A DNA stretch of 64,000 nt from sequence record PZ476263.1; one strand, 5' to 3'. Below are positions 1 through 64,000 of this stretch, piece by piece. The number at the start of each line of letters is the position of its first letter. Positions within the stretch are counted from its first letter, which is position 1. This stretch comes from a phage. The notes beneath the pieces were generated by a model. That model worked only from the letters and a program-made list of their open reading frames with translations. It had not been told where the DNA came from and made no database searches. The translations under genes were made by a program, and so were the position numbers.

Positions 1-220
1 GTTTATCAATACAACGAACATTTACACGATTAATTCGGTCAATCTGACAAGGCTTATATTCTCCAGTTTCTTCATTAAGAATAGATACTTGGAATCCGAT
101 TAGGTGAAGAACTTTACGAAGCGTTTTATCATCCTTTGGATCAAACTTCATGATTTTTGCACATTCCAGAATGAAATCCAGAGTTACTGCACCGTATTTA
201 ACTTCTTTCTTAAAACCCAT
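1..220 (-). CDS. hypothetical protein (N-terminal part only; gene runs off the window start)
   Basis: ATG at 220 on minus strand preceded by GAGGAG RBS; frame stays open to position 1 (MGFKKEVKYGAVTLDFILECAKIMKFDPKDD...). Confidence 0.4.
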   Translation of the reverse strand, partial: MGFKKEVKYGAVTLDFILECAKIMKFDPKDDKTLRKVLHLIGFQVSILNEETGEYKPCQIDRINRVNVRCIDK

Positions 221-307
221 AATTTTCTCCTCGACAACTCTTTAAAAGAGGGAGCTAATTGCTCCCATTCCTCGTATAATATAAAATTAACTAACCAATG
301 TCAAACA

Positions 308-1345
308 TTATTTTGCAACATTTCCAGGAATTAGTTGTCGATGCTGGACAAAACCTTTCAAGTTACCACTCCAGAAATTACCATCACGATCTACATGGGT
401 AATTCCTTCTTCCCAACTGGCAGGATCCCAAGCCACATTCACCATTGGAACATTAGGGATAAAATCTTCCTCTGTTTCAGCGATCTCTTTAGCTTGGTGT
501 TCAAAAGGAGACGCGTGTACCTTTTTACCACCCACAAGTCGAGAATAAATATCTAAAGCTTTATCTTTTGTACTGTCAAGTCGGCGATAACTTACCTGAC
601 CGCAGCAAGAAGAGGAAATTCGTAAAGCCTCTTCTTCACTAAGCATAACGGGCTTGCCATCCTCATCCTCTACATAATAACCAGAGAATACGAAACAGTC
701 ATCACCACACAATCCAATATTTTCGTAAGCATGTTCAACATATGGAGTATGCCAAACACCCTTTTCCAATTTTTCTGGATGAGAAGCATCATACGCTTCT
801 TTCATTTTCTTTGCAAGAACTTCGATTGTTGGATCTGCATCTGCATCTACACGCAACCAGAAGAAATTTTCAAACTCTGTTGCTGTAACTACCGTCTTCA
901 TCATTTGAAAAGGTTCGATCAGTCGGTTAGCAATTTGCTTATGATATCCTGCCGTTTCAAATCGTTCAGCCCATTCCGATGCAGACTCTGCCGCTTTAAC
1001 CCAAGCTTCTCGGCCTGTACAGAAAAGATTGTGAGCCAGACCATCTTCACCATCAACCCAATCATACCAAACTTTACCGTCGTGTTCCACACCATGATCT
1101 TGCATACCTGGTTTGTTAGCCCCAAATCGAACAGGCATTGCTGTGTTATTACGAACAAGCTCAATCATCTTCTTGATCGGAACTGCACGAGAAGACATTG
1201 CGTTTCGACTAAACAGTCGATGGGTCATCAACTCAGAATGAATAAAACGAGGATACGTCAATTCAAAAGTTGTGATTCGAGAATTTGTTACCGTACCAAT
1301 AGAGTCTGCAATAATTTTAACTTCAATTTGATTCAGCTTGTCCAC
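308..1345 (-). CDS. thyX: ThyX-like flavin-dependent thymidylate synthase (divergent motif THR-x7-S instead of RHR-x7-S)
   Basis: 345 aa ORF; segment FIHSELMTHRLFSRNAMSSRA matches ThyX signature region; GTG start with AGGAG RBS. Confidence 0.5.
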   Translation of the reverse strand: MDKLNQIEVKIIADSIGTVTNSRITTFELTYPRFIHSELMTHRLFSRNAMSSRAVPIKKMIELVRNNTAMPVRFGANKPGMQDHGVEHDGKVWYDWVDGEDGLAHNLFCTGREAWVKAAESASEWAERFETAGYHKQIANRLIEPFQMMKTVVTATEFENFFWLRVDADADPTIEVLAKKMKEAYDASHPEKLEKGVWHTPYVEHAYENIGLCGDDCFVFSGYYVEDEDGKPVMLSEEEALRISSSCCGQVSYRRLDSTKDKALDIYSRLVGGKKVHASPFEHQAKEIAETEEDFIPNVPMVNVAWDPASWEEGITHVDRDGNFWSGNLKGFVQHRQLIPGNVAK

Positions 1346-1348
1346 TTA

Positions 1349-1576
1349 TTACTCCTTATTCTTTTCTTTAAGTACATTCAAATTATATGGTAGATAGCCT
1401 TCTAATTCTAACCAATCACCTTTTTCATTAATATATTCTAAAGATTCAATCTTGTCACCCTTTTTCTTTAGAACATTTAAAACTTGATCAACATCAAGAG
1501 AGTTATCGGAAAGCTGAAGTTTATCATCAACATACATACCTTCCCAATCATACCCTCGGAATATTACAATTTTCAT
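1349..1576 (-). CDS. hypothetical protein
   Basis: 75 aa ORF tightly packed in minus-strand operon. Confidence 0.4.
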   Translation of the reverse strand: MKIVIFRGYDWEGMYVDDKLQLSDNSLDVDQVLNVLKKKGDKIESLEYINEKGDWLELEGYLPYNLNVLKEKNKE

Positions 1577-1758
1577 TTTAATCTCCGTATCTTATAATCA
1601 ACTGTCACATTATGCATGACTTTAAGGTACATGTCAAACACTTCTTTGCACATATCACTTCTTACCCTGAAGGAAGCAAGAATGCTTCCATTTTCAGATG
1701 ATAAGATCTCTACATACTCTCCGTACTTAACAATCCATCTTCCCTTTCCACACTTCAT
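1573..1758 (-). CDS. hypothetical protein
   Basis: 61 aa ORF, 4-nt overlap with neighbours (translational coupling). Confidence 0.35.
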   Translation of the reverse strand: MKCGKGRWIVKYGEYVEILSSENGSILASFRVRSDMCKEVFDMYLKVMHNVTVDYKIRRLK

Positions 1759-2372
1759 TGCCCCTTCCCTAAAATAAAGTCACGAATACGAAGCCAACAC
1801 ATGGTTTCCAAGTCATATTGGCAACGAGGCTCTTCTTTCTGTGTAAAAGGAGTATCGTATTTAATCTTAACAACATGATCACCAAATTGATTCAAGAATT
1901 CATTACGGTCATCGATAATGTAAGAACCTGCAACACCCGCCTTATATTTAGTAGCATAAAAACCACAACCGTCTGTTCCGCCATCAAGGTCCAACAACGG
2001 GAAATGACGTTTTAAGAAACGTACCTTACTGGAGAAGTGACCCTTCTTGCAATAAGAGACGAATCGAATCGGATGACCAGCATTATACAGATCCGTAATC
2101 GCTTGTACAGCATTTTCTATAGGCAGCATCTTATCATATAAGAAAGGATCTTCCCAATAATCATACGGCTGAATCATCTTCTTACATCGGTCAGGGAAAT
2201 AAACAGAAAGGTTATAATCAAAGTACCCCTTCTCTTCAAGATCCTTGTTCATCATCTCAGCATTTGGTTCGGTTCCATAAACCTCCGTCATCCACTTCAT
2301 CCAAGGCCAGCCAGACTCTACGATAGTAAGATCAACATCAATGATGATCGCTGGTTTATTCATAATCGGCAT
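1755..2372 (-). CDS. HAD-family 5'(3')-deoxyribonucleotidase-like phosphatase
   Basis: N-terminal IIIDVDLT (DxDxT HAD motif I); 205 aa; nucleotide-metabolism context. Confidence 0.5.
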   Translation of the reverse strand: MPIMNKPAIIIDVDLTIVESGWPWMKWMTEVYGTEPNAEMMNKDLEEKGYFDYNLSVYFPDRCKKMIQPYDYWEDPFLYDKMLPIENAVQAITDLYNAGHPIRFVSYCKKGHFSSKVRFLKRHFPLLDLDGGTDGCGFYATKYKAGVAGSYIIDDRNEFLNQFGDHVVKIKYDTPFTQKEEPRCQYDLETMCWLRIRDFILGKGQ

Positions 2373-2373
2373 A

Positions 2374-3003
2374 TTATTCCCCTTTGCTGGTCAGTTTAAT
2401 AATTTTACGTGCAGTTCCGCTAAGATCACCATTCACATTTTCAACTTCGAAGTAATTAAACTTCAGAGATGGGTCAAAATCTTCAGGAGAAAGATATCGA
2501 CGGGAATCCCCATCAAAATTCAGATACTCACCAGTCTCTTGATTTTTACGCGTTAGTTTGATCAAGTTAAAATTCCCTTTTGCAGCATTAATAACAGGAA
2601 CCGCTTCATCGGGGAAACCACCATCCGAAATAACAAAAGTAACATTGTAATCCGGCAAAGATTGTTCGATATCTACTAATTTTTTAGATAATGCGTCACC
2701 AAAAACAGATTCACCGAAGACTGGTTTTACTACATCTTCCGAAATGTGGATCAACCAGTTTCGTGCGGAAACTTGTTTACCTGCAACAATAAAATACGGC
2801 TGTGGAACTTCTTTATAATCACGATGATAAAGAGCATTCCAAAGTTCACGATTAATACCTGCTGTACGAATTGCGATATCGAACAACATCTCTTTAAATT
2901 CTACATGAATTCCAATTTCCTTCCCATGGAGATTCAAACAGATTTCTTCTGCTAATGCATCTTTACCAGACATTGCAGGACCGTTCAGATTGATAACTTT
3001 CAT
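2374..3003 (-). CDS. deoxynucleoside monophosphate kinase-like P-loop kinase
   Basis: N-terminal NLNGPAMSGKD Walker A-like loop as in T4-type dNMP kinases; 209 aa. Confidence 0.55.
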   Translation of the reverse strand: MKVINLNGPAMSGKDALAEEICLNLHGKEIGIHVEFKEMLFDIAIRTAGINRELWNALYHRDYKEVPQPYFIVAGKQVSARNWLIHISEDVVKPVFGESVFGDALSKKLVDIEQSLPDYNVTFVISDGGFPDEAVPVINAAKGNFNLIKLTRKNQETGEYLNFDGDSRRYLSPEDFDPSLKFNYFEVENVNGDLSGTARKIIKLTSKGE

Positions 3004-3091
3004 TTCTTCTCTCCTCTCTGTTGTTTAGATAAGACGTATACTACTCACTTTTAATCTTTAAGTCAATATACTTTATTAAATATTTTCACTT

Positions 3092-3118
3092 AAAGAAAAA
3101 CCGCCCCGAAGGGCGGTT
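3092..3118 (-). terminator. intrinsic terminator (UUCG tetraloop hairpin + U-run on minus strand)
   Basis: plus-strand aaagaaaaaCCGCCCcgaaGGGCGG; reverse complement gives CCGCCC-UUCG-GGGCGG followed by UUUUUCUUU; just downstream of the gene ending at 3128. Confidence 0.6.
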
Positions 3119-3127
3119 AAATCATTT

Positions 3128-4174
3128 TTAGCTTACGATATTTGCAAGCAGTTGTGCACGTTTTTCTTTCGGCAACAAGTTGACACGTCCACGGCGCTGC
3201 TGGCCTGTTTTCTTGTTACGATAACGAACGTATTTACCGAGGTTTGTATAATGGAAGCCATCTTCAACCCATTCAGACATGTCCACCAGATCGTCAGTGT
3301 ACAGATCGAAGTTCGGAAGTCGATTGTCCCAAGCCATAAGGATTTCATAAAGCTCCTGGTTAGAAAGAACATCGTACATGTTGTAGTCTTTCATTTCATC
3401 CCAAGCTTCCATATTACCTTTTAAGCATTCTGCCCAAAGCTTATGACCTGCAAACTTACCATGCTTTGATTTCTTATATTTACTACACAGCTTATCTGTC
3501 AGATATTCCAGTTTGTTGGAAGTAAATGCAAATGTTGCTTTTGCAATTTGTAGAGTGTCGATCATTCGATAATTCGAAGGCTTATCATAACCATTCAAAA
3601 TAAATCGTGCATTGATCTTCTTCATATCAAATTTCTTAATGTTGTGACCAACAACCACATCAGCATCGTCTAGCAGCGACCAAAGATCAGGCATTAATGT
3701 TGCATCGCTCTCTGATTCATAATTTTCACGAATATCACGATAGATGATCTCTTCTGAATCTGCCCATTTCGCAACGAAGGACATGATATACCAATCCGAC
3801 TGCAACTGATTAAGGCCAATGTTGTTATTCCAAAGGCTCCAGCAATGACCCAGTAGAGGCGCTGTCTCGATATCAATAAACAAGATTCGGGCACGATTAT
3901 AAGAGAATTTACGATTATGGTCTTGCAGTTTAAAGTCCACAGTGTTCTTAGCTGTGGCTGCAAACGCTTCTTGATCCGCCATGAATCGATCATATTCAGA
4001 AAGAAGATCTTGAACTGAACTTACACCCTGTTTTTCAACTTCTCGACGCAACATATTTCGAACTGTAGATTCTTGAGATTCTTTACCCAACTGTCGGGCA
4101 ACTTCACGTTGAGACATACCGTGCTTCATCAGATCCAGAACTTGCTCAACAGTAAAAGTTACTTTATTAGACAT
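3128..4174 (-). CDS. DEDDy-type 3'-5' exonuclease with N-terminal helix-turn-helix domain
   Basis: Exo motifs FIDIETAP, VVGHNIKKFDMKKI, YNMYDV; N-terminal MSQREVARQLG HTH-like segment. Confidence 0.55.
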   Translation of the reverse strand: MSNKVTFTVEQVLDLMKHGMSQREVARQLGKESQESTVRNMLRREVEKQGVSSVQDLLSEYDRFMADQEAFAATAKNTVDFKLQDHNRKFSYNRARILFIDIETAPLLGHCWSLWNNNIGLNQLQSDWYIMSFVAKWADSEEIIYRDIRENYESESDATLMPDLWSLLDDADVVVGHNIKKFDMKKINARFILNGYDKPSNYRMIDTLQIAKATFAFTSNKLEYLTDKLCSKYKKSKHGKFAGHKLWAECLKGNMEAWDEMKDYNMYDVLSNQELYEILMAWDNRLPNFDLYTDDLVDMSEWVEDGFHYTNLGKYVRYRNKKTGQQRRGRVNLLPKEKRAQLLANIVS

Positions 4175-4184
4175 TTATTACTCC

Positions 4185-4409
4185 TTATTTTGAAAATTCG
4201 ATAATATCTACAACAGCGAAGTCGCGGATTTCTTGTTTGTCTGCATCATATGCACGTAGGAACCACTGAGGACCTTTATGGTAAGGACTTTCCCCGTACC
4301 ACATGGTTGGCGCACCTAAAACTGTGCGATAACCACACTCTCCTTTCCAATTCTTATAAAAGAATCGAATAGCCGGACAATCAATTCCCGACAAAAGTTT
4401 TTCGCTCAT
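4185..4409 (-). CDS. hypothetical protein
   Basis: 74 aa ORF. Confidence 0.35.
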   Translation of the reverse strand: MSEKLLSGIDCPAIRFFYKNWKGECGYRTVLGAPTMWYGESPYHKGPQWFLRAYDADKQEIRDFAVVDIIEFSK

Positions 4410-4971
4410 ACAAATAACTCTCCTCCAGCTCTTTTATGAATGCCTTCACATAAATCTCAATCATTGTGCTCTTATCGAGATTTTCATCAATAACTACGCC
4501 GTATCTTTCTAAACCGTTTCGAGCTATTGTTTCCTTTTTTATCCGCTTAAGATATTTTTTCAAATCTGCGACAATCTCTCCGTGAAATTTATTCAATGAA
4601 TAATCTCTTTCAAGATAATCAGCCATTCTACGCAAGACTTCACTCATTGTCAAGGATGTTTTATCTTCCATGTGCTTAGACCAAAGCTTTTGCACACCAC
4701 CTTCAAAAAGGTTTATTGTGCTCCCGATAACACCCCTGACTTTACCATCAAAGTGGTCATGGTCAAGACAAGGTTTTTCCATAACCTCCCCCAGTATAGC
4801 ACAAACTCCCTGTTGGTCAAGTAAAATTTCATCACGATATTTGGAAATTTCTTTAGAACCACTTACCCAAATTTCCTTATTCAGTTTTACACGTATCGGT
4901 TTAGTTGCCTTATCCTTTGCTACGAATAATGGCTTCTTGGACCGCCTCTTCCTCGATCTGCGTGCTTGCAT
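4381..4971 (-). CDS. endonuclease VII-like Holliday junction resolvase
   Basis: CAILGEVMEKPCLDHDHFDGKVRGVIG matches T4 endo VII zinc/HxDH core (C..C...LDHDH...KVRG). Confidence 0.65.
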   Translation of the reverse strand: MQARRSRKRRSKKPLFVAKDKATKPIRVKLNKEIWVSGSKEISKYRDEILLDQQGVCAILGEVMEKPCLDHDHFDGKVRGVIGSTINLFEGGVQKLWSKHMEDKTSLTMSEVLRRMADYLERDYSLNKFHGEIVADLKKYLKRIKKETIARNGLERYGVVIDENLDKSTMIEIYVKAFIKELEESYLYERKTFVGN

Positions 4972-5572
4972 TAATTCCCTCCAAAGCCAGAGCCATTAAA
5001 AACTCCCCGTGTGTAGGAGCTTCAGGATCATCAAAGTATTGATCCATACCTTTTCGATAAAGACTTACAGGGAAATTTATATTTTCAAACAAACTATGGC
5101 CTGTGTGATCCTTATACTTGCTTGAAACACCCTCTTCAATATCTTCCAAAATGCCTCTTCCAAATTTTGAAGAGTTCAGGGCTATACGGATAAGGAAAGA
5201 ATCCTTACCTTCCTTTTTAACATTGTTCTTTATAATGCCTTCCAATGCGTGCTTATCATTTATTGCTTTTAATCCAAGCCGAGTTACGATCATTTCATCA
5301 AAATATTTTCCTTTGAGATGATTCCAGAATGACCATTGAGAGGTACAGATACTTGAGATAGTAATCTCCTTCCCACCTTGATAATCAAAAACTTTTAAAT
5401 CATACCCACCATAAGCCCTTTCGGCTTCATAACCAATATCTTCAAGAGACTTCTTTAAACGTGGGATGATATGCCCACGCTCAATAGTATTCCAGCAAAT
5501 TATTACTTTATTTACCTTTTTAAGTTTAATATCCGTTTCGCTCAAGATAACACCTCCCGATAAGAAAAGCAT
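4910..5572 (-). CDS. hypothetical protein
   Basis: 220 aa ORF; start may be downstream of the annotated one because of overlap with the next gene. Confidence 0.35.
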   Translation of the reverse strand: MLFLSGGVILSETDIKLKKVNKVIICWNTIERGHIIPRLKKSLEDIGYEAERAYGGYDLKVFDYQGGKEITISSICTSQWSFWNHLKGKYFDEMIVTRLGLKAINDKHALEGIIKNNVKKEGKDSFLIRIALNSSKFGRGILEDIEEGVSSKYKDHTGHSLFENINFPVSLYRKGMDQYFDDPEAPTHGEFLMALALEGINASTQIEEEAVQEAIIRSKG

Positions 5573-6149
5573 CTGCTAAATCTGTCGCACCACCATTCTT
5601 TCCACTTTTGGTATACCCTTTTAGGAAATCTGGTTGAAGACTTTCACAGACCTTCATCATTTCATCTTTGCCCATTTTGATCTTGACCATCTTCGTCCCT
5701 TTATCATTCATGACCTCCTGCTCTTCACCTGGCAACTTATCACGCGCCCAAGATTTAACCGAAGTTGGTGCAACAGTATGTATGTTTTGCATAGTATACC
5801 CAGAACGGAGCAGTGTCAACTGAATACAGAAAAATAATCCTGCGAGATCTCTCGTTGCATTGCCTGCGGATCCGAAACTAAGAGATTCAAGTACAATATG
5901 CTCAACTTCAAATGATACACAAAGTTCAAGGATACGTCCAGAGATATATTCCATCTGCTCAGCTGGATTTTCAAAATACATTTGCCAATCTTTCGCATTG
6001 GACGACCCTGTAGTCTTCATAACTTCCTTAAAGATCGGTTCACCATTATCAAAAATTACACAAGCGCAGGATGCCATACTCTGATCAATCGATAATAGTT
6101 TCATCTTCTTCTCCTTTTGTCTCTTCGTCAAGGTAATGGTATTGATCAA
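5526..6149 (-). CDS. RuvC-like (RNase H fold) nuclease, putative
   Basis: LLSIDQSMAS (N-terminal catalytic Asp), HIVLESLSFG, GGATDLADAFLIG resembling RuvC carboxylate motifs. Confidence 0.4.
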   Translation of the reverse strand: MINTITLTKRQKEKKMKLLSIDQSMASCACVIFDNGEPIFKEVMKTTGSSNAKDWQMYFENPAEQMEYISGRILELCVSFEVEHIVLESLSFGSAGNATRDLAGLFFCIQLTLLRSGYTMQNIHTVAPTSVKSWARDKLPGEEQEVMNDKGTKMVKIKMGKDEMMKVCESLQPDFLKGYTKSGKNGGATDLADAFLIGRCYLERNGY

Positions 6150-6411
6150 TCAGAAAAACATAGTTTTTAATTTCACCATCCATATAGACCATGAAGGTAA
6201 CGTATTTCTCGTCGTAGAATGGATCTCCTACAACATAGACCTGACATACCTTATCGATACGATTATCGTACCATTGCACTCGCCAAGGCTCTTCGATCAT
6301 AGTCCAAGGACCTTCTACCTTGTAAATCTGGCGACCAGCGCCAGTTACGATAGAGGAGCGGATCTTATCCGCTTCCATTACATCATCAAAGCTTTTAGAA
6401 AAATCTGACAT
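6085..6411 (-). CDS. hypothetical protein
   Basis: 108 aa ORF. Confidence 0.35.
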   Translation of the reverse strand: MSDFSKSFDDVMEADKIRSSIVTGAGRQIYKVEGPWTMIEEPWRVQWYDNRIDKVCQVYVVGDPFYDEKYVTFMVYMDGEIKNYVFLIDQYHYLDEETKGEEDETIID

Positions 6412-7520
6412 TAAATCCCCACACGTTTCAGAGTAGATGCTAAAGTTGTCTTATCATTTTCTGTACGCTTCATATACACGCATTGGAAAATAATAGATGC
6501 CCATTGTCCCGCTGAATATTTACGTGGAATACCCATATGATCAACGTATTCAACACCGTCAGGGAACCAAGTTTTATACTGATCAATGATCGCCATCCAC
6601 ATCGATTTTTCATCAACACAAGGAGAAATAACCTGGAAAGCAGAAGTCTCACCAAATCGAATACCCTCAAATGTCTGATAAGGCTTAACGTTATCCGCAG
6701 AATCCCCAAACAACATTTGGTAACCGAAGAATTTTTTACCCCAACCTTTCACTTTTCCTGATTCCATCCAAATATCCCCCATAGAATCATCAATAAGCCA
6801 AAGCTCAGGATGCTTCCAACTACGTTCAGTAGGATCACGCATTGTATTAAAAAGCAGTGACGGAACCTGTACCTGATCCTTATCAAAGGATGCCACAATA
6901 TGACTGAACTTACCAGTCTTTTTGTAATTTAAATATCCCTTGTATCCAAGCATAGAAAGGTAATCATCTGCCTCGATACCATCGATAACGATAGCCCCAT
7001 ACTTTTTCTGCACATATCGTCGAGTTTCTCCAAGCAGCAAAGGACGAAGAGAATCTTCACGGTTACCTTTATAGATCTCCGGTGTAGGCAATGCCAATCG
7101 GAAGTTACCGCTCCCGCCGAGAACACCAAGGCCGTTTGACGATCCAACGTGCTCAAGTAATGCGTTGATCTTTACTTTCAAGAGATGCAGACAGTTCTCT
7201 ACTGGCTCTGGAGTTTGCTTCTCTATAATTTCAAAGTCATCACGGGTCCAAGGTTTAAATTCCTTACCTTTTGCCACGGCTTTCGCTTCCATGTTGATAT
7301 TCTGATCTTTAAGCCAACCACCAACGACATTTTTCTGTCGGCCCCAAAACTCTGTTTTGTTCTTAAATTCCTTTTCTCGTCCCGTACCTTTATGCCGTGC
7401 AATGATCGTTCGTTTTTCTGCACCTGCGGCAGCTACGAAACACGTTTGATCGAGGTCTAAAGCAACAACAACGTTGTCTTCAACAATGCCTGACCAATCT
7501 TCAACTAATGGATAACCCAT
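6411..7520 (-). CDS. 5'-3' exonuclease / flap endonuclease-like protein
   Basis: VIDGIEADDYL and FGDSADNVKP resemble FEN/5'-exonuclease metal-binding motifs. Confidence 0.45.
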   Translation of the reverse strand: MGYPLVEDWSGIVEDNVVVALDLDQTCFVAAAGAEKRTIIARHKGTGREKEFKNKTEFWGRQKNVVGGWLKDQNINMEAKAVAKGKEFKPWTRDDFEIIEKQTPEPVENCLHLLKVKINALLEHVGSSNGLGVLGGSGNFRLALPTPEIYKGNREDSLRPLLLGETRRYVQKKYGAIVIDGIEADDYLSMLGYKGYLNYKKTGKFSHIVASFDKDQVQVPSLLFNTMRDPTERSWKHPELWLIDDSMGDIWMESGKVKGWGKKFFGYQMLFGDSADNVKPYQTFEGIRFGETSAFQVISPCVDEKSMWMAIIDQYKTWFPDGVEYVDHMGIPRKYSAGQWASIIFQCVYMKRTENDKTTLASTLKRVGI

Positions 7521-7699
7521 TTAATCCTCCTTAAGAAATTTTTGCAATACCTTGATAATTTTTTCGCAGCAATCTTTTTCACTAACAATGATCACGTCTG
7601 TTGAATCACCATCATTTTGTAGGATGCTGACATACTTATGACCATTCGGACTTTTTCTTATTTCAATTCGAGTATCACCATAATCTTCATATTCAAACA

Positions 7700-8209
7700 T
7701 TAAAACGCCTCCCCATAATCTTCATCATCTTGTTTAGCCTCTGGACGCTTAAATTTAAAATCCGTCCCCATGTATTCGGCAAGATAATCAATATTTAAAG
7801 ACCACTCTTTTTGACTACGCTCTCGCCATACATCAAATTCAGACTTCAAATATTCAATTGCTTCTTCACGAGTGATCCCATTAACTTTCATAAACTGACG
7901 GATCGCTCGTTCAAGTTTACCGTTCTTTTCAGCAAGACCTGGATGATGGAATTCATGACAAGGTGGACAAAGACACATCAAACCAACAAGCTTAACTTCA
8001 TCATTCTCGAATATCCAATCCTCATGACATTCTACCGGATGTTTACGTCCATTGCCACCCTGACCACCACAAATTTGACAGTGATGGTTGTGCTCTGCAT
8101 AACATTTTCGACGAACCTTGTCCCAACCTGCTTGCGTAAGATAAGAACGAAGGTTAGTATTCCAAGCTGTCTTTGGAATTACACAAATCTTGTGCTTAAT
8201 ATTTTTCAT
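7700..8209 (-). CDS. zinc-binding (HNH-like) protein, putative
   Basis: Cys/His cluster HNHHCQICGG...CHEDW...CLCPPCHEFHH. Confidence 0.3.
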   Translation of the reverse strand: MKNIKHKICVIPKTAWNTNLRSYLTQAGWDKVRRKCYAEHNHHCQICGGQGGNGRKHPVECHEDWIFENDEVKLVGLMCLCPPCHEFHHPGLAEKNGKLERAIRQFMKVNGITREEAIEYLKSEFDVWRERSQKEWSLNIDYLAEYMGTDFKFKRPEAKQDDEDYGEAF

Positions 8210-8421
8210 CAGACTTTACCCTCTTGTTTCTTGAATACGATAATGAATAACCCAAAAAGATAGAACAAAGAAACCACTAAAGACGTTACCATCGTGAATC
8301 CAATAGCATCCCGAGCATCATACCCGATACTTAATAAACTGTCAACCAAAACTGAAGGGAAGTAGTAAAGTGATGTTGTTACTATGAAAATGTAAGCTGT
8401 CATGATTGATAAGAATTTCAT
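8209..8421 (-). CDS. small membrane protein
   Basis: 70 aa, two hydrophobic helices. Confidence 0.4.
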   Translation of the reverse strand: MKFLSIMTAYIFIVTTSLYYFPSVLVDSLLSIGYDARDAIGFTMVTSLVVSLFYLFGLFIIVFKKQEGKV

Positions 8422-8430
8422 TTTATGTCC

Positions 8431-8772
8431 TCACTTGTTAACTATTGCAAGCATGTTACGCGGCATCTTGATAATGCATGAATCTTCCATATTGAACTGA
8501 TCAAGATAGTCAGATAAAACACAGTAGTGATGCCAATCATAATCACCAAAGAAGATTTCAATCTTTGTGATACGATCAATAACAGGATTATCGCCAACAA
8601 CCTTTTCTAAAAGCAACCCTTCAAAAATATATTCCTTATCTTTGTAAAATGTACAAAGCTTTGATGGGATGTTCATTGCCCAGCGATCACGATTTTCTGA
8701 GTTTTCAAATCTGAACAATCCAACATCTTCAACCATATCAACTGCACGAATTTCAAGAATGATTTCTTTCAT
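8431..8772 (-). CDS. hypothetical protein
   Basis: 113 aa ORF. Confidence 0.35.
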   Translation of the reverse strand: MKEIILEIRAVDMVEDVGLFRFENSENRDRWAMNIPSKLCTFYKDKEYIFEGLLLEKVVGDNPVIDRITKIEIFFGDYDWHHYCVLSDYLDQFNMEDSCIIKMPRNMLAIVNK

Positions 8773-9245
8773 TAGTAAAGGTCCTCAGAGTAAAGTTCTT
8801 TCCTGTCCTTAACGACTTCAGGATCGACTTGATTAGCATATGTTGCAATAATCATTGCTTCTTCACGAGTCCAATAATTTGAGTATTGGTCGATAAATCC
8901 TTGGTCGTCACCACAAACATGGCGCGACACAAGTTTACCACTAACTTGATCAATAACTTCAGCCATATCTTTAGAATAATGACGAGCACCAGGAATAACT
9001 AGTGCACCACCATCTTTTAATTTAAAACGATTAGCTGCACAAACAATTATTCGTTGAAACTTCCGATCTTCGTACCAATGAGCGATCTGCCAACAGATTT
9101 CAGGAACATTGTTCAACACATCCTCTTCAGTATATTTAGTAAAATCACCATAAGAATTCAATTTTGCAGCCAAACTTTCTGGAGTCTCGCGTTGCAATGC
9201 TTTATCCAGCAAGGCCAAACGTTCTTCAAATGTTAACTTGGTCAT
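8772..9245 (-). CDS. hypothetical protein
   Basis: 157 aa ORF. Confidence 0.35.
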
Positions 9246-9443
9246 TTAGTTTCTCCAATAGATATTTTTGAATTTTTGCATTTTCCAAAGAACTTCAAAA
9301 TACGGCATTGCATAATAAGATATACCATCTTTTGTATACTCTCCGCAGGTACTAAAGCCTTCGGGATATTTTTTAAAGATGTTACCCTTTCTGATCTCTT
9401 CTTCAAGCCACTCAGGATCCGCCCTCAAAAGTTTAAAGTACAT
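9246..9443 (-). CDS. hypothetical protein
   Basis: 65 aa ORF. Confidence 0.3.
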   Translation of the reverse strand: MYFKLLRADPEWLEEEIRKGNIFKKYPEGFSTCGEYTKDGISYYAMPYFEVLWKMQKFKNIYWRN

Positions 9444-9454
9444 AGTTCGTCTCC

Positions 9455-9658
9455 TTATCGTTTAATATACTTGGAAGGACATGATCCTGCAAGTGATTTT
9501 CTGACTTCTGCGGAATTTCTTCCATCCGAATAAACACATACCTTTTTATTACCGTCACGATACTCATCTTCTAGGCTCAAGGTTTGAGATCCCTTGCAAT
9601 TGCCAACAAAAAACAATGTCATTGTTGAAACCACTAAAGCAGCTGCTATGTTTTTCAT
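9455..9658 (-). CDS. small lipoprotein (signal peptide + lipobox)
   Basis: MKNIAAALVVSTMTLFFVGNCKGS: hydrophobic signal followed by lipobox Cys; 67 aa. Confidence 0.5.
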   Translation of the reverse strand: MKNIAAALVVSTMTLFFVGNCKGSQTLSLEDEYRDGNKKVCVYSDGRNSAEVRKSLAGSCPSKYIKR

Positions 9659-9721
9659 TTACCCTCTCCTCTTTGATTTGATGGATACATCATATTATAA
9701 AACAAACCTCGTGTCAACACA

Positions 9722-9751
9722 TAAAAACAAAAAACCACCCCAAAGGGTGGT
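9722..9751 (-). terminator. intrinsic terminator
   Basis: ACCACCC-caaa-GGGTGGT hairpin; minus strand has a U-rich run after it; lies downstream of the gene ending at 9764. Confidence 0.55.
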
Positions 9752-9763
9752 CTATTTTAAAAA

Positions 9764-10030
9764 TCATTCAGTGTAATTTACGTTCTCTTCGTTATCCTGA
9801 ATGTTATCTTTTCGTGGGTTTGGTGTCAGATCCAAATGTGCCAACTTAGTGCCTTCAGGTAAATCATTTAAGCTGTATTCCACATTAACCAGTTGACCCG
9901 TCAGTTCATCCATTTTGTTAGAGATGTAAGCTGCAATTGAACGGCCTTCAAGAGTCGCCAGGTATTTCAGTTTCTGATAAGTAGTGTCGTTGAAATCAAT
10001 ATGCATTTTTATCCCCTTTATTATTTTCAT
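9764..10030 (-). CDS. hypothetical protein
   Basis: 88 aa ORF. Confidence 0.35.
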   Translation of the reverse strand: MKIIKGIKMHIDFNDTTYQKLKYLATLEGRSIAAYISNKMDELTGQLVNVEYSLNDLPEGTKLAHLDLTPNPRKDNIQDNEENVNYTE

Positions 10031-10064
10031 TATGCCCCTATCTAAAGGGGCTTGTTAACAATTC

Positions 10065-10295
10065 TTAAGCTAAACGAACATCTTCTGGCGTTGTGTAGAA
10101 ACCATCAACAACTTCCGAGGTTTGAGTTGTAAAGTCAACGATCACATCTTCTTGACCATATTCATTTTCCAAACCAACCACGATACCTTTGTCACCGATG
10201 TTAACACCTGCCAAAAAATATTCATTGTAAATATTTTCTACGTCAGTAGGATCGAAAATTACTTCATCACCCAGTTTCAATTCGCTAAATTGCAT
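10065..10295 (-). CDS. small acidic protein
   Basis: 76 aa, strongly acidic. Confidence 0.35.
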   Translation of the reverse strand: MQFSELKLGDEVIFDPTDVENIYNEYFLAGVNIGDKGIVVGLENEYGQEDVIVDFTTQTSEVVDGFYTTPEDVRLA

Positions 10296-10657
10296 TATTC
10301 GTTGTCCTCTTCAACATCATCTTCTTCAAGATTTGCAGGATTGCTACGTCCCATCAGCAGATCAAGTTCATTGAGTTGTTCAATCTTATCTTCCAGTTCA
10401 GCACGTTTCTTCTCGGCTGCATCCTGCTTGTCGTATTCACCATTAATCAGAGTACGCAGATACTTAGGATCAATGTTCAAGTCTTCTTTAGTGATTGCAA
10501 GAATATCTTTCAGGTCTTGAGCTGCATCTTTTTGACGACGAATTGCTTCGACACCTTCTTGAATGATATTAGCCAGGCGTTTACGAGCTTCTACGTCAGA
10601 CGGCAGGGTTTTCAGCAGTTCGATTTTAGATTTAGCCATTTTTAATTTCTCCTTCAT
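10295..10657 (-). CDS. coiled-coil protein with acidic C-terminus
   Basis: 120 aa, heptad-like charged repeats, C-terminal EEDDVEEDNE. Confidence 0.35.
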   Translation of the reverse strand: MKEKLKMAKSKIELLKTLPSDVEARKRLANIIQEGVEAIRRQKDAAQDLKDILAITKEDLNIDPKYLRTLINGEYDKQDAAEKKRAELEDKIEQLNELDLLMGRSNPANLEEDDVEEDNE

Positions 10658-10702
10658 TGATTAATATAAGTTAATTATACAGATTATTTAAAACAAGTCA
10701 AC

Positions 10703-11062
10703 TTAATTTTTAAAAGTTTTTTCGATCAGGGCGATAGCTTCTTTCCAGTTAGTTTCATCAACACGAAGACTCATATAATGCTGTTCCGTGTTGTCAACCA
10801 CTTCTTCAGTAACTTCTTCAAAGAATTTAAATTCTTCAGGAAGGATCTCAAAATAATCACCGCCTCCTGAATATGCCCTTTTTATGCTGCCGTTTGGAAA
10901 AACAACTGAACAAACACTACCGTAATCATCTACTAATTCCAAAACTTCGAATTGACCACCATTGTATGCAATCTTTTGAATAAGATCCTCGTTGTGAACT
11001 GAAGCATTTTTAAAATCACGAATAGTGTCGACCTTAAGTTTATATTTCTTTCCGATTTTCAT
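10703..11062 (-). CDS. hypothetical protein
   Basis: 119 aa ORF. Confidence 0.35.
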   Translation of the reverse strand: MKIGKKYKLKVDTIRDFKNASVHNEDLIQKIAYNGGQFEVLELVDDYGSVCSVVFPNGSIKRAYSGGGDYFEILPEEFKFFEEVTEEVVDNTEQHYMSLRVDETNWKEAIALIEKTFKN

Positions 11063-11130
11063 CTTCGTTTCCTCTCTTGGTTAAGTGAGGCCATTATGCC
11101 TCACTATTGATACCTTGTCAAATCTTTATT

Positions 11131-11463
11131 TTAAAATTCTTTAAACAAGATCTGCAAGATTGGAACTTCCAATCCTAGCTCGTCAAAGTTAATATCTGAC
11201 ATAAATACCGGAATTGTTCGAGTAATGAAAGAATCCCCGCCTGTATGGACTTTGAGTACCAACATCCCTTTGTACCCCGCCTTAAATTCTTGAACAAATG
11301 GACTTAAAGCACTTACGTAGATAACATGTTTCCCATCTGCAAATTTCTTGTAACGAGTACCTTTTGCCAGACCAGAGATCGGAATACCATCAAAAGTGAT
11401 TGTCGTCATTGTTGGATCGTATGCAATAATCGGACTTGGTTTACTTTGTGATTCTGTGCTCAT
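11131..11463 (-). CDS. hypothetical protein
   Basis: 110 aa ORF. Confidence 0.35.
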   Translation of the reverse strand: MSTESQSKPSPIIAYDPTMTTITFDGIPISGLAKGTRYKKFADGKHVIYVSALSPFVQEFKAGYKGMLVLKVHTGGDSFITRTIPVFMSDINFDELGLEVPILQILFKEF

Positions 11464-11476
11464 ATATTATCTCCTC

Positions 11477-11653
11477 TTATCGAACAAACATCTTGCCTTG
11501 GTCACAATAACCATTCTTGATCCCACGCGGCGCACTCAATTCTTTAAGTGCAACACCACCACACTTACAAACTGTACTTTCACGTTCAGATATTTTACGA
11601 TTCTGATCGAACTCTTCACCACACTTAGTGCATTTATAATTATACAGCGGCAT
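11477..11653 (-). CDS. zinc-ribbon protein (CxxC...CxC), FmdB-like
   Basis: 58 aa ORF not in the track: MPLYNYKCTKCGEEFDQ...CKCGG; fills the gap between flanking genes. Confidence 0.4.
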   Translation of the reverse strand: MPLYNYKCTKCGEEFDQNRKISERESTVCKCGGVALKELSAPRGIKNGYCDQGKMFVR

Positions 11654-11656
11654 TAC

Positions 11657-12457
11657 TTAAAAACCTCCCAGCTTTGCTTCAAAATATGTCAGCGGCTTCA
11701 TGATCTTGCCATTGCAATCTTTCCAGACTACACGATTAACACCGTTGACTTTCACAACATTACCTTTAACACCAGTATATCGACCCTTGTTACGTTTTTC
11801 AATAAGATCAGATTCCAGTTGAATCATCTCTTCAAGAGCTACATCATTCTCACTGAAATAGAAGTGCTGCTTGTAAAATTCCTTGTTGAATTCTTCAACT
11901 GTAGGAATCTTAGAATCATTAGAGTCAAGGACTTCTTCAAGTGCATCAATATAATCGAAATTAAATTTACGCATGATCTCAATTGTGTTTCGAACAACGC
12001 CGTTCGCCAGTTGTTGTCCAACATAATAAGTAAGAATGCTTAAGTTGTCAAAGATGTCTGAATTTTTCTCTGTGACGTAAGGAAAAATATCATATGGTCC
12101 ATCTTTATAAGTTTCATGCAAGCTTCGAGTTTGAAAATCTGCATAAACAGAAACAACGAAAAGATCACACAGTGCATCAATGACTTCTTTACGATTATTT
12201 TTACTAATGCCGAGTTCGTAAAGCTCATTATATTCTTCTTCTACAAGCTCCCACTGAAAGAGAAGCTCGGATGTGGATAGGGCGTGTTTACCACGCGCTG
12301 CAAAATTCCAATCAATAACACGCTGTGCACATTGAGAAACTTTTTCATTTTCGTCAATCTTTAACAGACTGCTAACAAATTCTTTCTCTTTAGTGTTCAT
12401 TTCTAGGAAATCAAACATCATACTCTCCTCTTTCTTAAGTGCAGGGCCATTATACAT
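11657..12457 (-). CDS. possible MazG-like all-alpha NTP pyrophosphohydrolase
   Basis: acidic helical motifs WELVEEEYNELYELG and EVIDALCDLFVV; weak. Confidence 0.25.
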   Translation of the reverse strand: MYNGPALKKEESMMFDFLEMNTKEKEFVSSLLKIDENEKVSQCAQRVIDWNFAARGKHALSTSELLFQWELVEEEYNELYELGISKNNRKEVIDALCDLFVVSVYADFQTRSLHETYKDGPYDIFPYVTEKNSDIFDNLSILTYYVGQQLANGVVRNTIEIMRKFNFDYIDALEEVLDSNDSKIPTVEEFNKEFYKQHFYFSENDVALEEMIQLESDLIEKRNKGRYTGVKGNVVKVNGVNRVVWKDCNGKIMKPLTYFEAKLGGF

Positions 12458-12472
12458 GACCCTTTCAATAAA

Positions 12473-12952
12473 TCAATAGTTATTGTAAATATCTTTCGCT
12501 TCTTCTCGTCGAGAATCCATAAGGATCTTTTCTTTAGCCAAAGAATCTTTTTTCAACTTGGCTTTCTTGTCAGATACCTTTTTCTTGATTGCATAGTACA
12601 ATACATCTCTTTCAACGTGGTTCATCCATTCGAGATCACCATTTACAAACAAAGTATCTCTCAAAACACCAGGCCACCTCTCAAAATATGTAACCCTGCT
12701 AGGATTCATAGAATCCACCAAAGTAAATTCCACTTCCCATGTATCAGGTGCATCATCATCTGAGTCTGGATTATCCGTGTAATAACCTGTGTGGATCGTG
12801 AACCAGCCAAGGTCATTGCGAATAGATCCGATTATCTTATCAGCAGGTGCTTTAACCATAATGTACTCGTAAACTTTGCAAATCACAATGTAAATCAGTA
12901 CAAATCCGATAGTAATGAAGATCCCTACAAAATCTGACAAAAACTCAATCAT
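12473..12952 (-). CDS. membrane-anchored protein
   Basis: N-terminal TM helix FVGIFITIGFVLIYIVI; 159 aa. Confidence 0.35.
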   Translation of the reverse strand: MIEFLSDFVGIFITIGFVLIYIVICKVYEYIMVKAPADKIIGSIRNDLGWFTIHTGYYTDNPDSDDDAPDTWEVEFTLVDSMNPSRVTYFERWPGVLRDTLFVNGDLEWMNHVERDVLYYAIKKKVSDKKAKLKKDSLAKEKILMDSRREEAKDIYNNY

Positions 12953-14322
12953 TTCTTAGTCCTCTTAACCAGCGCTCGTAATGTCTCAAGAAGAGAATCG
13001 GCATGTTCAATAACTTCACCAAGGGTATTCGCTTTAGTCTTATCATGACGGATCTCAACGAACTTATAATTTAGTCGTGGTAAAAACAGAGACTTAAGAT
13101 CCTTATTCTCAGCATCTGTAATATCATTTGCCTTGATCGTGATAATCTGACCAATAAAATATTCCGGTGCTTTCTTACGTAAAGCGTCTGTCAGTCCTGA
13201 ACCTACACCAACTTCCAAAAGACCATCTCGTGTACGGCAAACAAGAGAACCGACAAGCGAAGGATCTTTTTTGTGAGGTAAGGTAGCAACAACCTCAAGA
13301 TCCACGTCGAATTCGTTCTTCAGCTTAATACCTTTCTTAGTCTTATTGTCACCCCAAGGCATGTTTGCCTCTTTCAAGACCGTACCTTCCTTCTTCTGTT
13401 GACGCATCTCGATGAAGTGGTCAATAGCCTCTTCAAGACTATCGATCTGACGACCACGGATCATCTTTAAATGAGAAGACTCATCCACATAGTTGACAAT
13501 ATTTTCAACCTGCTTACGGCGGTCTTTATATTTTTTCTTAGACTTACGTGCAATATACTCGTCCATAGAAACAACATCCCAAACAACCAAGCGTACCAAA
13601 TTAGGATCAATATTTTCAGGATCCTGGTTCAGATAGCCGTTACCGATCTCTCGTGGCTGAACTCCGTGTGGATAAGACAGATCAATAACTAAACCTTCCC
13701 CGTGCATAACAAAAGGACCATCAGAATTGGCTTTTTCTTTCAGGTTTTGCTCAAGTGAAGGAATACACCGGAAATTAAGCTCTTTCCCTGATCGTGAACG
13801 ATAAATGATCTGTTCAGGCCAAACCATAATGTCTGCATAAAGTCCGTCCATCTTCTCGTCGGAGAAAGCGCCCTCATAATCAAACTTGATCAACAGATCC
13901 TCTTTAAAAAGCGTATAACTTTGGTAAGGTGGCTCTGTGATCAGACCTTTCCACACCTTGTTTGTAAGAGTGGTCTGTACACCACAGTCGAGATCACGAT
14001 TTATAACTTTTAACAGAGTTTCCGGCTCAGAGCAAAGCTGAACAGTGTTGATCATTTCTTCACGGGCTGCATAGCCTGTAATTTTTCGACCGCAAACAAA
14101 TTTAACCAGATATCGGATCGAGTCAACAAGACTGTTATTGCCTTGGTGGAATGTTGATTCCATGACTTTCAAGCCACGGACATAAAAATTCAACTCTTTG
14201 GAATAGGTGACTTGGAATACATATTCCAGATCTTTATTATCTCGATTTGCGACCAAGATTGCTTCTTTCTCTTTTGTGGATCGGGTTGCTGCCAGTTGAT
14301 TGATAATATCTGTTACTTTCAT
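12949..14322 (-). CDS. ATP-dependent DNA ligase
   Basis: KMDG (KxDG adenylation motif I) plus EGLVIK-like segment; likely true start is ATG at 14322 with AAGGAG RBS (track ORF extends to 14430). Confidence 0.6.
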   Translation of the reverse strand: MKVTDIINQLAATRSTKEKEAILVANRDNKDLEYVFQVTYSKELNFYVRGLKVMESTFHQGNNSLVDSIRYLVKFVCGRKITGYAAREEMINTVQLCSEPETLLKVINRDLDCGVQTTLTNKVWKGLITEPPYQSYTLFKEDLLIKFDYEGAFSDEKMDGLYADIMVWPEQIIYRSRSGKELNFRCIPSLEQNLKEKANSDGPFVMHGEGLVIDLSYPHGVQPREIGNGYLNQDPENIDPNLVRLVVWDVVSMDEYIARKSKKKYKDRRKQVENIVNYVDESSHLKMIRGRQIDSLEEAIDHFIEMRQQKKEGTVLKEANMPWGDNKTKKGIKLKNEFDVDLEVVATLPHKKDPSLVGSLVCRTRDGLLEVGVGSGLTDALRKKAPEYFIGQIITIKANDITDAENKDLKSLFLPRLNYKFVEIRHDKTKANTLGEVIEHADSLLETLRALVKRTKK

Positions 14323-14332
14323 TTTGTCTCCT

Positions 14333-14656
14333 TTATTTTTTAATAACTCGAAGTCTTTTCGCCAACACCCAAGTCCCGCCTTGACTTTCAGGACGATTGA
14401 ACATTTCGATACCTTCCACTTCAACTTCATACCATTTGCGTATTTCTCCCGACTTGAGATTCATACTCAAATGTGGTGCATGAGGTTTCAATGTGCAATG
14501 CCAACCTGGTCTTATTGCAAACCCCCGTGTCGGGTGGTTCTCCGCCTCCATCCAAACATCTGGCTCAATCACCAATTTACGATTGATAAATAATGGTCCT
14601 ATTGTACCATCCTTTCTTACTCGAAACAACTTATATGCTTTGATCTTTTTAATCAT
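14333..14656 (-). CDS. hypothetical protein
   Basis: 107 aa ORF. Confidence 0.35.
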   Translation of the reverse strand: MIKKIKAYKLFRVRKDGTIGPLFINRKLVIEPDVWMEAENHPTRGFAIRPGWHCTLKPHAPHLSMNLKSGEIRKWYEVEVEGIEMFNRPESQGGTWVLAKRLRVIKK

Positions 14657-14881
14657 TTAGTTTTTCCTTTTGAGTTTTCCACACAAAGGGCCTTCTTTAT
14701 AATCAGGATTCTCTTCGAAGAATTCCTCATTCTTTAATAGCATAGCGATCATACTTTTACGCAATGTTGAAGATGCCTTCATACCACGATACCAAGCGTC
14801 AAACCAACTCTTTTTAAGTGGGCTTTTATACATCTTAGTAAAGTATTGAGGATGACTTTCATGACTGATCTTGATTCTCAT
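14657..14881 (-). CDS. hypothetical protein
   Basis: 74 aa ORF. Confidence 0.3.
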   Translation of the reverse strand: MRIKISHESHPQYFTKMYKSPLKKSWFDAWYRGMKASSTLRKSMIAMLLKNEEFFEENPDYKEGPLCGKLKRKN

Positions 14882-15330
14882 TATACATCACCTGTTGACC
14901 AAAGCAAGTAAAATTTTTCAGGGATAAAATAAAAATCTTCCACAGTACCATCCTCTCTGTTTATGTCTTCATGATAACGACACTTAACCGAATAAACACC
15001 AGGTTTCATTGCCTTAAGATCGTGCTTAGTCATACTCTCAAGAAAGTTATTTTCAAGCAAGGAAGGTGCGATATTTGGTTGTTTAATGATGCACGACTCT
15101 CCGCCGATACCTATTGCAACAATAAACTCGGCATTGTAAGGTGAATCATATACAGGTTTATCACTTTTATTTTTAAGGCAATTGATCATTCCTGCATTAA
15201 GCCATGTTTCAGACAGACTTTTTCTTTTTGACGACACGTTTCTTCTCCTTAACCTGTTCAACAGGTTTTCTCTTAGGCTTAGGTTTTGGTTTGTACGGTT
15301 CCTCAGGCTTCTGGTAAAGCCCAAGAACAA
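14881..15330 (-). CDS. hypothetical protein (start probably internal)
   Basis: 149 aa ORF overlapping the upstream gene; likely begins at a downstream Met. Confidence 0.3.
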   Translation of the reverse strand: MFLGFTRSLRNRTNQNLSLRENLLNRLRRRNVSSKRKSLSETWLNAGMINCLKNKSDKPVYDSPYNAEFIVAIGIGGESCIIKQPNIAPSLLENNFLESMTKHDLKAMKPGVYSVKCRYHEDINREDGTVEDFYFIPEKFYLLWSTGDV

Positions 15331-15637
15331 CTCTTTCTATTGCACTCATAGGAACGGTAGTCATCTTACGTCTCTCTGCGTCAGGGAGCTGTAATTCCCA
15401 CACACCCAACCAATAAGTTAAATCATCTATACGTTCCTGAACCCAAGGGTCTGGTTTCGGAATAGTTAAGAGTCTAACCAACTCTTCTTCGCATGTCAAT
15501 AGACATTCTTTAAGTTTTTCAATAGGTGTATTGAAAACAAAAGCAGTCTTATCAAAAGGCTTCTTCTCTTCTACCATTACTCCCCCTTTTCTTCTTCCCA
15601 ACCATATTTTCTCATACGCTCTTTGTATTGAGGCCAC
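15209..15637 (-). CDS. hypothetical protein with Lys/Pro-rich C-terminal tail
   Basis: C-terminal PKPKPKRKPVEQVKEKKRVVKKKK. Confidence 0.35.
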   Translation of the reverse strand: MASIQRAYEKIWLGRRKGGVMVEEKKPFDKTAFVFNTPIEKLKECLLTCEEELVRLLTIPKPDPWVQERIDDLTYWLGVWELQLPDAERRKMTTVPMSAIERVVLGLYQKPEEPYKPKPKPKRKPVEQVKEKKRVVKKKKSV

Positions 15638-15807
15638 TTCTTCTCAATCACAGCCTGTGTAATCTCCGCATCCATAGAGACATGAACGTATTCACTATAA
15701 AGCTCGTCAATGTGCTCTACAAGGTCATCGCGTCCCTCTGAACGCAAGAATGCACGGACAGTTGCAATCTTTCGCCCAAGGAGGCACTCTTTGCACTCAC
15801 AAGTCAT
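15577..15807 (-). CDS. hypothetical protein
   Basis: 76 aa ORF. Confidence 0.3.
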   Translation of the reverse strand: MTCECKECLLGRKIATVRAFLRSEGRDDLVEHIDELYSEYVHVSMDAEITQAVIEKKWPQYKERMRKYGWEEEKGE

Positions 15808-16106
15808 TCCCCCTCCTTATTTAAAATTAACATATGTTTAAATTTATTTTTTCTTGCATAGATCAAGAGACTCATATCCACACAAGCGATCCTGTCCTTA
15901 TCCCCTGCACAAACCAGAATGAAGTTATCACCGTCTTGTTCCACATTCACAACTTCGAGGTCTGTGTCATGCTTCTCAAGGAGCTTTTCAAGCCAATCAA
16001 ACTGATAGTTTAAATCCACAAGCCATTTATAGTACCGAGGCTTGCTCTGTGCCTTATAGATCTCCTCCATCTTCTCAATAACGTTATCACACATAGTCAA
16101 AGACAT
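15804..16106 (-). CDS. hypothetical protein
   Basis: 100 aa ORF. Confidence 0.35.
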   Translation of the reverse strand: MSLTMCDNVIEKMEEIYKAQSKPRYYKWLVDLNYQFDWLEKLLEKHDTDLEVVNVEQDGDNFILVCAGDKDRIACVDMSLLIYARKNKFKHMLILNKEGE

Positions 16107-16280
16107 TTCTTATCTCCCTTTGTTATTTATTGTTCTTACGGTCTTTACCAATATCTTGATTGAGGTATCTCACAAGAGAGCAACCCAACCAAATAACGGA
16201 TACCACAAATCCAATCACACATACAGTGTGAAACTCTACAGAGTTCATCCCAAAAGCCACAATGTCGTTAGTACACTCCA

Positions 16281-16589
16281 TCAGATCATCTCCAAAGTTA
16301 TTAATACATTATCCAAATCATCAGCCACAAGCTGAAGCTCAGGTTTCATAGTATCTTCCACACGATGATAAATCAAACCTTTTTCCACATATTGATTCAT
16401 CACTCCGTGATAGTTCCCCAAAATGGTGTACCAGTCACATTCGTAAACAGTCACTACACATACCTTGAGGCCAGCTTTCGCAGAGTGCCAAGCTTCACGC
16501 ATAGCTTGAAGATGACTTAATTCATTTTCTGATAACTTTTTAGATTTATTATTCAATAACATTATAAGTAATTCTCTCTTTCGTTTCAA
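16281..16589 (-). CDS. hypothetical protein (first gene of leftward early operon)
   Basis: 102 aa ORF immediately downstream of minus-strand promoter. Confidence 0.4.
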   Translation of the reverse strand: MKRKRELLIMLLNNKSKKLSENELSHLQAMREAWHSAKAGLKVCVVTVYECDWYTILGNYHGVMNQYVEKGLIYHRVEDTMKPELQLVADDLDNVLITLEMI

Positions 16590-16597
16590 TGATGTGC

Positions 16598-16626
16598 ACT
16601 ATATCTATGTAAAAATCTCATGTCAA
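16598..16626 (-). promoter_or_regulatory. sigma70-type promoter for leftward genes (-35 TTGACA, 17-bp spacer, -10 TATAGT)
   Basis: plus strand shows ACTATA (16598-16603) and TGTCAA (16621-16626), i.e. consensus hexamers on the minus strand. Confidence 0.55.
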
Positions 16627-16775
16627 TACTTTTAATTAATAAATTTTAAGATAAAATATAAAAGATCTCTAAAGATCTGTTGACTTGATCTATAGATCTA
16701 TGTTAAATATGTTAAATGTTTATAAAGATCTTGTTTTTTTTTAATGTTTTTATTATTTATTGTTTTAATAATAAT

Positions 16776-16826
16776 TATGAATGAAATGAATAATTATTAT
16801 ATAATTTATGAATGAAATGAATAAAT
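16776..16826. repeat. direct repeat pair (TTATGAATGAAATGAATAA x2) in AT-rich control region
   Basis: two near-identical ~20-nt copies separated by ~10 nt. Confidence 0.6.
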
Positions 16827-16908
16827 TATAATGTAAAGGGGTTTGGTGAGCGGCGGCGAGCCAGGGAATTCTAATATAGTATTGTATGCCTAAACGGGCA
16901 TAAAGGGT

Positions 16909-16936
16909 TTGACTTGTTAAGAAGCTCGTGTATGAT
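16909..16936 (+). promoter_or_regulatory. sigma70-type promoter for rightward early genes (-35 TTGACT, 16-bp spacer, -10 TATGAT)
   Basis: TTGACT at 16909-16914, TATGAT at 16931-16936, followed by GAAGGAGG RBS and ATG at 16967. Confidence 0.55.
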
Positions 16937-16966
16937 GGGTAACGAAGACCAGAAGGAGGTGAAGTT

Positions 16967-17353
16967 ATGTTTGATGTAAACACCTCTGTTGGGAAGAAAT
17001 CATTTGAAGATGATACATTCACCATGTTGCCTCTCCGGTGGGTTGTTGAACTCTCTGGGGAGGATTTGAAAAGGATGATACTTTTGAGGTGGAGGTTTTC
17101 ATTCTTTGCAGAGTTTGCTTCCCGACAGGGTGAACCTGTGGCTATGTGTTTTTATGAATCTCAGGTTGCGTTGTGTGAGTTGTTCCAGATGTCCAGTACA
17201 AGTCAAGCTAAGGTAAGCGCATTCCTTAAGAAGATGGAAGCTGGGGGTTACATAAGTATACAAAGAGAGAAGGTTATCATTAACGGAAAGTCGAAACCTC
17301 GGCACTATATCGTTATCAATGACCCAATCCTTAAAGAAAAGTATAACTACTGA
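16967..17353 (+). CDS. hypothetical early protein
   Basis: 128 aa ORF with strong RBS directly after promoter. Confidence 0.45.
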   Translation: MFDVNTSVGKKSFEDDTFTMLPLRWVVELSGEDLKRMILLRWRFSFFAEFASRQGEPVAMCFYESQVALCELFQMSSTSQAKVSAFLKKMEAGGYISIQREKVIINGKSKPRHYIVINDPILKEKYNY

Positions 17354-17363
17354 GGAGAAAACT

Positions 17364-17585
17364 ATGATGTTCGAAAACAATATCGATAAACCAAATTTAA
17401 AGCCTCTAGAAAGCTCTCTAGCTAAAAGAACTGAAGAGGTCGGGTGTTTGCTTACCTTTATGGCTTTTAACGCTCAGAACGTTTCTAAGGAAGTTTATAA
17501 AATTGTTGATGAATCACTGCTCCCAAAGGCAAAGGTTAATCACATGATTGAGCTAAACGAGATGCTTGATTCGTTTGTTCGTTAA
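17364..17585 (+). CDS. hypothetical early protein
   Basis: GAGGAG RBS before ATG at 17364 (track ORF starts at 17319). Confidence 0.4.
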   Translation: MMFENNIDKPNLKPLESSLAKRTEEVGCLLTFMAFNAQNVSKEVYKIVDESLLPKAKVNHMIELNEMLDSFVR

Positions 17586-17641
17586 TTGACTATCGTCCAT
17601 TATCCCAGTAAAATGAAGATATACTCTTACTTAACTGATTA

Positions 17642-17893
17642 ATGGATATGAAAAAATTTAAACTTTACTTAGACTACTGTTCTTCGGACTATACGACTGA
17701 AGAATACGCAAGCCTGACCGACAGCTACGATGAGGCATTTGAAGAAGGTAATGATGTAGCTTTCGATACAACAGGTTTTTCACTTGAGTGTTGGAAAAAG
17801 GTTGACTTTGGTAGAGGAAACAGCATATACTTCTTCTACCCCAACGAGAACGACTACTCAACTCGTTACAAAATGACTTTTATGGAGGATTAA
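17642..17893 (+). CDS. small acidic early protein
   Basis: 83 aa, acidic. Confidence 0.4.
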   Translation: MDMKKFKLYLDYCSSDYTTEEYASLTDSYDEAFEEGNDVAFDTTGFSLECWKKVDFGRGNSIYFFYPNENDYSTRYKMTFMED

Positions 17894-18109
17894 ATGAAAT
17901 TCAGTATCATTATTGATTTTGAAGTAGATGAAACCAATGAGCAGCTTTTAGAAGCACTTAACGACGAGATTCAACGTACTGGTCAAACTATCCAGGAAAA
18001 ATTTGCAACGTTCCCTCAGGCATTTTATGAAACTCTTGTTGACGATATGCAAGGTCAAGATGAAGAGTTCCCTGGTTTGGAAATTAAAGTTCGTATGATG
18101 GAGGAATAA
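17894..18109 (+). CDS. small acidic early protein (paralog of next gene)
   Basis: 71 aa; shares D.D.TN.QL...TG.T...F pattern with 18109..18327. Confidence 0.4.
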   Translation: MKFSIIIDFEVDETNEQLLEALNDEIQRTGQTIQEKFATFPQAFYETLVDDMQGQDEEFPGLEIKVRMMEE

Positions 18110-18327
18110 TGACAACTCAATCTTTAAAGTACACTTTGACACTGGACATCGACTACACAAACCCTCAGCTTGCTGAAATGGTTAAAGAGAAGATGGAAAA
18201 AACAGGTATGACTGTTGAACAGATCAAGACGAATGTTGAAAAGGAAATTTTTACAGGTTTTAACGAGCTGATCGAAAGTGACCTTAAAAACATGCCAGGT
18301 TTTTCTTTCAATGTCGAACGAGGATGA
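18109..18327 (+). CDS. small acidic early protein (paralog of previous gene)
   Basis: 72 aa; ATGA overlap with upstream gene. Confidence 0.4.
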   Translation: MTTQSLKYTLTLDIDYTNPQLAEMVKEKMEKTGMTVEQIKTNVEKEIFTGFNELIESDLKNMPGFSFNVERG

Positions 18328-18440
18328 TTAGAGATGGAAGGCCAGATCTTTTACGAATATGAAGGTTGTGACGAATACGACGGCTTCATTACATGGGGGG
18401 CGGGTTAATGGGAGAAGAAAATTGGGACGTTTAGAAAAAA

Positions 18441-18653
18441 TTGAAGATTGGTTTTACGGCGGGATCTCTGGATGCTTTGAAGATGAACACCCAGACTTCT
18501 AATTATTTTCCTCTGGAAGATAATCCTCGTAATCATGAGTGTAAAGATTACGATTGCCTATGTTATTGCTGCGGTCATCGATTTGCAGGGCCAAAGAGAA
18601 GCATAATGTGTAATCTTTGTCTTAACAAGAAGAAACCTGTTGACAATAGCTGA
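18441..18653 (+). CDS. Cys-rich small protein
   Basis: ECKDYDCLCYCCGH...CNLC. Confidence 0.35.
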   Translation: MKIGFTAGSLDALKMNTQTSNYFPLEDNPRNHECKDYDCLCYCCGHRFAGPKRSIMCNLCLNKKKPVDNS

Positions 18654-18964
18654 TTAAATATGTAAGATTATTTTGTTGCCTGAGAGATTAGTCATCTTGA
18701 AGGCTGGGTGGGCAAATATAAGTTGGAACCATTATACCACCGACGCGATTTACGCTTTTGGTTGACTGTGACTAAATGGGATGCCCAGTCCATCCTTCTT
18801 TAAAACGGGGAGCCGTCGAAGATTGTCTGATTAGTGATTTACGGATCACTATAGTTTTACTACCACGACAATCTTTTACGGTGTACCCCTTGTCATGATG
18901 ACGAGGTTTAAGGTTATCCTGTCGTTAAATATCCAAAACCTGTTACCACCCACAAGAGAATTTA

Positions 18965-19047
18965 GCGCGGGTGTATCTCAACGGTCTTCTAAACCGTCGT
19001 TAATCGAGTAATTGGAGTATGAAGGTTCGAGTCCTTCCTCCCGCGCT
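18965..19047 (+). tRNA. tRNA-like element, atypical (canonical anticodon arm with UCU and T-arm, but no canonical D-arm or encoded CCA)
   Basis: acceptor GCGCGGG/CCCGCGC; ACGGU-CUUCUAA-ACCGU anticodon hairpin; GAAGG-TTCGAGT-CCTTC T-arm. Confidence 0.35.
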
Positions 19048-19064
19048 AAGTTCTTTTAAATGCA

Positions 19065-19140
19065 GGCCCTTTAGCTCAGTGGTTAGAGCAGGCGACTCAT
19101 AATCGCTTGGTCGCTGGTTCAAGTCCGGCAAGGGCCACCA
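19065..19140 (+). tRNA. tRNA with CAT anticodon; anticodon stem and acceptor resemble enterobacterial tRNA-Ile2 (lysidine) rather than elongator Met
   Basis: GGCCCTT acceptor, GCTC/GAGC D-stem, GGCGA-CTCATAA-TCGCT anticodon arm, TTCAAGT T-loop, encoded CCA. Confidence 0.8.
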
Positions 19141-19157
19141 CTCAATAGTTTATTTAC

Positions 19158-19249
19158 AAGATCATTCAGTAATTAAGCGAATGCCGGAAGCAGAACCGGA
19201 TCAACAAATGCGTACGGGTGTCATCGCCACCTAGCAACTGAATGATCTT
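19158..19249 (+). other. long stem-loop RNA element (13-bp perfect inverted repeat flanking 66 nt), followed by U-run; possible terminator or small RNA
   Basis: AAGATCATTCAGT (19158-19170) and ACTGAATGATCTT (19237-19249); internal CCGG-aagcagaa-CCGG hairpin. Confidence 0.45.
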
Positions 19250-19332
19250 TTAAATTCTCTTAACCTCATAAAATCCTTGACATAATAAGAAATTCCTGAT
19301 AACATCTCTATATCGACTTAATTGAGGTGCTT

Positions 19333-19707
19333 ATGCCTAAAGCTGAAATCGTTACTAGAAAACGGGGTCGGCCTACTACAGAGGAAAGTATCGCTATCAA
19401 CACCGAGAAGGCGATTCTTCATGCTCGTTCAGAGTTTGCAAGACTTACTCCTCAGGCGATTAAGACTCTGGAAGGTCTACTCACTTCCGGTACAGAGAAA
19501 GTTAAAGAAACTACTGCGAAGTATATTCTTGAACAGGCTGAAAAAGCTAACAATCTGTACACGATGGAAGATAATGAGGAAGATTTAGCGGGAGGTTCAA
19601 CTTCTGCGGATTCTGATACTCATAAAGGCCCTTCTGATGTATTTAAGGATGCAATTCCTCTTACTACTCAAATCAGAGAGTATAAAATTGCAGAAGGTGA
19701 AAACTAA
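19333..19707 (+). CDS. hypothetical protein with N-terminal basic KRGRPT segment
   Basis: 124 aa from ATG at 19333. Confidence 0.4.
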   Translation: MPKAEIVTRKRGRPTTEESIAINTEKAILHARSEFARLTPQAIKTLEGLLTSGTEKVKETTAKYILEQAEKANNLYTMEDNEEDLAGGSTSADSDTHKGPSDVFKDAIPLTTQIREYKIAEGEN

Positions 19708-19728
19708 AGGCTCTTAGGGGCCTTTTAT
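19707..19728 (+). terminator. putative intrinsic terminator
   Basis: AGGCTC-ttag-GGGCCT hairpin followed by TTTTATT. Confidence 0.4.
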
Positions 19729-19946
19729 TAATAGTTCTTTTTAATGTAGTTGCTTGGTGTAATTTTTCGGCAGATGGCTGCAACCATCCTATCGATAACT
19801 CATAGTTAGTGCTGCAAACACTGGCTACCTTAAAGAGAATTTAACTCGTCGAATAAGGAAGATGCTGATCTCAAAGTGAGGTCACTTACCGCAAGGGGTG
19901 TGCATAGACTCCCGCTTCCGAATAGACTATGTGGCGAGATGTATTT

Positions 19947-20028
19947 GGGGACGTGGCAGAGCGGTCGAATGCGCCTGACTGTAAATCAGGTATCCCACAC
20001 GGTGGTTCGAATCCATCCGGCCCCACCA
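19947..20028 (+). tRNA. tRNA-Tyr (GTA)
   Basis: CCTGA-CTGTAAA-TCAGG anticodon arm, GGTGG-TTCGAAT-CCATC T-arm, acceptor CGGCCCC-A-CCA; overall like enterobacterial tRNA-Tyr. Confidence 0.75.
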
Positions 20029-20282
20029 AATTAAGAAGCAGGGTCGCTACCTGCAAGTCGTCGGACTGAGATTCCCTGAATAAGACCCGACTTTAAGGCG
20101 TACAAATGTTCGGTTTAAAGTCCCTTATCTCACAGTCGAAACGGCGCATCCTATTCAGCCGTGATGTGATGTAATCACTGACCTCTTTGAAGGATCATGG
20201 CATCCTATACAAAAAAAAAACCTGAATAATTTAGGTTTTAATGCCTGGGGGTTCGTAGCCCTATTACTAAGAGGACTTAACT

Positions 20283-20492
20283 ATGTTTACTATTAAAATT
20301 ATTGATATCGATGGAAATGAGACGGGTGTTTCAACAAGGCACTACAGATGGTACTCAAAAATGAATATTTTTGATGTGGAGGGTGGAGAATCTGTTTCTG
20401 TACCACCAAAAAGTCGTGCTTATGTAATGAATGACAAAGGAATAACCATCGGTAGATACACAAATACAGCGGATCAACGCGTTCTTAATTAA
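20283..20492 (+). CDS. hypothetical protein
   Basis: 69 aa ORF between tRNAs. Confidence 0.35.
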   Translation: MFTIKIIDIDGNETGVSTRHYRWYSKMNIFDVEGGESVSVPPKSRAYVMNDKGITIGRYTNTADQRVLN

Positions 20493-20493
20493 A

Positions 20494-20568
<75 letters not shown>

Positions 20569-20667
20569 AACACATATCCATCTGACGCGTTTATGGGGTT
20601 GACCTGATCAATCTTCTCCTAATTTCGTGTGAAGACATCATGATTGTTGGGATGGATAAACTTATTT

Positions 20668-20742
20668 TGGGGATTAGCCAAGCGGTAAGGCATCGGATTT
20701 TGATTCCGACATTCACTGGTTCGAGTCCAGTATCCCCAGCCA
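20668..20742 (+). tRNA. tRNA-Gln (TTG)
   Basis: TGGGGAT...AAGCGGTAAGG...CGGATTTTGATTCCG...GGTTCGAGTCC...CCCCAGCCA; very close to E. coli tRNA-Gln. Confidence 0.85.
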
Positions 20743-20747
20743 ATTAA

Positions 20748-20824
20748 CGGTGTGTAGCGCAGCTTGGTAGCGCATCTGGTTTGGGGCCAGAGGGCCGTTG
20801 GTTCGAATCCAACTACACCGACCA
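20748..20824 (+). tRNA. tRNA-Pro (TGG)
   Basis: CGGTGTG TAGCGCAGCTTGGTAGCGCA TCTGG-TTTGGGG-CCAGA ... GGTTCGAATCC ... CACCGACCA; very close to E. coli tRNA-Pro. Confidence 0.85.
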
Positions 20825-20871
20825 ATTTACCCTCATATAACAATAATAAATATTCTCCTCTCCTTCGCCTC

Positions 20872-20900
20872 GGCTCTCCTTTTTTGGAGGGCCTTTTTTA
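20872..20900 (+). terminator. intrinsic terminator ending the tRNA/early rightward unit
   Basis: GGCTCTCC-tttttt-GGAGGGCC followed by TTTTTTATTT. Confidence 0.6.
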
Positions 20901-20914
20901 TTTGGTCTTTCGGT

Positions 20915-20923
20915 GATAAAATA
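20915..20923 (+). promoter_or_regulatory. late-type promoter element GATAAAATA (extended -10-like TGnTAAAAT)
   Basis: gTGATAAAATAc 17 nt upstream of spanin start; same motif recurs upstream of other late operons. Confidence 0.45.
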
Positions 20924-20939
20924 CTCAAAGGAGGTAATC

Positions 20940-21302
20940 ATGCCAGATTTTAAAAAATATTTATTCATTGCTATATTCATAGTGTTCTTAATTTCATCTG
21001 CTAAGCTTTATCTTAATCATGTTGAATCAGTAGGTTACGAAAAAGGTTTCAATGTTGCTAACTCTGCTTGGGTAAAAAAGGCAGGGGAGTACAAAAAGAA
21101 AATTGACGATACATATGAAGAAAACAAGCGTCTTAACGAGGAGCTTTCCCGATCCAATCAGGAAAAGATAAAGGATGAAAAGGCAAAAGAAGAAAAAATT
21201 ACCGATATGCAGATCGAATACTACAAGTCTGAAAAAGGTAAGGATGTCTTTGACAATAATGAAATAATTGACATATACAACGAATCCTTGGGGGTAAAAT
21301 GA
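20940..21302 (+). CDS. i-spanin-like protein (N-terminal TM helix + periplasmic coiled coil)
   Basis: MPDFKKYLFIAIFIVFLISSAKLYL TM followed by charged coiled-coil; ATG at 20940 after AGGAGG RBS. Confidence 0.5.
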   Translation: MPDFKKYLFIAIFIVFLISSAKLYLNHVESVGYEKGFNVANSAWVKKAGEYKKKIDDTYEENKRLNEELSRSNQEKIKDEKAKEEKITDMQIEYYKSEKGKDVFDNNEIIDIYNESLGVK

Positions 21303-21598
21303 GAAAAATATTTATAGCTTTCTTCTTTTGCTTTTTACTTTCCGGTTGTCAATCAGCAGAAATCTGTGGCCCTACGGAAGAAGTAACTATTGAGAAGATT
21401 CTTCCTAAACCTGATCTTGAACTCCTTGTCAAAGAAAAGGAAAAGAAGCTCATCCAGAAGGGATCTACTAATGCAGACGTTGGAAAGGTCATGAGTGATA
21501 ACAATCTTCGTTCCAATCGTATAGAGCGCCGTTGGGAAGGCTTAAGGACTTACGTTTGCAACAGTTTCAAAAATATCCCTAAAGAATACTGCGATTAA
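21299..21598 (+). CDS. o-spanin-like outer-membrane lipoprotein
   Basis: signal peptide with lipobox FLLSGC; ATGA overlap with upstream i-spanin-like gene. Confidence 0.5.
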   Translation: MRKIFIAFFFCFLLSGCQSAEICGPTEEVTIEKILPKPDLELLVKEKEKKLIQKGSTNADVGKVMSDNNLRSNRIERRWEGLRTYVCNSFKNIPKEYCD

Positions 21599-21606
21599 CA
21601 TTGACA

Positions 21607-21638
21607 GGCCCTTGCTTTTATGCAAGGGCTTTATTTTT
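21607..21638 (+). terminator. intrinsic terminator
   Basis: GGCCCTTGC-ttttat-GCAAGGGCT followed by TTATTTTT. Confidence 0.6.
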
Positions 21639-21650
21639 AGTGCTTTTTGT

Positions 21651-21659
21651 GGTAATATA
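21651..21659 (+). promoter_or_regulatory. late-type promoter element GGTAATATA (variant of GATAAAATA)
   Basis: tgTGGTAATATAcc 37 nt upstream of terminase start. Confidence 0.35.
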
Positions 21660-21695
21660 CCTTTTATCGACAGAAGTCAATAGTTAAGGAGAATT

Positions 21696-22050
21696 ATGTC
21701 TGCTACATTCGCACCTGCGAGTCGCAAGCAACAAATGGTTCTCGAATCTACAGCACAGATTATGGTAATAGGTGGTGCAGCAGGATCAGGTAAATCATAC
21801 CTTTTACAGTTGATGCCTTTGCTTATTGTAAACGACCCTAAAACAGCCTGCATCATGTTTCGTCGTACTGTACCGCAGATTCGTGGACAAGGTGGCTTGT
21901 TTGACAAAGCTAAAGATATTTATAACCAGCTGCCTCCGGTAGTTAAGCCGAAGTTTAAAGAGAACGAGATGACTGCTACATTCCCTAACGGAGCAACCGT
22001 TAAGTGGCAGTCTATGCAACACGTAAGTGATAAATACGACATCCAGGGGT
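21696..22050 (+). CDS. terL: terminase large subunit, exon 1 (Walker A ATPase segment)
   Basis: IGGAAGSGKSY Walker A; frame terminates at TAA 22050-22052 inside predicted intron 1; predicted 5' splice site after U22050. Confidence 0.6.
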
Positions 22051-22960
22051 AAAAATTTCCTGCCCATCGTATCTTAATCGGTGAAACTCTGTTATAATAA
22101 GTACAGACAATACCGAGATCCATTACCTGAAATGACAGTAGGGAGATATGATGAAAAAATTTGAAATTGTTCCAAGCAAACCTGAATTTTCCGTAAGTGA
22201 AGACGGGCTGATTATGTTTACCTCTACAGGTACTATTCTTAAGCCGTATGTTGATAAGGATGGTTACCACAGGGTTAGAAATTTCTCTGCTGGAGGTAAA
22301 TCTCATTACATCGCCGTTCATCGCGCCGTTGCTGAGGTTTTTGTTAAAAACCCTAACCCAAAAGTGTTTAAGATTGTTAATCACTTGGATAATGTTAAGA
22401 GCAACAATCATAAAACCAATTTGGAATGGACAACCGAATCATTAAACCGAGTTCATGCAGTTCATGCCAACGGTACAGCATCTGTTAGAAACAATGTTAA
22501 ATTTACAGAAGGTCAAGTCAGAAAGGTGTGTGAACTTTTGAGCTTGGGCTATCGGATAGTTGATATTGTGAAACTTACAGGCGTTGATAGATTCAATGTG
22601 ATGGCAATTAGAAGCGGAAAATCTTGGGTTCAGATCTCTTGTGAGTTTGAAACTTTAAAAGTAGAAAGAAAAGATACACTGTCTGAAAAGACGATTCTTT
22701 GGATTAAAGACCAAATTAATCGCCAAAGGTCAGATGATGAAATACTTTTAATGTCGGTAAGACTTACAAAAGAAGAGCTTGAAAGAGCAAAGAAGATTAT
22801 TTCATTGATGGATTGTAACGACTAATGCTGATGAGTGTAAGCATGTAGGGCCAAGCGGTCCGAAACGATACGCCAAGGATGGAAGATATAGTCTGAACTA
22901 TATGGTGACATATAGCTGCTTAAGCAGGGTTAAGATTAGCGATCTTAATCGAACACAATG
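22051..22960 (+). mobile_element. group I intron 1 (about 910 nt) with internal HNH homing endonuclease ORF
   Basis: S element AAGATATAGTC at 22883-22893, R-like AACGACTAA at 22818-22825, P9 hairpin CTATATG-GTGA-CATATAG (GNRA loop), candidate IGS GCCC near 5' end, 3' end ...GAACACAATG. Confidence 0.6.
22148..22825 (+). CDS. intron-encoded HNH homing endonuclease
   Basis: DGYHRV...HRAVAEVF...NHLDNVKSNNHKTNLEW HNH core; lies wholly between terminase exons. Confidence 0.65.
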   Translation: MMKKFEIVPSKPEFSVSEDGLIMFTSTGTILKPYVDKDGYHRVRNFSAGGKSHYIAVHRAVAEVFVKNPNPKVFKIVNHLDNVKSNNHKTNLEWTTESLNRVHAVHANGTASVRNNVKFTEGQVRKVCELLSLGYRIVDIVKLTGVDRFNVMAIRSGKSWVQISCEFETLKVERKDTLSEKTILWIKDQINRQRSDDEILLMSVRLTKEELERAKKIISLMDCND

Positions 22961-23014
22961 TGGAATTTACATTTATAGGTGTGGACGAAGGCACTCAGTT
23001 TGAGTGGGAGCAGT
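22961..23014 (+). CDS. terL: terminase large subunit, exon 2 (54-nt micro-exon encoding Walker B-like FTFIGVDEGTQFEWEQ)
   Basis: in-frame segment between two intron cores; hydrophobic stretch + DE typical of terminase Walker B. Confidence 0.5.
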
Positions 23015-23341
23015 TAATCTAGCTGCCTCGTACAGTAATGTACGATGAGAAATTCTTGTGAATTGCTGGAAAATCCTTAGAGCTTGTAAAACTACAACAT
23101 GACCTGCAAAGGTGAGTGTGAATGTTAAAAATTTACAAGATTGGACGATCAGCCTCCAAGCCTCTTTACGAGAGGAAGGTTCAACGACTAGCCGAAAGGC
23201 GTAGATCATAAGCAAATGATGATCGAAGTGCAAGACCCCTACCTTATTGGTAGGGTGAAGATATAGTCTGATCTGCATGGTAACATGCAGCAGTGCTTGA
23301 GTGCACGGCAACGAACTTGCGATCCGTTGCGAACATAACAG
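23015..23341 (+). mobile_element. group I intron 2 (about 327 nt, ORF-less)
   Basis: IGS-like GCTGC pairing with exon GCAGU; R-like GTTCAACGACTAG 23179-23191; S AAGATATAGTC 23258-23268; P9 CTGCATG-GTAA-CATGCAG; 3' end ...GAACATAACAG. Confidence 0.55.
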
Positions 23342-24420
23342 TAGAATACATGATGTCTCGTCTTCGTTCCAGTTCTTCTTACCCTTCACGAATGGTAATT
23401 AGTTGTAACCCTGATCCTGATCATTATCTTCGTAAGATGGTTGATTGGTATCTCGATAAGGATGGTTATCCTGATCCTACAAAGGATGGAGTCATTCGAT
23501 ATTTCGTTCGAGTTGATGACCAATACATGTGGGGCGAATCAGTAGAAGAGCTTAAGAAGCGGTACGGTAAGAAATGTAAGCCTGTTTCTTTTACATTTAT
23601 ATCTTCTACTATTTACGATAACCCACCAATGCTTATTAACAACCCAGACTATCTAGCACAGCTGGAAGGTCTTAATGAGGTTGACAGAGCAAGACTGTTA
23701 CACGGCAACTGGGATGCACGTCCTCAGGGTGCTAACTATTTTAAACGTTCTTTTCTTAAAGAGGTTGATGTTCTTCCTTTAGGTGTAGATAAGGTTAGAT
23801 CATACGATAAAGCAGGAACTGAACGTTCTACAGGTAATAAAACACCTGACTTTACAGCCGGAATCGGTGTGGCGAGAGATCAGGACGGAATTTATTATCT
23901 TTTTGGCGATTATTGTGAAGAGTTTGTTGATGAAGGTGATTGGTCTACTGGCAACCTTGGTAGGTTCTGTAAGAAAGCTGGTGAACGAGATACGATCATT
24001 ATGAAACAAGCAATTCATGACGGTGATGATGTTAGAATAATATTCCCTGTTGACCCTGGTCAAGCGGGTATTGCTGAATTCACTACATCTTCCCGAGAAT
24101 TATTAAATCAAGGATTCATTGTTGAGAAAGACCCAACTCCTGGTAACAAGAAGAAGCTTGTACGCTTCTCTCCGTTTGCTAACCTTGCTCAGAACGGATT
24201 TGTTAGGATTGTTAAAAAGTCTTTCCCTTTGGATACCTATGAAGCATTAATGAAAGAGCTTGAATCTTTCAATGGTGAAAGGTCAACAGGGACACGTAAA
24301 GATGACTGGGTGGATGCTATCTCAACCGGAATAAATTTCCTTGAGAAAACAGAAATAGTCAGGGCTGTTACAATACCACGACCTTCTGCCCCAACACTTT
24401 ATTCGAAGTATCGACGATAA
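23342..24420 (+). CDS. terL: terminase large subunit, exon 3 (nuclease domain)
   Basis: continues ...EYMMSRLRSSSSYPSRMVISCNPDP...; acidic nuclease motifs DQDGIYYLFGDY, DPGQAGIA, DDWVDAISTG. Confidence 0.6.
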
Positions 24421-24429
24421 CCGAGGGGA

Positions 24430-25962
24430 ATGATTTTGAAAAATAAGAAAAGTCGTAAAACTAATGTTCGCAAAGCAACTAGCGAAGAATTAAATGTTTC
24501 TCGTCTTCGTATGAGTGAACAAGGTACTTTTGCACTGGCTAAGGTTCAGATCGAAACTGAACGAATGAAAGCCGAAGAAATTAAATGGCCTCAGCTTATC
24601 GGTACTGTTGAAGCTATGAAGCAAGATGCTACGGTAGCGACTGGCCTTGATATGCTGTATACTTTCGTAGAAAAAGCATTTAAGGATTTTAAAGTTATTC
24701 CTGGTAAATCAAAAGAATCACAGGATGCTGCCGACTTTATCACTTATTGTTTGAAGAATATGGAAGGACAAACTCTTCGCCAGTTTGCTCGTGATGCTGC
24801 AACATTTAATGAATACGGAATCTCCGTAGTAGAAAAAGTTTATACGCAGATCCTTACTGGTGAATATGCTGGCAAGTTTAAAATTAAAAATCTTGCTTTC
24901 CGACCACAAGCGTCTTTAAGTCGTAAAAATCCTCTCGTATATAGCGATGACGGTTCTAGAGTAATTGGCGTTAAACAGACCCTTACTTCTTTCAAGAATT
25001 ACACAAATAGCGTATTGGGCAATAGTTCTGGATTTATTGGTTCTCGCAACGGTGATGATGTTATCATTCCTGCAAACAAGGTTATGATCATGACCACTGG
25101 CGGATCTTCGTCTCAGGCACTAGGCGTTTCACCTCTGGTTGCTTGCTATCGACCTTGGCGTGAAAAGGTTCTGATTGAAAACTTAGAAGTTGTTGGTGCT
25201 ACAAAAGATATGGGCGGTGTTATCGAATTAAAGATACCTTCTTCCATACTTAACAAAGCTGCAATTGACCCATCAAGCTACGAAGCTGAAATGGTTCAGG
25301 GTCTAATGGCTGACGCAGCCAACGCCCACTCTGGTGAGCAATCTTTCTTTATGCTGCCTTCTGACACTAAAGATAACGCTCCTTTATACTCAATGTCTCT
25401 GAAAGGCATTGACGGTATGGGTAAACAGTACAGCACTCGTGACCTTATCAGTGATCGTAAGAAATCAATCCTTGATCGTTTGGGAGCAGGATTCCTTAAC
25501 GTGGGTAATGATGATGCTGGTTCTTATAATCTGTCTGAGTCTAAGCAAACAATCCACACTCAATTTGTACAACGTGTAAATGAAATTATTGCTGAAGCAT
25601 TAAATGAGAATTTACTCCCTCAGCTTCTGGCATTAAATGGTATTCGCCTTGAACAAAAAGAAATGCCTTTCATTAAATTCGGTCAGATTGTTGACACAGA
25701 TATGGAAGGATTCTCCAAAGCTGTACAGCGTATGGGTGCTGTAGGTTATCTGCCTAAGACTCCAGAAGTAATCAATAAGATCCTTGACGTACTTGGAATT
25801 GATTATCAGTTGGCAGAAGATATTTCTCAAGAAGACCTTATGTTGCTTCTTGGAGATAATACCAGTCGTTCAGGTGATGGCTTTGCGCCAGGTTCGACAG
25901 GAAACGGGACTGGAAAGATTAGTGCTTCAAGAGACAATTCAATTTCTAACTTAGAAAATTGA
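24430..25962 (+). CDS. portal protein (putative)
   Basis: 510 aa ORF immediately downstream of terminase; size and position typical of portal. Confidence 0.5.
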   Translation: MILKNKKSRKTNVRKATSEELNVSRLRMSEQGTFALAKVQIETERMKAEEIKWPQLIGTVEAMKQDATVATGLDMLYTFVEKAFKDFKVIPGKSKESQDAADFITYCLKNMEGQTLRQFARDAATFNEYGISVVEKVYTQILTGEYAGKFKIKNLAFRPQASLSRKNPLVYSDDGSRVIGVKQTLTSFKNYTNSVLGNSSGFIGSRNGDDVIIPANKVMIMTTGGSSSQALGVSPLVACYRPWREKVLIENLEVVGATKDMGGVIELKIPSSILNKAAIDPSSYEAEMVQGLMADAANAHSGEQSFFMLPSDTKDNAPLYSMSLKGIDGMGKQYSTRDLISDRKKSILDRLGAGFLNVGNDDAGSYNLSESKQTIHTQFVQRVNEIIAEALNENLLPQLLALNGIRLEQKEMPFIKFGQIVDTDMEGFSKAVQRMGAVGYLPKTPEVINKILDVLGIDYQLAEDISQEDLMLLLGDNTSRSGDGFAPGSTGNGTGKISASRDNSISNLEN

Positions 25963-25983
25963 TCTTTGCTTTAAATCAATCTC

Positions 25984-26601
25984 TTGCAAAACGTATCGTT
26001 CAGTGTTAAAATAAATATCACGGGAGCAATGATGGAAAACATTACTATCTCCGACCTTCCTTCACATACCTATCTGTCTCGAATTCAAAAGAGTCGGGCT
26101 GTGAAAAAGGCCAATGAGCTACTTGAAAAGGGCTTCAATAAGGAAGCCTCTATATCAGGAGCCATTGGCTCCGTTCTTATTCAAAAATCCAATCAGCAAG
26201 AAGAAATGATTTCTTATGAAATTATTTACGAACCTGATACTCCTGACCTGCATGGTCAGTGGATGAGTAAAGAAACATTAGTTAAGGCGCAACAGGATTT
26301 CAAAAAGGCTCAAGAAATAGGGGCCGTAACTGAAAACCTTTATCACTTGGTTGATACCGAAGCATTCAAGATCGTAGATCATTGGATTCAGCCAGAATTT
26401 GATGTAACTGTCGCTGCGACAGGTGAAGTCATTAAAGCAGGATCTTGGGTAGCAAAAGTTCAATATACACCTGAAGCATGGGAATTGAAAAAGGCTGGCA
26501 TCGTCGGCGGATTATCTCTTCAATGTGGCGGGATGTTGAATGAAGAAACAAATGAGCTATCCGATCTTGATTTCAGTATCGCATTGGAAGAGGAAGAATA
26601 A
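25984..26601 (+). CDS. head maturation protein (possible prohead protease); start probably at 26029
   Basis: position between portal and scaffold; GGGAG RBS before ATGATG at 26029. Confidence 0.3.
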   Translation: MQNVSFSVKINITGAMMENITISDLPSHTYLSRIQKSRAVKKANELLEKGFNKEASISGAIGSVLIQKSNQQEEMISYEIIYEPDTPDLHGQWMSKETLVKAQQDFKKAQEIGAVTENLYHLVDTEAFKIVDHWIQPEFDVTVAATGEVIKAGSWVAKVQYTPEAWELKKAGIVGGLSLQCGGMLNEETNELSDLDFSIALEEEE

Positions 26602-27686
26602 TGATTAAGACGTTGATAGAGAAAGGACGCAAGATTAAATCTCGCGGAATTGCTCTAACTCACAAAGACCAAGGTTACAGTGCTAATAATCGTCCTGTAA
26701 GCCTTCTCACCAAATCTGATATTGACCCGAATAAATTGACGGTTGATATTATCAAAACTTTAGAGCAAGTTCAGGTAACCCTGAGCATGGAAGAATTTCT
26801 TCGTAGATTCTTCGGTCTGTGGTCAGACGATGCTGAATTACTCGCAAAGATTCTGGGTTTTAAAACTGAATTTGAAGAGTATGTAGAAAATACAGACGAT
26901 CCTGATACATACGAAGAAGCTTATATTAAGCGTCATCAAGAATATATTGAAGAAAAGCTTACCACACTTTCAATTATCAACAAAGCAAAAGAAGGTGCTG
27001 ACCTTTCACTGTTGGAACGCTACGAACTAATTAAGACTCGTAAGCAATTCGAAGAAGGTTGTGCTGAACTGAATCTTGATTTTGGTGATACATCAACCTT
27101 ACGCAAGCCAGAAATTGATAAGGTAGAGAAATCTGCTGAATCTAAACCTGCAAGCTCCGCTGGAGCTACCACAACCATTAAGGAGACTCCTGTGGAAAAA
27201 GAAGTAGACGTGACTAAGTCTAAGCAATTCATTGACCTTATGAAAGCCAATGAAGCGCTGATGGCACAAGTACAGGGTATGCAAGAGACTTTCCTTGCTG
27301 CTCAAGATATCGTTAAAGCTCAAGCTGTTGCTAAACGTGAAATTGCAATCAACAAAGCTGCAAGCTTTGCATTTGTTGCTGAAGAACAGCGTGAAGCAGT
27401 TGCTGATCTGATTGAAGACCCAGCTAAAGCTACTGTTGTTGCTGTACTGGAAAAAGCCGCCGCCTCCCTGAAAGAAAAAGATGAAGCACTGGCAGCTAAA
27501 GACGCAGAAATCGAAGAGATCAAAAAATCCTTCGCTAATGGTGAAGAAACTGGTGCTGATGGTCAACTGACTGAAGTTGCTAAAGGTGCTGAAGATGCTC
27601 AAGCTCGCTTGAATCGTATTATCGCAGACCGCGCTGCTGAAATTGCTAAAGCTGCAAGTGGCACTTCTGAATTTATTAACGTCTAA
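26601..27686 (+). CDS. scaffolding protein
   Basis: 361 aa, acidic, Ala/Glu/Lys-rich predicted helical protein (AKAQAVAKREIAINKAASFAFVAEEQREAVADLIEDPAKA). Confidence 0.55.
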   Translation: MIKTLIEKGRKIKSRGIALTHKDQGYSANNRPVSLLTKSDIDPNKLTVDIIKTLEQVQVTLSMEEFLRRFFGLWSDDAELLAKILGFKTEFEEYVENTDDPDTYEEAYIKRHQEYIEEKLTTLSIINKAKEGADLSLLERYELIKTRKQFEEGCAELNLDFGDTSTLRKPEIDKVEKSAESKPASSAGATTTIKETPVEKEVDVTKSKQFIDLMKANEALMAQVQGMQETFLAAQDIVKAQAVAKREIAINKAASFAFVAEEQREAVADLIEDPAKATVVAVLEKAAASLKEKDEALAAKDAEIEEIKKSFANGEETGADGQLTEVAKGAEDAQARLNRIIADRAAEIAKAASGTSEFINV

Positions 27687-27706
27687 TTATCGAGGAAACA
27701 AATAGA

Positions 27707-28132
27707 ATGGCTAAAGCACACGTTGTAACTCTTGAAGGGAACTATTCCGATATCGTACTGGGCCGTGTTGTTGCATTTGGTGACACGGGTTGGAACTTTG
27801 AAGAAGTAGATATGGCATACACCGCTGACCTAGTGGCTGGCCTGCTGGTAGCTGCCGATGGTACTCCGGCTGCGGCTGCTGCTGATGTATACGGTGTTCT
27901 GGTTGACCGTAAAGTCCTGCCTGGTGTTACTAAGCATGATGGTGCAACCCCTATGGCTGGTGAAACCCTGCCTATGACTATCGCTGTTCGTGGTCTGACC
28001 CTGAACGCAACTAAACTGGTTTACGCTGATGGTAGCCCAATTGACGACGCTGGTAAGCTGGCTCTGTCTAAAGCTGGTAACCAAGTAACTGATCGTGTAG
28101 TAGCTACCGAATTCCTCGGCGCTATCCTGTAA
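27707..28132 (+). CDS. head decoration protein (lambda gpD-like position)
   Basis: 141 aa gene directly upstream of major capsid gene; shares its strong codon bias. Confidence 0.45.
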   Translation: MAKAHVVTLEGNYSDIVLGRVVAFGDTGWNFEEVDMAYTADLVAGLLVAADGTPAAAAADVYGVLVDRKVLPGVTKHDGATPMAGETLPMTIAVRGLTLNATKLVYADGSPIDDAGKLALSKAGNQVTDRVVATEFLGAIL

Positions 28133-28155
28133 TTATTTCGAAGGAGACATTTTAA

Positions 28156-29151
28156 ATGCAAAACGGTGATTTTCAAATTCTGGATTATACTGGCCTGATT
28201 CAAACCCTGCCGCGTGTTGATACCCTGCTGCAAAGCATGAATCTGTTCACTGAGAACTTTGGTCGTACTACTATCGCTAAAATCGAACGTCGTGATGACG
28301 GTGCTGGTCAGATCAATGCTGTTCAGCGTGGTAGCGTTCGTCAGCACCTGGGTAATGATCGTAAAAAGATCGCAAACCTGAACATCCCGTTCTTCCCTCT
28401 GGACCGTTCTATTGACCGTGCTGATATCCAGAACTTCCGTGAATTCGGTACGGATAATGCTCCGGCAACCGTAGAAGCTGAAGTTGCTCGTCACCTGGCT
28501 CGTATTCGTCGTAGCCATGCGGCACTGAAATCCAAAGCAATGTATGCTGCACTGAAGGGTACTTCTTGGTCCCCGAACGATCCGGTTTGTGATTACGACT
28601 ACTACGATGTTTGGGGTGTTACCCAGCAGACCGCCGATATCGACTTCACCGCTCTGGCGGTTGACCCGATTGAAGTTATCGAAGCTGAAGCTCGTGCTCA
28701 CATCATCGATTACGCTGGCGACAGTGGTGACAACTACGAAATCGTAGTTATGGCATCCCGTCAGTGGTTCTCTGCACTGATCGCTCACCCGCAGGTAACT
28801 GGTGCTTACTCTCAGTATCCGTCTACTCAGGAAGTTCTGCGTCGTCGTCTGGGTGGCAATGCTAACAACCGTATCTTCGAACACAAGAACGTGCTGTTCA
28901 TCGAAGATATTTCCGGTAACATCCCAGCTGGTGAAGCTTATATCTTCCCTCGTGGCATCGACCGTATGTTTGAAATCTACTACGCGCCGAGCGACACTCT
29001 GGAAGGTGCTAACCAAGTTGCACAGGAACTGTATGTATTCTTCAAAGAATCTCAGTACCTGCGTGAAGCTAAGATCGAATCTGAAACTTCCTTCCTGACA
29101 GTTAACAACCGCCCTGAGCTGGTAGTTAAGTCAACTGGTAAGTTTGAATAA
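28156..29151 (+). CDS. major capsid protein (lambda gpE-like)
   Basis: 331 aa; highly biased codon usage (CTG, CGT, GGT) typical of abundant virion protein; strong RBS; followed by terminator. Confidence 0.6.
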   Translation: MQNGDFQILDYTGLIQTLPRVDTLLQSMNLFTENFGRTTIAKIERRDDGAGQINAVQRGSVRQHLGNDRKKIANLNIPFFPLDRSIDRADIQNFREFGTDNAPATVEAEVARHLARIRRSHAALKSKAMYAALKGTSWSPNDPVCDYDYYDVWGVTQQTADIDFTALAVDPIEVIEAEARAHIIDYAGDSGDNYEIVVMASRQWFSALIAHPQVTGAYSQYPSTQEVLRRRLGGNANNRIFEHKNVLFIEDISGNIPAGEAYIFPRGIDRMFEIYYAPSDTLEGANQVAQELYVFFKESQYLREAKIESETSFLTVNNRPELVVKSTGKFE

Positions 29152-29168
29152 TTTTAATAACTATCTTA

Positions 29169-29196
29169 AAGGTCACCTTCGGGTGGCCTTTTTTAT
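29169..29196 (+). terminator. intrinsic terminator (UUCG tetraloop)
   Basis: AGGTCACC-ttcg-GGTGGCCT followed by TTTTTTATT. Confidence 0.65.
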
Positions 29197-29213
29197 TATG
29201 CCTGTACATTTTG

Positions 29214-29222
29214 GATAAAATA
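29214..29222 (+). promoter_or_regulatory. late-type promoter element GATAAAATA
   Basis: ttTGGATAAAATAgtg directly after capsid terminator. Confidence 0.4.
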
Positions 29223-29275
29223 GTGTACTATTATAAGATAGGCCCTTAATATAATCAATGACGAAGGAGTTATTA

Positions 29276-29887
29276 ATGTCTAAATCAACTCACTTAGAAA
29301 TCTTTCGAAGTGAATATCACATGCTCAAATTCTTTGGGGAATATCTTGAAAAGTTAGATGTTAATACATCTGCTCGATTGGGAGCTTTCCTTTATAGTTA
29401 TGACGGAAACTTAGTTCTGGCCCGTGGCCTTTATGATTTTCTTTCTCAAATGGAAAAAATGACTGCCTTGGGTATTGATGTTAAATCATCTACTCAGAAA
29501 GGTACTAGCTTCTTGGTATTTTTTAAAGAAAAACCAAAAGCCCCTGAAAAATTCCGTCAAGATGTTAAAAAGATTGAAGCTTTGAAAGAAGCAATTGTAG
29601 TAGCTACTCCAGCTAAAACTATGGAGGAGACTATCCTTGTTTCTACGAAAGTAGAAGAAGAGGGTAAATCTGAAGAGACTGTGGAAGTAGAAGAAAAAGT
29701 TGTTAAGTCTTCTCGTAGTCAAGAAGAAAAAGCAGAGATCTTAGCAAAAGCGGAAGAACTTCGTGATGACAGTAAGAAAGCTGCTGCAAAAGCTGCACTC
29801 GAAGCTTTCGGTATGGAACACGGTGTTTCTCTGAGCAAAGGTAAAACCTTTGATGCGATGTTGGAAGATTTAGCTGCTGCACTTTAA
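29276..29887 (+). CDS. hypothetical structural-region protein
   Basis: AAGGAG RBS before ATG at 29276; charged Lys/Glu/Ala-rich C-terminal half. Confidence 0.4.
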   Translation: MSKSTHLEIFRSEYHMLKFFGEYLEKLDVNTSARLGAFLYSYDGNLVLARGLYDFLSQMEKMTALGIDVKSSTQKGTSFLVFFKEKPKAPEKFRQDVKKIEALKEAIVVATPAKTMEETILVSTKVEEEGKSEETVEVEEKVVKSSRSQEEKAEILAKAEELRDDSKKAAAKAALEAFGMEHGVSLSKGKTFDAMLEDLAAAL

Positions 29888-29940
29888 TCCCGCCTCAAGC
29901 CCCTACTCTGGGGCTTAAATTCCTAGGAGAAATTTAATAA

Positions 29941-32900
29941 ATGTCTGAATACAATGATAAGGTCGTAGAGGCTTTTGTTACTGCCCCAGATCCTGTCGTT
30001 ACTACCAGTGGTGGTGGAGTTATTTTTAACGGTATTGAAACTCGTGATACCGTTTCTACCACTTTGGTTGGTGATGGTACTGTAACTGCGCCTCTTCAAG
30101 CACAAATTCGTGTTTCTCGTCGAGCAGGTAACGCCCTTCAGGTAGTTCAAACTGAAAGTGAACAAGGTCTGTTTGCATCGGCAGGCGAAGCTAAAGTTTC
30201 CGTATCTGCTGTCAACGTTGCAAAATATGTTACAGCTGAAGAAGCTGCAAGTCAAGGTGATGCTGCACTGGAAGGTGTTTTAGTAGAACCTGTTCACTTA
30301 ACCACCACAGCAGCAACATCTGGATTACAGATCAGTGCAGATCCTCTGACTGGTAAAAAATCTCGAATCGGTCTTGTTGTTTCACCTGCTGCCACTAACG
30401 CACTGTCTTTAGAAGAAGATGGTTTGTCTGTTAAAGTGTCTCCAGCTATTGATAACAACATTCAAGTTCGTGAAGGTGCTCTGTATGTTCCTCCGAGCAA
30501 TGCAGAAGTATCTCCTGATTCCGACAACAAGCTTGAATTACGTTCCAATGGTCTTTATGTTGCCACTGTAAAAGGTGACAAAGGCGACCAGGGTGAACAA
30601 GGCCCAGCGGGTCCTCAAGGTGAAGTAGGTCCAGAAGGTCCGCAAGGTCCGGCTGGAGAGAAGGGTGACCAAGGTGAACAAGGACCTCAAGGTGACAAAG
30701 GGGATCAGGGCGTAGCTGGTCCAGCAGGTCCACAAGGTGCTCGTGGTCCAGAAGGTCCTCGTGGTGAAACTGGCTTGGGCATTAATGTTCTGAGTTCTTT
30801 AGACTCGGAAGATCAGTTGCCTTCTGTTGTTGATTTACAGAATGGTGATACCTATGTAATCGGACAAAACTTCTTTACTGTCATCACTGAAGGTGGTGTA
30901 AAACAGTGGAGAAATATTGGTAACTTCGCAGGCCCAGAAGGTCAATCTGCATTTGAAGTTGCTGAGACTGCTGGATTTGTTGGTACTGTAGATGATTGGT
31001 TAGCAAGTCTTCGCGGTGCTGATGGTATCGGTCTTCAGCTTCTTGGCGCTCTGCGTCGTGTGGAAGACTTACCGGAAGAAGGCAACCGACAAGGCGATGC
31101 TTATATCATTCAGGAACAAATGTATGTTTGGACTGGTGATGTAGATCGTTGGCAGATTGTAGGTCAGATTGGCCCAGAAGGTCGTTCTGCTTATCAGGTT
31201 TGGTTGGCGAATGGCAATACTGGATCACAAGTTGACTTCCTTAACTCACTCAAGGGTGAAAAGGGAGATACGGGTGAGCAAGGTCCTCAGGGGGAAAGGG
31301 GCGAAGACGGTAAAAACGCAAACGCAATCAACATCCTTGGTAGTGTAGCTGATGAAGCTTCTCTTCCAGAAGGCGCTGATGCAGGTGATGCCTACCTTAT
31401 TGGGACTAACGTCTTTGTATCAGACGGCGCTGGTAACTGGGAAAATTTGGGATCTTTCCAAGGCCCACAAGGTGATCAGGGTGTTAAAGGTGACAAAGGC
31501 GATAAGGGAGACAAGGGCGATAAAGGTGATAAAGGTGATGACAACTACACCATTGCTGTTGCTAACGGTTTCGTCGGATCTGTAACTGAATACCTTGCGT
31601 CCATTAAGGGTGAGAAAGGTGATGTAGGTGCAACTGGTCCCCGTGGTCTTACTGGTCCACAGGGTGAACAGGGTCCCGTCGGTGCTGGTCTGAATATTCT
31701 CGGATCTTTCGAGGATGAGTCTGAACTGCCAACTTCTGGAATTACCGAAGGTGATGCCTACCTGATCCAAGGATTCCTTTATATCTTTACTGGAGGTTCT
31801 TTTAAGAACGTTGGTGAAGTTAAGGGTCCTAAAGGAGATCAGGGCGATGTAGGACCTGCGGGTCCACAGGGTGAGCAGGGTATTGCGGGACCACAAGGCC
31901 AGCAAGGTTTAGTTGGACCTGCGGGTCCTCAAGGCGAGACTGGTCCACAAGGCCCAGAAGGTCCAGAAGGTCCTCAAGGTCCTCAAGGAGCGCAGGGTGA
32001 AAAAGGCGATATTGGTAGTGGCCTTATTGCTCGTGGAACTGTTGAAACATCTGTGCAATTGCCTAGTGACGCTGCAATCGGTGATTTTTACGTTGTAACT
32101 TCCGAAGGTATTGGCTATGCTTGGGACGGTTCTGATTGGGTAGCCACAGGATTAGCACAAGGACCTATAGGTCCTGCTGGAGCTGATGGTGCCAAGGGTG
32201 AAAAAGGCGACAAAGGAGATCAAGGAGAAAAAGGCGACGCTGGTACAGGTCTGACTCCGAAAGGTCTTGTTGACACATCTTCTGACTTACCTTCTTCTGC
32301 TGAAGTTGGTGATTTCTACGTAGCTGCTGACACTGGTATTGGTTATGCTTGGGACGGCACTTCTTTTGTAGAGTCCGGCACTGTACGTGGACCACAAGGT
32401 GAAGCGGGTCCTCAGGGCGAAGCAGGTCCAGAAGGTCCGCAAGGCCCTCAGGGTGGAATAGGTCCCGTTGGACCAGAAGGTCCGCAAGGTATCGCTGGCC
32501 CTAAAGGGGATAAAGGTGACGTTGGTAGTGGTTTAATCCCTCGTGGAACAATCCCGACTATGGCAGACCTTCCTTTGACTGGTGAAGTTGGTGACTTTTA
32601 CGTAGCCAATGATACGGGAATCGGCTATGCCTTTAACGGGACTGCTTTTATAGAGTCTGGGGTTGCTCGCGGCCCTCAGGGCGAGAAGGGTGAAACTGGT
32701 GCAGTTGGACCGCAGGGTCCGGTTGGTGCTACTGGTGCAATTGGACCGCAGGGTCCTCAGGGTGCTCAAGGTGAACAGGGCATTCAAGGTGAACGAGGAG
32801 AAATCGGTCCTCAGGGTGAGAAAGGTGACACTGGAGAGCAGGGTCCTCAAGGGGATATCGGTCCAGGGGTTGAGATCATCGGTAAATTCGATAACTCTTC

Positions 32901-33729
32901 CGAACTTCCTTCTACTGGTCAATTAGGTCAAGGTTATCTGATCCAAGGTGATTTCTGGGGATGGACAGGTACTGCTTATGAAAACTTAGGTCGTATTCAA
33001 GGTCCTGTAGGCCCTGTAGGTCCGACTGGTAACCAAGGTCCACAAGGTCCTGTCGGTGTTAAAGGGGATAAAGGTGACCAAGGTACTTTGTGGATTGTAT
33101 TCGCAAGGGATCCTTTGGTAAGTGATGGTCGTGTCAACGACTTCTTCCTGAACTCTTCTACTTTGGAATACTTCCGTAAAACGTCTGCAACTAACTGGGC
33201 TTCCCTCGGATACTTGGGTGGTGGTAACGTTTATGATGCACCTGGGGATGGTAAAGCTTACGTCCGTCAAGATCAGGGCTGGTCTGAATTAACTTACCCT
33301 GTCAATGAAGCACCTACCGATGGCGGTGATTATGTTCGTAAGAATGGTACTTGGAGCACTCTGGTTATTCCGGTAACGGAAGCTCCGCTGGAAGGTGGAT
33401 TCTACGTCCGTGAAAACGGTGAGTGGGTGAAACTCGACAAATACGACTTGCGTGTAATTGCTTCTACTGGTGTGGTTGATGCATCTCAGGCCAACAGCTG
33501 GACTTTGGACGGAACAACCAGTAAGTCCTTGGTGATTAATAACCTTCCCGAAGGCCGAGCAATGACTCTTGTACTGAGATTCACTGGTAACGGTGGAAAC
33601 ATTACTTGGGACTCTAAGATCGCATGGTCTAATGGTACAGCACCTGTGCTGGGAGTTACCCGTACTATCCTGACTCTGTTCTGGGATGGTGAGTTCCTTA
33701 CTGGTACTCAAGCAATGACTGTTGGTTAA
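29941..33729 (+). CDS. collagen-like repeat fiber protein (1262 aa)
   Basis: multiple G-X-Y runs ([25 protein letters not shown]...) alternating with eight ~35-aa modules (LP..G..GD.Y.....G..W); C-terminal triple YVR.NG.W repeats. Confidence 0.7.
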   Translation: MSEYNDKVVEAFVTAPDPVVTTSGGGVIFNGIETRDTVSTTLVGDGTVTAPLQAQIRVSRRAGNALQVVQTESEQGLFASAGEAKVSVSAVNVAKYVTAEEAASQGDAALEGVLVEPVHLTTTAATSGLQISADPLTGKKSRIGLVVSPAATNALSLEEDGLSVKVSPAIDNNIQVREGALYVPPSNAEVSPDSDNKLELRSNGLYVATVKGDKGDQGEQGPAGPQGEVGPEGPQGPAGEKGDQGEQGPQGDKGDQGVAGPAGPQGARGPEGPRGETGLGINVLSSLDSEDQLPSVVDLQNGDTYVIGQNFFTVITEGGVKQWRNIGNFAGPEGQSAFEVAETAGFVGTVDDWLASLRGADGIGLQLLGALRRVEDLPEEGNRQGDAYIIQEQMYVWTGDVDRWQIVGQIGPEGRSAYQVWLANGNTGSQVDFLNSLKGEKGDTGEQGPQGERGEDGKNANAINILGSVADEASLPEGADAGDAYLIGTNVFVSDGAGNWENLGSFQGPQGDQGVKGDKGDKGDKGDKGDKGDDNYTIAVANGFVGSVTEYLASIKGEKGDVGATGPRGLTGPQGEQGPVGAGLNILGSFEDESELPTSGITEGDAYLIQGFLYIFTGGSFKNVGEVKGPKGDQGDVGPAGPQGEQGIAGPQGQQGLVGPAGPQGETGPQGPEGPEGPQGPQGAQGEKGDIGSGLIARGTVETSVQLPSDAAIGDFYVVTSEGIGYAWDGSDWVATGLAQGPIGPAGADGAKGEKGDKGDQGEKGDAGTGLTPKGLVDTSSDLPSSAEVGDFYVAADTGIGYAWDGTSFVESGTVRGPQGEAGPQGEAGPEGPQGPQGGIGPVGPEGPQGIAGPKGDKGDVGSGLIPRGTIPTMADLPLTGEVGDFYVANDTGIGYAFNGTAFIESGVARGPQGEKGETGAVGPQGPVGATGAIGPQGPQGAQGEQGIQGERGEIGPQGEKGDTGEQGPQGDIGPGVEIIGKFDNSSELPSTGQLGQGYLIQGDFWGWTGTAYENLGRIQGPVGPVGPTGNQGPQGPVGVKGDKGDQGTLWIVFARDPLVSDGRVNDFFLNSSTLEYFRKTSATNWASLGYLGGGNVYDAPGDGKAYVRQDQGWSELTYPVNEAPTDGGDYVRKNGTWSTLVIPVTEAPLEGGFYVRENGEWVKLDKYDLRVIASTGVVDASQANSWTLDGTTSKSLVINNLPEGRAMTLVLRFTGNGGNITWDSKIAWSNGTAPVLGVTRTILTLFWDGEFLTGTQAMTVG

Positions 33730-33739
33730 TTTTCAATAA

Positions 33740-33760
33740 GGGGGCTTCGGCCCCCATTTT
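33740..33760 (+). terminator. UUCG-tetraloop hairpin, possible terminator/attenuator
   Basis: GGGGGC-ttcg-GCCCCC followed by ATTTT then AAGGAG RBS. Confidence 0.4.
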
Positions 33761-33771
33761 AAGGAGAAGTA

Positions 33772-34407
33772 ATGAGTATTAAAATTTATGGCTGGGTTCC
33801 AATGATTCGTATGTCCGACATGCGTTATCCTGTTTACCTTTCCGACTTTAAAGCTGAATATACCAACGTATCTACCGGAAGCTTCGTCTATGAAGAGGGT
33901 ATGGCTGAATTTGGTTATTACCCTGTTCTTGATGTTGATATTCCGCAAGGTGATGTAGTTACCGAAGGAGCACCAGTTCAAGGTGAGGATGGCAAATGGT
34001 ATAAATCTTGGAACTCTCGTGACTACACCGAAGAAGAGATCGCTGATAACCTTCGTCGTCAAAAAGAACAATTAATCTACTCTGCCAAATCTAATTTCGA
34101 AAATGAAAACATGGGGGGTGTAGAAGTTGATGGTAGTTTCTATTCTGTAGATTCAAATTCACTCTCTCTTTATCATTCTATTCTCTCTGTTGCAGAAATG
34201 TCTGAAGACGACAAATTGTTCAGTCTGTTAACTTACGACAATAAGGTTATCGAACATCTCCGTTTAGATGCAATCGAACTTATTGAAGAAATAATTTCCG
34301 TGTATGTAGAAAGCTACAATAATATGACGGCTTTCATTAAAGAAGTGAATGTTGCAAAAAATATGGAAGAATTACCTTCCGTACCTGAGTCTTTCCGCAT
34401 TGCTTAA
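33772..34407 (+). CDS. hypothetical protein between fiber genes (possible fiber assembly factor)
   Basis: 211 aa ORF, acidic C-terminal half. Confidence 0.35.
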   Translation: MSIKIYGWVPMIRMSDMRYPVYLSDFKAEYTNVSTGSFVYEEGMAEFGYYPVLDVDIPQGDVVTEGAPVQGEDGKWYKSWNSRDYTEEEIADNLRRQKEQLIYSAKSNFENENMGGVEVDGSFYSVDSNSLSLYHSILSVAEMSEDDKLFSLLTYDNKVIEHLRLDAIELIEEIISVYVESYNNMTAFIKEVNVAKNMEELPSVPESFRIA

Positions 34408-34419
34408 TCGAGGTAATAT

Positions 34420-36036
<1,617 letters not shown>

Positions 36037-36074
36037 TTTAATTATAATTCACAGGGACGTGATTAGGAGATAAT

Positions 36075-37658
36075 ATGACGAATTCTGTAGTAGGTATGGC
36101 AGGTCACAATAATGGTGTATTTTATGGATACTCTCTTTATGACTTGGAGCAAAAAAGAAAGATAGCCTTTAAAGATTTAACTAAGGGTGACTCAGGGGCG
36201 AAGGGCGATAAGGGTGATCCTGGTCCAGAAGGTCCACAAGGTGATAAAGGAGATACCGGAGAGCAAGGCCCTGTAGGACCTCAAGGTCCTGCTGGTGCAC
36301 CAGGGCAACAAGGTGTGCCTGGTGAAAGAGGACCTCAAGGTCCCGAAGGCCCACAAGGCCCTCAAGGCCCAATTGGTCCCGAAGGACCAGTAGGACCAAT
36401 CGGCTCCCAAGGTCCCGAAGGTCCTAAAGGAGAGCAAGGTGAACAAGGCCCTTCTGGATCTCAAGGTCCTCAAGGATTAAAAGGGGATACAGGGGCACAA
36501 GGACCTCAAGGTCCCGTTGGACCCAGAGGAGAGACAGGTGCAACAGGACCTGTTGGACCTAAAGGGGACACAGGCCCAACAGGTCCAAAAGGAGAAACGG
36601 GTGAACAGGGACCCATTGGTCCGCAAGGACCTAAGGGTGATACAGGTCCCGTGGGTCCTGCAAGCTTAACCTTCAGAGGTTTCTATGAACCTCTTGAAGA
36701 ATACAACGAAAAGGATACAGTAGCTTATAATGGTTCTACTTATTTTGCGTTAAGAACCAGTACAGGAGCAACACCGGATATTTCTCCCGATGACTGGGCA
36801 TTACTTGCAGCTGAAGGTGCAGTTGGACCACAAGGACCTATGGGACCAGAGGGTCCGCAAGGTATCGCTGGTGCTCAAGGTCAGGAAGGCCCTATAGGAC
36901 CGCAAGGTGAACAGGGTCCGGTTGGACCTGTTGGCCCACAAGGCCCACAAGGTCCTGCGGGTCAGGAAGGAATAGAAGGCCCTCAGGGACCTCAAGGAGA
37001 AGAAGGCCCTATGGGACCTCAGGGACCACAAGGGATTGTAGGACCAACAGGTCCACAAGGCCCTCAAGGCCCCAAAGGGGACACTGGTGCAGTTGGACCA
37101 CAAGGTCCTCAAGGCCAACAAGGTCTTGATGGTCCACAAGGCCCTGCTGGTCCGCAAGGCGAAAGAGGTGTTACTGGACTAACCGGACCCCAAGGTCCCA
37201 AGGGTGATATCGGCCCTGTGGGTCCGGCTGGCCCTCAAGGTAAGGATGGTAATTCTTACACTATCTACAACTGGGGCAACATATCAACGGGCTATGGTGA
37301 GATGGTAATACCTGGTGTTACTAACACAGTATTCAGAGTGAGACGAGTAGGAACCACATTAGAATACAGTGTACTTAGTAAAGGTGGTGCGAATAGATAC
37401 CTTGACTTCCATACCATAATTCCAGCCCCCTCTACAGGGGGCGCTGTAATTATCCAATCAGGAAATACAACATTGACATCCTCCAGCTCTTTAAATGTTG
37501 TTACATCTGCACCTCCTGGTCTTGGTTTTCGACCAATATTCATCTCTTTAAAAGAGTGGGGAGATAGGGCAATAGTAACCATAGAGGTTTTCCACACAGG
37601 TAGAAGTGGAGATTCCAGTTACCCAATACATGTTCGTATGCTAACGACGAAGTATTGA
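36075..37658 (+). CDS. collagen-like fiber protein, paralog B (527 aa)
   Basis: N-terminal [25 protein letters not shown] runs, central [12 protein letters not shown] module, different C-terminal domain. Confidence 0.65.
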
Positions 37659-37662
37659 CATG

Positions 37663-37690
37663 AAAGCCACCTTCGGGTGGCTTTATTTTT
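37663..37690 (+). terminator. intrinsic terminator (UUCG tetraloop)
   Basis: AAAGCCACC-ttcg-GGTGGCTTT followed by ATTTTTAT. Confidence 0.65.
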
Positions 37691-37748
37691 ATACAAATGA
37701 CTTTCTTTTAATTTTGTGATAACATGTTTTAATACACTGGAGGATAAT

Positions 37749-38273
37749 ATGACTGATGCAGAAGTAGTACAGCTTGTTCGTAACTTTTTAGGCGGACTTA
37801 CTGAAGATGAAATGCCTGATAGCATGATTCTGTTTTTCTATAATAAATGGAAGGTTTGTTACGACTTAGAAAACAGGCCAGATCAATTTTCAATTATTCT
37901 GTACAATACCGTGCTTGATTGCGTACGTTGGCTTATTGTTCAGGAAGTTTCAAGTGGAGCTTCTGCAATTCGTGAACGATTCGAAAAAGTCGGTGATGAA
38001 ACCATATCCGTTAAATACGGGTCTAACTCTGGAAACTGGCAAGACTTCCTCGACTGGTTGACCGAACATCCTGAATATATTGATCCCTGCCTTAAGGATA
38101 ATGCCGTAGGTTCTGGGCTTGGTCTAATTATTATCGGTGGAACAAGAAAGGGGGAATTTGCAAGAGTTAAAAGAAATCGTGATTCTTTCAATGGCTTTAT
38201 GGAACCAGGTATTTTCCCTGCTGCGGGTACAAGAACTGGTGTCAAAAAGCGTAATCCTTGGATGGTCAACTAA
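37749..38273 (+). CDS. head-tail joining / neck protein (putative)
   Basis: ATG at 37749 after GGAGG RBS; position between fiber and tail genes. Confidence 0.3.
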   Translation: MTDAEVVQLVRNFLGGLTEDEMPDSMILFFYNKWKVCYDLENRPDQFSIILYNTVLDCVRWLIVQEVSSGASAIRERFEKVGDETISVKYGSNSGNWQDFLDWLTEHPEYIDPCLKDNAVGSGLGLIIIGGTRKGEFARVKRNRDSFNGFMEPGIFPAAGTRTGVKKRNPWMVN

Positions 38274-38335
38274 AGCTTTGACTTTGTTGCTTTTGCTCAT
38301 CTATTGTGGTAAAATAACTTTCATGGAGAATAACC

Positions 38336-38797
38336 GTGAAGAAAGTATCAACAATTGATTTTTCCGTCATGGACCACTATTACGACCAAATAACTGAATT
38401 GGAAGGCAAAGAAATAGAAGTAGGATTCTTTGACGAGCCTCACTATTCAGGTCTTAATATGGCAACTCTCGCCGCTATTCATGAAAACGGCTGGCACAAT
38501 CTCCCTGAACGTAATTTCATGCTTTCTACCGCTGTTCATTACAGGGGTGGACTCTATAAGAATCTTGCAAAACTTCATTCGGATATTCTCAAGCGTAAAC
38601 CTTATACTGTCGCTCTTAATAAGATCGGCAAGGATTATGCAGATAGTATCCGATTCACTATCGACCAAGGGACATTTACCAATAACCGAGTATCCTCGGA
38701 ATGGGCCAGTGTTAAGGGTTTCAGTGATGCAATGATTCACTACGGAGATCTTTACAGTTCAGCGAAGTTTAAGATTGTTGCACTAACGAAAGACTAA
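38336..38797 (+). CDS. head-tail joining / neck protein (putative)
   Basis: 153 aa, synteny. Confidence 0.3.
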   Translation: MKKVSTIDFSVMDHYYDQITELEGKEIEVGFFDEPHYSGLNMATLAAIHENGWHNLPERNFMLSTAVHYRGGLYKNLAKLHSDILKRKPYTVALNKIGKDYADSIRFTIDQGTFTNNRVSSEWASVKGFSDAMIHYGDLYSSAKFKIVALTKD

Positions 38798-38806
38798 GGG
38801 GGCTGA

Positions 38807-39247
38807 ATGTCTCGCGGATATGCATTGCTGAGGGGACGTAACCAGCTTATTCCTCGTATAGAGGTTGAAGGTCGTCGCCGTACATATAAAAAAGTAGATT
38901 TAGATGACCCGTTCGACAATGGTGGTGTGGAAATTGAATACACACCAATAACCGCTGTAGAATGTGTCATCCAACCAATCAGGGGTAAGGCTTTACGTGA
39001 TCAAAACAACCAGCTAACTGCTGCGGGTGAAGAAGATTACGATTCTTACACTGTTTATTCAGAAACTGTGCTTTATCGAGCACAGGAAGGTACGGATAAA
39101 TTATCTGATCAGTTATGGCTTCCTAACTCTGTTGGGGAGCATAGTTGGTTTACCGTTATGAAAGCTGACCCTTATCCGAGTTCAGGTACGATGCGTTATC
39201 GCTACTATCTGATTGCTGTTCCTGTAGGAACGGAGGGTGGATTATAA
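38807..39247 (+). CDS. head-tail joining / neck protein (putative)
   Basis: 146 aa, synteny. Confidence 0.3.
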   Translation: MSRGYALLRGRNQLIPRIEVEGRRRTYKKVDLDDPFDNGGVEIEYTPITAVECVIQPIRGKALRDQNNQLTAAGEEDYDSYTVYSETVLYRAQEGTDKLSDQLWLPNSVGEHSWFTVMKADPYPSSGTMRYRYYLIAVPVGTEGGL

Positions 39248-39897
39248 TGGATCAACTTCCTAATGAGTTTACCAACTCCGACGAGATTATGGGTAATCTT
39301 ACAAAGACCATCGGTCGTCTATTGAAAGACGTAACCACCTATCGTGTGGTTGAAGCTAATGAAACAATCCCTAAAGTTGAGGGACCTTTCATTCTCGTAG
39401 ATCTTACAGATTTGACCCCTCTCGATTGGGAAACAAATAGTATTGTTGAAGATGGTGTTACCCACACTGTTCACAACTACACCGCAACATATAACCTTAC
39501 GGCATATCGTGGAAAACCTCACTGGGCGTTAACTCGATTCCATCAAGCGTTAAGTTTGGCTTGGATAAGAGATAAATACTTTCCAGTTGGTTCTCCTTTT
39601 GCCTATTCGTCATCTTCATCTATTGCAAGATTAAGAATACCTCTTAATGAACAATATTATGAAAACAGGGCGAGACTGCTTGTTACATTTAACGTTACGT
39701 TCGTTGAAAGTGACTTCGGTCAGTTTGAGGACATTGAAACTATCATCATTAGCACAACGACTGACCCTGAGGGGATCGAGAACGATGCGGTTGTTGATAT
39801 CAATTTTCCACCTGGAGGTGATGTCCCTATGTTGCCACCACAACCTGAACACGAATTAACTTACATCGACACTATCGTCACTGTCAATGAAAAGTAA
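39247..39897 (+). CDS. tail completion / sheath terminator protein (putative)
   Basis: 216 aa, ATGA-type overlap with upstream gene; synteny. Confidence 0.3.
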   Translation: MDQLPNEFTNSDEIMGNLTKTIGRLLKDVTTYRVVEANETIPKVEGPFILVDLTDLTPLDWETNSIVEDGVTHTVHNYTATYNLTAYRGKPHWALTRFHQALSLAWIRDKYFPVGSPFAYSSSSSIARLRIPLNEQYYENRARLLVTFNVTFVESDFGQFEDIETIIISTTTDPEGIENDAVVDINFPPGGDVPMLPPQPEHELTYIDTIVTVNEK

Positions 39898-40007
39898 ATC
39901 CGGTTATTGATAGGCACTTGCTTATCAGTGACAAATGAGGGGCTTCGGCCCCTAATCAATTGGCACTTCCGTGCTAGTCAATAATCGTCTAGAAGCAGAG
40001 GATAAAC

Positions 40008-41423
40008 ATGGCTTATGAAGATAAGGTAGTTGACGTCGAGGTAACTCTTGGTACTCAGCCTATTGATACCGTAGGGTTCGAAACCCCGATGTTCTTAGCA
40101 GTTCATAATAACTTCCCAGAACGTGTACGTTTTTATGGATCATTGGAAAGTCTGGTAGGTGATGGTTTTGCAGTTGGTTCAGCTGCTTATCAGTTTGCCT
40201 CGAACGTATTTGCAGGTTCTTTTGCTGCAAGTCTGGTAGGTATCGGACGTATGTCTCTGGCAAGTTCTCGTGTAGATTTTACCGGAACAGTCAATGAAGA
40301 ACGCGTCGTTGTAAATATTACCATCAATGGTACTATTAAAGCAGTAACTATTTCGCTGCAAGTTGGAAACACCCCAGGTCAAGTTGCTACCGCTCTTGCA
40401 ACTGGTATTAATGATGATGTAGACCTCGCAGGTCGAGTTGTTGCTACTGTAGAAAACAGCACTGTTGTAGTGATCCAGTCTGCTGAGAAAGTTAGCATCG
40501 GGAAAGGTGAGGGCACTTATAAGATCGTAAACACCTCTGCTGAAACTGTTGCTACTGTATTGCCTCAGGTTCTGGCTGAAAACCACAACTGGTACTTCCT
40601 GTCCCATGAACAGCGTTCTGATGCAGATATCGTTGCTGCTGCCGAATTTGCTCAGGCAAACTACAAACTGCACGTTTATAACTCCAGCGATTCTGATGCA
40701 CTGGCGGCTGCTAACCAAAGCACCTCTGTCTTTGACACGCTGAAATCTTTGGGTTATAACTCCCTCGGGACCTACGACAAAGATGCAGATGTGGAATATA
40801 CCGAAGGTTCTGTAATCGGTGCAATGGCTGCAAACGATCCTTCTTACGGTGACTCTATCCACCTGAAGACAATGCCTGGTATGGCTCCTTCTACCATCTC
40901 TGAAACTCAGCGTATGAACGCATGGGGACGTAACGCAAACATTTATCGTGCAATGTACGGTACTAACAGCTATATCGAAGGTCGTACTTCCAGCGGTCAG
41001 TATGTTGACGTTATTCGCTTCTCCCACTGGCTGAAGTTCCGTATGGAAGAATCTGTATTTGGTTACATGAAGCGTCGTTCTGATCAAGGTCAGTCCATGA
41101 AGATGAGTGATGAAGATCTTCCGGTTCTGCGTTCTATCCTGTTTAACAACCCAATCAACATCGGTATTCGTAACGGTGGTATCTTGACGGGTTATGACAG
41201 TGTGAACCGTGTAAGCTACGATCCGATTATCACCATCCCACGTCGTGCTGAAATCCCGACTAACGATTTAGCTAACCGTATCCTGCGTGATGTTAAAGTT
41301 GAAGTAGTTTACAACAACTCTCTGCATTACGTCAAAATCCGCGCTGCTGTGGTTCTTGATCGTCCGGCAAATACGACTCAGAGCACCCAAGCTCCTTTCT
41401 CTAACTCTTCTGTAGGGGTGTAA
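40008..41423 (+). CDS. tail sheath protein (putative, P2 FI-like position)
   Basis: 471 aa gene followed by 160-aa tube-size gene, frameshifted chaperone pair and tape measure. Confidence 0.5.
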   Translation: MAYEDKVVDVEVTLGTQPIDTVGFETPMFLAVHNNFPERVRFYGSLESLVGDGFAVGSAAYQFASNVFAGSFAASLVGIGRMSLASSRVDFTGTVNEERVVVNITINGTIKAVTISLQVGNTPGQVATALATGINDDVDLAGRVVATVENSTVVVIQSAEKVSIGKGEGTYKIVNTSAETVATVLPQVLAENHNWYFLSHEQRSDADIVAAAEFAQANYKLHVYNSSDSDALAAANQSTSVFDTLKSLGYNSLGTYDKDADVEYTEGSVIGAMAANDPSYGDSIHLKTMPGMAPSTISETQRMNAWGRNANIYRAMYGTNSYIEGRTSSGQYVDVIRFSHWLKFRMEESVFGYMKRRSDQGQSMKMSDEDLPVLRSILFNNPINIGIRNGGILTGYDSVNRVSYDPIITIPRRAEIPTNDLANRILRDVKVEVVYNNSLHYVKIRAAVVLDRPANTTQSTQAPFSNSSVGV

Positions 41424-41426
41424 TAA

Positions 41427-41909
41427 ATGGCTTCGAATCCTAAGTTAATTAGTCTCCAGGCGTATGACCCAGCGAAAGTTCTGATCTTTATTGGTGGACA
41501 ACGTGTTTCTGGATTTGCTGCCGATACCAAGGTCGTAATTTCTCGTAACAACGACAACATCACTCCGCTGTCTGGTGTGGATGGGGAGATCAGTTCTGCA
41601 ATTGTTCGTGATAACTCTGGTGTCGTAACTATTTCTCTCCAGAACACTTCCGTTTGGAATGGTTATCTGGCACAATGGCAGTTGCAAGCTCGTGTCACCG
41701 GACTCGTGTACTTCCCAATCCAGATTGAAGGTTCTCAGGGTCTGTCTCTGAACACCTTTGGATGGGTACAACGTCAACCGGACTTGACATATGGCTCAGA
41801 AGTTGGTCAAATGGACTGGGAAATCGGTGTTGTCGATGCTCAACTGTCCGCTGATCAGATTCAGGGAGTTGCAGCTGGCATTACTGGTATTCTTGGTTTA
41901 GATCAGTAA
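41427..41909 (+). CDS. tail tube protein (putative, P2 FII-like position)
   Basis: 160 aa, immediately after sheath-size gene. Confidence 0.5.
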   Translation: MASNPKLISLQAYDPAKVLIFIGGQRVSGFAADTKVVISRNNDNITPLSGVDGEISSAIVRDNSGVVTISLQNTSVWNGYLAQWQLQARVTGLVYFPIQIEGSQGLSLNTFGWVQRQPDLTYGSEVGQMDWEIGVVDAQLSADQIQGVAAGITGILGLDQ

Positions 41910-41984
41910 TTACGTGAGCCTCAGGGATGAGGCCCTTATTCACGGTATGGAAAATATTAACTAAGTGGACACAGGAGTGTAAAC

Positions 41985-42458
41985 GTGCAAGGTTTTAAAA
42001 TTAAAAAGAGTACAGATATTATCCTTTGCGGTGGTAAACGATTCACTATTTATCATTGGTCACCTACTCAAGTGATCCGTAACATGCCTAAGATTGGTAA
42101 ACTTGTTGCTGTTCCTCTGGGAACTATGGCAGGCTCTGCAATCTCTGGTGGGCAAGATTTTCAAGACGCTGTACCAACAGCAATCCTTTACATTCTGGAT
42201 CGTATCGATGAAGGCGGTCTGGATATAATCAACCTTCTTTTAGATGGTGTTGAAGTAGATAGTATGGGTGGCCCAATCGATATCGATGAAGTGTTCGATG
42301 GTCACGTTGAAGATTTGTTTAAATTACTGGCTGAAATTATTCAAGTGAACTACGGCTGTTTTTTCGGGAAGAGCGGTTTCGGGACAATCGAAAATCTCCT
42401 TCAGAAATTTGGTCTGGTTCGGAAGGTGAACGAGCTGGATCAGACGGAAGAAGCCTGA
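41985..42458 (+). CDS. tail assembly chaperone (short form)
   Basis: 157 aa upstream of tape measure; contains slippery T_TTT_TTC near its 3' end. Confidence 0.5.
   Translation: MQGFKIKKSTDIILCGGKRFTIYHWSPTQVIRNMPKIGKLVAVPLGTMAGSAISGGQDFQDAVPTAILYILDRIDEGGLDIINLLLDGVEVDSMGGPIDIDEVFDGHVEDLFKLLAEIIQVNYGCFFGKSGFGTIENLLQKFGLVRKVNELDQTEEA
42359..42365 (+). other. candidate -1 programmed ribosomal frameshift site (T_TTT_TTC)
   Basis: heptamer in zero frame X_XXY_YYZ; -1 frame is open from here through 42727. Confidence 0.45.
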
Positions 42459-42484
42459 GGCCGCTTAGTACCGTAGAGAGGGCT

Positions 42485-42727
42485 TTGGACTACGCCAGAA
42501 GAAATTCCAGCTTGAAATGGTATGACTATCTTTATTTCCGTGTCATGGAACGCTTTAAGGGCGTTAATGAGTTATCTATCGAAAGTGGTGACATGGAGGA
42601 TCTTCTTAAAAAGAATGAATATCTTGATATTCAGGATTATCTGGAAGGTGCACAAGAGAAAGAGAAGGAATACGAGCGGCAACGTCAAGAACAAGAAGCC
42701 CTGTTAAAACGGAGAAGAGGTAAATAA
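42485..42727 (+). CDS. tail assembly chaperone frameshift extension (E+E'/GT-like) or independent small ORF
   Basis: -1 frame relative to upstream chaperone; no ATG start (TTG); continuous with the -1 frame back to the slippery site. Confidence 0.4.
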   Translation: MDYARRNSSLKWYDYLYFRVMERFKGVNELSIESGDMEDLLKKNEYLDIQDYLEGAQEKEKEYERQRQEQEALLKRRRGK

Positions 42728-42780
42728 AAAGGGCTGGGGTCGAGAGACTCCGGCCTTTATTTTTATTATGAGGAGTTAAA

Positions 42781-45213
42781 ATGGCTGTAGAAGTAATTGC
42801 TACAACAAAGAACCGTGTCATATTTGAAACTGACAAAGGGTCTTATAAAAAGGCTCGTGATGAGATAAAGAAACTCTCTAACGAGTGGAAGAAGGCATCT
42901 ACGGAAGCCACCACCACATCTAGAAACTCTCCATCTGAGGTTTACAAGAAGTCTGCAAGAGAGATGCGACTTGTAAGTAAAAGATTGGCGGAGACTAGAA
43001 AACGGGAAGAGAAGCGAGAATCGGATTACAGGATCGCACTTGCCAAAAAGGAAGCGAAAGCAAAAGAGGCGGTAGCCAAAATATCTGCTTCGAGAATAAA
43101 ACAGCAGGTAAAAAGCTTAACTGCTGCAAGCCCTGGTTCAGCAGAGATGAGAAGATTCTACCAGCAGCAAGAAAAGGCTGCAAGAGCTGCATCGCGTTCT
43201 GCAAATAGGGCTGCTACGCCATTGCCACCTTTTAATGTTCAACGTGTGGAAGCTGCAAACCAGTTACTTTCCCGTGGACAACAACAGGCAGGTTCTGGTA
43301 TTGTTGGAGATCCAAATAGTCGTTTCCGCCCTGAACTGATTGCTGCACAGAACCGAGCTATGCAACAAAGTTCTCGTAATCAGGAAAAGTTACGTAAACA
43401 GCAAACAAGGGAAGAAGAAAGGCAGAAGATCAATGCTGCAAGGGCTGCTGCAAGGGTAGATGATGTTTCTGCACAACAGCGTATTCGATTAAGTTCTAAA
43501 TATGGAAGAGGCTACGCAGGTGCTTTGGGTAAAGATTCCGAAGGAAGGGGGATTGAGGATCTTAACAGACAATTCCGCGCTGGGACATTAACATCGGGTC
43601 AATACAGACAGAGCATCCAAGCATTAGAAAGACAGTTTAGAAGTGCCCAAGCAAGTGCAGGATCGTTTTCCTCTACTTTGGGGGATATTCGTTCTGGTCT
43701 TGTAAGTGCAACAGCAGCATATAGCGTATTCGCCGCAGGTGCTTCTGTTACTAGACAAGGACAATTCTTTGAAGGTATAAACGCCACCAGTTTACTTATT
43801 TCTGACTCTGCGGAAGAAGCAGGTCAAAGGGTTAAATTTGTAAGAGAAGAAGCTTATCGTTTAGGTCTTAACTTAAAAGAGGCATCTCAAGGCTTCACTC
43901 AGTTAGCGATTTCTGCCGAAGGTCAGATTTCAAAATCTGAAACCAATGAATTGTTCAGTGCATTCTCCGAATACTCAACGGCCTTGCAGGTTGATCCTGT
44001 TAGATATCAACGTGGTATTACAGCTATCCAACAGATCCTTGGTAAAGGCCAGGTAATGGCTGAAGAACTTAAAGGTCAGTTGTCGGAAGCGATACCTGGT
44101 TCTCTTCAGGTATTCTTAAAAGCAACTCAAGAGGCTTTTAATGATTCCTCTATAGATGTTGCTAAATTCCTGAAGTTAATGGAAGATGGTGAATTAAAAG
44201 CTTCTAAAATTATACCTCTTGTTGGTAAATATTATGCTGAGGCTGCTAGAAGGGGCGGTGCTCTTGATAAAGCTCTTGAAAGCAACCGAGTAGCTTATCA
44301 ACGTCTAAACCAGACTTTTGCAGAGTTCCAGAACAGAATATTCCAGGGTGGATTTGGAGAACAATTAACCCGAGTTTTCAACAATTTAGCCACTATTTTG
44401 TCAAGTAACGGTAATGTTGCAACAACTATCGGAAGATTCTTTGGTAATGTAATCGAAGGTTTTACCGACATGGTTCTCGAAGTCCATGACAACCTGGTTC
44501 TTCTTGATCGTGTCGTTACTTACTACTTCAAGAAGATTGGTGTAGAAGGTGATACCTTGAGACAGGTTTTCGACTGGGGTTCTTATCTACTCGGTATCGG
44601 CCTGTTTATCGGGGGTCTGACTAAGGTGTTTAACATCTTAGCGAAGATCGCAGGATTGAAAGGGGCCTTAAAAGAAATCCGTGGAACTCTCGGTGGTGAC
44701 CTTGCTACTGGTGGGAAAACCGGAACAGGTGCTAACACAACGGCTTCCGGCGGCGCAGGTACTGGTGGTACTACAGGAAAAACCAGTGTCGCAGGTAGAT
44801 TCAGCCAGTTGGGCAAACTCGGTAAGTTATTTGGCCTTGGTACGCTTTATTCCGCAGGATCAGAGATTAATGACCGCTTTATTCAGAGTGGTGAAAATCG
44901 TCTTGCAAATGCTGGGGTTGATACAGAAGCTTTCAAAAACACCTATGGCGTGACTCCGCAACCTGTAGGGCTTACGGATGTATTCAGAGAACTATTTGGC
45001 GGTTCTAAGAATATCACTGTAGATACTAATGCGATAAGCACCCCATCGGGAATAAGACCTTCTGGATTCCCTCTGACCGCTCCGCAAGAGCCACCTGAAG
45101 GTAAGATCACTGTTGAGATTAAGGCTGGCGAAATTCGTCAGTACATCAAAGCAGTTGTTGATGAAGAAAATAGATTCAATATCAACTTACTTACTCAGGG
45201 CGGTAACCAATAA
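42781..45213 (+). CDS. tail tape measure protein
   Basis: 810 aa, Ala/Gln/Arg-rich helical N-terminal half, Gly-rich hydrophobic segment, position after chaperones. Confidence 0.6.
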   Translation: MAVEVIATTKNRVIFETDKGSYKKARDEIKKLSNEWKKASTEATTTSRNSPSEVYKKSAREMRLVSKRLAETRKREEKRESDYRIALAKKEAKAKEAVAKISASRIKQQVKSLTAASPGSAEMRRFYQQQEKAARAASRSANRAATPLPPFNVQRVEAANQLLSRGQQQAGSGIVGDPNSRFRPELIAAQNRAMQQSSRNQEKLRKQQTREEERQKINAARAAARVDDVSAQQRIRLSSKYGRGYAGALGKDSEGRGIEDLNRQFRAGTLTSGQYRQSIQALERQFRSAQASAGSFSSTLGDIRSGLVSATAAYSVFAAGASVTRQGQFFEGINATSLLISDSAEEAGQRVKFVREEAYRLGLNLKEASQGFTQLAISAEGQISKSETNELFSAFSEYSTALQVDPVRYQRGITAIQQILGKGQVMAEELKGQLSEAIPGSLQVFLKATQEAFNDSSIDVAKFLKLMEDGELKASKIIPLVGKYYAEAARRGGALDKALESNRVAYQRLNQTFAEFQNRIFQGGFGEQLTRVFNNLATILSSNGNVATTIGRFFGNVIEGFTDMVLEVHDNLVLLDRVVTYYFKKIGVEGDTLRQVFDWGSYLLGIGLFIGGLTKVFNILAKIAGLKGALKEIRGTLGGDLATGGKTGTGANTTASGGAGTGGTTGKTSVAGRFSQLGKLGKLFGLGTLYSAGSEINDRFIQSGENRLANAGVDTEAFKNTYGVTPQPVGLTDVFRELFGGSKNITVDTNAISTPSGIRPSGFPLTAPQEPPEGKITVEIKAGEIRQYIKAVVDEENRFNINLLTQGGNQ

Positions 45214-45217
45214 TTCA

Positions 45218-45241
45218 AGAGGGCTTCGGCCCTCTTTTTTA
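45218..45241 (+). terminator. intrinsic terminator (UUCG tetraloop)
   Basis: AGAGGGC-ttcg-GCCCTCT followed by TTTTTTA. Confidence 0.65.
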
Positions 45242-45255
45242 TTGCTCGTATTCGT

Positions 45256-45264
45256 GTTAAAATA
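45256..45264 (+). promoter_or_regulatory. late-type promoter element GTTAAAATA
   Basis: cgTGTTAAAATActg 18 nt upstream of ATG at 45282. Confidence 0.4.
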
Positions 45265-45281
45265 CTGAAAGGAGGAAACTT

Positions 45282-46157
45282 ATGGCTACTGATTTAAAAC
45301 CTGGTACGTATCAAATGGGGACATTCTCCCCTCAGCAAATTGAAGCGATAGATAAAGCTTATCGCGAAACTCAGGCCGAAGAGGCAAGACAGAAGCAAAC
45401 TGTTGATAATGCCAAACTAAGGGGTGATGTACAGTATACTCTTTTCGCTTCGGGATTGAATACCGGAAGAGCTTCTTTGCTCGAAGGTAAAAATCAGACA
45501 AACGACATTGCAGTTTTGTTTGACGTTGTGACGAGACACACCTATACAAAGGATTATAACAAAACCAGTTATGCAGTTGAGTCAAAGGCGAAAGCTTCTG
45601 ATCATGTTGTAACTCAAGACGGTAAGTTTAGCTTCTCTGCAATCATAACTGATTCTCCTCTTGTCATCAATGAGAGAAACTATATTGATGCGGATACGGA
45701 CAAAGATGCTCCTCTCCAATCCAAGCGTCCAGCAAAGGCTGTTGAAATTCTCCGTCAGATGGCAGACAATCATCAATTGGTAACTCTGGTAACGGAAGAA
45801 GACATTCTCACAAACTATGTGATAACAAACTTTACTGTTGTTCGTGAGACTGGTCAAGGGGGCAGTGTTGCAATAGATATGAGCTTAGAAGAATTCCGCT
45901 TCAAGAATATATCTAAAACAGTCCTCGGAAGAACAACCGCAGATCCTAAGAAAGCGAAGAACGTTAACTCTGGTACGAAGCAGACTGCTGAAAACGGTGC
46001 TGTATCTGATAACGCACAAGGAAAGAGACAAACACCTTACCTCGGTAAGAATGCCGCTGCAAAGGAACGTATAGAGAATGCCTTGACGGGAACTACAGAT
46101 TTCTCTGGAGAAGCAGGCAAGAAATATGAATTCGATCCTTCATCTCTGAAGAGGTAA
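45282..46157 (+). CDS. tail protein (P2 gpU-like position), putative
   Basis: 291 aa after tape measure. Confidence 0.3.
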   Translation: MATDLKPGTYQMGTFSPQQIEAIDKAYRETQAEEARQKQTVDNAKLRGDVQYTLFASGLNTGRASLLEGKNQTNDIAVLFDVVTRHTYTKDYNKTSYAVESKAKASDHVVTQDGKFSFSAIITDSPLVINERNYIDADTDKDAPLQSKRPAKAVEILRQMADNHQLVTLVTEEDILTNYVITNFTVVRETGQGGSVAIDMSLEEFRFKNISKTVLGRTTADPKKAKNVNSGTKQTAENGAVSDNAQGKRQTPYLGKNAAAKERIENALTGTTDFSGEAGKKYEFDPSSLKR

Positions 46158-46159
46158 AA

Positions 46160-46528
46160 ATGATTGACTTAGATAAGAAATACGTTAGAACTTTCGATTT
46201 TGAATTGAGTGGTTACCCTGACGAAACATTCCGTGTGGTATTGGACTCTGTAACATATGAAGTGAGATTTACTTGGAATGAAAGGGATGAATCTTGGTTC
46301 TTCTCTCTTGGAGATATCGGTGTCCCACCGACAATAACAACTAAACTCACATGTTATTCCGATATCATAGGCCCTTATCGTTATTTAGATAATGTGCCTG
46401 ATGGTAACCTTTACCTCTTTCCACTGAGAAACATTGAAACTCGTGTGGGAAGGTATAATGTTGGCCCACTTGCGGGTGTTCAAATGATCTATGCCTCGCA
46501 AGAAGAAGATGTGGAGACTATATTCTAA
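46160..46528 (+). CDS. tail/baseplate protein, putative
   Basis: 122 aa, synteny. Confidence 0.3.
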   Translation: MIDLDKKYVRTFDFELSGYPDETFRVVLDSVTYEVRFTWNERDESWFFSLGDIGVPPTITTKLTCYSDIIGPYRYLDNVPDGNLYLFPLRNIETRVGRYNVGPLAGVQMIYASQEEDVETIF

Positions 46529-47484
46529 TGAGAGCATTGGAAAGGACATATACTTTAGTTATCGGAAGACCTGTTTACATTGGTGAAAAGCCCGTCAATA
46601 TCGAGAGATATGCGAGTAACACTAACCAAGGTGAGGCATACAAGATTACAGATCTTCATATGACCTTTGAGTTGAAAAAAGATAACTCGAAGGAACCGAA
46701 TAAGGGATTTGTTAGTGTATTCAACCTTTCCGATGAAGTAGTTAACTACCTGTCTATCAACCAAAGAGAATCCTTGGCGGTTCTCTTATACGCAGGCTAC
46801 AATGGGGATGAGAAATTAATATTCTCGGGAACTATTGAATGGGTTCAAGATACCTTCAAAGACGAGACACGAGAAACAAAATTCATATTTGGAGATGGAA
46901 CTTTAAATTTAACTACTGCAACAACTGCCCGTTCTTATCGTAAAGGTACACCGACAAATCAGGTATTAAATGATCTTATTTCAGACCTGAAATTACCAAA
47001 AGGTAGAGTGGTAGATTTCGGTAATCAAACTATTCAAAACTCTATGGCTTTTACAGGATCTGCGTCTCAAAATCTTGATAACCTGGCAAAGAATACCGGA
47101 TCTACTTTCTCTGTTCAAGATGGGGCTGTGTACTGGACGAAAGAAGGCTCTCGATTCGCTAATGTAATGTTTGAAATATCTGAAGACGGTGGAATGGTTG
47201 GTGTCCCAACATTAAAACAGCCTGCGGTTTCTAAAAAGAAGAAGAAAAAGGATACTAAAGAGTCCGCGAAGACAAAAGAGAAGAATGTTAAAGAGGATGT
47301 TGGTCTTACGGTAACCACATTACTTAACGGTGCAATTCTTCCTGAGTCAACTGTGTACTTAAATACAAAGTACATAAAAGGATTTTATAAGGTGATTGAG
47401 TTAACCCATCGCGGAGGTTATGAGGGCGGCGACTGGACAACTGAATTAGGATTGGCAGAAACACGAGGGGAGTTGATAAGATAA
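46528..47484 (+). CDS. baseplate hub protein (P2 gpD-like position), putative
   Basis: 318 aa; contains internal poly-Lys tract KKKKKKDTKESAKTKEK. Confidence 0.3.
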   Translation: MRALERTYTLVIGRPVYIGEKPVNIERYASNTNQGEAYKITDLHMTFELKKDNSKEPNKGFVSVFNLSDEVVNYLSINQRESLAVLLYAGYNGDEKLIFSGTIEWVQDTFKDETRETKFIFGDGTLNLTTATTARSYRKGTPTNQVLNDLISDLKLPKGRVVDFGNQTIQNSMAFTGSASQNLDNLAKNTGSTFSVQDGAVYWTKEGSRFANVMFEISEDGGMVGVPTLKQPAVSKKKKKKDTKESAKTKEKNVKEDVGLTVTTLLNGAILPESTVYLNTKYIKGFYKVIELTHRGGYEGGDWTTELGLAETRGELIR

Positions 47485-47487
47485 ATT

Positions 47488-48228
47488 ATGGCTTATGTAG
47501 ATCGCTACGATGCTGCACTTTCTGTATTCTTTTCCAGACATATGAGAAACGTGCATACAAATATCCGAGGGAGAGTTGTAGGCGTTAACTATGCAGTACC
47601 TTCCGTAGATGTTCAACCTATGGCACAAACTCAATTTGAGAATGGTACTGTGGATAAATTCCCTGTTCTTTATGATGTGCCTATAAACTTTCCTTCAGGT
47701 GCGGGTGGAAAGGCAAGATTGACTATGCCGATCAAAGTGGGGGATATGGTCGGCGTATCTTTTTCAGAAAGAAATGAATCAGATTTTAATGATGTTACCA
47801 CCCATCAATTATTCCCAGGGTGGGCAGTCACCCAAATATTTACAGACGGAAACTCTAAGGCTTCTCACCCAGACAACGTTGTGCTTGAAAATGATAAAGG
47901 ATCATTAACTTTCACGCCCGAGGGTAAAACAACATTGAAAAACGATGTTGCTACTTTTGACGTTTCTGAAACAGGTAAGCTTAACTATACAAATGGTCCC
48001 GCCAATCTTGAAATAGACGAATCGGGAAAAATGACATTCAGCAATGGGTCTGCGAACATAATAGCAAACCCTGGTGGATTGGTAACTGTAAACGGTTGTC
48101 AAATAACCCCTTCGGGGAACGTGATAACTGCATCCGGTATTGACTTAGAGCAATTCTACAGCGAATACAGAATCCATAAACACGGTGGTGTCGAAAGAGG
48201 TGGTGATATTAGTGGAGAACCAGTATAA
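47488..48228 (+). CDS. baseplate spike protein (gpV-like), putative
   Basis: 246 aa; C-terminal repetitive Asn/Gly/Thr-rich segment (ANLEIDESGKMTFSNGSANIIANPGG); first in V-W-J-I-H-G-like series. Confidence 0.35.
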   Translation: MAYVDRYDAALSVFFSRHMRNVHTNIRGRVVGVNYAVPSVDVQPMAQTQFENGTVDKFPVLYDVPINFPSGAGGKARLTMPIKVGDMVGVSFSERNESDFNDVTTHQLFPGWAVTQIFTDGNSKASHPDNVVLENDKGSLTFTPEGKTTLKNDVATFDVSETGKLNYTNGPANLEIDESGKMTFSNGSANIIANPGGLVTVNGCQITPSGNVITASGIDLEQFYSEYRIHKHGGVERGGDISGEPV

Positions 48229-48752
48229 TGGCAACAGTATTTAAAGATTTTCTTTTAAATCCGACAACTGGGGATCTTGATTTTAGTTCTCGAACCCTTG
48301 AGGTTGTCACATCTAACCAGATGAGCTTAAGACAAAGGCTTTATATCCGTTTTGGTATCTGGCAAGGAACTTGGTATTTCGATGAAGGTATTGGATTTCC
48401 TTACGGAATGTTTATCGCTAAGAAAACCTCTAAAACAGTTCTGGACAACAGGATAAAACAAGAAGTAAGACAAGAGCCAGATGTTATCGCAATAGAAGGC
48501 TTTACTTCTTCAATTGACGTGACTAGCAGAAGTTACAAATGCTTTTTTACGGTTGTTACTTCAGAAGGGGAAGAAATAAACTTTGCATTCTTAGGGGAGG
48601 ATGCTTTCGAATACCCTACCCCGCCAGAAGGTAACGTTGAATTGTGTGGTGATGTTGGTTCATTAATCGAATTTAAGAACAAGCTTTACTATCTTATCAA
48701 CTTCAGATTACCTAAATATGGTGATTCCACTTGGGTAAATAACTGGAAATAA
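48228..48752 (+). CDS. baseplate wedge protein (gpW/gp25-like position), putative
   Basis: 174 aa; ATGG overlap with spike gene. Confidence 0.3.
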   Translation: MATVFKDFLLNPTTGDLDFSSRTLEVVTSNQMSLRQRLYIRFGIWQGTWYFDEGIGFPYGMFIAKKTSKTVLDNRIKQEVRQEPDVIAIEGFTSSIDVTSRSYKCFFTVVTSEGEEINFAFLGEDAFEYPTPPEGNVELCGDVGSLIEFKNKLYYLINFRLPKYGDSTWVNNWK

Positions 48753-48757
48753 CACAA

Positions 48758-48787
48758 GGGAGCCTAGCGCTCCCTTTTCTTTTAATT
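48758..48787 (+). terminator. intrinsic terminator
   Basis: GGGAGC-ctagc-GCTCCC followed by TTTTCTTTTAATT. Confidence 0.6.
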
Positions 48788-48800
48788 CTCGGAATATTAT

Positions 48801-48809
48801 GATAAAATA
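48801..48809 (+). promoter_or_regulatory. late-type promoter element GATAAAATA
   Basis: ttATGATAAAATAcgc 33 nt upstream of ATG at 48843. Confidence 0.4.
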
Positions 48810-48842
48810 CGCTTATCGTCTAATTTTGGAGCAGGAGGAACA

Positions 48843-50327
48843 ATGGCGTCCAATTACGGTCTAACGGGTAGTGGATTTAACCTCCCGCCGATGGAAGACT
48901 TAGTTCAGGAAACGAAGAAAACCTTTAAGAATGAATTTGGTGAGGACTTCAATACTGAAAGCAACTCCGTCGCAGACAAACTAATTTCTATTTTCAACGA
49001 ACGTGAATACCAACTTTGGCTTTTGATGGGTTCTGTATATTACGCTCAGACAATGCAAGGTGCGGAAGGTATTTACCTTGATGATCTTCTATCTAAACGC
49101 GGTATCTATCGTAACGGCAAGACTCGAAGCACAGGTCAGGTACAAATGACCATTGGGTCAACTGTTCCTTACAATATGATCTATTCCGCGACGGCTTATA
49201 CCATTGACAATGATTATCGTCTTTCTAACGATGTACAGGTAGCAGGGAACATCTTTGCTCAAGTCATTAAAGGAACTGATCTTTCTGTTGGTAGTTATCG
49301 TCTACAGATCCAGAATATTAATGATCAATCCATAAAGGTCATGACTTATCAACTAACAGCCACTTCCGGTGCGCCTGTTATCGCATTCTTCTCAGCAATC
49401 AAAGAATTTATCGTCGAAAACACGATCCTTTCCAATACGGATAAGATCATCATCGACTCTGTGGAAAATGCAATCTACATTGGTTATGATACTAACAAGA
49501 ATCTTACAGGGTTGTCAAGTCGTATCGACTTCAGAACTCAACCCATTGCAGGTAACCGAACGATAACTTTAGATGTTCGTGCAACAGAGCCTGGTCCAAT
49601 ATCTCGTGATGCTTACAGTGTACGAGGTATAAGTCCTGTCCCTGCCGACTTCCTCGATCTTACAAACCTTGTGGCGTTCACGCCTGGTTCAGATGTAGAA
49701 TCTGATAACGAATATCGACTTCGTGCAATCGATGCAGTTAATACCGGAAAGGCAACAAGAACCGCGATCTTGGCTGCATTGCTGAACAAGGTTGAAGGTA
49801 TTGAAAAGGTAAGGATCTTCGCAAACAACACTGACAAGACTAATGCACTTGGTGTCCCTCCTTACTCGTTTATGCCAGTTGTTTATGGTGGTAACACCGC
49901 AGAGATTAGTCAAGTCCTTTACGACACAATCGCAGGTTCCAATAACACTTCGGGAACTACCTTCTACAACATCACGACTGAAGATGACCAGGTGGAAACT
50001 ATTTGGCATACAAAAGCTCAGGCAAGAAGATTGAGCTTACGTATCAGCTATCGTGGAAGACCTCTTTCTGTTGTTGAAGAAACAACGATATCAAATAGCT
50101 TGATTACTGCGATAAATGGAACTATGATAGCCGGAACACTGTATAACGTACAGCTCGTGGGTACTGTTATCAGTTCTACCGCATCCTCCCGCTTTACTCA
50201 AGTTTTTGTAGAGATAAAGAACGTAGAAGAACCTGAATCTTCCTACGTGGGAACGGATGTGTCTGCGGCAGTGACAGAAGTTTTTGCATTGTCGGCAGAA
50301 AATATTGAATTCCGTCAAATAGTTTAA
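48843..50327 (+). CDS. baseplate J-like protein, putative
   Basis: 494 aa, position after gpW-like gene. Confidence 0.35.
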   Translation: MASNYGLTGSGFNLPPMEDLVQETKKTFKNEFGEDFNTESNSVADKLISIFNEREYQLWLLMGSVYYAQTMQGAEGIYLDDLLSKRGIYRNGKTRSTGQVQMTIGSTVPYNMIYSATAYTIDNDYRLSNDVQVAGNIFAQVIKGTDLSVGSYRLQIQNINDQSIKVMTYQLTATSGAPVIAFFSAIKEFIVENTILSNTDKIIIDSVENAIYIGYDTNKNLTGLSSRIDFRTQPIAGNRTITLDVRATEPGPISRDAYSVRGISPVPADFLDLTNLVAFTPGSDVESDNEYRLRAIDAVNTGKATRTAILAALLNKVEGIEKVRIFANNTDKTNALGVPPYSFMPVVYGGNTAEISQVLYDTIAGSNNTSGTTFYNITTEDDQVETIWHTKAQARRLSLRISYRGRPLSVVEETTISNSLITAINGTMIAGTLYNVQLVGTVISSTASSRFTQVFVEIKNVEEPESSYVGTDVSAAVTEVFALSAENIEFRQIV

Positions 50328-50337
50328 GGAGTTAATT

Positions 50338-50979
50338 GTGGCAGAGAACGTAGAGAAAAAAGATGTTAACCACATCCATCCTCTGCCCGATTTCGTAAAA
50401 GGCGGTATAGATTACTTACCGCCCGAGATCTTTGAAAACAAAGATAACTTGCAGAAGGTCCTTGAGATCTTTCTGAAACGTCTTGAACTCATTGATCAAA
50501 AAGCTGTTGAACTTGCAGAGATGAGAACAATAATCAATGCGGAAGGTGAGACGCTTGACGAGATCGGAAGACAAAATGGGATATTCCGTAATGGACTCAA
50601 TGACCCTGAATATCGCGCGGTAATCATCATCCTAACGGGTGTTGGTTCTAAGAGCGGCACAAGGTCAGAAATAATATCCACACTGAAGCAGCTTTTCGGT
50701 GACGAAGGTGTTACTACCTATAAGGGTAAGAACTACCGAATGGATATTAACATATTTAACACATGTGTTGAAGTTGAACTTATTCTTGACCAGATCCTCG
50801 ATATGCTTCCTTTGGTTACTCACTTGAGACTTGTGGAGCATCAAGGGTATCCCTTTGGATTTGAGGGTGACCAACAAGCTTTCGGGTGGGCATCTGTCTA
50901 TGACAGTGAAAGAACTGGTGCAGGTGGATTATCAACTTTAGTTTATGTATCTGACGAAGAAGACCCTTGGAGCTTCTAA
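50338..50979 (+). CDS. baseplate/tail protein (gpI-like position), putative
   Basis: 213 aa, synteny. Confidence 0.3.
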   Translation: MAENVEKKDVNHIHPLPDFVKGGIDYLPPEIFENKDNLQKVLEIFLKRLELIDQKAVELAEMRTIINAEGETLDEIGRQNGIFRNGLNDPEYRAVIIILTGVGSKSGTRSEIISTLKQLFGDEGVTTYKGKNYRMDINIFNTCVEVELILDQILDMLPLVTHLRLVEHQGYPFGFEGDQQAFGWASVYDSERTGAGGLSTLVYVSDEEDPWSF

Positions 50980-50991
50980 TAGGAGAATTTA

Positions 50992-52626
50992 ATGGCTATA
51001 CCAACTACGCCGATTGTTGTTTTTGCGGCACAAGATGTTAACCTTCCTGGTACTGGAAGACCAAACAAATCAAAACCTATTGATGATCTGTTGGCGAAAG
51101 GTTATGACAAGGGCCAGAAACCTGCGGCGGAAGAATTTAACTATATCCTCCACCAATCTGGAGCTTGGCTTTCTTATATCATCAATGAGAAGTTCCCCGA
51201 GGTAGAAGAGGAATATCGCAGACTAATCAACGAGCTTGAAAATCGTATTAACGAACAGATCACTATTATTCGTCAAGACGTTGCTGCGGTAAGGCAAAAC
51301 GTAATTGAATTACGTCAATACTTGGATCAACAGGTGGCGAATCTTCGTCGTGAGATTACTGCGGTTGACCAACGGGTTACTCGTTTATCTCAAGACTTGG
51401 ATGCGGCTGTTGCTAACCTTACTTCACGTATAGATGCATTGGAGCCTCGTTTAGTTCCAATTGGTGCAATCCTTACATGGGCAGGACAAACCCCGCCTGC
51501 GGGTTATTTAGAGTGTAATGGTCAGGTATACAATACGAACCAAAACCCGAAACTCTATCAAGTTTTAGGAAGAAACGTAGTTCCTGATTATCGTGGTTTG
51601 TTCCTTCGTGGATGGGCGCATGGGTCTAACGCATACGATCCTGATTCTGGTCGTGCATTGGGATCTATTCAGGGCGATGCAATCCGAAACATTACGGGCG
51701 CAATGGGATATGAAAGTATCCGTACTGACCACGGTTATCGTGAAACTGGTGCACTTTATACTCAGTACAATTCCAACAGTGGTCCAGACCATGACCGTAA
51801 AAACCCTGCGGGTGATGTACGGTTTGATGCGAGCCGTGTAGTTCCTACCGCTCCTGAGAACAGACCAAAAAACGCCGCAGTTATGTATATCATAAAAACT
51901 GATCAGGCTCAGGGTACGGGAAGTCTTTCTCCTACGTCCTTGATTACTACACCTGATACGATAACTAACCGTGTTGGATTTACTCAAGGGATTAGTGCTC
52001 AAGTTCTTCCTGCAAACTTAGCTAGTCAGTATCCGGTAACTTGGACATCACAAAACGGTAATGTTGCAACCGTGGATAGTGCAGGTAACGTAAGATTGAC
52101 CGGACCTGGTGAGACGAATATTATTGCCTCTATATCTACGGGATTGTCGGCGCAGGTTAGAATTGTATCCTATACCGCACTAACAAGTATTAGTATTGGC
52201 ACTATTCCAACCATAGAAGTTAACGGGTCTGAAGTTGTACCTATTAACAGAGTACCTGCAAACTCCAATGAACCTCTGGTTTATTCAACCAGTAATGCAA
52301 ACGTGGCAGTAGTTACCCAAGGTGGTTATGTTTCAGGTGTTGCTCCAGGGACAGCTGTTATTACTGTGCGTGGCTCTATTTCTGGCGCTCAAGCTACAAG
52401 ACAGGTAACTGTAATTCCTGCGACTGTTGTTCAAACTATCGAAGATGTTCGTTTAGGTATTGAACAGCAAACCACTATGAACGGTGACAACTACACGAGT
52501 CCAGTTCGTGCTCCGGCAGGTTGTGTTATCACAGGTGTTGTTTCTGCGGGTCTTGGTCTTAACCAAGGTTATTATAAACCAATCCAGAAGCTTATGTCCG
52601 GCGTTTGGGTGACAGTTCAAGGATAA
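50992..52626 (+). CDS. tail fiber protein with coiled-coil stalk, tail-collar-like domain and Ig-like repeats
   Basis: heptad region (RINEQITIIRQDVAAVRQNV...), PIGAILTWAG...YLECNGQ...LYQVLG...PDYRGLFLRG collar-like motif, two Big_2-like segments. Confidence 0.55.
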   Translation: MAIPTTPIVVFAAQDVNLPGTGRPNKSKPIDDLLAKGYDKGQKPAAEEFNYILHQSGAWLSYIINEKFPEVEEEYRRLINELENRINEQITIIRQDVAAVRQNVIELRQYLDQQVANLRREITAVDQRVTRLSQDLDAAVANLTSRIDALEPRLVPIGAILTWAGQTPPAGYLECNGQVYNTNQNPKLYQVLGRNVVPDYRGLFLRGWAHGSNAYDPDSGRALGSIQGDAIRNITGAMGYESIRTDHGYRETGALYTQYNSNSGPDHDRKNPAGDVRFDASRVVPTAPENRPKNAAVMYIIKTDQAQGTGSLSPTSLITTPDTITNRVGFTQGISAQVLPANLASQYPVTWTSQNGNVATVDSAGNVRLTGPGETNIIASISTGLSAQVRIVSYTALTSISIGTIPTIEVNGSEVVPINRVPANSNEPLVYSTSNANVAVVTQGGYVSGVAPGTAVITVRGSISGAQATRQVTVIPATVVQTIEDVRLGIEQQTTMNGDNYTSPVRAPAGCVITGVVSAGLGLNQGYYKPIQKLMSGVWVTVQG

Positions 52627-52631
52627 TAATC

Positions 52632-53144
52632 ATGAGAATGAATAATTTTAAAGTATACTCGCCAGAGGTTAAAGCTTTTGGTGAAGGAGTTCAATATTTT
52701 CAAGATGAAAAGGGAAGGGACTTCTATGAATCTCGTGGACTATTCAAAAAGAAATATGTAGTTTTCTTTGATGAGCACAATATAGTTCGTGGATGGGCAA
52801 AAAGTGAAGAAGTTACCCGTCTTCACCCAGGTGGTTTATCCGTTGTCGACCTGAATACCTTGCCGAAAGAATTTTCTTTACAGGATGGTGTGTGGTCATT
52901 CAATGGGAAACAGGTCGTTAAAGCCGACTATGATCCGGTATTTACCACGGAAGTAAGAAAGGCAGGTATTTTGCAAGTAATTGGGTCTGTTATCGCCCCA
53001 CTTCAAGATGCTGTTGAATTAGGAGAGGCTACGGAAGAAGAGACTGAAAAATACAATCATCTCCGCAGGATGAGAGTTAAAGTCATGCGTATTCCAGATA
53101 GCACTTGCCCCGCCGATATAGACTGGTCAGAGTTTACTGTCTAA
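52632..53144 (+). CDS. tail fiber assembly protein (gpG/Tfa-like), putative
   Basis: immediately after fiber gene; ~170 aa; C-terminal DIDWSEF. Confidence 0.4.
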   Translation: MRMNNFKVYSPEVKAFGEGVQYFQDEKGRDFYESRGLFKKKYVVFFDEHNIVRGWAKSEEVTRLHPGGLSVVDLNTLPKEFSLQDGVWSFNGKQVVKADYDPVFTTEVRKAGILQVIGSVIAPLQDAVELGEATEEETEKYNHLRRMRVKVMRIPDSTCPADIDWSEFTV

Positions 53145-53186
53145 TCTTACATTTATGTCGGGCTTCGGCCCGACTGTGGAGAATCT

Positions 53187-53519
53187 ATGATTGTTGATTT
53201 AATGGCAGTATTAAAAGCACTATGGGGCCTATTAACATTCATTCTTTTAGGTGCACTTAAGATATTTTATTCCGACTTCAAAAAATTGGAGTCCCGTCAA
53301 AGTGAACTTGAAAAGGATGTTCTGCGACTTAAAGAATCTGCGGTCACTAAGGATAGTATTGATGCGATCCTTGACCGAAAAATAAAACATATTACTGATA
53401 CCATTCAAGATATCCGCGAAGATATCACCGACATGAGAAGGGAGGCTAAGGAAGAGAACCATGCTCTTCAGCGTGATATTCGCGAATTGTTGAATAAGAT
53501 CATAGAGGGTCGTAAATGA
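53187..53519 (+). CDS. membrane-anchored coiled-coil protein
   Basis: N-terminal TM (LMAVLKALWGLLTFILLGAL) then charged coiled coil; 110 aa. Confidence 0.4.
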   Translation: MIVDLMAVLKALWGLLTFILLGALKIFYSDFKKLESRQSELEKDVLRLKESAVTKDSIDAILDRKIKHITDTIQDIREDITDMRREAKEENHALQRDIRELLNKIIEGRK

Positions 53520-53974
53520 TTACAGCCATAATATATGGCCTTTGTTTTGTAATCCTTGCAACCCGAAAAGAGAGTGGCACGAAGATGGTGGCGGGGATTT
53601 GCCTCGCCTACCTGATTATCGAAAATATAATTTTGTATTATTTCAGCGGTATGATCGTCTTTGACATTTCTCTTTATTTTAATGTCCTCTGGGCATTGGA
53701 TTCGATACTGCTTTTCACTTTAGGTTGCACAGTGAAAGGATTAAGACAAAAGCTAATAGTCGGACTCAGTATACCTTTTATGCTTGTCCAAGTGTTTGCA
53801 ATCCAATACCCAGAACTTTTCCCTCTTTGGGTGTATGAATTCGCTTTCAAGGATGCCCACAAATATTTCATAGAGGTATTTGTGTTTGTATTTTCTTGGA
53901 AGGATAATACAGTCCCTGAGTGGATCAGAACAGCCATAGTAATATTTCTGGTCTTGATTGCTCATTTGGTCTGA
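53516..53974 (+). CDS. polytopic small membrane protein
   Basis: 152 aa, 4-5 hydrophobic helices; ATGA overlap with upstream gene. Confidence 0.4.
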   Translation: MITAIIYGLCFVILATRKESGTKMVAGICLAYLIIENIILYYFSGMIVFDISLYFNVLWALDSILLFTLGCTVKGLRQKLIVGLSIPFMLVQVFAIQYPELFPLWVYEFAFKDAHKYFIEVFVFVFSWKDNTVPEWIRTAIVIFLVLIAHLV

Positions 53975-53996
53975 ACATTGATAATGAAGGTGATCC

Positions 53997-54257
53997 ATGT
54001 TAAAATTTCTGAAAGACCTAGTAACCTCCGCAATAGAACCAGATAAGGCTTCACATACGAAGTTTTGGTCCAATGTGGGTATGGCAGCTATGACTGCTGT
54101 CTTTTTATGGTATGGGTTTAATAATACATTACCAGAGTGGTACGTTTGGTTGTATGCCCCAACCGTGGTTGCTCCGCACCTGTTGAGTGACCTAATTAAC
54201 CTTCGCTGGGGATTATCTCTTAAAAAGGATAAAGACCCTTCAGACGAAAACAAGTAA
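53997..54257 (+). CDS. holin-like small membrane protein
   Basis: 86 aa, two hydrophobic segments, charged C-terminus KKDKDPSDENK. Confidence 0.35.
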   Translation: MLKFLKDLVTSAIEPDKASHTKFWSNVGMAAMTAVFLWYGFNNTLPEWYVWLYAPTVVAPHLLSDLINLRWGLSLKKDKDPSDENK

Positions 54258-54269
54258 GAGGAGACAACT

Positions 54270-57200
54270 GTGTCGTCTAATACCGATATTTTAGCTTTGC
54301 TTAATACGGAAGCGGATCAAGCTGTGGACCAAATCATTGAAGACTCTAGAAGACTTCACTTGGTGGTCAATGGTACAGGAACAGAACAAGTAGTTACTGA
54401 AGATGGTAGCCTGATTCCTACAATCCGTAAAGCAATTATTGATAATTTTTATTTCAAAACTCCACCTTTACCTTGGAGAAATGGAGGATCGGTTGTTGAG
54501 TTTAACCAACTGTATGCTTTCACCGATCTGAATGGGAATGTATCTTGGTGGTATGCTCCTGGTGCGACGAGTGCTTCTCCTGTTGTGATGAGAGATAGCC
54601 CAATCAATGATGGTAAGTTTAGACCATTCTTTGATAAAGGTAATATTCAAGACACTTACGCTCCGCTTCTTTCTCCGGCTTTCCGTGGAAACCCTACAGT
54701 ACCACTCCCTCCTGAGGGAGATTCTTCCTTTACCATTGCACCAACTGCATGGGTATCTCGCGAAATTGAAAAGGTCCGTGGTGAAATAGTTGAAGAATCT
54801 CGCGGTGAATTTCAAAACATTATTGTAAGGGACGATGCATCTCTTAAAGACCTCTACGTAAGTGGGGAAGCGATCTTTACAAGTGAGAGAATTGCTGCAT
54901 TGGATTCCGAGCTGTCGCTTAAGCGCTTAAGAATGGCAGGTCCACAAGCGGAGATGGCTTTTGAGCAAAATGGATCCTCCCCTGCTGCGGGACTTACCAA
55001 AAAGACAAATATAAAGCCTTATGAAATAACCACTGGCAGGTTCATTTCCAATACTGTGCAGGCTGACGAGATTAAAGTTGGTGATACCTCTCGTTCAGTA
55101 AACAGTTTGGATGTTGAAGGTTACATGCAGGCTGATTATTTACATCTGGAAGGTAATGCCAATAACGATGCGGAAAGACCTCAGTTAATTGTTGACGGCA
55201 TCGCAGAGATTAAAACTCTTCGCGTTATAGATACAATTGAAGGGTTGAAAGCTGACGTTGAAGGTCTAGATATTAACCCCAATAGTGTCGTAGTTGAAAG
55301 AACTTCAAGGGTAAAAGGTGCAGCAACTTTTGATTCTACCGTAAATGTATCCGGCACAACGACTTTAAATAATGTGGTTATTGAAGGTACGCTAACGGGC
55401 GCAGGGATCGGTGTTGACGGAAAAGATATTGCTCCTCGTTCAGTAAATGCGACTTCTGTAACTGTTGCACAAAATCTTAACGTAACTGGTGAGACTTTTG
55501 CAGCTGGGGATATGACTGTAAATAACCTTAGGGTTAACGGTGCACTCATCGCAGATATCGATATTGAGGGAAGTGATCTTAACTTCACCAACATTAACGT
55601 CTCAGAAAAAGCCACAATAAAAGACCTTGAAGTGACAGGAACTGTAACCGGATTTACTGTAAGTGTTGACGGAGAGGATATTTCTCCTGCAACGGTAACA
55701 ACCTCCGGCAATGTAACTGTTGGAAATAACCTTCGTGTCTCTGGCGATCTTACTGTAGATGGTGAACTGGCAATACCTGCCTTAGATACAGGAGAGATCA
55801 CTGCGGGAGATATTTCAGGTAATTCTTTAACCCTCGACGGCGATCTTACCACAGGTCCAGAGTCTACCACTCGTCTTCATAATCTCGTTGTCACAGGAAC
55901 GACCACAGGCCTCACTGTAACAGCGAATGTAGATGGACAAGACATTCTCCCATCCAGTGTCGCTACAGGCAATCTGGATGCATCTGGAGAGGTTTCAGCG
56001 GCATCTCTGTCGGTTACTGGGGCAACGCAAGTAAAAGACCTGAATATTACAGGGACTGTTACCGGATTACAGATCGATCTTTCTGACGAGGCGGTATCTG
56101 TTGATTCAATAACGGCAAGAAGAACTTCCAACTTCGCAGATATTAGTACGACAAATATCACAAATGCTGAAAAGATTACAACTCAGGATTTACAAATCCT
56201 CGGTGATCTTACAGATGCTGACGGTAACCCATTCTATGCCAATGTGACTGGTCAAGACATCTTACCTAACAGTGTTCAATCTGCAACATCTGTCCGAACT
56301 AAAACTTTACGTGTTGAAGAAACATCTCTTCTTGAAGGAACAGTTACTTTAAATAACGGATTGATTGTTACTGACGGGGACATAACTTCAACGCAAGGTA
56401 TTGCAAAGTTTAACGATGTTCAGATATTTGGTTCTTTAACAGATGCGAATGGTAATGGTATTGGCACTGTTGAAAGTATCCAAGGAAGAGATATTGCCCC
56501 TCGAAGTGTTGTGGCTCAAGTTGATGTTCAGGCCGCAGCCTTAGAAATAACAGGGCAGGCACATGTAGGTTCTTTGATTGTTGATGGAGAAACTACAACG
56601 AGCAGCATAAACATTTCAGGTATTGCAACTGCTAATGAAGTTATTGTTGACACGGTAAGGTCTGGTCAGATAACTTCAGGAAACGTAGTAATAACAAGAA
56701 CTGTAGGCTCTTCTGATCCGGCACTTGAAGTACGTGGCCCAGGGCAGATTCAAGGCGATCTCAGTGTTACTGGAACAATCTCTGGAAACATTGACCTGTC
56801 TGCCAAAGATATCAGTGTAAACTCTTTAACCTCAGCAGGAGCTATAACCGGAATATCTGTTTCTTCCAGCACTTCTGTAACTGGATTGTCTGCTACTTTT
56901 GGTGAAGATTACCCTGAAGCACCTGCCTACGGGATTACATCTTTATCTGGTGCAAACATTAATAAAAACCTTCGTGTTGGTGGTAATTTAACTGTTGTTG
57001 GGAACATCTCTGGAAACATTGATCTTAGTGGGAAGACTATCTCTCCGCAAGAGGTTGATGCAACCACGATTGGAGCTACAAATGCCAATCTGACCAACCT
57101 TACAGTTACCGGAAACCTGACTTTACCTTCAGTACCTTTGACTTCTCAAAGTCTTACGGCGGAGGGTCTTGTTAGTGCAGCTAAGTTTAGCACAACTCCA

Positions 57201-57503
57201 AAAGAAAATACAACCAGTTCTTCTACCTACATCCCTGACGGAACTACAAGCGTTTATAACGTTAACGTAGTAAACGATGTGGAAGTAAGAGCACCGTTGA
57301 ATTTGCTTACAAGTGCTAAAGGAGAATCAATTTTCCTGTTCTTCGAACAAGACTCCATCGGAGGTCATGCTGTAACCTTCGGTTCTGATTTTGTTATTCA
57401 TGGAAGTGAAACCATCAACACGGATCCTAGTTCAATAACTGTGGTAAACATGGTTTATCGTGGTAAAGGTCCTTTGATTGACGTTTTCATCACCCGTCGC
57501 TAA
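54270..57503 (+). CDS. long repetitive tail fiber protein (1077 aa)
   Basis: more than 12 tandem ~40-50 aa modules of the form G.DI.P.SV......L.V.G; Thr/Gly/Val-rich. Confidence 0.55.
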   Translation: MSSNTDILALLNTEADQAVDQIIEDSRRLHLVVNGTGTEQVVTEDGSLIPTIRKAIIDNFYFKTPPLPWRNGGSVVEFNQLYAFTDLNGNVSWWYAPGATSASPVVMRDSPINDGKFRPFFDKGNIQDTYAPLLSPAFRGNPTVPLPPEGDSSFTIAPTAWVSREIEKVRGEIVEESRGEFQNIIVRDDASLKDLYVSGEAIFTSERIAALDSELSLKRLRMAGPQAEMAFEQNGSSPAAGLTKKTNIKPYEITTGRFISNTVQADEIKVGDTSRSVNSLDVEGYMQADYLHLEGNANNDAERPQLIVDGIAEIKTLRVIDTIEGLKADVEGLDINPNSVVVERTSRVKGAATFDSTVNVSGTTTLNNVVIEGTLTGAGIGVDGKDIAPRSVNATSVTVAQNLNVTGETFAAGDMTVNNLRVNGALIADIDIEGSDLNFTNINVSEKATIKDLEVTGTVTGFTVSVDGEDISPATVTTSGNVTVGNNLRVSGDLTVDGELAIPALDTGEITAGDISGNSLTLDGDLTTGPESTTRLHNLVVTGTTTGLTVTANVDGQDILPSSVATGNLDASGEVSAASLSVTGATQVKDLNITGTVTGLQIDLSDEAVSVDSITARRTSNFADISTTNITNAEKITTQDLQILGDLTDADGNPFYANVTGQDILPNSVQSATSVRTKTLRVEETSLLEGTVTLNNGLIVTDGDITSTQGIAKFNDVQIFGSLTDANGNGIGTVESIQGRDIAPRSVVAQVDVQAAALEITGQAHVGSLIVDGETTTSSINISGIATANEVIVDTVRSGQITSGNVVITRTVGSSDPALEVRGPGQIQGDLSVTGTISGNIDLSAKDISVNSLTSAGAITGISVSSSTSVTGLSATFGEDYPEAPAYGITSLSGANINKNLRVGGNLTVVGNISGNIDLSGKTISPQEVDATTIGATNANLTNLTVTGNLTLPSVPLTSQSLTAEGLVSAAKFSTTPKENTTSSSTYIPDGTTSVYNVNVVNDVEVRAPLNLLTSAKGESIFLFFEQDSIGGHAVTFGSDFVIHGSETINTDPSSITVVNMVYRGKGPLIDVFITRR

Positions 57504-57505
57504 TA

Positions 57506-57530
57506 AAGGCCCTTCGGGGCCTTTTCTTTT
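57506..57530 (+). terminator. intrinsic terminator (UUCG tetraloop)
   Basis: AAGGCCC-ttcg-GGGCCTT followed by TTCTTTT. Confidence 0.55.
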
Positions 57531-57541
57531 AAGGAGATAAC

Positions 57542-58774
57542 ATGATCCCTTTTCCAATTATAAACTTCGGTGCAGGACCTGTAATTCCGGCTGGGGTGAA
57601 AATTAAAAATATTCTTAATAATGTTTCTGGCGGAATCTATCTTTTGCTAACAAATGGTGATCTCTATGTTGTTGGTAATCAGGGCGGAAACGGTCTAGGA
57701 AAGAACGGAACAGCAAATATATTACCTTCTGGGTGGACCCTTACAAACACAGGTGTTGAGGAAGTCTATCCTGCAAGTATTACATATGGTTCTGGTGTGT
57801 GGGTTAAGAAGAATAATAATCTTTATGAGTATACGTCATCTTCAGTATTCCCTGCCGTAGCTACTGAACTAAATAACTCCTGGAACGTATTGCCTGCATC
57901 TTATTACACAATAGGAGGGGTTAATATACTGTCCTCCGCTGTCCAGATAACTAAAAACTACGCTATTCAACCTGACGGCACAGTTTACCAATTCAAAGCC
58001 ACAGGTCCTGAAGTGGCATGGCCCGAGAAGACTAAATACATTTTCGAAAATACCTTTAACCAAGTAAGGGTTGATGTTGACGGAAGTTTAAGATACAACG
58101 GTCCCAACGGGTACGACAGGATAGATGGCACTGTTTCTGGGGCAACTACCACATTGACTTGGAAAACAATAGGCGATTCCACAGTAAGATACGTGAAGGC
58201 AAAATGTTCGAGAGGTCAAATAAGAGATCCTTCCGGCGGGACTGGTGCGGTCCCTATAGTTGCTGTCTTTGCTCAAAGAGAAGATGGAGTTTGGGAAGGA
58301 TGCGGATCTACAGGTAGAGCAGGTTCCTCGCTTGGCAATTTACAAGGACCTACCTTGGGTGTAATGACCGACGTACCTGTGGGTAGTGACCTCTATACAG
58401 GTCAGGTATCCAGTTACAGAGAGGCGAGCTTAGGTGTGAGGACTGCCCTTCAAACATATATTGTAGATAGGGTTACCAATACGTACCTTTCCTCTGGCGG
58501 ACAAGGTGGTGAAACATACTCCCTGTACAGAAACTTACCTATCGCCACAAACTCTACCACTTATGCATCTATGGATCAACAGATAATTGATGATGGTGGT
58601 GTTCTGACGATTGCGGAAGGATTTGGAGATACCTTTGGACTACTTGCTACAAATAATGGGAGTCTTTATTGGGTTGGTAAGGGTTACAGTGGTACTAACT
58701 GGCCTTCTGACTTTAATAACACCTCTACTTATTTAAGTAAGTTCAATCTTGAAGGGATAGTGATTCCTGAATAA
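57542..58774 (+). CDS. putative receptor-binding / tail protein with beta-propeller-like repeats
   Basis: 410 aa, Gly/Thr/Asn-rich, repeated G.LY.VG motifs; last gene of late unit. Confidence 0.35.
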   Translation: MIPFPIINFGAGPVIPAGVKIKNILNNVSGGIYLLLTNGDLYVVGNQGGNGLGKNGTANILPSGWTLTNTGVEEVYPASITYGSGVWVKKNNNLYEYTSSSVFPAVATELNNSWNVLPASYYTIGGVNILSSAVQITKNYAIQPDGTVYQFKATGPEVAWPEKTKYIFENTFNQVRVDVDGSLRYNGPNGYDRIDGTVSGATTTLTWKTIGDSTVRYVKAKCSRGQIRDPSGGTGAVPIVAVFAQREDGVWEGCGSTGRAGSSLGNLQGPTLGVMTDVPVGSDLYTGQVSSYREASLGVRTALQTYIVDRVTNTYLSSGGQGGETYSLYRNLPIATNSTTYASMDQQIIDDGGVLTIAEGFGDTFGLLATNNGSLYWVGKGYSGTNWPSDFNNTSTYLSKFNLEGIVIPE

Positions 58775-58778
58775 TAAA

Positions 58779-58809
58779 AAAGGCTCCCAAAAGGGAGCCT
58801 TTATTTTTA
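58779..58809. terminator. bidirectional intrinsic terminator between convergent transcription units
   Basis: AGGCTCCC-aaaa-GGGAGCCT flanked by A-run upstream and T-run downstream. Confidence 0.65.
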
Positions 58810-58819
58810 TCCTTGAATA

Positions 58820-59977
58820 TTAGAATGGAATTTCATCATCGAAATCCATCATTCCGTCTGCAACCGACATATCGATGTGACCATCTGAAATCGTAGATTG
58901 AGGAGCATCTTCTTCACTAGGCTTCAGATCCTGCTGTTTTACAGGATCCTCTACCTTGCCACCATTTCGAATCTTATCTTCCAGAGAATTAATGAATCGG
59001 AATGTTTCTTCTGTTTTCTGAATAAATGCATCAATACTTTCATTTCCCCAACGAGCAGAAAGAATACCGGACTGACCTAAACGTGCACCAAATGCATAAT
59101 CATCTAAAGATTTAAATTCATCACGTAGCTTGGCTTTAACAGAATCCATAGCTTGAAGGATCTGTTCTACGATAACACCTTTTTCCAAAACTGATTGTTC
59201 AGGGAACATAGCTTCAGAAATTGAAAGGGCATTTCCGAGGCGAATAGGTAGATCATCTTTCTTACTGCCGCCGGACTTATTGCCTGTTGAGCCGCCTGAA
59301 TTTTTAGGACCATACGCTTTAAAGTTAGTTACTTTACCTTCACCATCCCGCAGACCTGCAATTCGACCATCTTTAGCAATTTGAGCCAACTGATCATTAG
59401 AAAGAACGACAAAAACTTCTTCACCACTTTCCACTTTCACAACCACACGATTCCCATCTACCGATGTAATATCACCATAGATTTTAGTTGCCGTTGCAGA
59501 AGACGTTTGCTGGCCTTGCTGTGCTGACTGTTGGCGAGCCTCTCGTGCACCGGAAGCGTCCGTAACCTTAATCTTAGATTTCTTACCTTCAATTGATTCA
59601 CCTTGCTCACCATTAGCACGAGTAAAGACTTTCTTTGAAACAGGTAGACGAATCTTCATACCCTCTTTCAGATCAACGTAGCCACCTTCAGGATTCTTAA
59701 TCTGGAACTGATTTTCATACTTCAGATTCTTAACTTCACCTTCACCAAAAGAAATCCAAGCCTGATCTTCACCTTCTTTCAACAGAACAGAATATCGATG
59801 AGTATTGTTAATGCTCTTTTGTTGGCCTGTGCTCTTATCCTTGAATGTCGTAACTCGTGGACTGCCGTCTTCATTAATACGTTTGATAACGATTCGCTCA
59901 ATAGTACCCGCAGCGATAGAAACAGTAACATCGTTAACAGCATCGTATACAGAATTAATAACTTTAACTTCAGACAT
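58820..59977 (-). CDS. SSB-like ssDNA-binding protein (long form) with acidic C-terminal tail
   Basis: C-terminus DGMMDFDDEIPF mirrors bacterial SSB tail DFDDDIPF; Gly/Ser/Gln-rich linker. Confidence 0.45.
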   Translation of the reverse strand: MSEVKVINSVYDAVNDVTVSIAAGTIERIVIKRINEDGSPRVTTFKDKSTGQQKSINNTHRYSVLLKEGEDQAWISFGEGEVKNLKYENQFQIKNPEGGYVDLKEGMKIRLPVSKKVFTRANGEQGESIEGKKSKIKVTDASGAREARQQSAQQGQQTSSATATKIYGDITSVDGNRVVVKVESGEEVFVVLSNDQLAQIAKDGRIAGLRDGEGKVTNFKAYGPKNSGGSTGNKSGGSKKDDLPIRLGNALSISEAMFPEQSVLEKGVIVEQILQAMDSVKAKLRDEFKSLDDYAFGARLGQSGILSARWGNESIDAFIQKTEETFRFINSLEDKIRNGGKVEDPVKQQDLKPSEEDAPQSTISDGHIDMSVADGMMDFDDEIPF

Positions 59978-60055
59978 TCAAACTCTCCTTTATTGATTAC
60001 CCTTTCGGGAACAGAAACTATATTACTACTTCAAAACTTCAATTGCAACTACTTT

Positions 60056-60442
60056 TTACAAATAAACACGTTTAGTTTTAGAATCCACACCCTCAAAAAG
60101 TTCATTGATAATGTTTAAATCTTTGATAAAGCGAACAGTAAAGTCCTCATCTTTCAATGCTCGTAAACGGTCACGTTTTACAATCTTAGGTTCACCGTCA
60201 TCATAATTCAAAACATCAGTTAGATCAAAGAGAGTGATCGTAATTTTTGCGTAAGTTTCCTTATCTATTTTTTGGTTCTTGTCAATCCCATAGACTGACG
60301 CAATTTCAAGTTCGTCTGTATCTTTACTGTATACAATGTTGGTATTCATTGCATACTCTACATCAGTCCATTTTGTGATATTACGAGTTGCAGATTTAAT
60401 TTTCCAACTATCGTCTAATTCGTATTTATCAAAAACGCTCAT
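60056..60442 (-). CDS. hypothetical protein
   Basis: 128 aa ORF. Confidence 0.35.
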   Translation of the reverse strand: MSVFDKYELDDSWKIKSATRNITKWTDVEYAMNTNIVYSKDTDELEIASVYGIDKNQKIDKETYAKITITLFDLTDVLNYDDGEPKIVKRDRLRALKDEDFTVRFIKDLNIINELFEGVDSKTKRVYL

Positions 60443-60498
60443 CTTTATCTCCTTCGTTTAGGTTGAGGTAATCATCTTACCCCAACCTTTATTACCTG

Positions 60499-60942
60499 TC
60501 AATACTCTGCGCGAGGTTTAACTACACCAGCTTTAGAAATTGGAAGCTCATCTGCATCTTTACCACGAAGACTATTGATCCATTCCCGTTCTGTCATGAC
60601 ATATTCGTGGTTGTCCTCTTTTGCTAGGCGAACATAAATTTCATAAGCTGACTCTCCGACGGGTCCCATATTACCTCGATCACCTTGTGGACCAGATAAA
60701 ATCTTTTCTACCTGTGCTTTTTCAACGACAGGTTTTGATTTGTATAGCGACCAAATCAGCAGGCCAGTCCAAATAGCCAGACCCGCAAAAGGGTAAATCG
60801 ACAATACAAGTCCCAACAAAGAAAGGATTAAAATAATGTGTTTGTTAAGATGGTCCCGCTTATAAGCGATAACTACAGGAACAAACCAGATCGCCAATAC
60901 AATTAAAGACAGAAAAAGAAAAATTACTATTGCAACATCCAT
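60499..60942 (-). CDS. membrane-anchored protein carrying a short collagen-like/fiber motif
   Basis: two N-terminal TM helices then GPQGDRGNMGPVGESAYEIYV...WINSLRG, the same motif found in the 1262-aa fiber. Confidence 0.45.
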   Translation of the reverse strand: MDVAIVIFLFLSLIVLAIWFVPVVIAYKRDHLNKHIILILSLLGLVLSIYPFAGLAIWTGLLIWSLYKSKPVVEKAQVEKILSGPQGDRGNMGPVGESAYEIYVRLAKEDNHEYVMTEREWINSLRGKDADELPISKAGVVKPRAEY

Positions 60943-60957
60943 AATGACCTCCTCAGA

Positions 60958-61161
60958 TTAATCGCTTAAAGTAACAGTATCGAAAAACACATCCCGCATC
61001 CACTCTTCAGCGGGACGAATGTAATAACCAGTTTTACCTAGAGATTGGTAATATTTTAAAATCTCTTTGGCAATATCTTTAGTCAAACCTGCCGCTACAA
61101 TACAGCCACCAGGTCCAGAGACTACATGTGTTTTGTATTTATCATTTTTGTTTTTGCTCAT
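60958..61161 (-). CDS. hypothetical protein
   Basis: 67 aa ORF. Confidence 0.3.
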   Translation of the reverse strand: MSKNKNDKYKTHVVSGPGGCIVAAGLTKDIAKEILKYYQSLGKTGYYIRPAEEWMRDVFFDTVTLSD

Positions 61162-61450
61162 TATTCTCTCCCTCTAATTTTTGTTTAAGTTTTTCTGCAT
61201 CCCAACTGTATGAGCTTGGAAGCCCCATTTTAACGTCACTATCTGTAAATGTACATAAAACACCTTTTGCGTCCTGACCCCGTTTAATTATAGAACTATT
61301 ATTATAGTTCGGTTGACTTTTACAAAATTTGTGCAGACTAATAATTTCACTTGGGGTTAAGGATGGTAATTTAGAATAAGAATCTGGTTTTTCATCTTTT
61401 AAATCACAACCTGCAAGAAGAAAAATAAAAGCAACGATTAATTTTTTCAA
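61142..61450 (-). CDS. lipoprotein
   Basis: signal peptide with lipobox LLAGC; 102 aa. Confidence 0.5.
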   Translation of the reverse strand: MKKLIVAFIFLLAGCDLKDEKPDSYSKLPSLTPSEIISLHKFCKSQPNYNNSSIIKRGQDAKGVLCTFTDSDVKMGLPSSYSWDAEKLKQKLEGENNEQKQK

Positions 61451-61597
61451 TTCACGATCCTCCCCAATACTTAAACAATTCTACACATGCGATTGTTGAC
61501 AGTATGAACCATATGGCACTTACAACATTTACATACAGGAATCTACAACCTGCCATAGAAACCATTATAAAGAGGCAGACAAAAGTTTTATAATCAA

Positions 61598-62002
61598 TCA
61601 TTTCTTACTCTCCTTTTTTGATTTTTCGTCTGCATCTACCTGATCTTCCGCCAGACTAATTATCTGATAAACTGTTTCAGGGTTTTGAAGAAACTCTGTA
61701 TATTTCTTGATCCGAACTACGAGTTTTGAACGAACTTTTCTTTCTCTTTCTACTTGCTTGAAGTAATGACCCTTCTGAGTATAAGTCCACGCATAGTAAA
61801 CTGTTTTTGCACGATGGCGGGTTGATTTTAATTTCTCCGCCAGCTCCGTATACGGGTCATTATCTGTGGGACCAAAAAGAAAAATTTGTGCAAAATTCTC
61901 TTTCATAATTTGAGATTCTTCAGGTGTCAGTCGTGGACACTCTTCGGAACCGTACTTAGGACCTTTTACCATTGGTTTTTTAGGATAAACTTTACTATTC
62001 AT
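61598..62002 (-). CDS. hypothetical protein
   Basis: 134 aa ORF. Confidence 0.35.
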   Translation of the reverse strand: MNSKVYPKKPMVKGPKYGSEECPRLTPEESQIMKENFAQIFLFGPTDNDPYTELAEKLKSTRHRAKTVYYAWTYTQKGHYFKQVERERKVRSKLVVRIKKYTEFLQNPETVYQIISLAEDQVDADEKSKKESKK

Positions 62003-62077
62003 ATTAATACCTCACTCCCGTTATGTTACTTTTACTCCGATGTAAGAGGGGTATTATAACCCCTCTCGATTTATTTA

Positions 62078-62707
62078 TCAATCACAACTTGAAGAACTTG
62101 AACCGCTATCATAAGAGCTACTGTCATAAGAGCTGGATGAACTCTCATAAGATGATGAAGAAGAACTTGAAGAACAAGATCGACTAGGTTCATCGCTCGC
62201 CATAACAGCGGCATACGTTCCAATACCTCCTAAAACACCTGCTGTTAATGGTACGTCATTGTTGCTGTTGACTTGAGTTGTTCCAGATCGAGATGTCGAA
62301 TTATGGGCCTCTTTAATAAATTTACGTTTAGCCTTTGGCGGCAGTTTCTTACCTTGTGCATAAACAGGAAGGTCAACTTCTTTCAATTTCTCATCTAAAG
62401 GTTTAGCCTTTTTAGGTGGAACTTTTTCAAGCTTAGAAACTTTAACAGTTTTCTTGTCGATGTTAACTCCAACGACGACTTCATTTTCTTCCAGATCGGT
62501 TTCAAATTTTTGAATCTTCGGCTTAGTGAAACGAACACTTTCAGACTTAACATTTAAACCAACAGCTTCAACATATTCTTTTACCTTTTGGGGAGCCTGA
62601 ACATTGTTCACATACTTCCGAGAATTAATATACTCATCAACTTTTGAAGTTTCGATCTTGACAGGTACAAAAATAGATTTCACCCAAGAAAATAATTTTT
62701 TAAACAT
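62078..62707 (-). CDS. hypothetical protein with Ser-rich C-terminal tail
   Basis: C-terminal SSSSSSSSYESSSSSYDSSSYDSGSSSSS. Confidence 0.4.
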   Translation of the reverse strand: MFKKLFSWVKSIFVPVKIETSKVDEYINSRKYVNNVQAPQKVKEYVEAVGLNVKSESVRFTKPKIQKFETDLEENEVVVGVNIDKKTVKVSKLEKVPPKKAKPLDEKLKEVDLPVYAQGKKLPPKAKRKFIKEAHNSTSRSGTTQVNSNNDVPLTAGVLGGIGTYAAVMASDEPSRSCSSSSSSSSYESSSSSYDSSSYDSGSSSSSCD

Positions 62708-62739
62708 AACTTCCTCCTTTCAATTTTTAATTCGAGGCT

Positions 62740-62768
62740 ATTGTAATTCAATAGCCTTTGCTTGTCAA
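62740..62768 (-). promoter_or_regulatory. sigma70-type promoter on minus strand (-35 TTGACA, 17 bp, -10 TACAAT)
   Basis: plus strand ATTGTA (62740-62745) and TGTCAA (62763-62768); upstream of gene starting at 62707. Confidence 0.4.
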
Positions 62769-62774
62769 TAAAAT

Positions 62775-63077
62775 TTAAATACCTTCTTCATCTTTTGGTC
62801 GACATTTCTTTTCCATAGCTTTTAGATTCTTATCAGTTTCTTCTGCGAGATCACGAAGTTTTTTAGCAAGAGGTTCACCAACAACGAACCATTTCTTTAC
62901 CGCAATCTTTGTCAACTTCGATAACCAATCGGCGAAATCTTCCATACGCCAAGCTACCCAACTGATAATCGCTGCAAAAATGTTTACAAACATCAACATA
63001 AATCGATGTGGGTTAATAATGCAAAGAATAACGATAAGGGAAAACATTTTTACAAAGTTAAATACAATTTTACTCAT
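62775..63077 (-). CDS. small membrane protein
   Basis: 100 aa, two hydrophobic helices. Confidence 0.35.
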   Translation of the reverse strand: MSKIVFNFVKMFSLIVILCIINPHRFMLMFVNIFAAIISWVAWRMEDFADWLSKLTKIAVKKWFVVGEPLAKKLRDLAEETDKNLKAMEKKCRPKDEEGI

Positions 63078-63481
63078 TTATTAATAGTCTCCTTAACAGT
63101 GTTTTGAATATTCTCATCCCATATTTCAAGGTCAAAGAATTCTAAAGGGCAATCGCCAATATCGTATGAGTTTGCAGTGCAAGGTGAAACCCAATAGCCT
63201 TCAGCAACTATTGATTGTACGCCTTCTGAACTAACAACATACTCAGTTATATAGGGAACCAAGATCGGTTCTACATCACCACAACCACATCCACAACAAA
63301 AATATTGACCATTTTTCAACTCATAGAGTTTATGTGGTGGTTTGATTATCACCTCTGCTAAAGGATATTCAGAGATGATTGCATCATTATACTGTTGGCC
63401 TCGGAACTTTGCAATAAATTTTAAAAAGTTTTGCGTATGTTTTTCTTGAGCTTCGTATTTACGTAAATTATCAATATTCAT
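63074..63481 (-). CDS. Cys-rich hypothetical protein
   Basis: contains CCGCGCGD and additional Cys. Confidence 0.35.
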   Translation of the reverse strand: MNIDNLRKYEAQEKHTQNFLKFIAKFRGQQYNDAIISEYPLAEVIIKPPHKLYELKNGQYFCCGCGCGDVEPILVPYITEYVVSSEGVQSIVAEGYWVSPCTANSYDIGDCPLEFFDLEIWDENIQNTVKETINK

Positions 63482-63783
63482 TTTTCTTCCTCTTTCCCTC
63501 CAAAGATACTAAAAGCTTTACTGTAGTCAATATGACCATCCACATAATGCTGTTCTTTCAACAGGCATTTCTTGCAAATACGGGATACTCTTGTCATATT
63601 GTCGGGATCATCTATGTACCGTCCTCTTATCGTGGTGTGCATATTTTCTGTTATGACCCACTCATGATTGCAAATAGTTTGAGGGTGTTCTTTTTTCTTT
63701 TTAAAAGGCCACATGTTATTTTCCTTTCTTTGTAATGATGAGTTTAAATTTACCATACACTGAATCAGAAAACAAGACATCAA
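63478..63783 (-). CDS. Cys/His-containing hypothetical protein
   Basis: 101 aa; CNHEW...CKKC. Confidence 0.3.
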   Translation of the reverse strand: MMSCFLIQCMVNLNSSLQRKENNMWPFKKKKEHPQTICNHEWVITENMHTTIRGRYIDDPDNMTRVSRICKKCLLKEQHYVDGHIDYSKAFSIFGGKEEEK

Positions 63784-63913
63784 CTAAAGAATTATCGTCC
63801 GCTTTAACTTTAAGAAAGTTGCGATTGCCACATTGATTAATGACTTCATACTCCTTACCTTCACTAAAAAGACCCCAACCCTTAAAATTACTTTTCTCAC
63901 AGAGTAGCTTCAT
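63716..63913 (-). CDS. hypothetical protein
   Basis: 65 aa ORF. Confidence 0.3.
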   Translation of the reverse strand: MKLLCEKSNFKGWGLFSEGKEYEVINQCGNRNFLKVKADDNSLVDVLFSDSVYGKFKLIITKKGK

Positions 63914-64000
63914 ATTTTATCCCCTTCTCGTCATTTGATGTAGAGATTATAGTTCATAAAGTATGGACCTGTCAACATATTTATATAAATAAAAAGGCCA

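Follow-up and report, generated by a model that had tools for sequence, protein, structure and literature searches.

A terminase large subunit gene probably split into three exons by two group I introns in an uncultured rV5-like phage

Results

The window (the whole 64,000-nucleotide stretch of DNA analysed) belongs to an uncultured rV5-like myovirus of the Vequintavirinae, whose DNA is ~80% identical to that of its nearest sequenced relatives. The genes flanking the terminase large subunit gene (terL), which encode the spanins and the portal, are uninterrupted and share synteny with rV5 and phiTE. All the terL features described here map to the plus strand. Exon 1 (21696-22050, 355 nt) contains codons 1-118 and the first base of L119; exon 2, a micro-exon (22961-23014, 54 nt), contains the last two bases of L119, EFTFIGVDEGTQFEWEQ and the first base of L137; and exon 3 (23342-24420, 1079 nt with the stop) encodes the remainder of the ATPase domain together with the RNaseH-like nuclease domain. 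They are separated by intron 1 (22051-22960, 910 nt), which bears an HNH homing endonuclease gene, and intron 2 (23015-23341, 327 nt), which has no ORF.

Joining 21696-22050, 22961-23014 and 23342-24420 restores a frame of 1488 nt and 495 aa with a single terminal stop, which reads ...KYDIQGLEFTFIGVDEGTQFEWEQLEYMMSRLRSS... The intact terL of the Escherichia phage UPEC06, also 1488 nt long, matches the window as exactly three separate blocks (nt 1-353 to 21696-22048, nt 356-410 to 22961-23015, and nt 404-1488 to 23337-24420, 90.8% aa identity), and the conceptual spliced protein is 92.9% identical to intact TerLs across 100% of their length. An earlier note, made from the sequence alone, had described a Walker A ORF ending at 22052, a nuclease-domain ORF resuming near 23293-23345 and a short in-frame segment between them, and had predicted junctions at 22050/22961 and 23014/23342 with a product of about 495 aa. 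The same picture emerged here: the first ORF spans 21696-22052, the C-terminal ORF 23293-24420 and the intervening segment 22960-23022, and identical splice coordinates were derived independently.

The TAA that closes the first ORF (22050-22052) is in frame with exon 1 and overlaps the 5' splice site of intron 1, while a TAG (23020-22) is found in frame just inside intron 2; in unspliced terL RNA a stop codon lies at, or at most two codons past, each 5' splice site. Gene callers break the gene into ORFs of 118 aa and 356-375 aa, and the exon that encodes Walker B goes uncalled. The junction peptides expected from a spliced TerL are DIQGLEFTF and EWEQLEYMM (set: DIQGLEFTFIGVDEGTQFEWEQLEYMMSR).

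The spliced product is a T4-type large terminase. It matches Pfam Terminase_6N from profile position 2 to 212 as a single stretch (82.2 bits, cut-off 22), to which exon 1 contributes positions 2-91, the micro-exon ~92-112 and exon 3 113-212, and it also matches Terminase_6C (29.8 bits, cut-off 22.6). The Walker A motif GAAGSGKS is found in exon 1 (GSGKS being residues 30-34), and the motif C region SCN in exon 3. The micro-exon carries the strand FIGV and D127-E128, two residues that are invariant among 8 TerLs, and the AF2 model places a strand at 123-126, directly before them. The proposal of the earlier note that this segment encodes Walker B is supported by the motif, its invariance, the Pfam register and a predicted structure of medium confidence (pLDDT 69), rather than by residue-level superposition. 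PDB sequence searches with the spliced TerL and with an eight-sequence profile found no terminase, and a fold search was required; Foldseek with the TerL model gave the D6E, Sf6 and T4 large terminases as best matches (E~1e-11).

Intron 2 is a group I intron of IA type. It matches the Rfam model RF00028 (Intron_gpI) over its full length (1-253) and scores 78.7 bits (gathering score 50; E=2.5e-18). Its helices are P1 (23010-14/23022-26, with U23014·G23022), P2 (23030-34/23039-43), P3 (23053-60/23229-35), P4 (23064-69/23149-53), P6 (23161-66/23170-75), P7 (23186-90/23264-68), P7.1, P7.2, P8 (23237-43/23249-55), P9 (23273-79/23284-90, with a GUAA loop), P9.1 and P9.2; the terminal G is 23341, and P10 pairs UCUA 23018-21 with UAGA 23342-45. 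The P1 aligned by Rfam (22990-98/23020-28) was set aside, and the canonical GCAGU/GCUGC P1, which puts the U·G pair at the splice site, was preferred. An orthologue at the same site of the related locus L028 (79% identity) scored 69.3 bits, and RNAalifold found compensatory changes in 23 of 55 pairs.

Intron 1, also of IA type with P7.1/P7.2, matched RF00028 only in part (23.6 bits, 22793-22915) and did not reach the gathering score of 50; its orthologues scored 29.9-36.3 bits. The low score is explained by the 678-nt ORF in L6 and by divergent P4-P6 and P8. The covariance-model search suggested in the earlier note was positive for intron 2 and below threshold for intron 1, whose fold is backed by covariation instead. 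The MFE fold and helix mapping gave P1 (22047-22051/22061-22065, with U22050·G22062), P3 (22068-73/22867-72), P4 (22078-83/22111-16), P5 (22088-92/22103-07), P6 (22118-25/22806-13 plus 22128-33/22799-804), which encloses the endonuclease ORF, P7 (22820-24/22889-93), P7.1, P7.2, P9 (22898-904/22909-15, with a GUGA loop), P9.1 and P9.2; the terminal G is 22960, and the P10 guide UUCC (22057-60) pairs with GGAA (22962-65). Across 6 orthologues, 97.1% of the cells of 59 pairs in 10 helices were paired, and both sides had changed in 24 of the 59 pairs, which 0 of 500 shuffles matched. These compensatory changes back the whole P1-P9.2 fold, including the P3/P7 pseudoknot and the ORF-spanning P6. Homology of the endonuclease led to the six introns at this site, and their alignment was in part manual, so the comparison is biased toward the proposed structure; slid-partner controls gave 33-40% paired, which speaks against this bias accounting for the whole covariation effect. 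The evidence supports intron 1 as a group I intron despite its sub-threshold score. Its P8 is short (2-3 bp), so that a protein cofactor may be required, or splicing in vitro may be inefficient, as is known for some Bastillevirinae introns (PMC11878797). With the ORF deleted, blastn found ~70% matches to the 3' half only, in nrdD-type introns of Felix O1-like phages, and the 5' half was unmatched.

A group I fold from P1 to P9 was found around the proposed sites of both introns, as the earlier note had anticipated, together with the features it had listed: ACGACTA at 22818 and 23184, AAGATATAGTC at 22883 and 23258, GNRA-capped P9 (GTGA and GTAA) and the 3' tails (GAACACAATG and GAACATAACAG). 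Both have the splice-site signals of group I introns, namely an exon-final U·G pair in P1, an intron-final G and a P10 formed with the exon that follows. Changes in the P10 guide are mirrored by changes in the 3' exon (UUCC/GGAA in the window, UGUA/UACA in L029, and CCA/UGG plus AAACU/AGUUU in L030). Intron-bearing alleles have the P1-compatible synonymous codons GGG-T at the first site and GAG-CAG-T at the second, which are absent from most intronless alleles. A promoter and terminator scan inside the introns found nothing exceeding shuffles, and no further group I matches were detected elsewhere in the window.

The HNH homing endonuclease gene (22148-22825, 225 aa) lies in the P6 loop of intron 1, with the SD sequence AGGGAG upstream, and shares its final ~27 nt with the P6 3' strand, J6/7 and the P7 5' strand. 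Its product matches I-HmuI (PDB 1U3E; E=3.6e-12, residues 13-114 against 12-109), with the HNH motif kept (NHLDNVKSNNHKTNLEW aligned to I-HmuI DHKDGNKDNNLSTNLRW), as well as the phrog_59 HNH endonuclease family (1.3e-30); matches to Pfam NUMOD4 and HNH_3 were weak, both under the cut-off. I-HmuI, encoded in the SPO1 DNA polymerase intron, is likewise a product of a phage group I intron and has a homologous N-terminal and HNH catalytic region, but it has 174 aa, and the C-terminal half of the window endonuclease is unmatched. Five further contigs carry orthologues (57-96% identity) at this terL position.

The introns of the window are inserted at codons 118/119 (site a) and 136/137 (site d). 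In the Vequintavirinae, terL has four distinct intron sites inside 57 nt around Walker B, combined variously: a and d in the window, a and b in the related loci L027 and L031, a, b and d in L028, b alone in phiTE/CB7, and c and e in rV5. One metagenomic relative has three terL introns, with exons of 26 nt and 28 nt. Beside the window, the site-a intron was seen in five independent SRA assemblies; it has differing partners in the related loci, every one of which restores an intact ORF. This set was ascertained via the site-a endonuclease, and the frequencies of the combinations are biased accordingly. Introns at different terL sites are 44-59% identical to each other. The spliced frame is under purifying selection, with 36 synonymous and 2 nonsynonymous codon differences between the window and L027, and 195 and 77, respectively, between the window and L028.

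Megablast of the locus and of positions 30000-50000 against INPHARED found only relatives of ~80-83% identity, all of them intronless at both window sites. A TerL peptide search of IMG/VR gave 21 loci, 0 of them with the architecture of the window, and exact-pattern scans yielded no matches in IMG/VR (intron-1 lineage P3'-P8-J8/7 and site-d junction) or in JGI metagenomes (intron-1 lineage).

Discussion

The terL gene of this phage is very probably arranged in three exons interrupted by two mobile phage group I introns of IA type, both splicing from one pre-mRNA. As judged from sequence, terL would be transcribed as a single pre-mRNA in which each intron folds. With a guanosine cofactor, each intron would be cut after the exon U held by the P1 U·G pair (U22050 and U23014), and the exons would be ligated after the terminal G (G22960 and G23341), the 3' exon being positioned by P10. 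Only through both splicing events would the three exons, which encode Walker A, Walker B (54 nt) and the ATPase remainder plus nuclease, be combined into the 495-aa TerL. The endonuclease presumably nicks or cuts intronless terL near the Walker B segment in mixed infections, and repair would copy intron 1; the intronless alleles of UPEC06, A5-4 and LTH01 are possible substrates. Intron 2, which lies 54 bp from intron 1, would most likely spread by co-conversion, or may be a relic of an older invasion.

Exon skipping might take place beside normal splicing, by joining the 5' site of intron 1 to the 3' site of intron 2, and would yield a 477-aa TerL without Walker B, either a by-product or a regulator. 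The 54 nt of the micro-exon are a multiple of 3, the skipped junction GGG-T|TA-GAA reads G-L-E, and both introns have near-identical J8/7-P7 segments (AAGAUAUAGUC) and 3' tails. Skipping has been reported between group I introns in phage SIOphi (PMC11878797), and also for Twort orf142 (Landthaler & Shub 1999, in the account given in PMC11878797). However, the P10 guide of intron 1, as compared by eye, is a better match for exon 2 (4+2 bp) than for exon 3 (3 bp, GAA/UUC), and the skipped product lacks the invariant D127-E128 and falls from 82.2 to 52.5 bits on Terminase_6N, so we regard this outcome as unlikely.

It is very improbable that terL is a split gene whose intervening sequences have lost splicing and whose separate polypeptides assemble after translation, as reportedly occurs with the NrdA of Aeromonas phage Aeh1, which is split by mobE. 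The separate ORFs reported by gene callers would fit this arrangement, and the GTG at 22960 could in principle begin a 20-aa peptide; in CB7, one HNH insertion, which interrupts the gene for nicotinamide phosphoribosyl transferase, failed to splice (PMC7344957). Nevertheless, the Walker B strand would then be a free peptide of 18-20 aa without a ribosome-binding site, and both ribozyme folds are kept with compensatory changes, which a non-functional RNA would lose. The P10 guide follows the exon sequence, and the frame is restored exactly in three independent intron combinations. A dead terL with insertions, or a chimeric assembly, is scarcely credible: the exact phage of the window was not found in the INPHARED, IMG/VR and JGI metagenome scans, but the site-a intron recurs in five independent assemblies, substitutions in the spliced frame are overwhelmingly synonymous, and the flanking genes are intact and syntenic.

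The view of the earlier note that two introns bracketing a catalytic micro-exon in a packaging ATPase are unusual is its weak point, given the precedents in rV5, CB7 and the Bastillevirinae. The terL of Escherichia phage rV5 (ORF64ABC, NC_011041), the type phage of the subfamily, is likewise annotated as three joined segments (Kropinski et al. 2013, PMC3606486). Of its two group I introns, one is ORF-less (Rfam 84.9 bits) and the other has an HNH endonuclease 34% identical to that of the window; both phages share an IA-type intron architecture and a 3' tail of the form GAACA...G. They differ in insertion sites (G129|T130, within the micro-exon of the window, and 227/228 in rV5), in the length of the middle exon (318 nt in rV5 against 54 nt), and in the intron that hosts the endonuclease, which is the second in rV5 and the first in the window. 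The Pectobacterium phages CB7/phiTE, of the same subfamily, have a single HNH-bearing group I intron that interrupts the Walker B codons (D127|E128), 26 nt 3' of the intron 1 site and 28 nt 5' of the intron 2 site. Its P1 is GUGGAU/GUCCAC and its 3' tail is the one seen in the window, although the endonucleases are only 27% identical; RT-PCR and Sanger sequencing showed that the CB7 intron splices in vivo (Buttimer et al. 2020, PMC7344957).

Multiple group I introns with small internal exons are also known from TerL, DNA polymerase and ribonucleotide reductase genes of the Bastillevirinae and from Twort orf142, and for the TerL genes of the Bastillevirinae 2-3 introns and exon skipping are described (PMC11878797). 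These are Herelleviridae of Gram-positive hosts, their TerL is unrelated in sequence to that of the window, and a Walker B micro-exon is not described for them in that paper. The TerL inteins of mycobacteriophages, which cluster at P-loop, Walker B and C-motif codons, are likewise endonuclease-bearing selfish elements whose splicing is needed for the active site, but they splice protein, whereas the window introns are RNA-level elements (Kelley et al. 2016, PMC5050341).

It is quite unlikely, in our estimate, that introns compete for the Walker B segment of Vequintavirinae terL as a landing site and that their close spacing is not neutral, owing to intron-versus-intron exclusion or exon skipping. 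Exclusion of this kind has reportedly been described for SPO1 and SP82, and by analogy neighbouring introns could disrupt or shift each other's endonuclease recognition sites. If skipping did occur, in-frame loss of 54 nt (or 26+28 nt) would give a Walker-B-less TerL that might modulate packaging or interfere with a co-infecting phage. The suggestion that splicing is coupled to virion assembly stands only in the trivial sense that full-length TerL requires both splicing events.

Our understanding of how such introns work is unchanged by this terL; what is new is the insertion-site pair 118/119 and 136/137, added to a gene already known as an intron host. For annotation, it matters that callers fragment terL and that PHROG has separate families for the N- and C-terminal TerL halves. 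The distribution of sites shows the ~57 bp encoding Walker B to be an insertion hot spot for at least four intron lineages, which fits the rule, seen also in the mycobacteriophage inteins, that homing elements favour those catalytic codons that are most strongly conserved.

Organization of the interrupted terL gene

Four reading frames were found across the large terminase gene (terL), namely a 118-aa Walker A ORF (21696-22052), a 225-aa ORF lying inside intron 1 (22148-22825), a 20-aa frame containing EFTFIGVDEGTQFEWEQ (22960-23022) and a 375-aa C-terminal ORF (23293-24420). The 118-aa and 375-aa ORFs match the two ends of Pfam Terminase_6N, plus Terminase_6C, and are followed by a Mu-type portal gene (Pfam). 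In the closest sequenced phages, the Vequintavirinae coliphages UPEC06, A5-4, A7_1 and LTH01 (~80-83% DNA identity), terL is uninterrupted (1488 nt, 495 aa). Alignment of the UPEC06 gene with the window broke into three segments (1-353 to 21696-22048, 356-410 to 22961-23015 and 404-1488 to 23337-24420), and exact splice sites were set by group I rules (U at the exon end, G at the intron end), giving exon 1 (21696-22050), intron 1 (22051-22960, 910 nt), exon 2 (22961-23014, 54 nt), intron 2 (23015-23341, 327 nt) and exon 3 (23342-24420). Conceptually joined, the exons total 1488 nt, the exact length of the intact gene, and specify a protein of 495 aa with 92.9% identity to intact TerLs over their full length. 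The splice coordinates and junction peptides proposed in the earlier note thus proved correct to the base.

Immediately upstream of terL (20913-21598), where rV5 and phiTE carry annotated Rz-like spanins, are a 129-aa ORF with an N-terminal hydrophobic segment and a 99-aa ORF beginning MRKIFIAFFFCFLLSGCQS, which resembles a lipoprotein signal with lipobox LSGC; they are probably an i-spanin/o-spanin pair with a 4-nt overlap. A terminator-like hairpin (21606-21631; 10-bp stem and T-run) separates these genes from terL, at a position where terminators are annotated in rV5 and phiTE. Further upstream, ahead of the lysis genes and terL, six tRNA genes are clustered (18967-20821), an arrangement also seen in rV5 and LTH01. 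One related contig, L030 (Logan SRR19414403), has a 409-aa gene (367-1596) with a match to Pfam Gad2 (PF26128) three genes upstream of terL, and no counterpart was seen at the equivalent position of the window.

The micro-exon and the Walker B motif

The 54-nt exon encodes a β-strand, FIGV, followed by D127-E128, which is invariant among eight TerLs with identity down to 44%. The AF2 model of TerL (pLDDT 69) places a strand at 123-126, and in the PDB it most closely matches the large terminases of D6E, Sf6 and T4. With the micro-exon, TerL gives a single Terminase_6N match (profile 2-212, 82.2 bits); without it, only profile 115-212 is matched (52.5 bits). Walker A lies ~94 aa and the SCN motif ~30 aa away, a spacing consistent with T4-type TerL (gp17). 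The motif, its invariance, the Pfam register and the medium-confidence model support the assignment of this exon as Walker B.

Skipping of the micro-exon would preserve the reading frame and remove Walker B; as a side reaction it is conceivable but unlikely. Exon skipping has been observed in SIOphi, and Twort orf142 is cited as a precedent in the same paper (PMC11878797).

Both introns as group I ribozymes

Intron 2 scored 78.7 bits against the whole Rfam Intron_gpI model (gathering score 50). By hand, P1 (GCAGU, 23010-14, with GCUGC, 23022-26, including U23014·G23022), P10 (UCUA/UAGA), P7.1 and P7.2 between P7 and P3', P9 with a GUAA loop, P9.1 and P9.2 were assigned; with P7.1/P7.2 placed in this way, the intron has the IA-type architecture known from phages. 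RNAalifold, run with intron 2, its orthologue in contig L028, rV5 intron 1 and one intron of Escherichia phage W70, recovered P3, P4, P5, P6, P8, P9, P9.1 and P9.2, with compensatory changes in 23/55 predicted pairs. Outside terL, the best database match to intron 2 (78.8% identity, 59% query coverage) came from the primase/helicase region of W70, a related phage (L004:1774-2060 and 3194-3482). Two group I matches, one strong at 70.4 bits and the other weak, and an HNH gene are present there, indicating that members of the same intron family have settled in different genes within this group of phages.

Intron 1 reached only 23.6 bits, in its 3' part, because of the 678-nt ORF inside it. Folded without the ORF, it has P1 (GGGUA/UGCCC), P3 (CGUAUC/GAUACG), P4, P5, a long-range P6 (22118-33 with 22799-813) enclosing the ORF, P7 (GACUA/UAGUC) followed by P7.1 and P7.2, a vestigial P8, P9 with a GUGA loop, P9.1 and P9.2; P2 is absent. 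Orthologues were sought through the endonuclease protein, and in all five SRA-assembly contigs taken (L027-L031) the intron lies at the identical terL position. Standard pairs occupy 97.1% of cells in the six-sequence alignment, falling to 33-40% when partners are slid by 1-3 columns, and both sides changed in 24/59 pairs, a covariation matched by none of 500 shuffles. Pairs with compensatory changes occur, among other places, in P3 (two), the P7 pseudoknot strand (two) and the ORF-spanning P6 (six of its eight). The P10 guide tracks the exon: UUCC/GGAA in the window, UGUA/UACA in L029, whose exon reads TACAATTT, and CCA/UGG plus AAACU/AGUUU in L030. The earlier note had given each intron a group I core; for intron 1 the gathering score was not attained, but on the covariation-backed fold we regard it as a true group I ribozyme.

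The product of the 225-aa ORF shows homology (E=3.6e-12) to I-HmuI, an HNH endonuclease encoded in the DNA polymerase intron of SPO1 (PDB 1U3E), retains the catalytic motif and also matches PHROG HNH families. Its Shine-Dalgarno sequence is in L6, and the final ~27 nt of the ORF also form the P6 3' strand, J6/7 and P7 5', from which we infer that this RNA is contested between the translating ribosome and the folding ribozyme.

Intron insertion sites in Vequintavirinae terL

Six insertion sites were distinguished (window TerL numbering): a (118/119; window intron 1 and L027-L031, with HNH), b (D127|E128; phiTE and CB7 with HNH, ORF-less in L027, L028 and L031), c (G129|T130; rV5 intron 1, 84.9 bits Rfam), d (136/137; window intron 2 and L028), e (227/228; rV5 intron 2) and f (258/259; L029). 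Sites a to d fall within 57 nt. The ORF-less site-b introns scored 84.4 (L027) and 92.7 bits (L028), and that of L031 was assigned only by its 5' start, as the contig stops just within the intron. The window combines a+d, L027 and L031 a+b (26-nt exon), L028 a+b+d (26- and 28-nt exons), L029 a+f, L030 a alone, phiTE and CB7 b alone and rV5 c+e; since the loci were collected through the site-a endonuclease, the apparent association of intron a with ORF-less introns is subject to ascertainment bias. In the terL of L028 (2547-5555, Logan SRR21707705), the introns at a, b and d scored 29.9, 92.7 and 69.3 bits, respectively, on Rfam.

Introns at the same site share 77-79% identity and those at different sites 44-59%, so each site has its own intron lineage. 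The L031 site-a intron is almost identical to that of the window (endonuclease 96% identical), and the next intron is b in L031 and d in the window; partner introns were therefore gained and lost independently.

The more distant terL of L029 (2559-6019, Logan SRR27822706) has, besides the site-a HNH intron, a second one at LLHG|NW, whose 247-aa ORF matches HTH_23 faintly. Two PHROG families, 9526 and 9453, represent TerL halves divided near this point, so a split there seems common enough to yield its own protein families. All terL introns of the group, at any site, share a P9.2 hairpin with U(U/A)GCGA in the loop and a GAACA..G 3' tail (22930-22948 and 23308-23330 in the window; counterparts in rV5, phiTE, L027 and L028), which suggests a tertiary contact or protein-binding site.

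Selection and proposed mechanism

Conceptual splicing restores an intact 1488-nt ORF in the window, L027 and L028. Synonymous versus nonsynonymous codon differences from the window number 36 vs 2 (L027), 195 vs 77 (L028) and 183 vs 35 (UPEC06), showing purifying selection on the whole spliced frame, the micro-exons among it. Of the available synonymous codons, alleles with an intron have those that P1 requires (GGG-T at site a, GAG-CAG-T at site d), which most intronless alleles lack, as co-conversion or selection for P1 would predict. An intronless terL (L020, IMG/VR 3300034190_003117, 1969-3408) has the site-d junction GGGAGCAGTTAGAATA exactly as spliced in the window, down to the GAG codon that suits P1; this allele could be open to homing as it stands, or could have lost an intron precisely.

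The evidence best supports conventional self-splicing of the group I type, by which both introns would leave the terL RNA and the joined exons would yield full-length TerL. In-frame stops (22050-52 and 23020-22) end translation of unspliced RNA. A split gene working without splicing is very improbable, as both ribozyme folds are conserved with compensatory changes and the frame is restored exactly in three intron combinations; a pseudogene or artefact is also very improbable, given the mostly synonymous substitutions and the recurrence of the site-a intron in five SRA assemblies. Intron 1 would owe its mobility to the HNH endonuclease it encodes, and intron 2 may hitch-hike by co-conversion or survive as a relic. 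Coupling of assembly to RNA processing, as the earlier note had it, is formally true, and no evidence of regulation was found.

Interrupted terminase genes are documented: rV5 terL is in three segments, one with a homing endonuclease (section 'Introns in terminase', PMC3606486), which its GenBank record joins, and splicing of the CB7 terL intron was demonstrated by RT-PCR and Sanger sequencing (PMC7344957). A small exon flanked by two introns occurs in the phiNIT1 reductase gene (PMC11878797), and in mycobacteriophage TerL the P-loop, Walker B and C-motif are the places where inteins concentrate (PMC5050341). The two-intron arrangement is thus less unusual than first claimed. Its middle exon is unusually short, and sites a and d are new, no orthologue having been found in the INPHARED, IMG/VR and JGI scans. 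The novelty is modest, residing in the insertion sites and intron combination within a known phenomenon, and the comparative data indicate that the terL locus is a multi-lineage intron hot spot.

What the first reader, a model, noticed from the sequence alone, without database searches (positions are those of the whole stretch)
21696..53144. Mosaic architecture: lambda-like head genes joined to a P2-like contractile tail and T4-style nucleotide-metabolism genes
Gene order portal - protease? - scaffold - D-like - E-like is lambdoid. The tail order sheath - tube - frameshifted chaperone - tape measure - ... - V-W-J-I-H-G matches P2-type myovirus baseplates. The early arm carries dNMP kinase, endo VII, ligase and ThyX-type enzymes typical of large lytic phages. 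The combination with a tRNA cluster and introns suggests a lineage not well represented among model phages.
Basis: inference. Interest (0 to 1): 0.4.

Follow-up and report, generated by a model that had tools for sequence, protein, structure and literature searches.

The report
Standard rV5-family phage structural gene block
The flagged region is the normal, well-studied head-and-tail gene block of the rV5/phiTE family of large E. coli-type myoviruses, not a new mosaic; its one unusual feature is a terminase gene interrupted by two self-splicing introns that differ even between near-identical phages.

Summary
The gene calls are largely right. The block holds TerL, portal, protease, a decoration protein and an E-type capsid protein, then sheath, tube, a frameshifted chaperone, tape measure and a V-W-J-I-H-G-like baseplate/fibre run. 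The early arm has ThyX, dNMP kinase, endonuclease VII and ligase, and there is a tRNA cluster.

The block is gene-for-gene collinear with subfamily Vequintavirinae (Spearman +0.9999 UPEC06, +0.998 phiTE, -1.0 rV5). Head, tail and baseplate diverge in parallel (91/88/87%, 79/66/71%, 51/44/48% aa identity), so they were inherited together. phiTE's virion is solved by cryo-EM, and window proteins match its PDB chains (capsid protein E=1e-202).

The nearest genus is Septuagintavirus (about 65% similarity over the window). The window fits phage Jab, published August 2026, but that identity could not be verified.

The more interesting feature is TerL. It has three exons and two group I introns 54 nt apart at the Walker-B motif. 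A 98-99% identical phage has a different intron set, with the homing-endonuclease gene in the other intron.

Overall: ordinary and already-known architecture, with modest interest in the intron polymorphism.

The parts
20913..21598 (+). Two overlapping small ORFs (129 and 99 aa) just upstream of TerL. They correspond by position to the Rz-like spanin pair annotated in phiTE and rV5.
   Evidence: tblastn gives 54-59% identity to A7_1/UPEC06 and 38-40% to phiTE_204/205.
21696..22050 (+). TerL exon 1 (nt 1-355 of the coding sequence)
   Evidence: 89% DNA identity to nt 1-355 of intron-less A7_1 TerL. Terminase_6N hit. The last exon base is U.
22051..22960 (+). Intron I-355 (910 nt), a probable group I intron carrying an HNH/NUMOD4 homing-endonuclease ORF at 22148-22825 (225 aa)
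   Evidence: Rfam Intron_gpI gives a partial hit over 22793-22915 (23.6 bits, local E=0.0019) that includes the GAAGAUAUAGUCU core. The HNH is phrog_59 at 1e-30. The intron ends in G, and removing it restores the ORF.
22961..23014 (+). TerL exon 2, a 54-nt mini-exon encoding LEFTFIGVDEGTQFEWEQ(L), the Walker-B segment
   Evidence: 85% DNA identity to A7_1 nt 356-410. The spliced product is verified.
23015..23341 (+). Intron I-409 (327 nt), an ORF-less group I intron
   Evidence: Rfam RF00028 scores 78.7 bits against a gathering threshold of 50, E=2.5e-18. U precedes the 5' splice site and G ends the intron. The same intron carries a 219-aa HNH ORF in Logan contig L010.
23342..24420 (+). TerL exon 3. 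The three exons total 1488 nt (495 aa), 93% identical to A7_1 TerL.
   Evidence: Terminase_6N/6C hits.
24430..25962 (+). Portal protein
   Evidence: Portal_Mu PF06074 at 2e-11. 79% identical to the phiTE portal.
25984..26601 (+). Prohead protease (XkdF-type serine protease)
   Evidence: Peptidase_S78_2 at 1.9e-15.
26601..27686 (+). Probable scaffold protein (inferred, not shown)
   Evidence: phrog_2970, function unknown. No PDB homologue. A/E/K/L make up 45% of residues. Its position between protease and decoration gene is conserved in phiTE_211 and rV5 gp062.
27707..28132 (+). Trimeric capsid decoration protein (beta-tulip fold, assigned by orthology to phiTE DEC)
   Evidence: phrog_2680 at 6e-34. 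PDB 9cul_e at 2e-52 and phi92 gp123 at 5e-11. The fold assignment is from PMC11972413.
28156..29151 (+). Major capsid protein (HK97 fold, lambda-E family)
   Evidence: Phage_cap_E at 8e-39. PDB 9cul_G at 1e-202. Full-length homologues occur in 834 phage records.
29941..33729 (+). 1262-aa collagen-repeat and fibritin-C fibre, the orthologue of phiTE_215 (the 'third putative fibre')
   Evidence: Collagen at 1e-44 and Fibritin_C at 5e-8. 56% identical to phiTE_215.
34420..37658 (+). Two tandem paralogous collagen-like fibre genes (34420-36036, 538 aa; 36075-37658, 527 aa). A7_1, UPEC06 and LTH01 have only one.
   Evidence: The paralogues are 40% identical, with a shared N-terminus and different C-termini. 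36075-37658 is 96% identical to A7_112, while 34420-36036 is only 41-56% identical to any relative. Collagen and CBM_5_12 hits.
38336..39897 (+). Neck genes: Neck1/tail completion, head completion and tail (neck) terminator
   Evidence: phrog_222. Phage_HCP and Phage_tail_terminator_9.
40008..41909 (+). Tail sheath (40008-41423) and tail tube (41427-41909)
   Evidence: phrog_205 at 4e-105. KPP10_Orf10 at 1e-8. 73-76% identical to phiTE_222/223.
41985..42727 (+). Tail assembly chaperone with a programmed -1 frameshift. The short product is 157 aa. The frameshift product is 248 aa, made by slipping at T-TTT-TTC (42359-42365).
   Evidence: Phage_TAC_15 at 1e-21. The -1 frame is open from 42335 to 42727, and the heptamer is conserved in A7_1, UPEC06, phiTE and rV5.
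42781..45213 (+). Tape measure protein
   Evidence: TMP_3 at 5e-14.
45282..48228 (+). Baseplate core: tube initiator (45282-46157), spacer (46160-46528), hub (46528-47484) and puncture spike with GpV apex motif (47488-48228)
   Evidence: PDB 9cuy_K at 6e-108 and 9mjn_df at 2e-60. phrog_196 at 8e-74. Apex motif.
48228..50979 (+). Sheath initiator (W/gp25-like, 48228-48752), J-family wedge protein (48843-50327) and wedge-1 protein (50338-50979)
   Evidence: PDB 9mjn_d6 at 4e-84. Baseplate_J at 6e-7. PDB 9mjn_dh 'Wedge 1' at 2e-104.
50992..53144 (+). Short tail fibre (Collar plus Ig-like domains) and its assembly chaperone
   Evidence: Collar at 4e-13, Big_2 at 1e-12 and Caudo_TAP at 4e-12. Orthologues of phiTE_236/237.
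54270..58774 (+). Long tail fibre (54270-57503) and a 410-aa virion protein (57542-58774). These end the structural block, beyond the flagged end coordinate.
   Evidence: phrog_4549 at 2e-249 and phrog_15692 at 1e-99. Both PHROGs are among the W70 virion proteins identified by mass spectrometry (PMC11370258).
19065..20824 (+). tRNA cluster: Met, Tyr, Gly, Gln, Pro
   Evidence: ARAGORN and Rfam.
308..14430 (-). Early/nucleotide-metabolism arm: ThyX, NT5C-like deoxyribonucleotidase, dNMP kinase, RNaseH-like exonuclease, endonuclease VII, exonuclease, free-standing HNH and ATP-dependent DNA ligase
   Evidence: Pfam and PHROGs. Same gene order in A7_1, UPEC06 and rV5.

Best explanation
Window 21696-58774 is the conserved morphogenesis operon of a lytic myovirus of about 140 kb in subfamily Vequintavirinae (rV5-like phages). 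Its nearest genus is Septuagintavirus, and the phage is probably Escherichia phage Jab or a conspecific.

The operon works as in its structurally solved relative phiTE. TerL and the portal package DNA into a T=13 HK97-fold capsid. That capsid is built with an XkdF-type protease and a probable scaffold, and is cemented by beta-tulip decoration trimers. A neck joins the head to a contractile tail, whose length is set by the tape measure protein with help from a -1 frameshifted chaperone. The tail ends in a simple Pam3/E217/Mu-type baseplate carrying short, long and collagen-like fibres.

The resemblance of individual modules to lambda, P2 and T4 reflects ancient families shared across tailed phages. 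It does not reflect a recent recombination. The whole arrangement, including the nucleotide-metabolism arm and the tRNA cluster, is inherited vertically within the subfamily.

The variable parts are the fibres and TerL. TerL must be spliced from three exons, because two group I introns sit 54 nt apart in the Walker-B region.
For: **Shown**
- DNA collinearity with A7_1, A5-4, W70, A73, LTH01 and UPEC06 at 79-87% identity, and with phiTE and CR3 at 72-76%.
- Gene order: Spearman +0.9999 for UPEC06, +0.998 for phiTE (38 of 38 genes hit) and -1.0 for rV5 (29 of 38).
- Parallel divergence of head, tail and baseplate: 91/88/87%, 79/66/71% and 51/44/48%.
- Window proteins match phiTE cryo-EM chains: MCP 1e-202, DEC 2e-52, tube initiator 6e-108, spacer 2e-60, sheath initiator 4e-84, wedge-1 2e-104. 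phi92 homologues exist for each of these.
- The same E-type MCP is full length in 834 phage records, spanning rV5-, phi92-, ICP1-, PAK_P1- and FelixO1-like myoviruses.
- The early-arm enzymes lie in the same order in A7_1, UPEC06 and rV5.
- TerL splices in silico to 495 aa, 93% identical to intron-less A7_1 TerL.
- The slippery heptamer is conserved across the subfamily.

**From the literature**
- rV5 genome and TerL introns: PMC3606486.
- phiTE virion atlas: PMC11972413.
- Septuagintavirus: PMC11370258.
- Jab: PMC13538427. It reports the same five tRNAs in the same order, TerL as ORFs 110 and 113, and MCP as ORF 118, all of which match the window's gene count.

**Inferred**
- Virion mechanics are transferred from phiTE by orthology at 55-93% aa identity.
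Against: - No record in the August 2025 phage collection covers 80% or more of the block. Window-limited similarity to the nearest phage is only about 65% (73% for the block). This is therefore not a member of a long-established genus.
- Identity with Jab could not be verified. PZ476263 is not in the searchable collections and no supplement text is held.
- The fibre genes at 29-38 kb and 51-59 kb are much more divergent (41-77%), and one fibre gene is extra. Limited modular exchange in the fibres is therefore real.
- The scaffold assignment, RNA splicing and the frameshift have not been tested experimentally.
Confidence: 0.93

Rival explanations
1. One reading: this genome is a recent or lineage-specific mosaic, in which a lambdoid head module, a P2-type tail module and T4-type early genes were joined by recombination. 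On this view it marks a novel lineage.
For: - Individual families do recall those model phages: Phage_cap_E, the GpV Apex motif, Baseplate_J, Caudo_TAP, Endonuclease_7 and a dNMP kinase PHROG.
- No collection record covers the block at 80% or more.
Against: - Complete collinearity with rV5, phiTE and Septuagintavirus.
- Modules diverge in parallel.
- phi92 homologues of both head and baseplate proteins show that the combination is old.
- TerL, portal and protease are not lambda-type, and sheath and tube hit no P2 Pfam family.
- The tail gene order is Mu/Pam3-like, not P2-like (sequence order plus my knowledge of P2).
Confidence: 0.03
2. Ancient modular chimerism. The common ancestor of the rV5, phi92, FelixO1, PAK_P1 and ICP1 supergroup assembled its head, tail and replication modules from different sources. 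The 'mosaic' would then be real, but hundreds of millions of phage generations old and shared by hundreds of phages. This is compatible with the best explanation.
For: - The module families have different nearest model-phage relatives: T4-type TerL, Mu-type portal, XkdF protease, lambda-E MCP and a Pam3/Mu-type baseplate.
- The MCP family spans many genera.
Against: It cannot be tested from one window. It is true of most tailed phages, so it says nothing specific about this locus.
Confidence: 0.3
3. The block is a prophage or a tailocin-like element in a bacterial chromosome, not part of a lytic phage genome.
For: The baseplate genes are P2/Mu-like, as in many prophages.
Against: - The entire 64 kb matches lytic phage genomes of 137-152 kb, with no bacterial flanks.
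- The window carries a tRNA cluster, ThyX, ligase and other features of virulent phages.
- Jab and Septuagintavirus lack lysogeny genes according to their papers.
Confidence: 0.01

Closest known systems
Escherichia phage Jab (GenBank PZ476263; PMC13538427, Aug 2026), a putative new genus next to Septuagintavirus
   Same: - Five tRNAs, Met-Tyr-Gly-Gln-Pro, in the same order.
- TerL annotated as two ORFs (110 and 113), with MCP at ORF 118. This is the window's exact gene spacing.
- About 40% GC.
- The same nearest relatives (A7_1, A5-4, LTH01, UPEC06).
- MCP and TerL more than 90% similar to Septuagintavirus.
   Different: Identity is not verifiable here. The paper does not mention introns or homing endonucleases, so the TerL twin-intron structure appears to be unreported.
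Genus Septuagintavirus (phages W70, A73, A7_1, A5-4; PMC11370258), plus the unclassified UPEC06 and LTH01
   Same: Complete collinearity over the 64 kb. Mean aa identity is 87-91% for head, tail and baseplate. tRNA content and early-arm gene order are the same.
   Different: - Only about 65% nucleotide similarity over the window.
- Their TerL is intron-less.
- They have one collagen-like fibre gene where the window has two.
- Several early-arm genes are replaced or highly divergent (32-46% identity).
Pectobacterium phage phiTE (Certrevirus), with a full cryo-EM virion atlas (PMC11972413; PDB 9cul, 9cuy, 9mjn)
   Same: All 38 genes of the block have phiTE orthologues in the same order. Capsid, decoration and baseplate proteins match its solved chains. 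Its TerL is also split by a group I intron with an HNH.
   Different: - 44-79% aa identity.
- phiTE has a single TerL intron at about nt 381.
- phiTE has the 164-aa 'Pagoda' protein pTE217 where the window has collagen-like fibres.
- Different host and a flagellar receptor.
Escherichia phage rV5 (Vequintavirus; PMC3606486)
   Same: The same gene order in mirror image, from ThyX to the distal fibres. TerL lies in three segments with one HNH-bearing intron. The TAC slippery heptamer is conserved.
   Different: - 30-63% aa identity.
- Introns at other positions (about nt 387 and after about aa 227).
- A much larger fibre set.
Lambda head module, P2/Mu tail module and T4 early enzymes
   Same: - Head gene order follows lambda: portal, protease, scaffold, decoration, MCP. 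The MCP is E-family and the decoration protein has the beta-tulip fold.
- V/W/J-type baseplate proteins, a fibre with its Tfa-type chaperone, and a TAC frameshift.
- Endonuclease VII, dNMP kinase and ATP-dependent ligase.
   Different: - TerL is T4-type, the portal Mu-type and the protease XkdF-type.
- No Pfam hit to P2 sheath, tube or gpI.
- Baseplate genes follow the tape measure as in Mu, not P2 (my knowledge).
- The thymidylate synthase is ThyX, not T4's ThyA (my knowledge).
Mobile group I introns with HNH homing endonucleases in phage genes (T4 td/nrdB/sunY; LL-H and rV5 terminase introns; Bastillevirinae introns, PMC11878797)
   Same: A self-splicing intron with or without an HNH ORF, inserted in a highly conserved catalytic motif. 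Presence is sporadic among close relatives.
   Different: Two introns lie 54 nt apart. At least four distinct insertion sites fall within about 55 nt across the subfamily. Conspecific phages carry the HEG in different introns.

Membership tests
Subfamily Vequintavirinae (rV5-like myoviruses) | Shared, collinear set of core structural genes with rV5, phiTE and Septuagintavirus | tested here: met
   38/38 (phiTE), 37/38 (A7_1) and 29/38 (rV5) block genes have orthologues. The absolute Spearman value is 0.998 or higher.
Subfamily Vequintavirinae (rV5-like myoviruses) | Signature proteins (MCP, TerL, portal, sheath) closest to members of the subfamily | tested here: met
   MCP is 97% identical to UPEC06, 89% to phiTE and CR9, and 51% to rV5. 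All top DNA hits are Vequintavirinae.
Subfamily Vequintavirinae (rV5-like myoviruses) | Genome of about 136-152 kb, lytic myovirus morphology | not testable with these tools
   Only a 64-kb window is available. All matching records are 137-155 kb.
Genus Septuagintavirus | At least 70% intergenomic nucleotide similarity to members (ICTV genus criterion) | tested here: inconclusive
   A VIRIDIC-like estimate gives 65% for the window and 73% for the structural block against A7_1. This covers a partial genome in one direction only. The Jab paper reports 50-53% for a phage that fits this window.
Lambda-like head module | Major capsid protein of the lambda gpE family | tested here: met
   PF03864 Phage_cap_E at 8e-39, full length.
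Lambda-like head module | gpD-type decoration protein | tested here: inconclusive
   No Pfam hit at E<0.01. The phiTE orthologue (PDB 9cul_e, 2e-52) has a beta-tulip fold like gpD but with a different topology and a C-terminal extension.
Lambda-like head module | Lambda-type portal (gpB), protease (gpC) and terminase (gpA) | tested here: not met
   The best families are Portal_Mu, Peptidase_S78_2 (XkdF) and Terminase_6N/6C (T4-type).
P2-like contractile tail | gpV-type spike, gpW/gp25-type protein, gpJ-type wedge protein, and fibre with a gpG/Tfa-type chaperone in that order | tested here: met
   GpV Apex motif, Baseplate_J, Collar and Caudo_TAP. phrog_120 and the PDB 'sheath initiator'.
P2-like contractile tail | P2 FI/FII-family sheath and tube, gpI-family wedge protein | tested here: not met
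   The sheath has no Pfam hit. The tube hits KPP10_Orf10 only. The I-position protein hits only DUF2612, below its cutoff.
P2-like contractile tail | P2 gene order, with baseplate and fibre genes upstream of sheath-tube-TMP | tested here: not met
   Here the baseplate and fibre genes (45.3-53.1 kb) follow sheath-tube-TAC-TMP (40.0-45.2 kb). The P2 and Mu orders are from my knowledge.
P2-like contractile tail | Programmed -1 frameshift in the tail assembly chaperone | tested here: met
   Met at the sequence level only. T-TTT-TTC lies at 42359-42365 with a 124-nt overlap of the -1 ORF, conserved in four relatives.
T4-style nucleotide metabolism | Endonuclease VII, dNMP kinase and ATP-dependent DNA ligase homologues | tested here: met
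   PF02945 at 7e-7 and PF01068 at 1e-11. phrog_139 at 1e-35.
T4-style nucleotide metabolism | ThyA-type thymidylate synthase (T4 td) | tested here: not met
   The enzyme is ThyX (PF02511 at 8e-10). That T4 uses ThyA is from my knowledge.
Group I intron | Match to Rfam RF00028 at or above the gathering score | tested here: met
   I-409 scores 78.7 bits against a threshold of 50. I-355 gives only a partial 3'-core hit of 23.6 bits, so I-355 on its own is inconclusive.
Group I intron | U before the 5' splice site, G as the last intron base, and exon ligation that restores the ORF | tested here: met
   Both introns meet this. The spliced CDS is 1488 nt with no stops and is 93% identical to intron-less A7_1 TerL.
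Group I intron | Self-splicing of the RNA | not testable with these tools
   This needs RT-PCR or in vitro splicing.

The most novel reading that the evidence does not exclude
The TerL Walker-B region of Vequintavirinae is a hot spot for mobile group I introns, and turnover there is still active.

At least four insertion sites lie within about 55 nt:
- nt 355 and nt 409 in the window;
- about nt 381 in phiTE and in the Logan relative;
- about nt 387 in rV5.

Two phages that are 98-99% identical elsewhere carry different intron pairs. Each of two introns exists both with and without a homing-endonuclease gene. I-409 is ORF-less here and carries an HNH in the relative. I-381 is ORF-less in the relative and carries an HNH in phiTE.

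This would be a natural snapshot of the homing-endonuclease gain-and-loss cycle. It may also be a case of intron- or HEG-mediated competition between co-infecting relatives, acting on an essential packaging gene.
Probability: 0.55. Interest if true: 0.4.

Novelty: already known. Interest (0 to 1): 0.15.

Why it matters
- **Annotation and triage.** This block should be filed as a Vequintavirinae morphogenesis operon. Functions can be transferred protein by protein from the phiTE cryo-EM atlas. It is not a new mosaic lineage.
- **Corrections for annotators.**
  - TerL in this phage is one gene of three exons, not two terminase ORFs plus an HNH.
  - The chaperone has a -1 frameshift product.
  - The gene labelled "DNA methyltransferase" in the phiTE, rV5 and CR3 RefSeq records is an XkdF-type prohead protease.
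- **Possible wider interest.** The TerL intron polymorphism between near-identical phages could serve as a small model for homing-endonuclease dynamics, and for intron-mediated interference between competing phages.

Tried and rejected
1. **Shared anchor between the collagen-like fibres and pTE217.** I asked whether the fibres at 34420-37658 share an N-terminal capsid anchor with phiTE's "Pagoda" protein pTE217, which occupies the same position and looks similar by eye. An HMM of the five N-termini, scanned against all ORFs of the phiTE and rV5 loci, did not recover pTE217. Rejected.
2. **Horizontal transfer from T4-like phages.** The 976 phage records matching the early arm, T4-like phages among them, suggested this. 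The matches checked, in 17.9-21.0 kb, are short and tRNA-sized. The rest of the arm was not re-examined.
3. **The GC rise to 0.48 at 30-38 kb as a sign of foreign DNA.** The Gly/Pro-rich collagen repeats (25-37% Gly+Pro) explain it, and the MCP gene is similarly GC-rich.
4. **The low Spearman value of 0.69 for A7_1.** This is an artefact. The record's origin falls between the spanins and TerL.
5. **Exact 50-mer across the exon 2/intron 2 junction in IMG/VR.** No match.
6. **A distant DNA search with both introns.** It found only the generic group I core in unrelated phages, with at most 18% coverage.
7. **Confirming identity with Jab through the paper's supplement.** No supplement text is held.
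8. **Exact-sequence look-up of six proteins.** Only the portal and sheath are in the collection, both from Logan assemblies. This led to the conspecific contig.
9. **A portal-anchored scan of IMG/VR.** It returned only seven Certrevirus-like loci, too few for a broad intron survey.
10. **The phiTE early arm.** It was not fetched, so the "0/25" figure is not evidence that those genes are absent.

Full report
**Layout**

The window has three parts:
- a minus-strand arm at 1-17.4 kb;
- an ORF-poor stretch holding five tRNAs (Met, Tyr, Gly, Gln, Pro) at 19065-20824;
- a long plus-strand block at 20.9-58.8 kb, followed by minus-strand genes again.

The flagged interval 21696-53144 starts at the terminase start codon. 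It ends at the stop of a tail-fibre assembly gene. The structural block itself runs on to 58774.

**Checking the observation**

*Head genes*
- TerL is T4-type (Terminase_6N/6C).
- The portal matches Portal_Mu.
- The protease is XkdF-type (Peptidase_S78_2).
- A 361-aa protein of unknown PHROG follows. It is A/E/K/L-rich and has no PDB homologue, so "scaffold" rests on position and composition only.
- The decoration protein is phrog_2680.
- The capsid protein gives a full-length Phage_cap_E match at 8e-39.

*Tail genes*
- Sheath (phrog_205, 4e-105) and tube.
- TAC (Phage_TAC_15) and tape measure.
- Dit-like tube initiator, Pam3-gp18-like spacer and hub.
- Spike with the GpV Apex motif.
- gp25/W-like protein, Baseplate_J protein and a 213-aa wedge protein.
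- A fibre with Collar and Ig-like domains, and a Caudo_TAP chaperone.

*Frameshift.* The TAC frame contains T-TTT-TTC at 42359-42365. The -1 frame is open from 42335 to 42727, which gives a 248-aa product. The heptamer is conserved in A7_1, UPEC06, phiTE and rV5.

*Early arm.* It encodes ThyX, an NT5C-like nucleotidase, a dNMP kinase (phrog_139, 1e-35), endonuclease VII, exonucleases and an ATP-dependent ligase.

The observation therefore stands. The labels "lambda-like" and "P2-like" hold only for some proteins:
- TerL, portal and protease are not lambda-type.
- Sheath, tube and the I-position protein hit no P2 Pfam family.
- The baseplate genes follow the tape measure as in Mu or Pam3. In P2 they precede the sheath (my knowledge of P2 and Mu).
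- ThyX is not T4's ThyA (my knowledge).

**Testing the interpretation**

It is.

*DNA similarity.* Megablast matches the whole window at 79-87% identity to E. coli phages A7_1, A5-4, A73, W70, LTH01 and UPEC06, all classified in Vequintavirinae. It matches phiTE, CR3, CR9 and related phages at 72-76%.

*Gene order.*

| Comparator | Block genes with a hit | Spearman |
|---|---|---|
| UPEC06 | 31/38 (fetched locus ends early) | +0.9999 |
| phiTE | 38/38 | +0.998 |
| rV5 | 29/38 | -1.0 (mirror orientation) |
| A7_1 | 37/38 | 0.69 (artefact) |

The A7_1 value is low only because that record's origin falls inside the block.

*The early arm and tRNA cluster.* They sit in the same relative position in A7_1, UPEC06 and rV5.

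*Module divergence, mean aa identity.*

| Comparator | Head | Tail | Baseplate |
|---|---|---|---|
| A7_1 | 91% | 88% | 87% |
| phiTE | 79% | 66% | 71% |
| rV5 | 51% | 44% | 48% |

Parallel divergence is what co-inherited modules show. A recent join would not give this pattern.

*Depth of the combination.* The E-type capsid protein is full length in 834 phage records. Head and baseplate proteins both have phi92 homologues in the PDB. The head-tail combination is therefore old and widespread.

**How well the group is known**

- rV5's genome and proteome were published in 2013, including "introns in terminase" (PMC3606486).
- phiTE's complete virion was solved by cryo-EM in 2025 (PMC11972413).
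- Window proteins match the phiTE chains directly: MCP 1e-202, decoration protein 2e-52, tube initiator 6e-108, spacer 2e-60, sheath initiator 4e-84 and wedge-1 2e-104.
- That paper shows a T=13 HK97-fold capsid and a beta-tulip decoration trimer, the fold family of lambda gpD. It describes a baseplate following the modular plan of Pam3, E217, Milano and XM1.
- The nearest relatives were named genus Septuagintavirus in 2024, with virion mass spectrometry (PMC11370258).

**Which phage this is**

- No record in the August 2025 collection covers 80% or more of the block.
- My VIRIDIC-style estimate against A7_1 is 65% for the window and 73% for the block.
- A paper of 20 August 2026 describes Escherichia phage Jab: 142.1 kb, 40.09% GC, and VIRIDIC 50-53% to Septuagintavirus (PMC13538427).
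- Jab has five tRNAs listed as Met, Tyr, Gly, Gln, Pro. Its TerL is ORFs 110 and 113, its MCP is ORF 118, and ORFs 140 and 146 are predicted depolymerases.
- All of this fits the window's gene count exactly. By that count, ORF 140 is the short tail fibre and ORF 146 the 410-aa protein.
- I could not verify identity, because PZ476263 is not searchable here and no supplement is held.
- Either way, the phage is a member of a known subfamily.

**The terminase introns**

This is the part of the flagged block that is not routine.

*Exon and intron structure.* Alignment to intron-less A7_1 TerL gives three exons: 21696-22050, 22961-23014 and 23342-24420. They total exactly 1488 nt. They encode 495 aa with no stops, 93% identical to A7_1 TerL. 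A U precedes each 5' splice site and a G ends each intron.

*Intron I-409 (23015-23341, 327 nt).* It is ORF-less and matches Rfam group I at 78.7 bits against a gathering threshold of 50.

*Intron I-355 (22051-22960, 910 nt).* It contains an HNH/NUMOD4 ORF (phrog_59, 1e-30). It carries the group I 3' core GAAGAUAUAGUCU plus P9, but only as a partial 23.6-bit hit.

*The mini-exon.* The 54-nt exon between the introns encodes the Walker-B segment FIGVDEGTQFEWEQ.

*Distribution among relatives.*
- A7_1, UPEC06, LTH01, CR3 and four IMG/VR Certrevirus-like contigs have no TerL intron.
- phiTE has one at about nt 381.
- rV5 has one at about nt 387 and another further downstream.

*A conspecific with a different configuration.* Logan contigs from SRR17836600 and SRR17836599 encode an identical portal. 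They are 98-99% identical to the window over 16.9-36 kb. Their TerL carries an ORF-less intron at nt 381. It also carries the same I-409 intron (97-99% identical in the shared parts), which there holds a different 219-aa HNH.

*Relationships among the elements.*
- The Logan I-381 intron is homologous to phiTE's HNH-bearing I-381 (76-82% identity).
- The two HNH proteins of the conspecific phages are only 32% identical.
- Each of two introns therefore exists both with and without a homing-endonuclease gene.
- The intron complement differs within one species.

*Mechanistic reading (inference).*
- These are mobile group I introns targeting an essential, conserved catalytic motif.
- HEG-less introns lying 28-54 nt from an HEG-bearing one could spread by co-conversion.
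- The polymorphism reflects ongoing HEG gain and loss.
- The general phenomenon is known from T4, rV5, LL-H and Bastillevirinae.
- These sites and this configuration appear to be unreported, and the Jab paper does not mention introns.

**Other differences from the nearest relatives**

- The window and its Logan conspecific have two tandem collagen-like fibre genes, at 34420-36036 and 36075-37658. They are 40% identical, with a shared N-terminus and different C-termini. A7_1, UPEC06 and LTH01 have only one such gene.
- Fibre genes are generally the most divergent, at 41-77% identity. This matches the Septuagintavirus paper's conclusion that fibres are the variable part of an otherwise conserved virion.
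- The apparent anchor similarity to phiTE's Pagoda protein did not survive an HMM test.

**Verdict**

The sequence features are real and mostly correctly named. The architecture is the ordinary, vertically inherited layout of Vequintavirinae, which is well described and structurally solved. Interest in the finding as stated is low. The TerL intron polymorphism is a modest finding in its own right.

Noticed in passing
window 21696-24420; L010 4631-7325; L011: TerL has two group I introns 54 nt apart at the Walker-B motif. A 98-99% identical phage (Logan SRR17836600 and SRR17836599) has a different pair: an intron at nt 381 instead of nt 355, and the nt-409 intron carrying a different HNH gene instead of being ORF-less. 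The nearest named relatives have no introns.
   Followed up: yes
window 34420-36036 and 36075-37658: Tandem paralogous collagen-like fibre genes (40% identical, shared N-terminus, different C-terminal domains, one with a weak CBM_5_12 hit). A7_1, UPEC06 and LTH01 have a single gene here, and phiTE has the unrelated 'Pagoda' capsid protein pTE217 at this position. Where these fibres sit on the virion is unknown.
   Followed up: partly
window 18801-18941 (+): A non-coding segment matching T4-like coliphages (81-98% identity). In phage PE37 the match lies in an unannotated gap downstream of rIII. It hits no Rfam family but folds far better than shuffled sequence (z = -3.8, 0 of 200 shuffles). It may be a small structured RNA shared between unrelated coliphage families.
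   Followed up: partly
window 18967-19045 (+): A sixth tRNA-like element, above Rfam's tRNA gathering score (35.8 bits against 29) but not called by ARAGORN. It may be a degenerate tRNA.
   Followed up: no
window 42359-42365 and 42335-42727: The -1 slippery heptamer T-TTT-TTC in the tail assembly chaperone is conserved from this phage out to rV5. The relatives annotate the downstream piece as a separate small hypothetical protein, so the frameshift product seems to be unannotated across the subfamily.
   Followed up: yes
window 25984-26601; phiTE_210; rV5 gp063: The XkdF-type prohead protease (Peptidase_S78_2, 1.9e-15) is labelled 'DNA methyltransferase' in the RefSeq records of phiTE, rV5 and CR3/CR9. 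This is probably a propagated mis-annotation.
   Followed up: partly
window 3128-4174, 4910-5572, 10703-11062 and 12473-12952 (minus strand): Patchy divergence in the early arm. The RNaseH-like exonuclease gene is only 37% identical to A7_1, while its neighbours are 61-98% identical. ORF 10703-11062 has no homologue in any fetched relative. This suggests local gene replacement.
   Followed up: no
window 53187-54257: Three small conserved ORFs (110, 152 and 86 aa) lie between the short-fibre chaperone and the long tail fibre. phiTE annotates one (phiTE_240) as a membrane protein; the notes for phiTE_238 and phiTE_239 call their PVP-SE1 homologues hypothetical membrane proteins. Two of the three are conserved as far as rV5. 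Their function in a fibre operon is unexplained.
   Followed up: no
window 28000-38000: GC rises to 0.48-0.51 against about 0.40 elsewhere. The Gly/Pro-rich collagen repeat genes (25-37% Gly+Pro) and a GC-rich MCP gene explain this. It is not evidence of foreign origin.
   Followed up: yes
window 50992-52626 and 57542-58774: If the window is phage Jab, the 'depolymerases' predicted in its paper (ORF 140 and ORF 146) correspond to the Collar/Ig-domain short tail fibre and a 410-aa virion protein (phrog_15692). No Pfam family was found for the 410-aa protein, and the fibre hit only Collar and Ig-like (Big_2) domains plus two sub-threshold matches, none of them enzymatic.
   Followed up: no

Follow-up and report, generated by a model that had tools for sequence, protein, structure and literature searches.

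A terminase gene interrupted by two group I introns

The DNA that we analysed is a window of 64,000 nucleotides from sequence record PZ476263.1 and, to judge from its sequence, belongs to an rV5-like (Vequintavirinae) coliphage. Its terminase gene, TerL, is encoded on the plus strand in three exons, and the first of its two introns lies directly upstream of the TerL Walker B motif and carries an HNH gene. The features of the locus are as follows.

21696..22050, plus strand: TerL exon 1, 118 codons plus 1 nt, from alignment to UPEC06 TerL, with a match to Pfam Terminase_6N
22050..22052, plus strand: UAA stop in the exon-1 frame, straddling the 5' splice site, read from the sequence
22051..22960, plus strand: intron 1, 910 nt, td-like group I (IA2-type), with G22960 as the terminal omega-G
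22151..22825, plus strand: HNH homing-endonuclease gene, 224 aa, with a NUMOD4-like N-terminus, an HNH motif and a C-terminal helix-turn-helix region
22961..23014, plus strand: TerL exon 2, 54 nt, containing the Walker B segment (L)EFTFIGVDEGTQFEWEQ, from the UPEC06 alignment
23015..23341, plus strand: intron 2, an ORF-less group I intron (Rfam RF00028, 78.7 bits), with ends from the UPEC06 alignment
23342..24420, plus strand: TerL exon 3, from the UPEC06 alignment and domain matches

When joined, the three exons form 1488 nt that encode a protein of 495 aa, identical to UPEC06 TerL at 461/496 positions (93%) with 0 gaps. TerL in UPEC06 and its intron-less kin is a single unbroken 1488-nt gene. 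Megablast of 21600-24500 retrieved TerL of Escherichia phages UPEC06, A5-4, A7_1, and LTH01 at ~83% identity; all the matches were to intron-less TerL, and they formed two blocks only, with unmatched DNA in between. The intron-less TerL genes of UPEC06, A5-4, and LTH01 can be aligned on both flanks of the intron, and in UPEC06 the insertion point of intron 1 falls between GATATTCAGGGA and TTGGAGTTTACC. An initial annotation of this DNA, made from the letters alone, had set the bounds of intron 1 at 22051 and 22960, and the alignment to intron-less UPEC06 TerL yielded exactly these positions. Exon 1 ends with GGGU, U22050 being the 5' splice-site U. The in-frame stop across the 5' splice site is a typical group I feature (PMC3073962), and ribosomes arriving from exon 1 would be halted at this UAA.

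The Vequintavirinae include earlier examples of HNH-bearing introns in TerL, and for the one in phage CB7 splicing has been observed by RT-PCR (PMC7344957). The TerL pieces in relatives of the present locus have been annotated by gene callers as separate genes; for annotation, the three pieces, including the 54-nt middle exon, ought to be joined.

The intron 1 ORF encodes an HNH protein of the I-HmuI type

The ORF that the initial annotation had marked at 22148..22825 is present, specifying 225 aa with its stop codon at 22823-22825. However, the second ATG, at 22151, is the likelier start, since the Shine-Dalgarno (SD) sequence GGGAG (22141-45) lies 5 nt upstream of it and homologues start with MKKFEIVP. 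The intron sequence ahead of the ORF, which had been put at about 95 nt, measures 97 nt (100 to the second ATG).

The N-terminal and HNH region of the protein (residues 12-113) matched I-HmuI (PDB 1U3E) with E=3.6e-12. The Pfam scores for HNH_3 (16.6, cut-off 24.8) and NUMOD4 (18.8, cut-off 23.4) were both under the gathering scores; PF13392 is present in many of the homologues. A metagenome protein search with the HNH sequence returned 47 homologues, 10 of them equal in length and 43-96% identical, and a protein scan of IMG/VR viral contigs for the HNH sequence found nothing. When the same-length homologues were aligned together with the ORF65 HNH protein of phage rV5, the pattern HRAVAE...VNHL...NN...NLEWT...N..H was invariant or nearly so. 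Within it, VNH(78)L...NN...N(90)LEWT...N(99)..H(102) was invariant in 12 aligned sequences, and H78, N86, N90, N99, and H102 were invariant among homologues ranging from 31 to 96% identity. Such invariance argues for what is probably a functional enzyme under purifying selection. By these homologies the ORF product is an I-HmuI-type HNH endonuclease, in agreement with the HNH identity first assigned to it.

A compact group I fold for intron 1

An Rfam scan at the gathering threshold detected intron 2 only. In a permissive scan, intron 1 gave a partial match of 23.6 bits in its 3' half (22793-22915) against a threshold of 50, a low score that we attribute to the 675-nt ORF, which splits the model. 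The fold of intron 1 is therefore a hand-built model, which we tested both thermodynamically and comparatively. It consists of the following elements.

22057..22065, plus strand: internal guide sequence UUCC-U-GCCC, containing the P1 and P10 strands
22062-65, plus strand: GCCC of P1, paired with exon GGGU 22047-50, with a U.G pair at the splice site
22057-60, plus strand: UUCC of P10, paired with exon-2 GGAA 22962-65, tracking the member's own exon 2 across the family
22068..22073, plus strand: CGUAUC of P3, paired with GAUACG 22867..22872; 89-97% paired with compensatory changes, and in the minimum free energy (MFE) fold
22078..22116, plus strand: P4-P5 domain, in the covariation alignment and MFE fold
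22078-83, plus strand: UCGGUG of P4, paired with UACCGA 22111-16, in the covariation alignment and MFE fold
22088-92, plus strand: UCUGU of P5, paired with ACAGA 22103-07, in the covariation alignment and MFE fold
22117..22123, plus strand: GAUCCAU of P6, paired with AUGGAUU 22808..22814, closing the ORF-bearing loop L6
22815..22824, plus strand: R element (GUAACGACUA), comprising J6/7 GUAAC and the P7 5' strand GACUA (22820-24)
22825-29, plus strand: AUGCU of P7.1, paired with AGCAU 22840-44, with the loop GAUGAGUGUA, in the covariation alignment and MFE fold
22848-52, plus strand: GGGCC of P7.2, paired with GGUCC 22857-61, in the covariation alignment and MFE fold
22873..22882, plus strand: vestigial P8, CCA-AGGA-UGG, 2-3 bp; 66.7% paired, with the CC/GG pairs alone kept
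22883..22893, plus strand: S element (AAGAUAUAGUC), comprising J8/7 AAGAUA and the P7 3' strand UAGUC (22889-93)
22898-22915, plus strand: P9, with a GUGA tetraloop, from Rfam, the covariation alignment and MFE fold
22916-27, plus strand: P9.1, in the covariation alignment and MFE fold
22928-50, plus strand: P9.2, in the covariation alignment and MFE fold

Folding of the ORF-less RNA without constraints recovered P3, P4, P5, P6, P7.1, P7.2, P8, P9, P9.1, and P9.2 as modelled, at -70.6 kcal/mol (z = -3.56). A fold of this kind cannot contain P7, whose pairing is pseudoknotted with P3. Looping out the ORF had been proposed along with the initial annotation as a check on the intron; with the ORF excised, the helices just listed were recovered, which goes against the lack of a stable core that had been named as a refuting outcome. 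An alternative P1, CAGGGG/UUCCUG, is favoured by MFE and was rejected: in it the splice-site U has no partner, and seven of the relatives described below (L008, L009, and L011-L015) do not keep it.

The S side of P7 (J8/7 and P7') aligned to the Rfam RF00028 consensus at high posterior probability, while for the R side (ACGACUA) the agreement was judged by visual inspection and from homologous introns, intron 2 and T4 td among them. Both sequences are identical or near-identical to those of intron 2, T4 td, and the Rfam consensus. Thus, the group I features present in intron 1 comprise the P1 U.G pair, P10, the terminal G, the P3-P9 core with its P3/P7 pseudoknot, and the R and S sequences. 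P7.1 and P7.2 are extensions specific to subgroup IA. Of the IA2 traits, intron 1 has P7.1/P7.2 between P7 and P3' as well as P9.1/P9.2; P2 is absent. Because the 3' half is homologous to td-like introns and td exon 1 also ends with GGGU, we classify intron 1 as a td-like intron of the IA2 type. For its 5' part we found no match, either by blastn of the first 120 nt against our phage collection or with a 20-nt pattern across P3 and P4 in IMG/VR viral contigs.

The initial annotation had reasoned that, with so little sequence ahead of the ORF, either the 5' core must be compact or the start of the ORF must overlap core helices. The former is the case: the 5' core occupies 73 nt (22051-22123), being compact because P2 is missing, which leaves merely AU (22066-67) between the P1 strand and P3, and because P5 is short. 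The latter is not, since the ORF starts 27 nt past P6, off the core helices.

Covariation among related introns

For comparison we used ten metagenome contigs (L006-L015), fetched by way of the HNH homologues that they encode. The contigs of eight loci span both flanks, and in all eight the HNH gene is bordered by TerL fragments on either side. The upstream sequence ends with GGGU and is followed by GCCC in 10/10 relatives, as in the window, so that P1 GGGU/GCCC is universal and the introns represent a single lineage at a single site. The covariation alignment had 10 ORF-less rows, namely the window and nine relatives (L006-L014); L015 was fetched later and is not part of it.

Standard pairs occupied 86.6% of the cells of this alignment, compared to 35-38% when the 3' partners were slid by 1-3 columns, and changes on both sides were seen for 37 pairs versus 11-18 in the slid controls. 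The observed pairing values were reached by 0/500 shuffles. P7 was 100% paired across the 10 rows and includes a double compensatory change in L009 (GAUCA/UGAUC); in P6, 5/7 pairs have changed on both sides. For P10, the L1 sequence just 5' of GCCC in each member pairs best with the start of that member's own exon 2.

These results bear on the reading that the HNH gene is free-standing, lying between terminase fragments that are translated separately, with no splicing and with the R- and S-like motifs as relics. Gene callers do treat the pieces as separate genes, and there is a weak sigma-70-like match at 22132-22160. Nevertheless, strong covariation extends through the helices to P1 and P10 at both junctions, the three pieces assemble into a gap-free TerL, and the 54-nt exon 2 has neither a start codon nor a ribosome-binding site of its own. 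Furthermore, a scan of intron 1 for promoters and terminators yielded sites within shuffled expectation, including the flanks of the ORF, and hence no evidence for an independent transcription unit of the kind that would set the ORF apart from the intron. We consider a free-standing gene extremely improbable.

The helices also differ among the relatives. P2 hairpins are present in L011-L013 and L015, as in T4 td. In the window and L006-L010, P8 has the CC/GG pairs and a third that varies and is lost in L006-L009; P8 is longer in L012-L015 and T4 td. A P8 of 2-3 bp together with the absence of P2 is unusual for an autonomous ribozyme, and this small ribozyme, without P2 and nearly without P8, has to work in an essential gene. 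Conceivably, then, the ribozyme is crippled and needs a protein cofactor, which could be the HNH protein, in the role of a maturase, or a chaperone from host or phage, a reading to which both the minimal P8 of six members and the absence of a P2 that is present elsewhere would lend themselves. Against this, the rest of the core (the other helices, the joining segments J6/7 and J8/7, and the GNRA loop L9) is intact and covaries, and introns with no P2 and a short P8 have been kept in six diverged phages, where the essential TerL gene relies on them. In addition, we know of no maturase activity for HNH enzymes of the I-HmuI type. On balance we think that a need for a cofactor is unlikely.

The HNH reading frame ends within the ribozyme core

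The initial annotation had the TAA stop of the ORF overlap the R-like sequence ACGACTA and inferred from this that a peripheral loop, located 5' to P7, contains the ORF. Both points held up. The last HNH codons, AUG GAU UGU AAC GAC UAA (M-D-C-N-D-stop), make up P6', J6/7, and the P7 5' strand, and the loop in question is L6, which is closed by the covarying P6, whose 3' strand AUGGAUU sits in the Met-Asp-Cys codons. The S partner had been placed at 22883; AAGATATAGTC starts at exactly this position, and its UAGUC (22889-93) pairs with GACUA (22820-24). In all, ORF and core overlap by 18 nt (22808-22825), covering P6', J6/7, P7, and the first base of P7.1. All three bases of the stop codon are paired in the model, as its entry in the feature list would read:

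22823..22825, plus strand: UAA stop of the HNH ORF; U22823 (with A22890) and A22824 (with U22889) are the last two P7 pairs, and A22825 (with U22844) is the first P7.1 base

We compared the end of the ORF across the family. The frame UGU AAC GAC/GAU over J6/7-P7 is kept in 9/10 relatives, 8 of which continue into P7; L007 stops ahead of J6/7, and L011 reaches the P7.1 loop in another frame. The stop codons are distributed as follows.

L007: UAG, within P6', 7 nt ahead of the R element
Window, L010, L006, and L013: UAA or UAG, at the P7/P7.1 junction
L008, L009, L014, and L012: UGA or UAA, in the P7.1 loop, with UAU or CAG at the junction
L011: UAA, in the P7.1 loop, in a different frame
L015: UGA, directly after UAGUC, the ORF reading across P7.1, P7.2, P3', P8, J8/7, and P7'

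Counted from the first base of GUAAC, the four endpoints are thus at -7, +8, +14/+15, and +77 nt. In L015, whose stop lies 77 nt past the start of R, the overlap counted from P6' amounts to ~87 nt. At the junction, the third base of the stop codon begins P7.1, and it changes together with the base that it pairs with: A-U or G-C gives a stop and U-A gives Tyr. The next stop is supplied by the conserved P7.1 loop, CUGAUGAG; in L015 this loop is GAAA and the ORF runs on.

The four stop positions in the window and its relatives indicate that the overlap is a family trait with a drifting endpoint rather than a fixed switch. One could nevertheless ask whether a stop inside P7 is a selected regulatory switch, timing TerL maturation against endonuclease synthesis. 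Such a role would fit with the stop at exactly this position in 4/11 family sequences (the window, L010, L006, and L013) and with T4 td, where untimely translation of I-TevI impairs splicing (Gibb & Edgell 2010, as summarized in PMC3073962). However, relatives with the intron at the same site stop in P6' (L007), in the P7.1 loop (L008, L009, L012, L014, and L011), or after P7' (L015), and the toggle between stop and sense tracks the first P7.1 base pair, a pattern expected from drift under RNA constraint. A selected switch therefore seems distinctly unlikely, and we regard the exact placement of the stop in P7 as a probable by-product of RNA constraint plus drift. The overlap between ORF and core is real, but it is a known arrangement, the ORF-ribozyme overlap termed 'core creep' by Edgell, Chalamcharla & Belfort 2011 (PMC3073962), as in T4 td, and a drifting stop is what that model predicts.

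A conserved motif ahead of the HNH start codon

One further conserved feature lies between P6 and the HNH start codon.

22126..22145, plus strand: conserved motif CCUGAA-N-AGUAGGG, running into the SD sequence GGGAG

The motif occurs as one copy per locus in the window and 9/10 relatives. It may fold into a hairpin, either one that would cover the ribosome-binding site or one resembling loop E. RNAalifold of the interval from P6 to the start codon gave no consensus structure and no conserved hairpin hiding the ribosome-binding site, and accessibility of this site, computed for four family members only, gave mixed values.

A probably mobile intron whose endonuclease gene has entered the core

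We consider it highly probable (about 0.88) that intron 1 is a mobile td-like group I intron in which an I-HmuI-like HNH gene, looped out of P6, has been extended into P7 by core creep. By this reading, the intron would be self-splicing, and the pre-mRNA would join exon 1 to exon 2 at U22050/U22961, giving the TerL mRNA. The coding region would have been extended out of L6, through the P6 3' strand and J6/7, into the P7 5' strand, and its last six codons thereby serve as both protein sequence and ribozyme core. A ribosome finishing the HNH ORF would have to melt P6, P7, and P7.1, so that translation and splicing would presumably be mutually exclusive for each RNA molecule. This expected competition between translation and folding is drawn by analogy with T4 td, the only case, according to the account of Gibb & Edgell 2010 in PMC3073962, in which translation-splicing interference has been demonstrated. 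In mixed infections the endonuclease would presumably nick or cut intron-less TerL near the Walker B codons, leading to homing; intron-less candidate target alleles exist in UPEC06, A5-4, and LTH01.

The lineage might be taken further, as a natural series that displays core creep stepwise. The junction stop would become Tyr by a compensatory P7.1 swap, the CUGAUGAG loop would act as a stop-codon backstop, and L015 would represent the stage at which the ORF reads on. We rate this reading as improbable, and it is equally speculative that the C-terminal tails and their translation matter. If they do, their possible role would be in timing TerL maturation or in acting on the ribozyme, and the family would lend itself well to studies of dual RNA/protein coding and of translation-splicing coupling.

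Comparison with known systems

Endonuclease ORFs that reach into the ribozyme core, and so place the same bases under both RNA and protein constraint, are a known theme, and the intron 1 findings do not overturn current understanding. In T4 td, P6a and P7 are made from the final 20 nt of I-TevI, and overlaps of up to 81 nt occur in other introns (PMC3073962).

Several introns share either the endonuclease or the host gene with intron 1. The I-HmuI intron in the SPO1 DNA polymerase gene is likewise a phage group I intron, and its enzyme resembles the present one in the N-terminal and HNH region. It differs in host gene and host phylum, and its ORF lies in the P8 loop, overlapping just 9 nt of P8 (PMC3073962 Table 1). 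By description, Pectobacterium phage CB7 (Certrevirus) also has an HNH-bearing intron in a Vequintavirinae TerL (PMC7344957). Escherichia phage rV5 is of the same subfamily, and the annotation of its TerL joins three pieces and includes an internal HNH gene. This gene, ORF65, lies in TerL intron 2 and encodes a protein of the same HNH family (31-34% identity). It also occupies the P6 loop and ends in the core, with its stop in P6', 12 nt ahead of ACGACUA, so that P7 is non-coding. In contrast to intron 1, the rV5 intron is inserted after ...FIGATI, roughly 95 codons downstream, and its 5' half has no detectable similarity.

Other introns resemble intron 1 in the ribozyme. The FelixO1-like nrdD intron and intron 1 of the tape-measure gene in Vibrio phage vB_CoeS_P1 are ~70% identical to its 3' half from the R element onward. 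They reside in other host genes, however, have full-length P2 and P8, and carry no HNH ORF of the window family in L6.

T4 td with I-TevI has the same overall plan. Both are group I IA2 introns whose exon 1 ends with GGGU and whose endonuclease ORF is looped out of P6, and in td, too, the 3' end of the ORF feeds P6/P6a and P7 (20 nt; PMC3073962). The 3' halves align well, from R through P7.1, P7.2, P3', J8/7, and P9 to P9.2. However, td encodes a GIY-YIG endonuclease, whereas the window has an HNH enzyme in TerL, and td possesses P2 and a long P8, whereas intron 1 lacks P2 and has a P8 of 2-3 bp. The stops also differ. That of I-TevI is the J6/7 UAA abutting CGACUA, whereas the equivalent UAA in the window (22816-18) is out of frame and the actual stop lies 7 nt downstream, at the P7/P7.1 junction. 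To the theme exemplified by td, the present locus adds an HNH-bearing lineage of td-like introns in an rV5-like terminase gene, and the comparison within this one lineage is an unusually clean illustration of the drifting endpoint that had been predicted.

Intron sites in the terminase gene and its surroundings

The large terminase gene (TerL) is a hot spot at which intron sites are polymorphic. Intron 2 of the window is inserted after the codons for ...FEWEQ (23014|23015). In L010, a metagenome relative that is a 96%-identical twin of the window, and in the relatives L006 and L007, the first intron downstream of intron 1 splits the Walker B motif (GVD|E) instead. An extra insert with an HTH_23 ORF is present in L009. 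As a separate observation, the Vibrio phage vB_CoeS_P1 locus (L003) contains four group I intron matches in tandem at 2365-3551 (RF00028, 50-74 bits), flanked by two ORFs, each of which carries the annotation tail length tape measure protein.

Upstream of TerL, six tRNA genes are clustered at 18967-20821, ahead of the spanin and terminase block, an arrangement that is also seen in rV5. Two small ORFs of 129 and 99 aa (20913-21598) lie where rV5 has its Rz-like spanin pair, and the second has a lipoprotein-like LLSGC at its start. A strong intrinsic-terminator-like hairpin (21606-21631) lies 3' of these ORFs, directly ahead of TerL. In one relative, L008, the spanin and TerL genes are preceded at 47-1276 by a gene matching Pfam Gad2 (PF26128, Gabija anti-defence).

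The HNH ORF and the ribozyme core

22126-22145: motif CCUGAA-N3-5-AGUA(A/G)GG, continuing into the HNH Shine-Dalgarno sequence
L015 1150-1232: overlap of the ribozyme core with P0009, a 243-aa HNH ORF homologous to that of the window
22873-22882: intron 1 P8, CCA-AGGA-UGG, of only 2-3 bp

The motif is present as one copy per locus in the window and in nine of the ten relatives, and it is kept while the flanking P6 differs among these loci. Its GAA/AGUA resembles a loop-E (sarcin-ricin) motif, and its CCU could pair with the AGG of the HNH ribosome-binding site. In L014, the motif is replaced by a CCUC...GAGG hairpin that covers the Shine-Dalgarno sequence.

The L015 ORF spans P6', P7, P7.1, P7.2, P3', P8, J8/7, and P7', with its stop codon right behind UAGUC. 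To our knowledge, this overlap is among the longest between an ORF and an intron core.

Intron 1 has a very reduced IA2 core, sited in an essential gene. Besides its short P8, P2 is wholly absent (22066-22067). P8 is full-length in relatives L011-L015, and P2 is found in L011, L012, L013, and L015, but not in L014. T4 td likewise has both P2 and a full-length P8, unlike intron 1.
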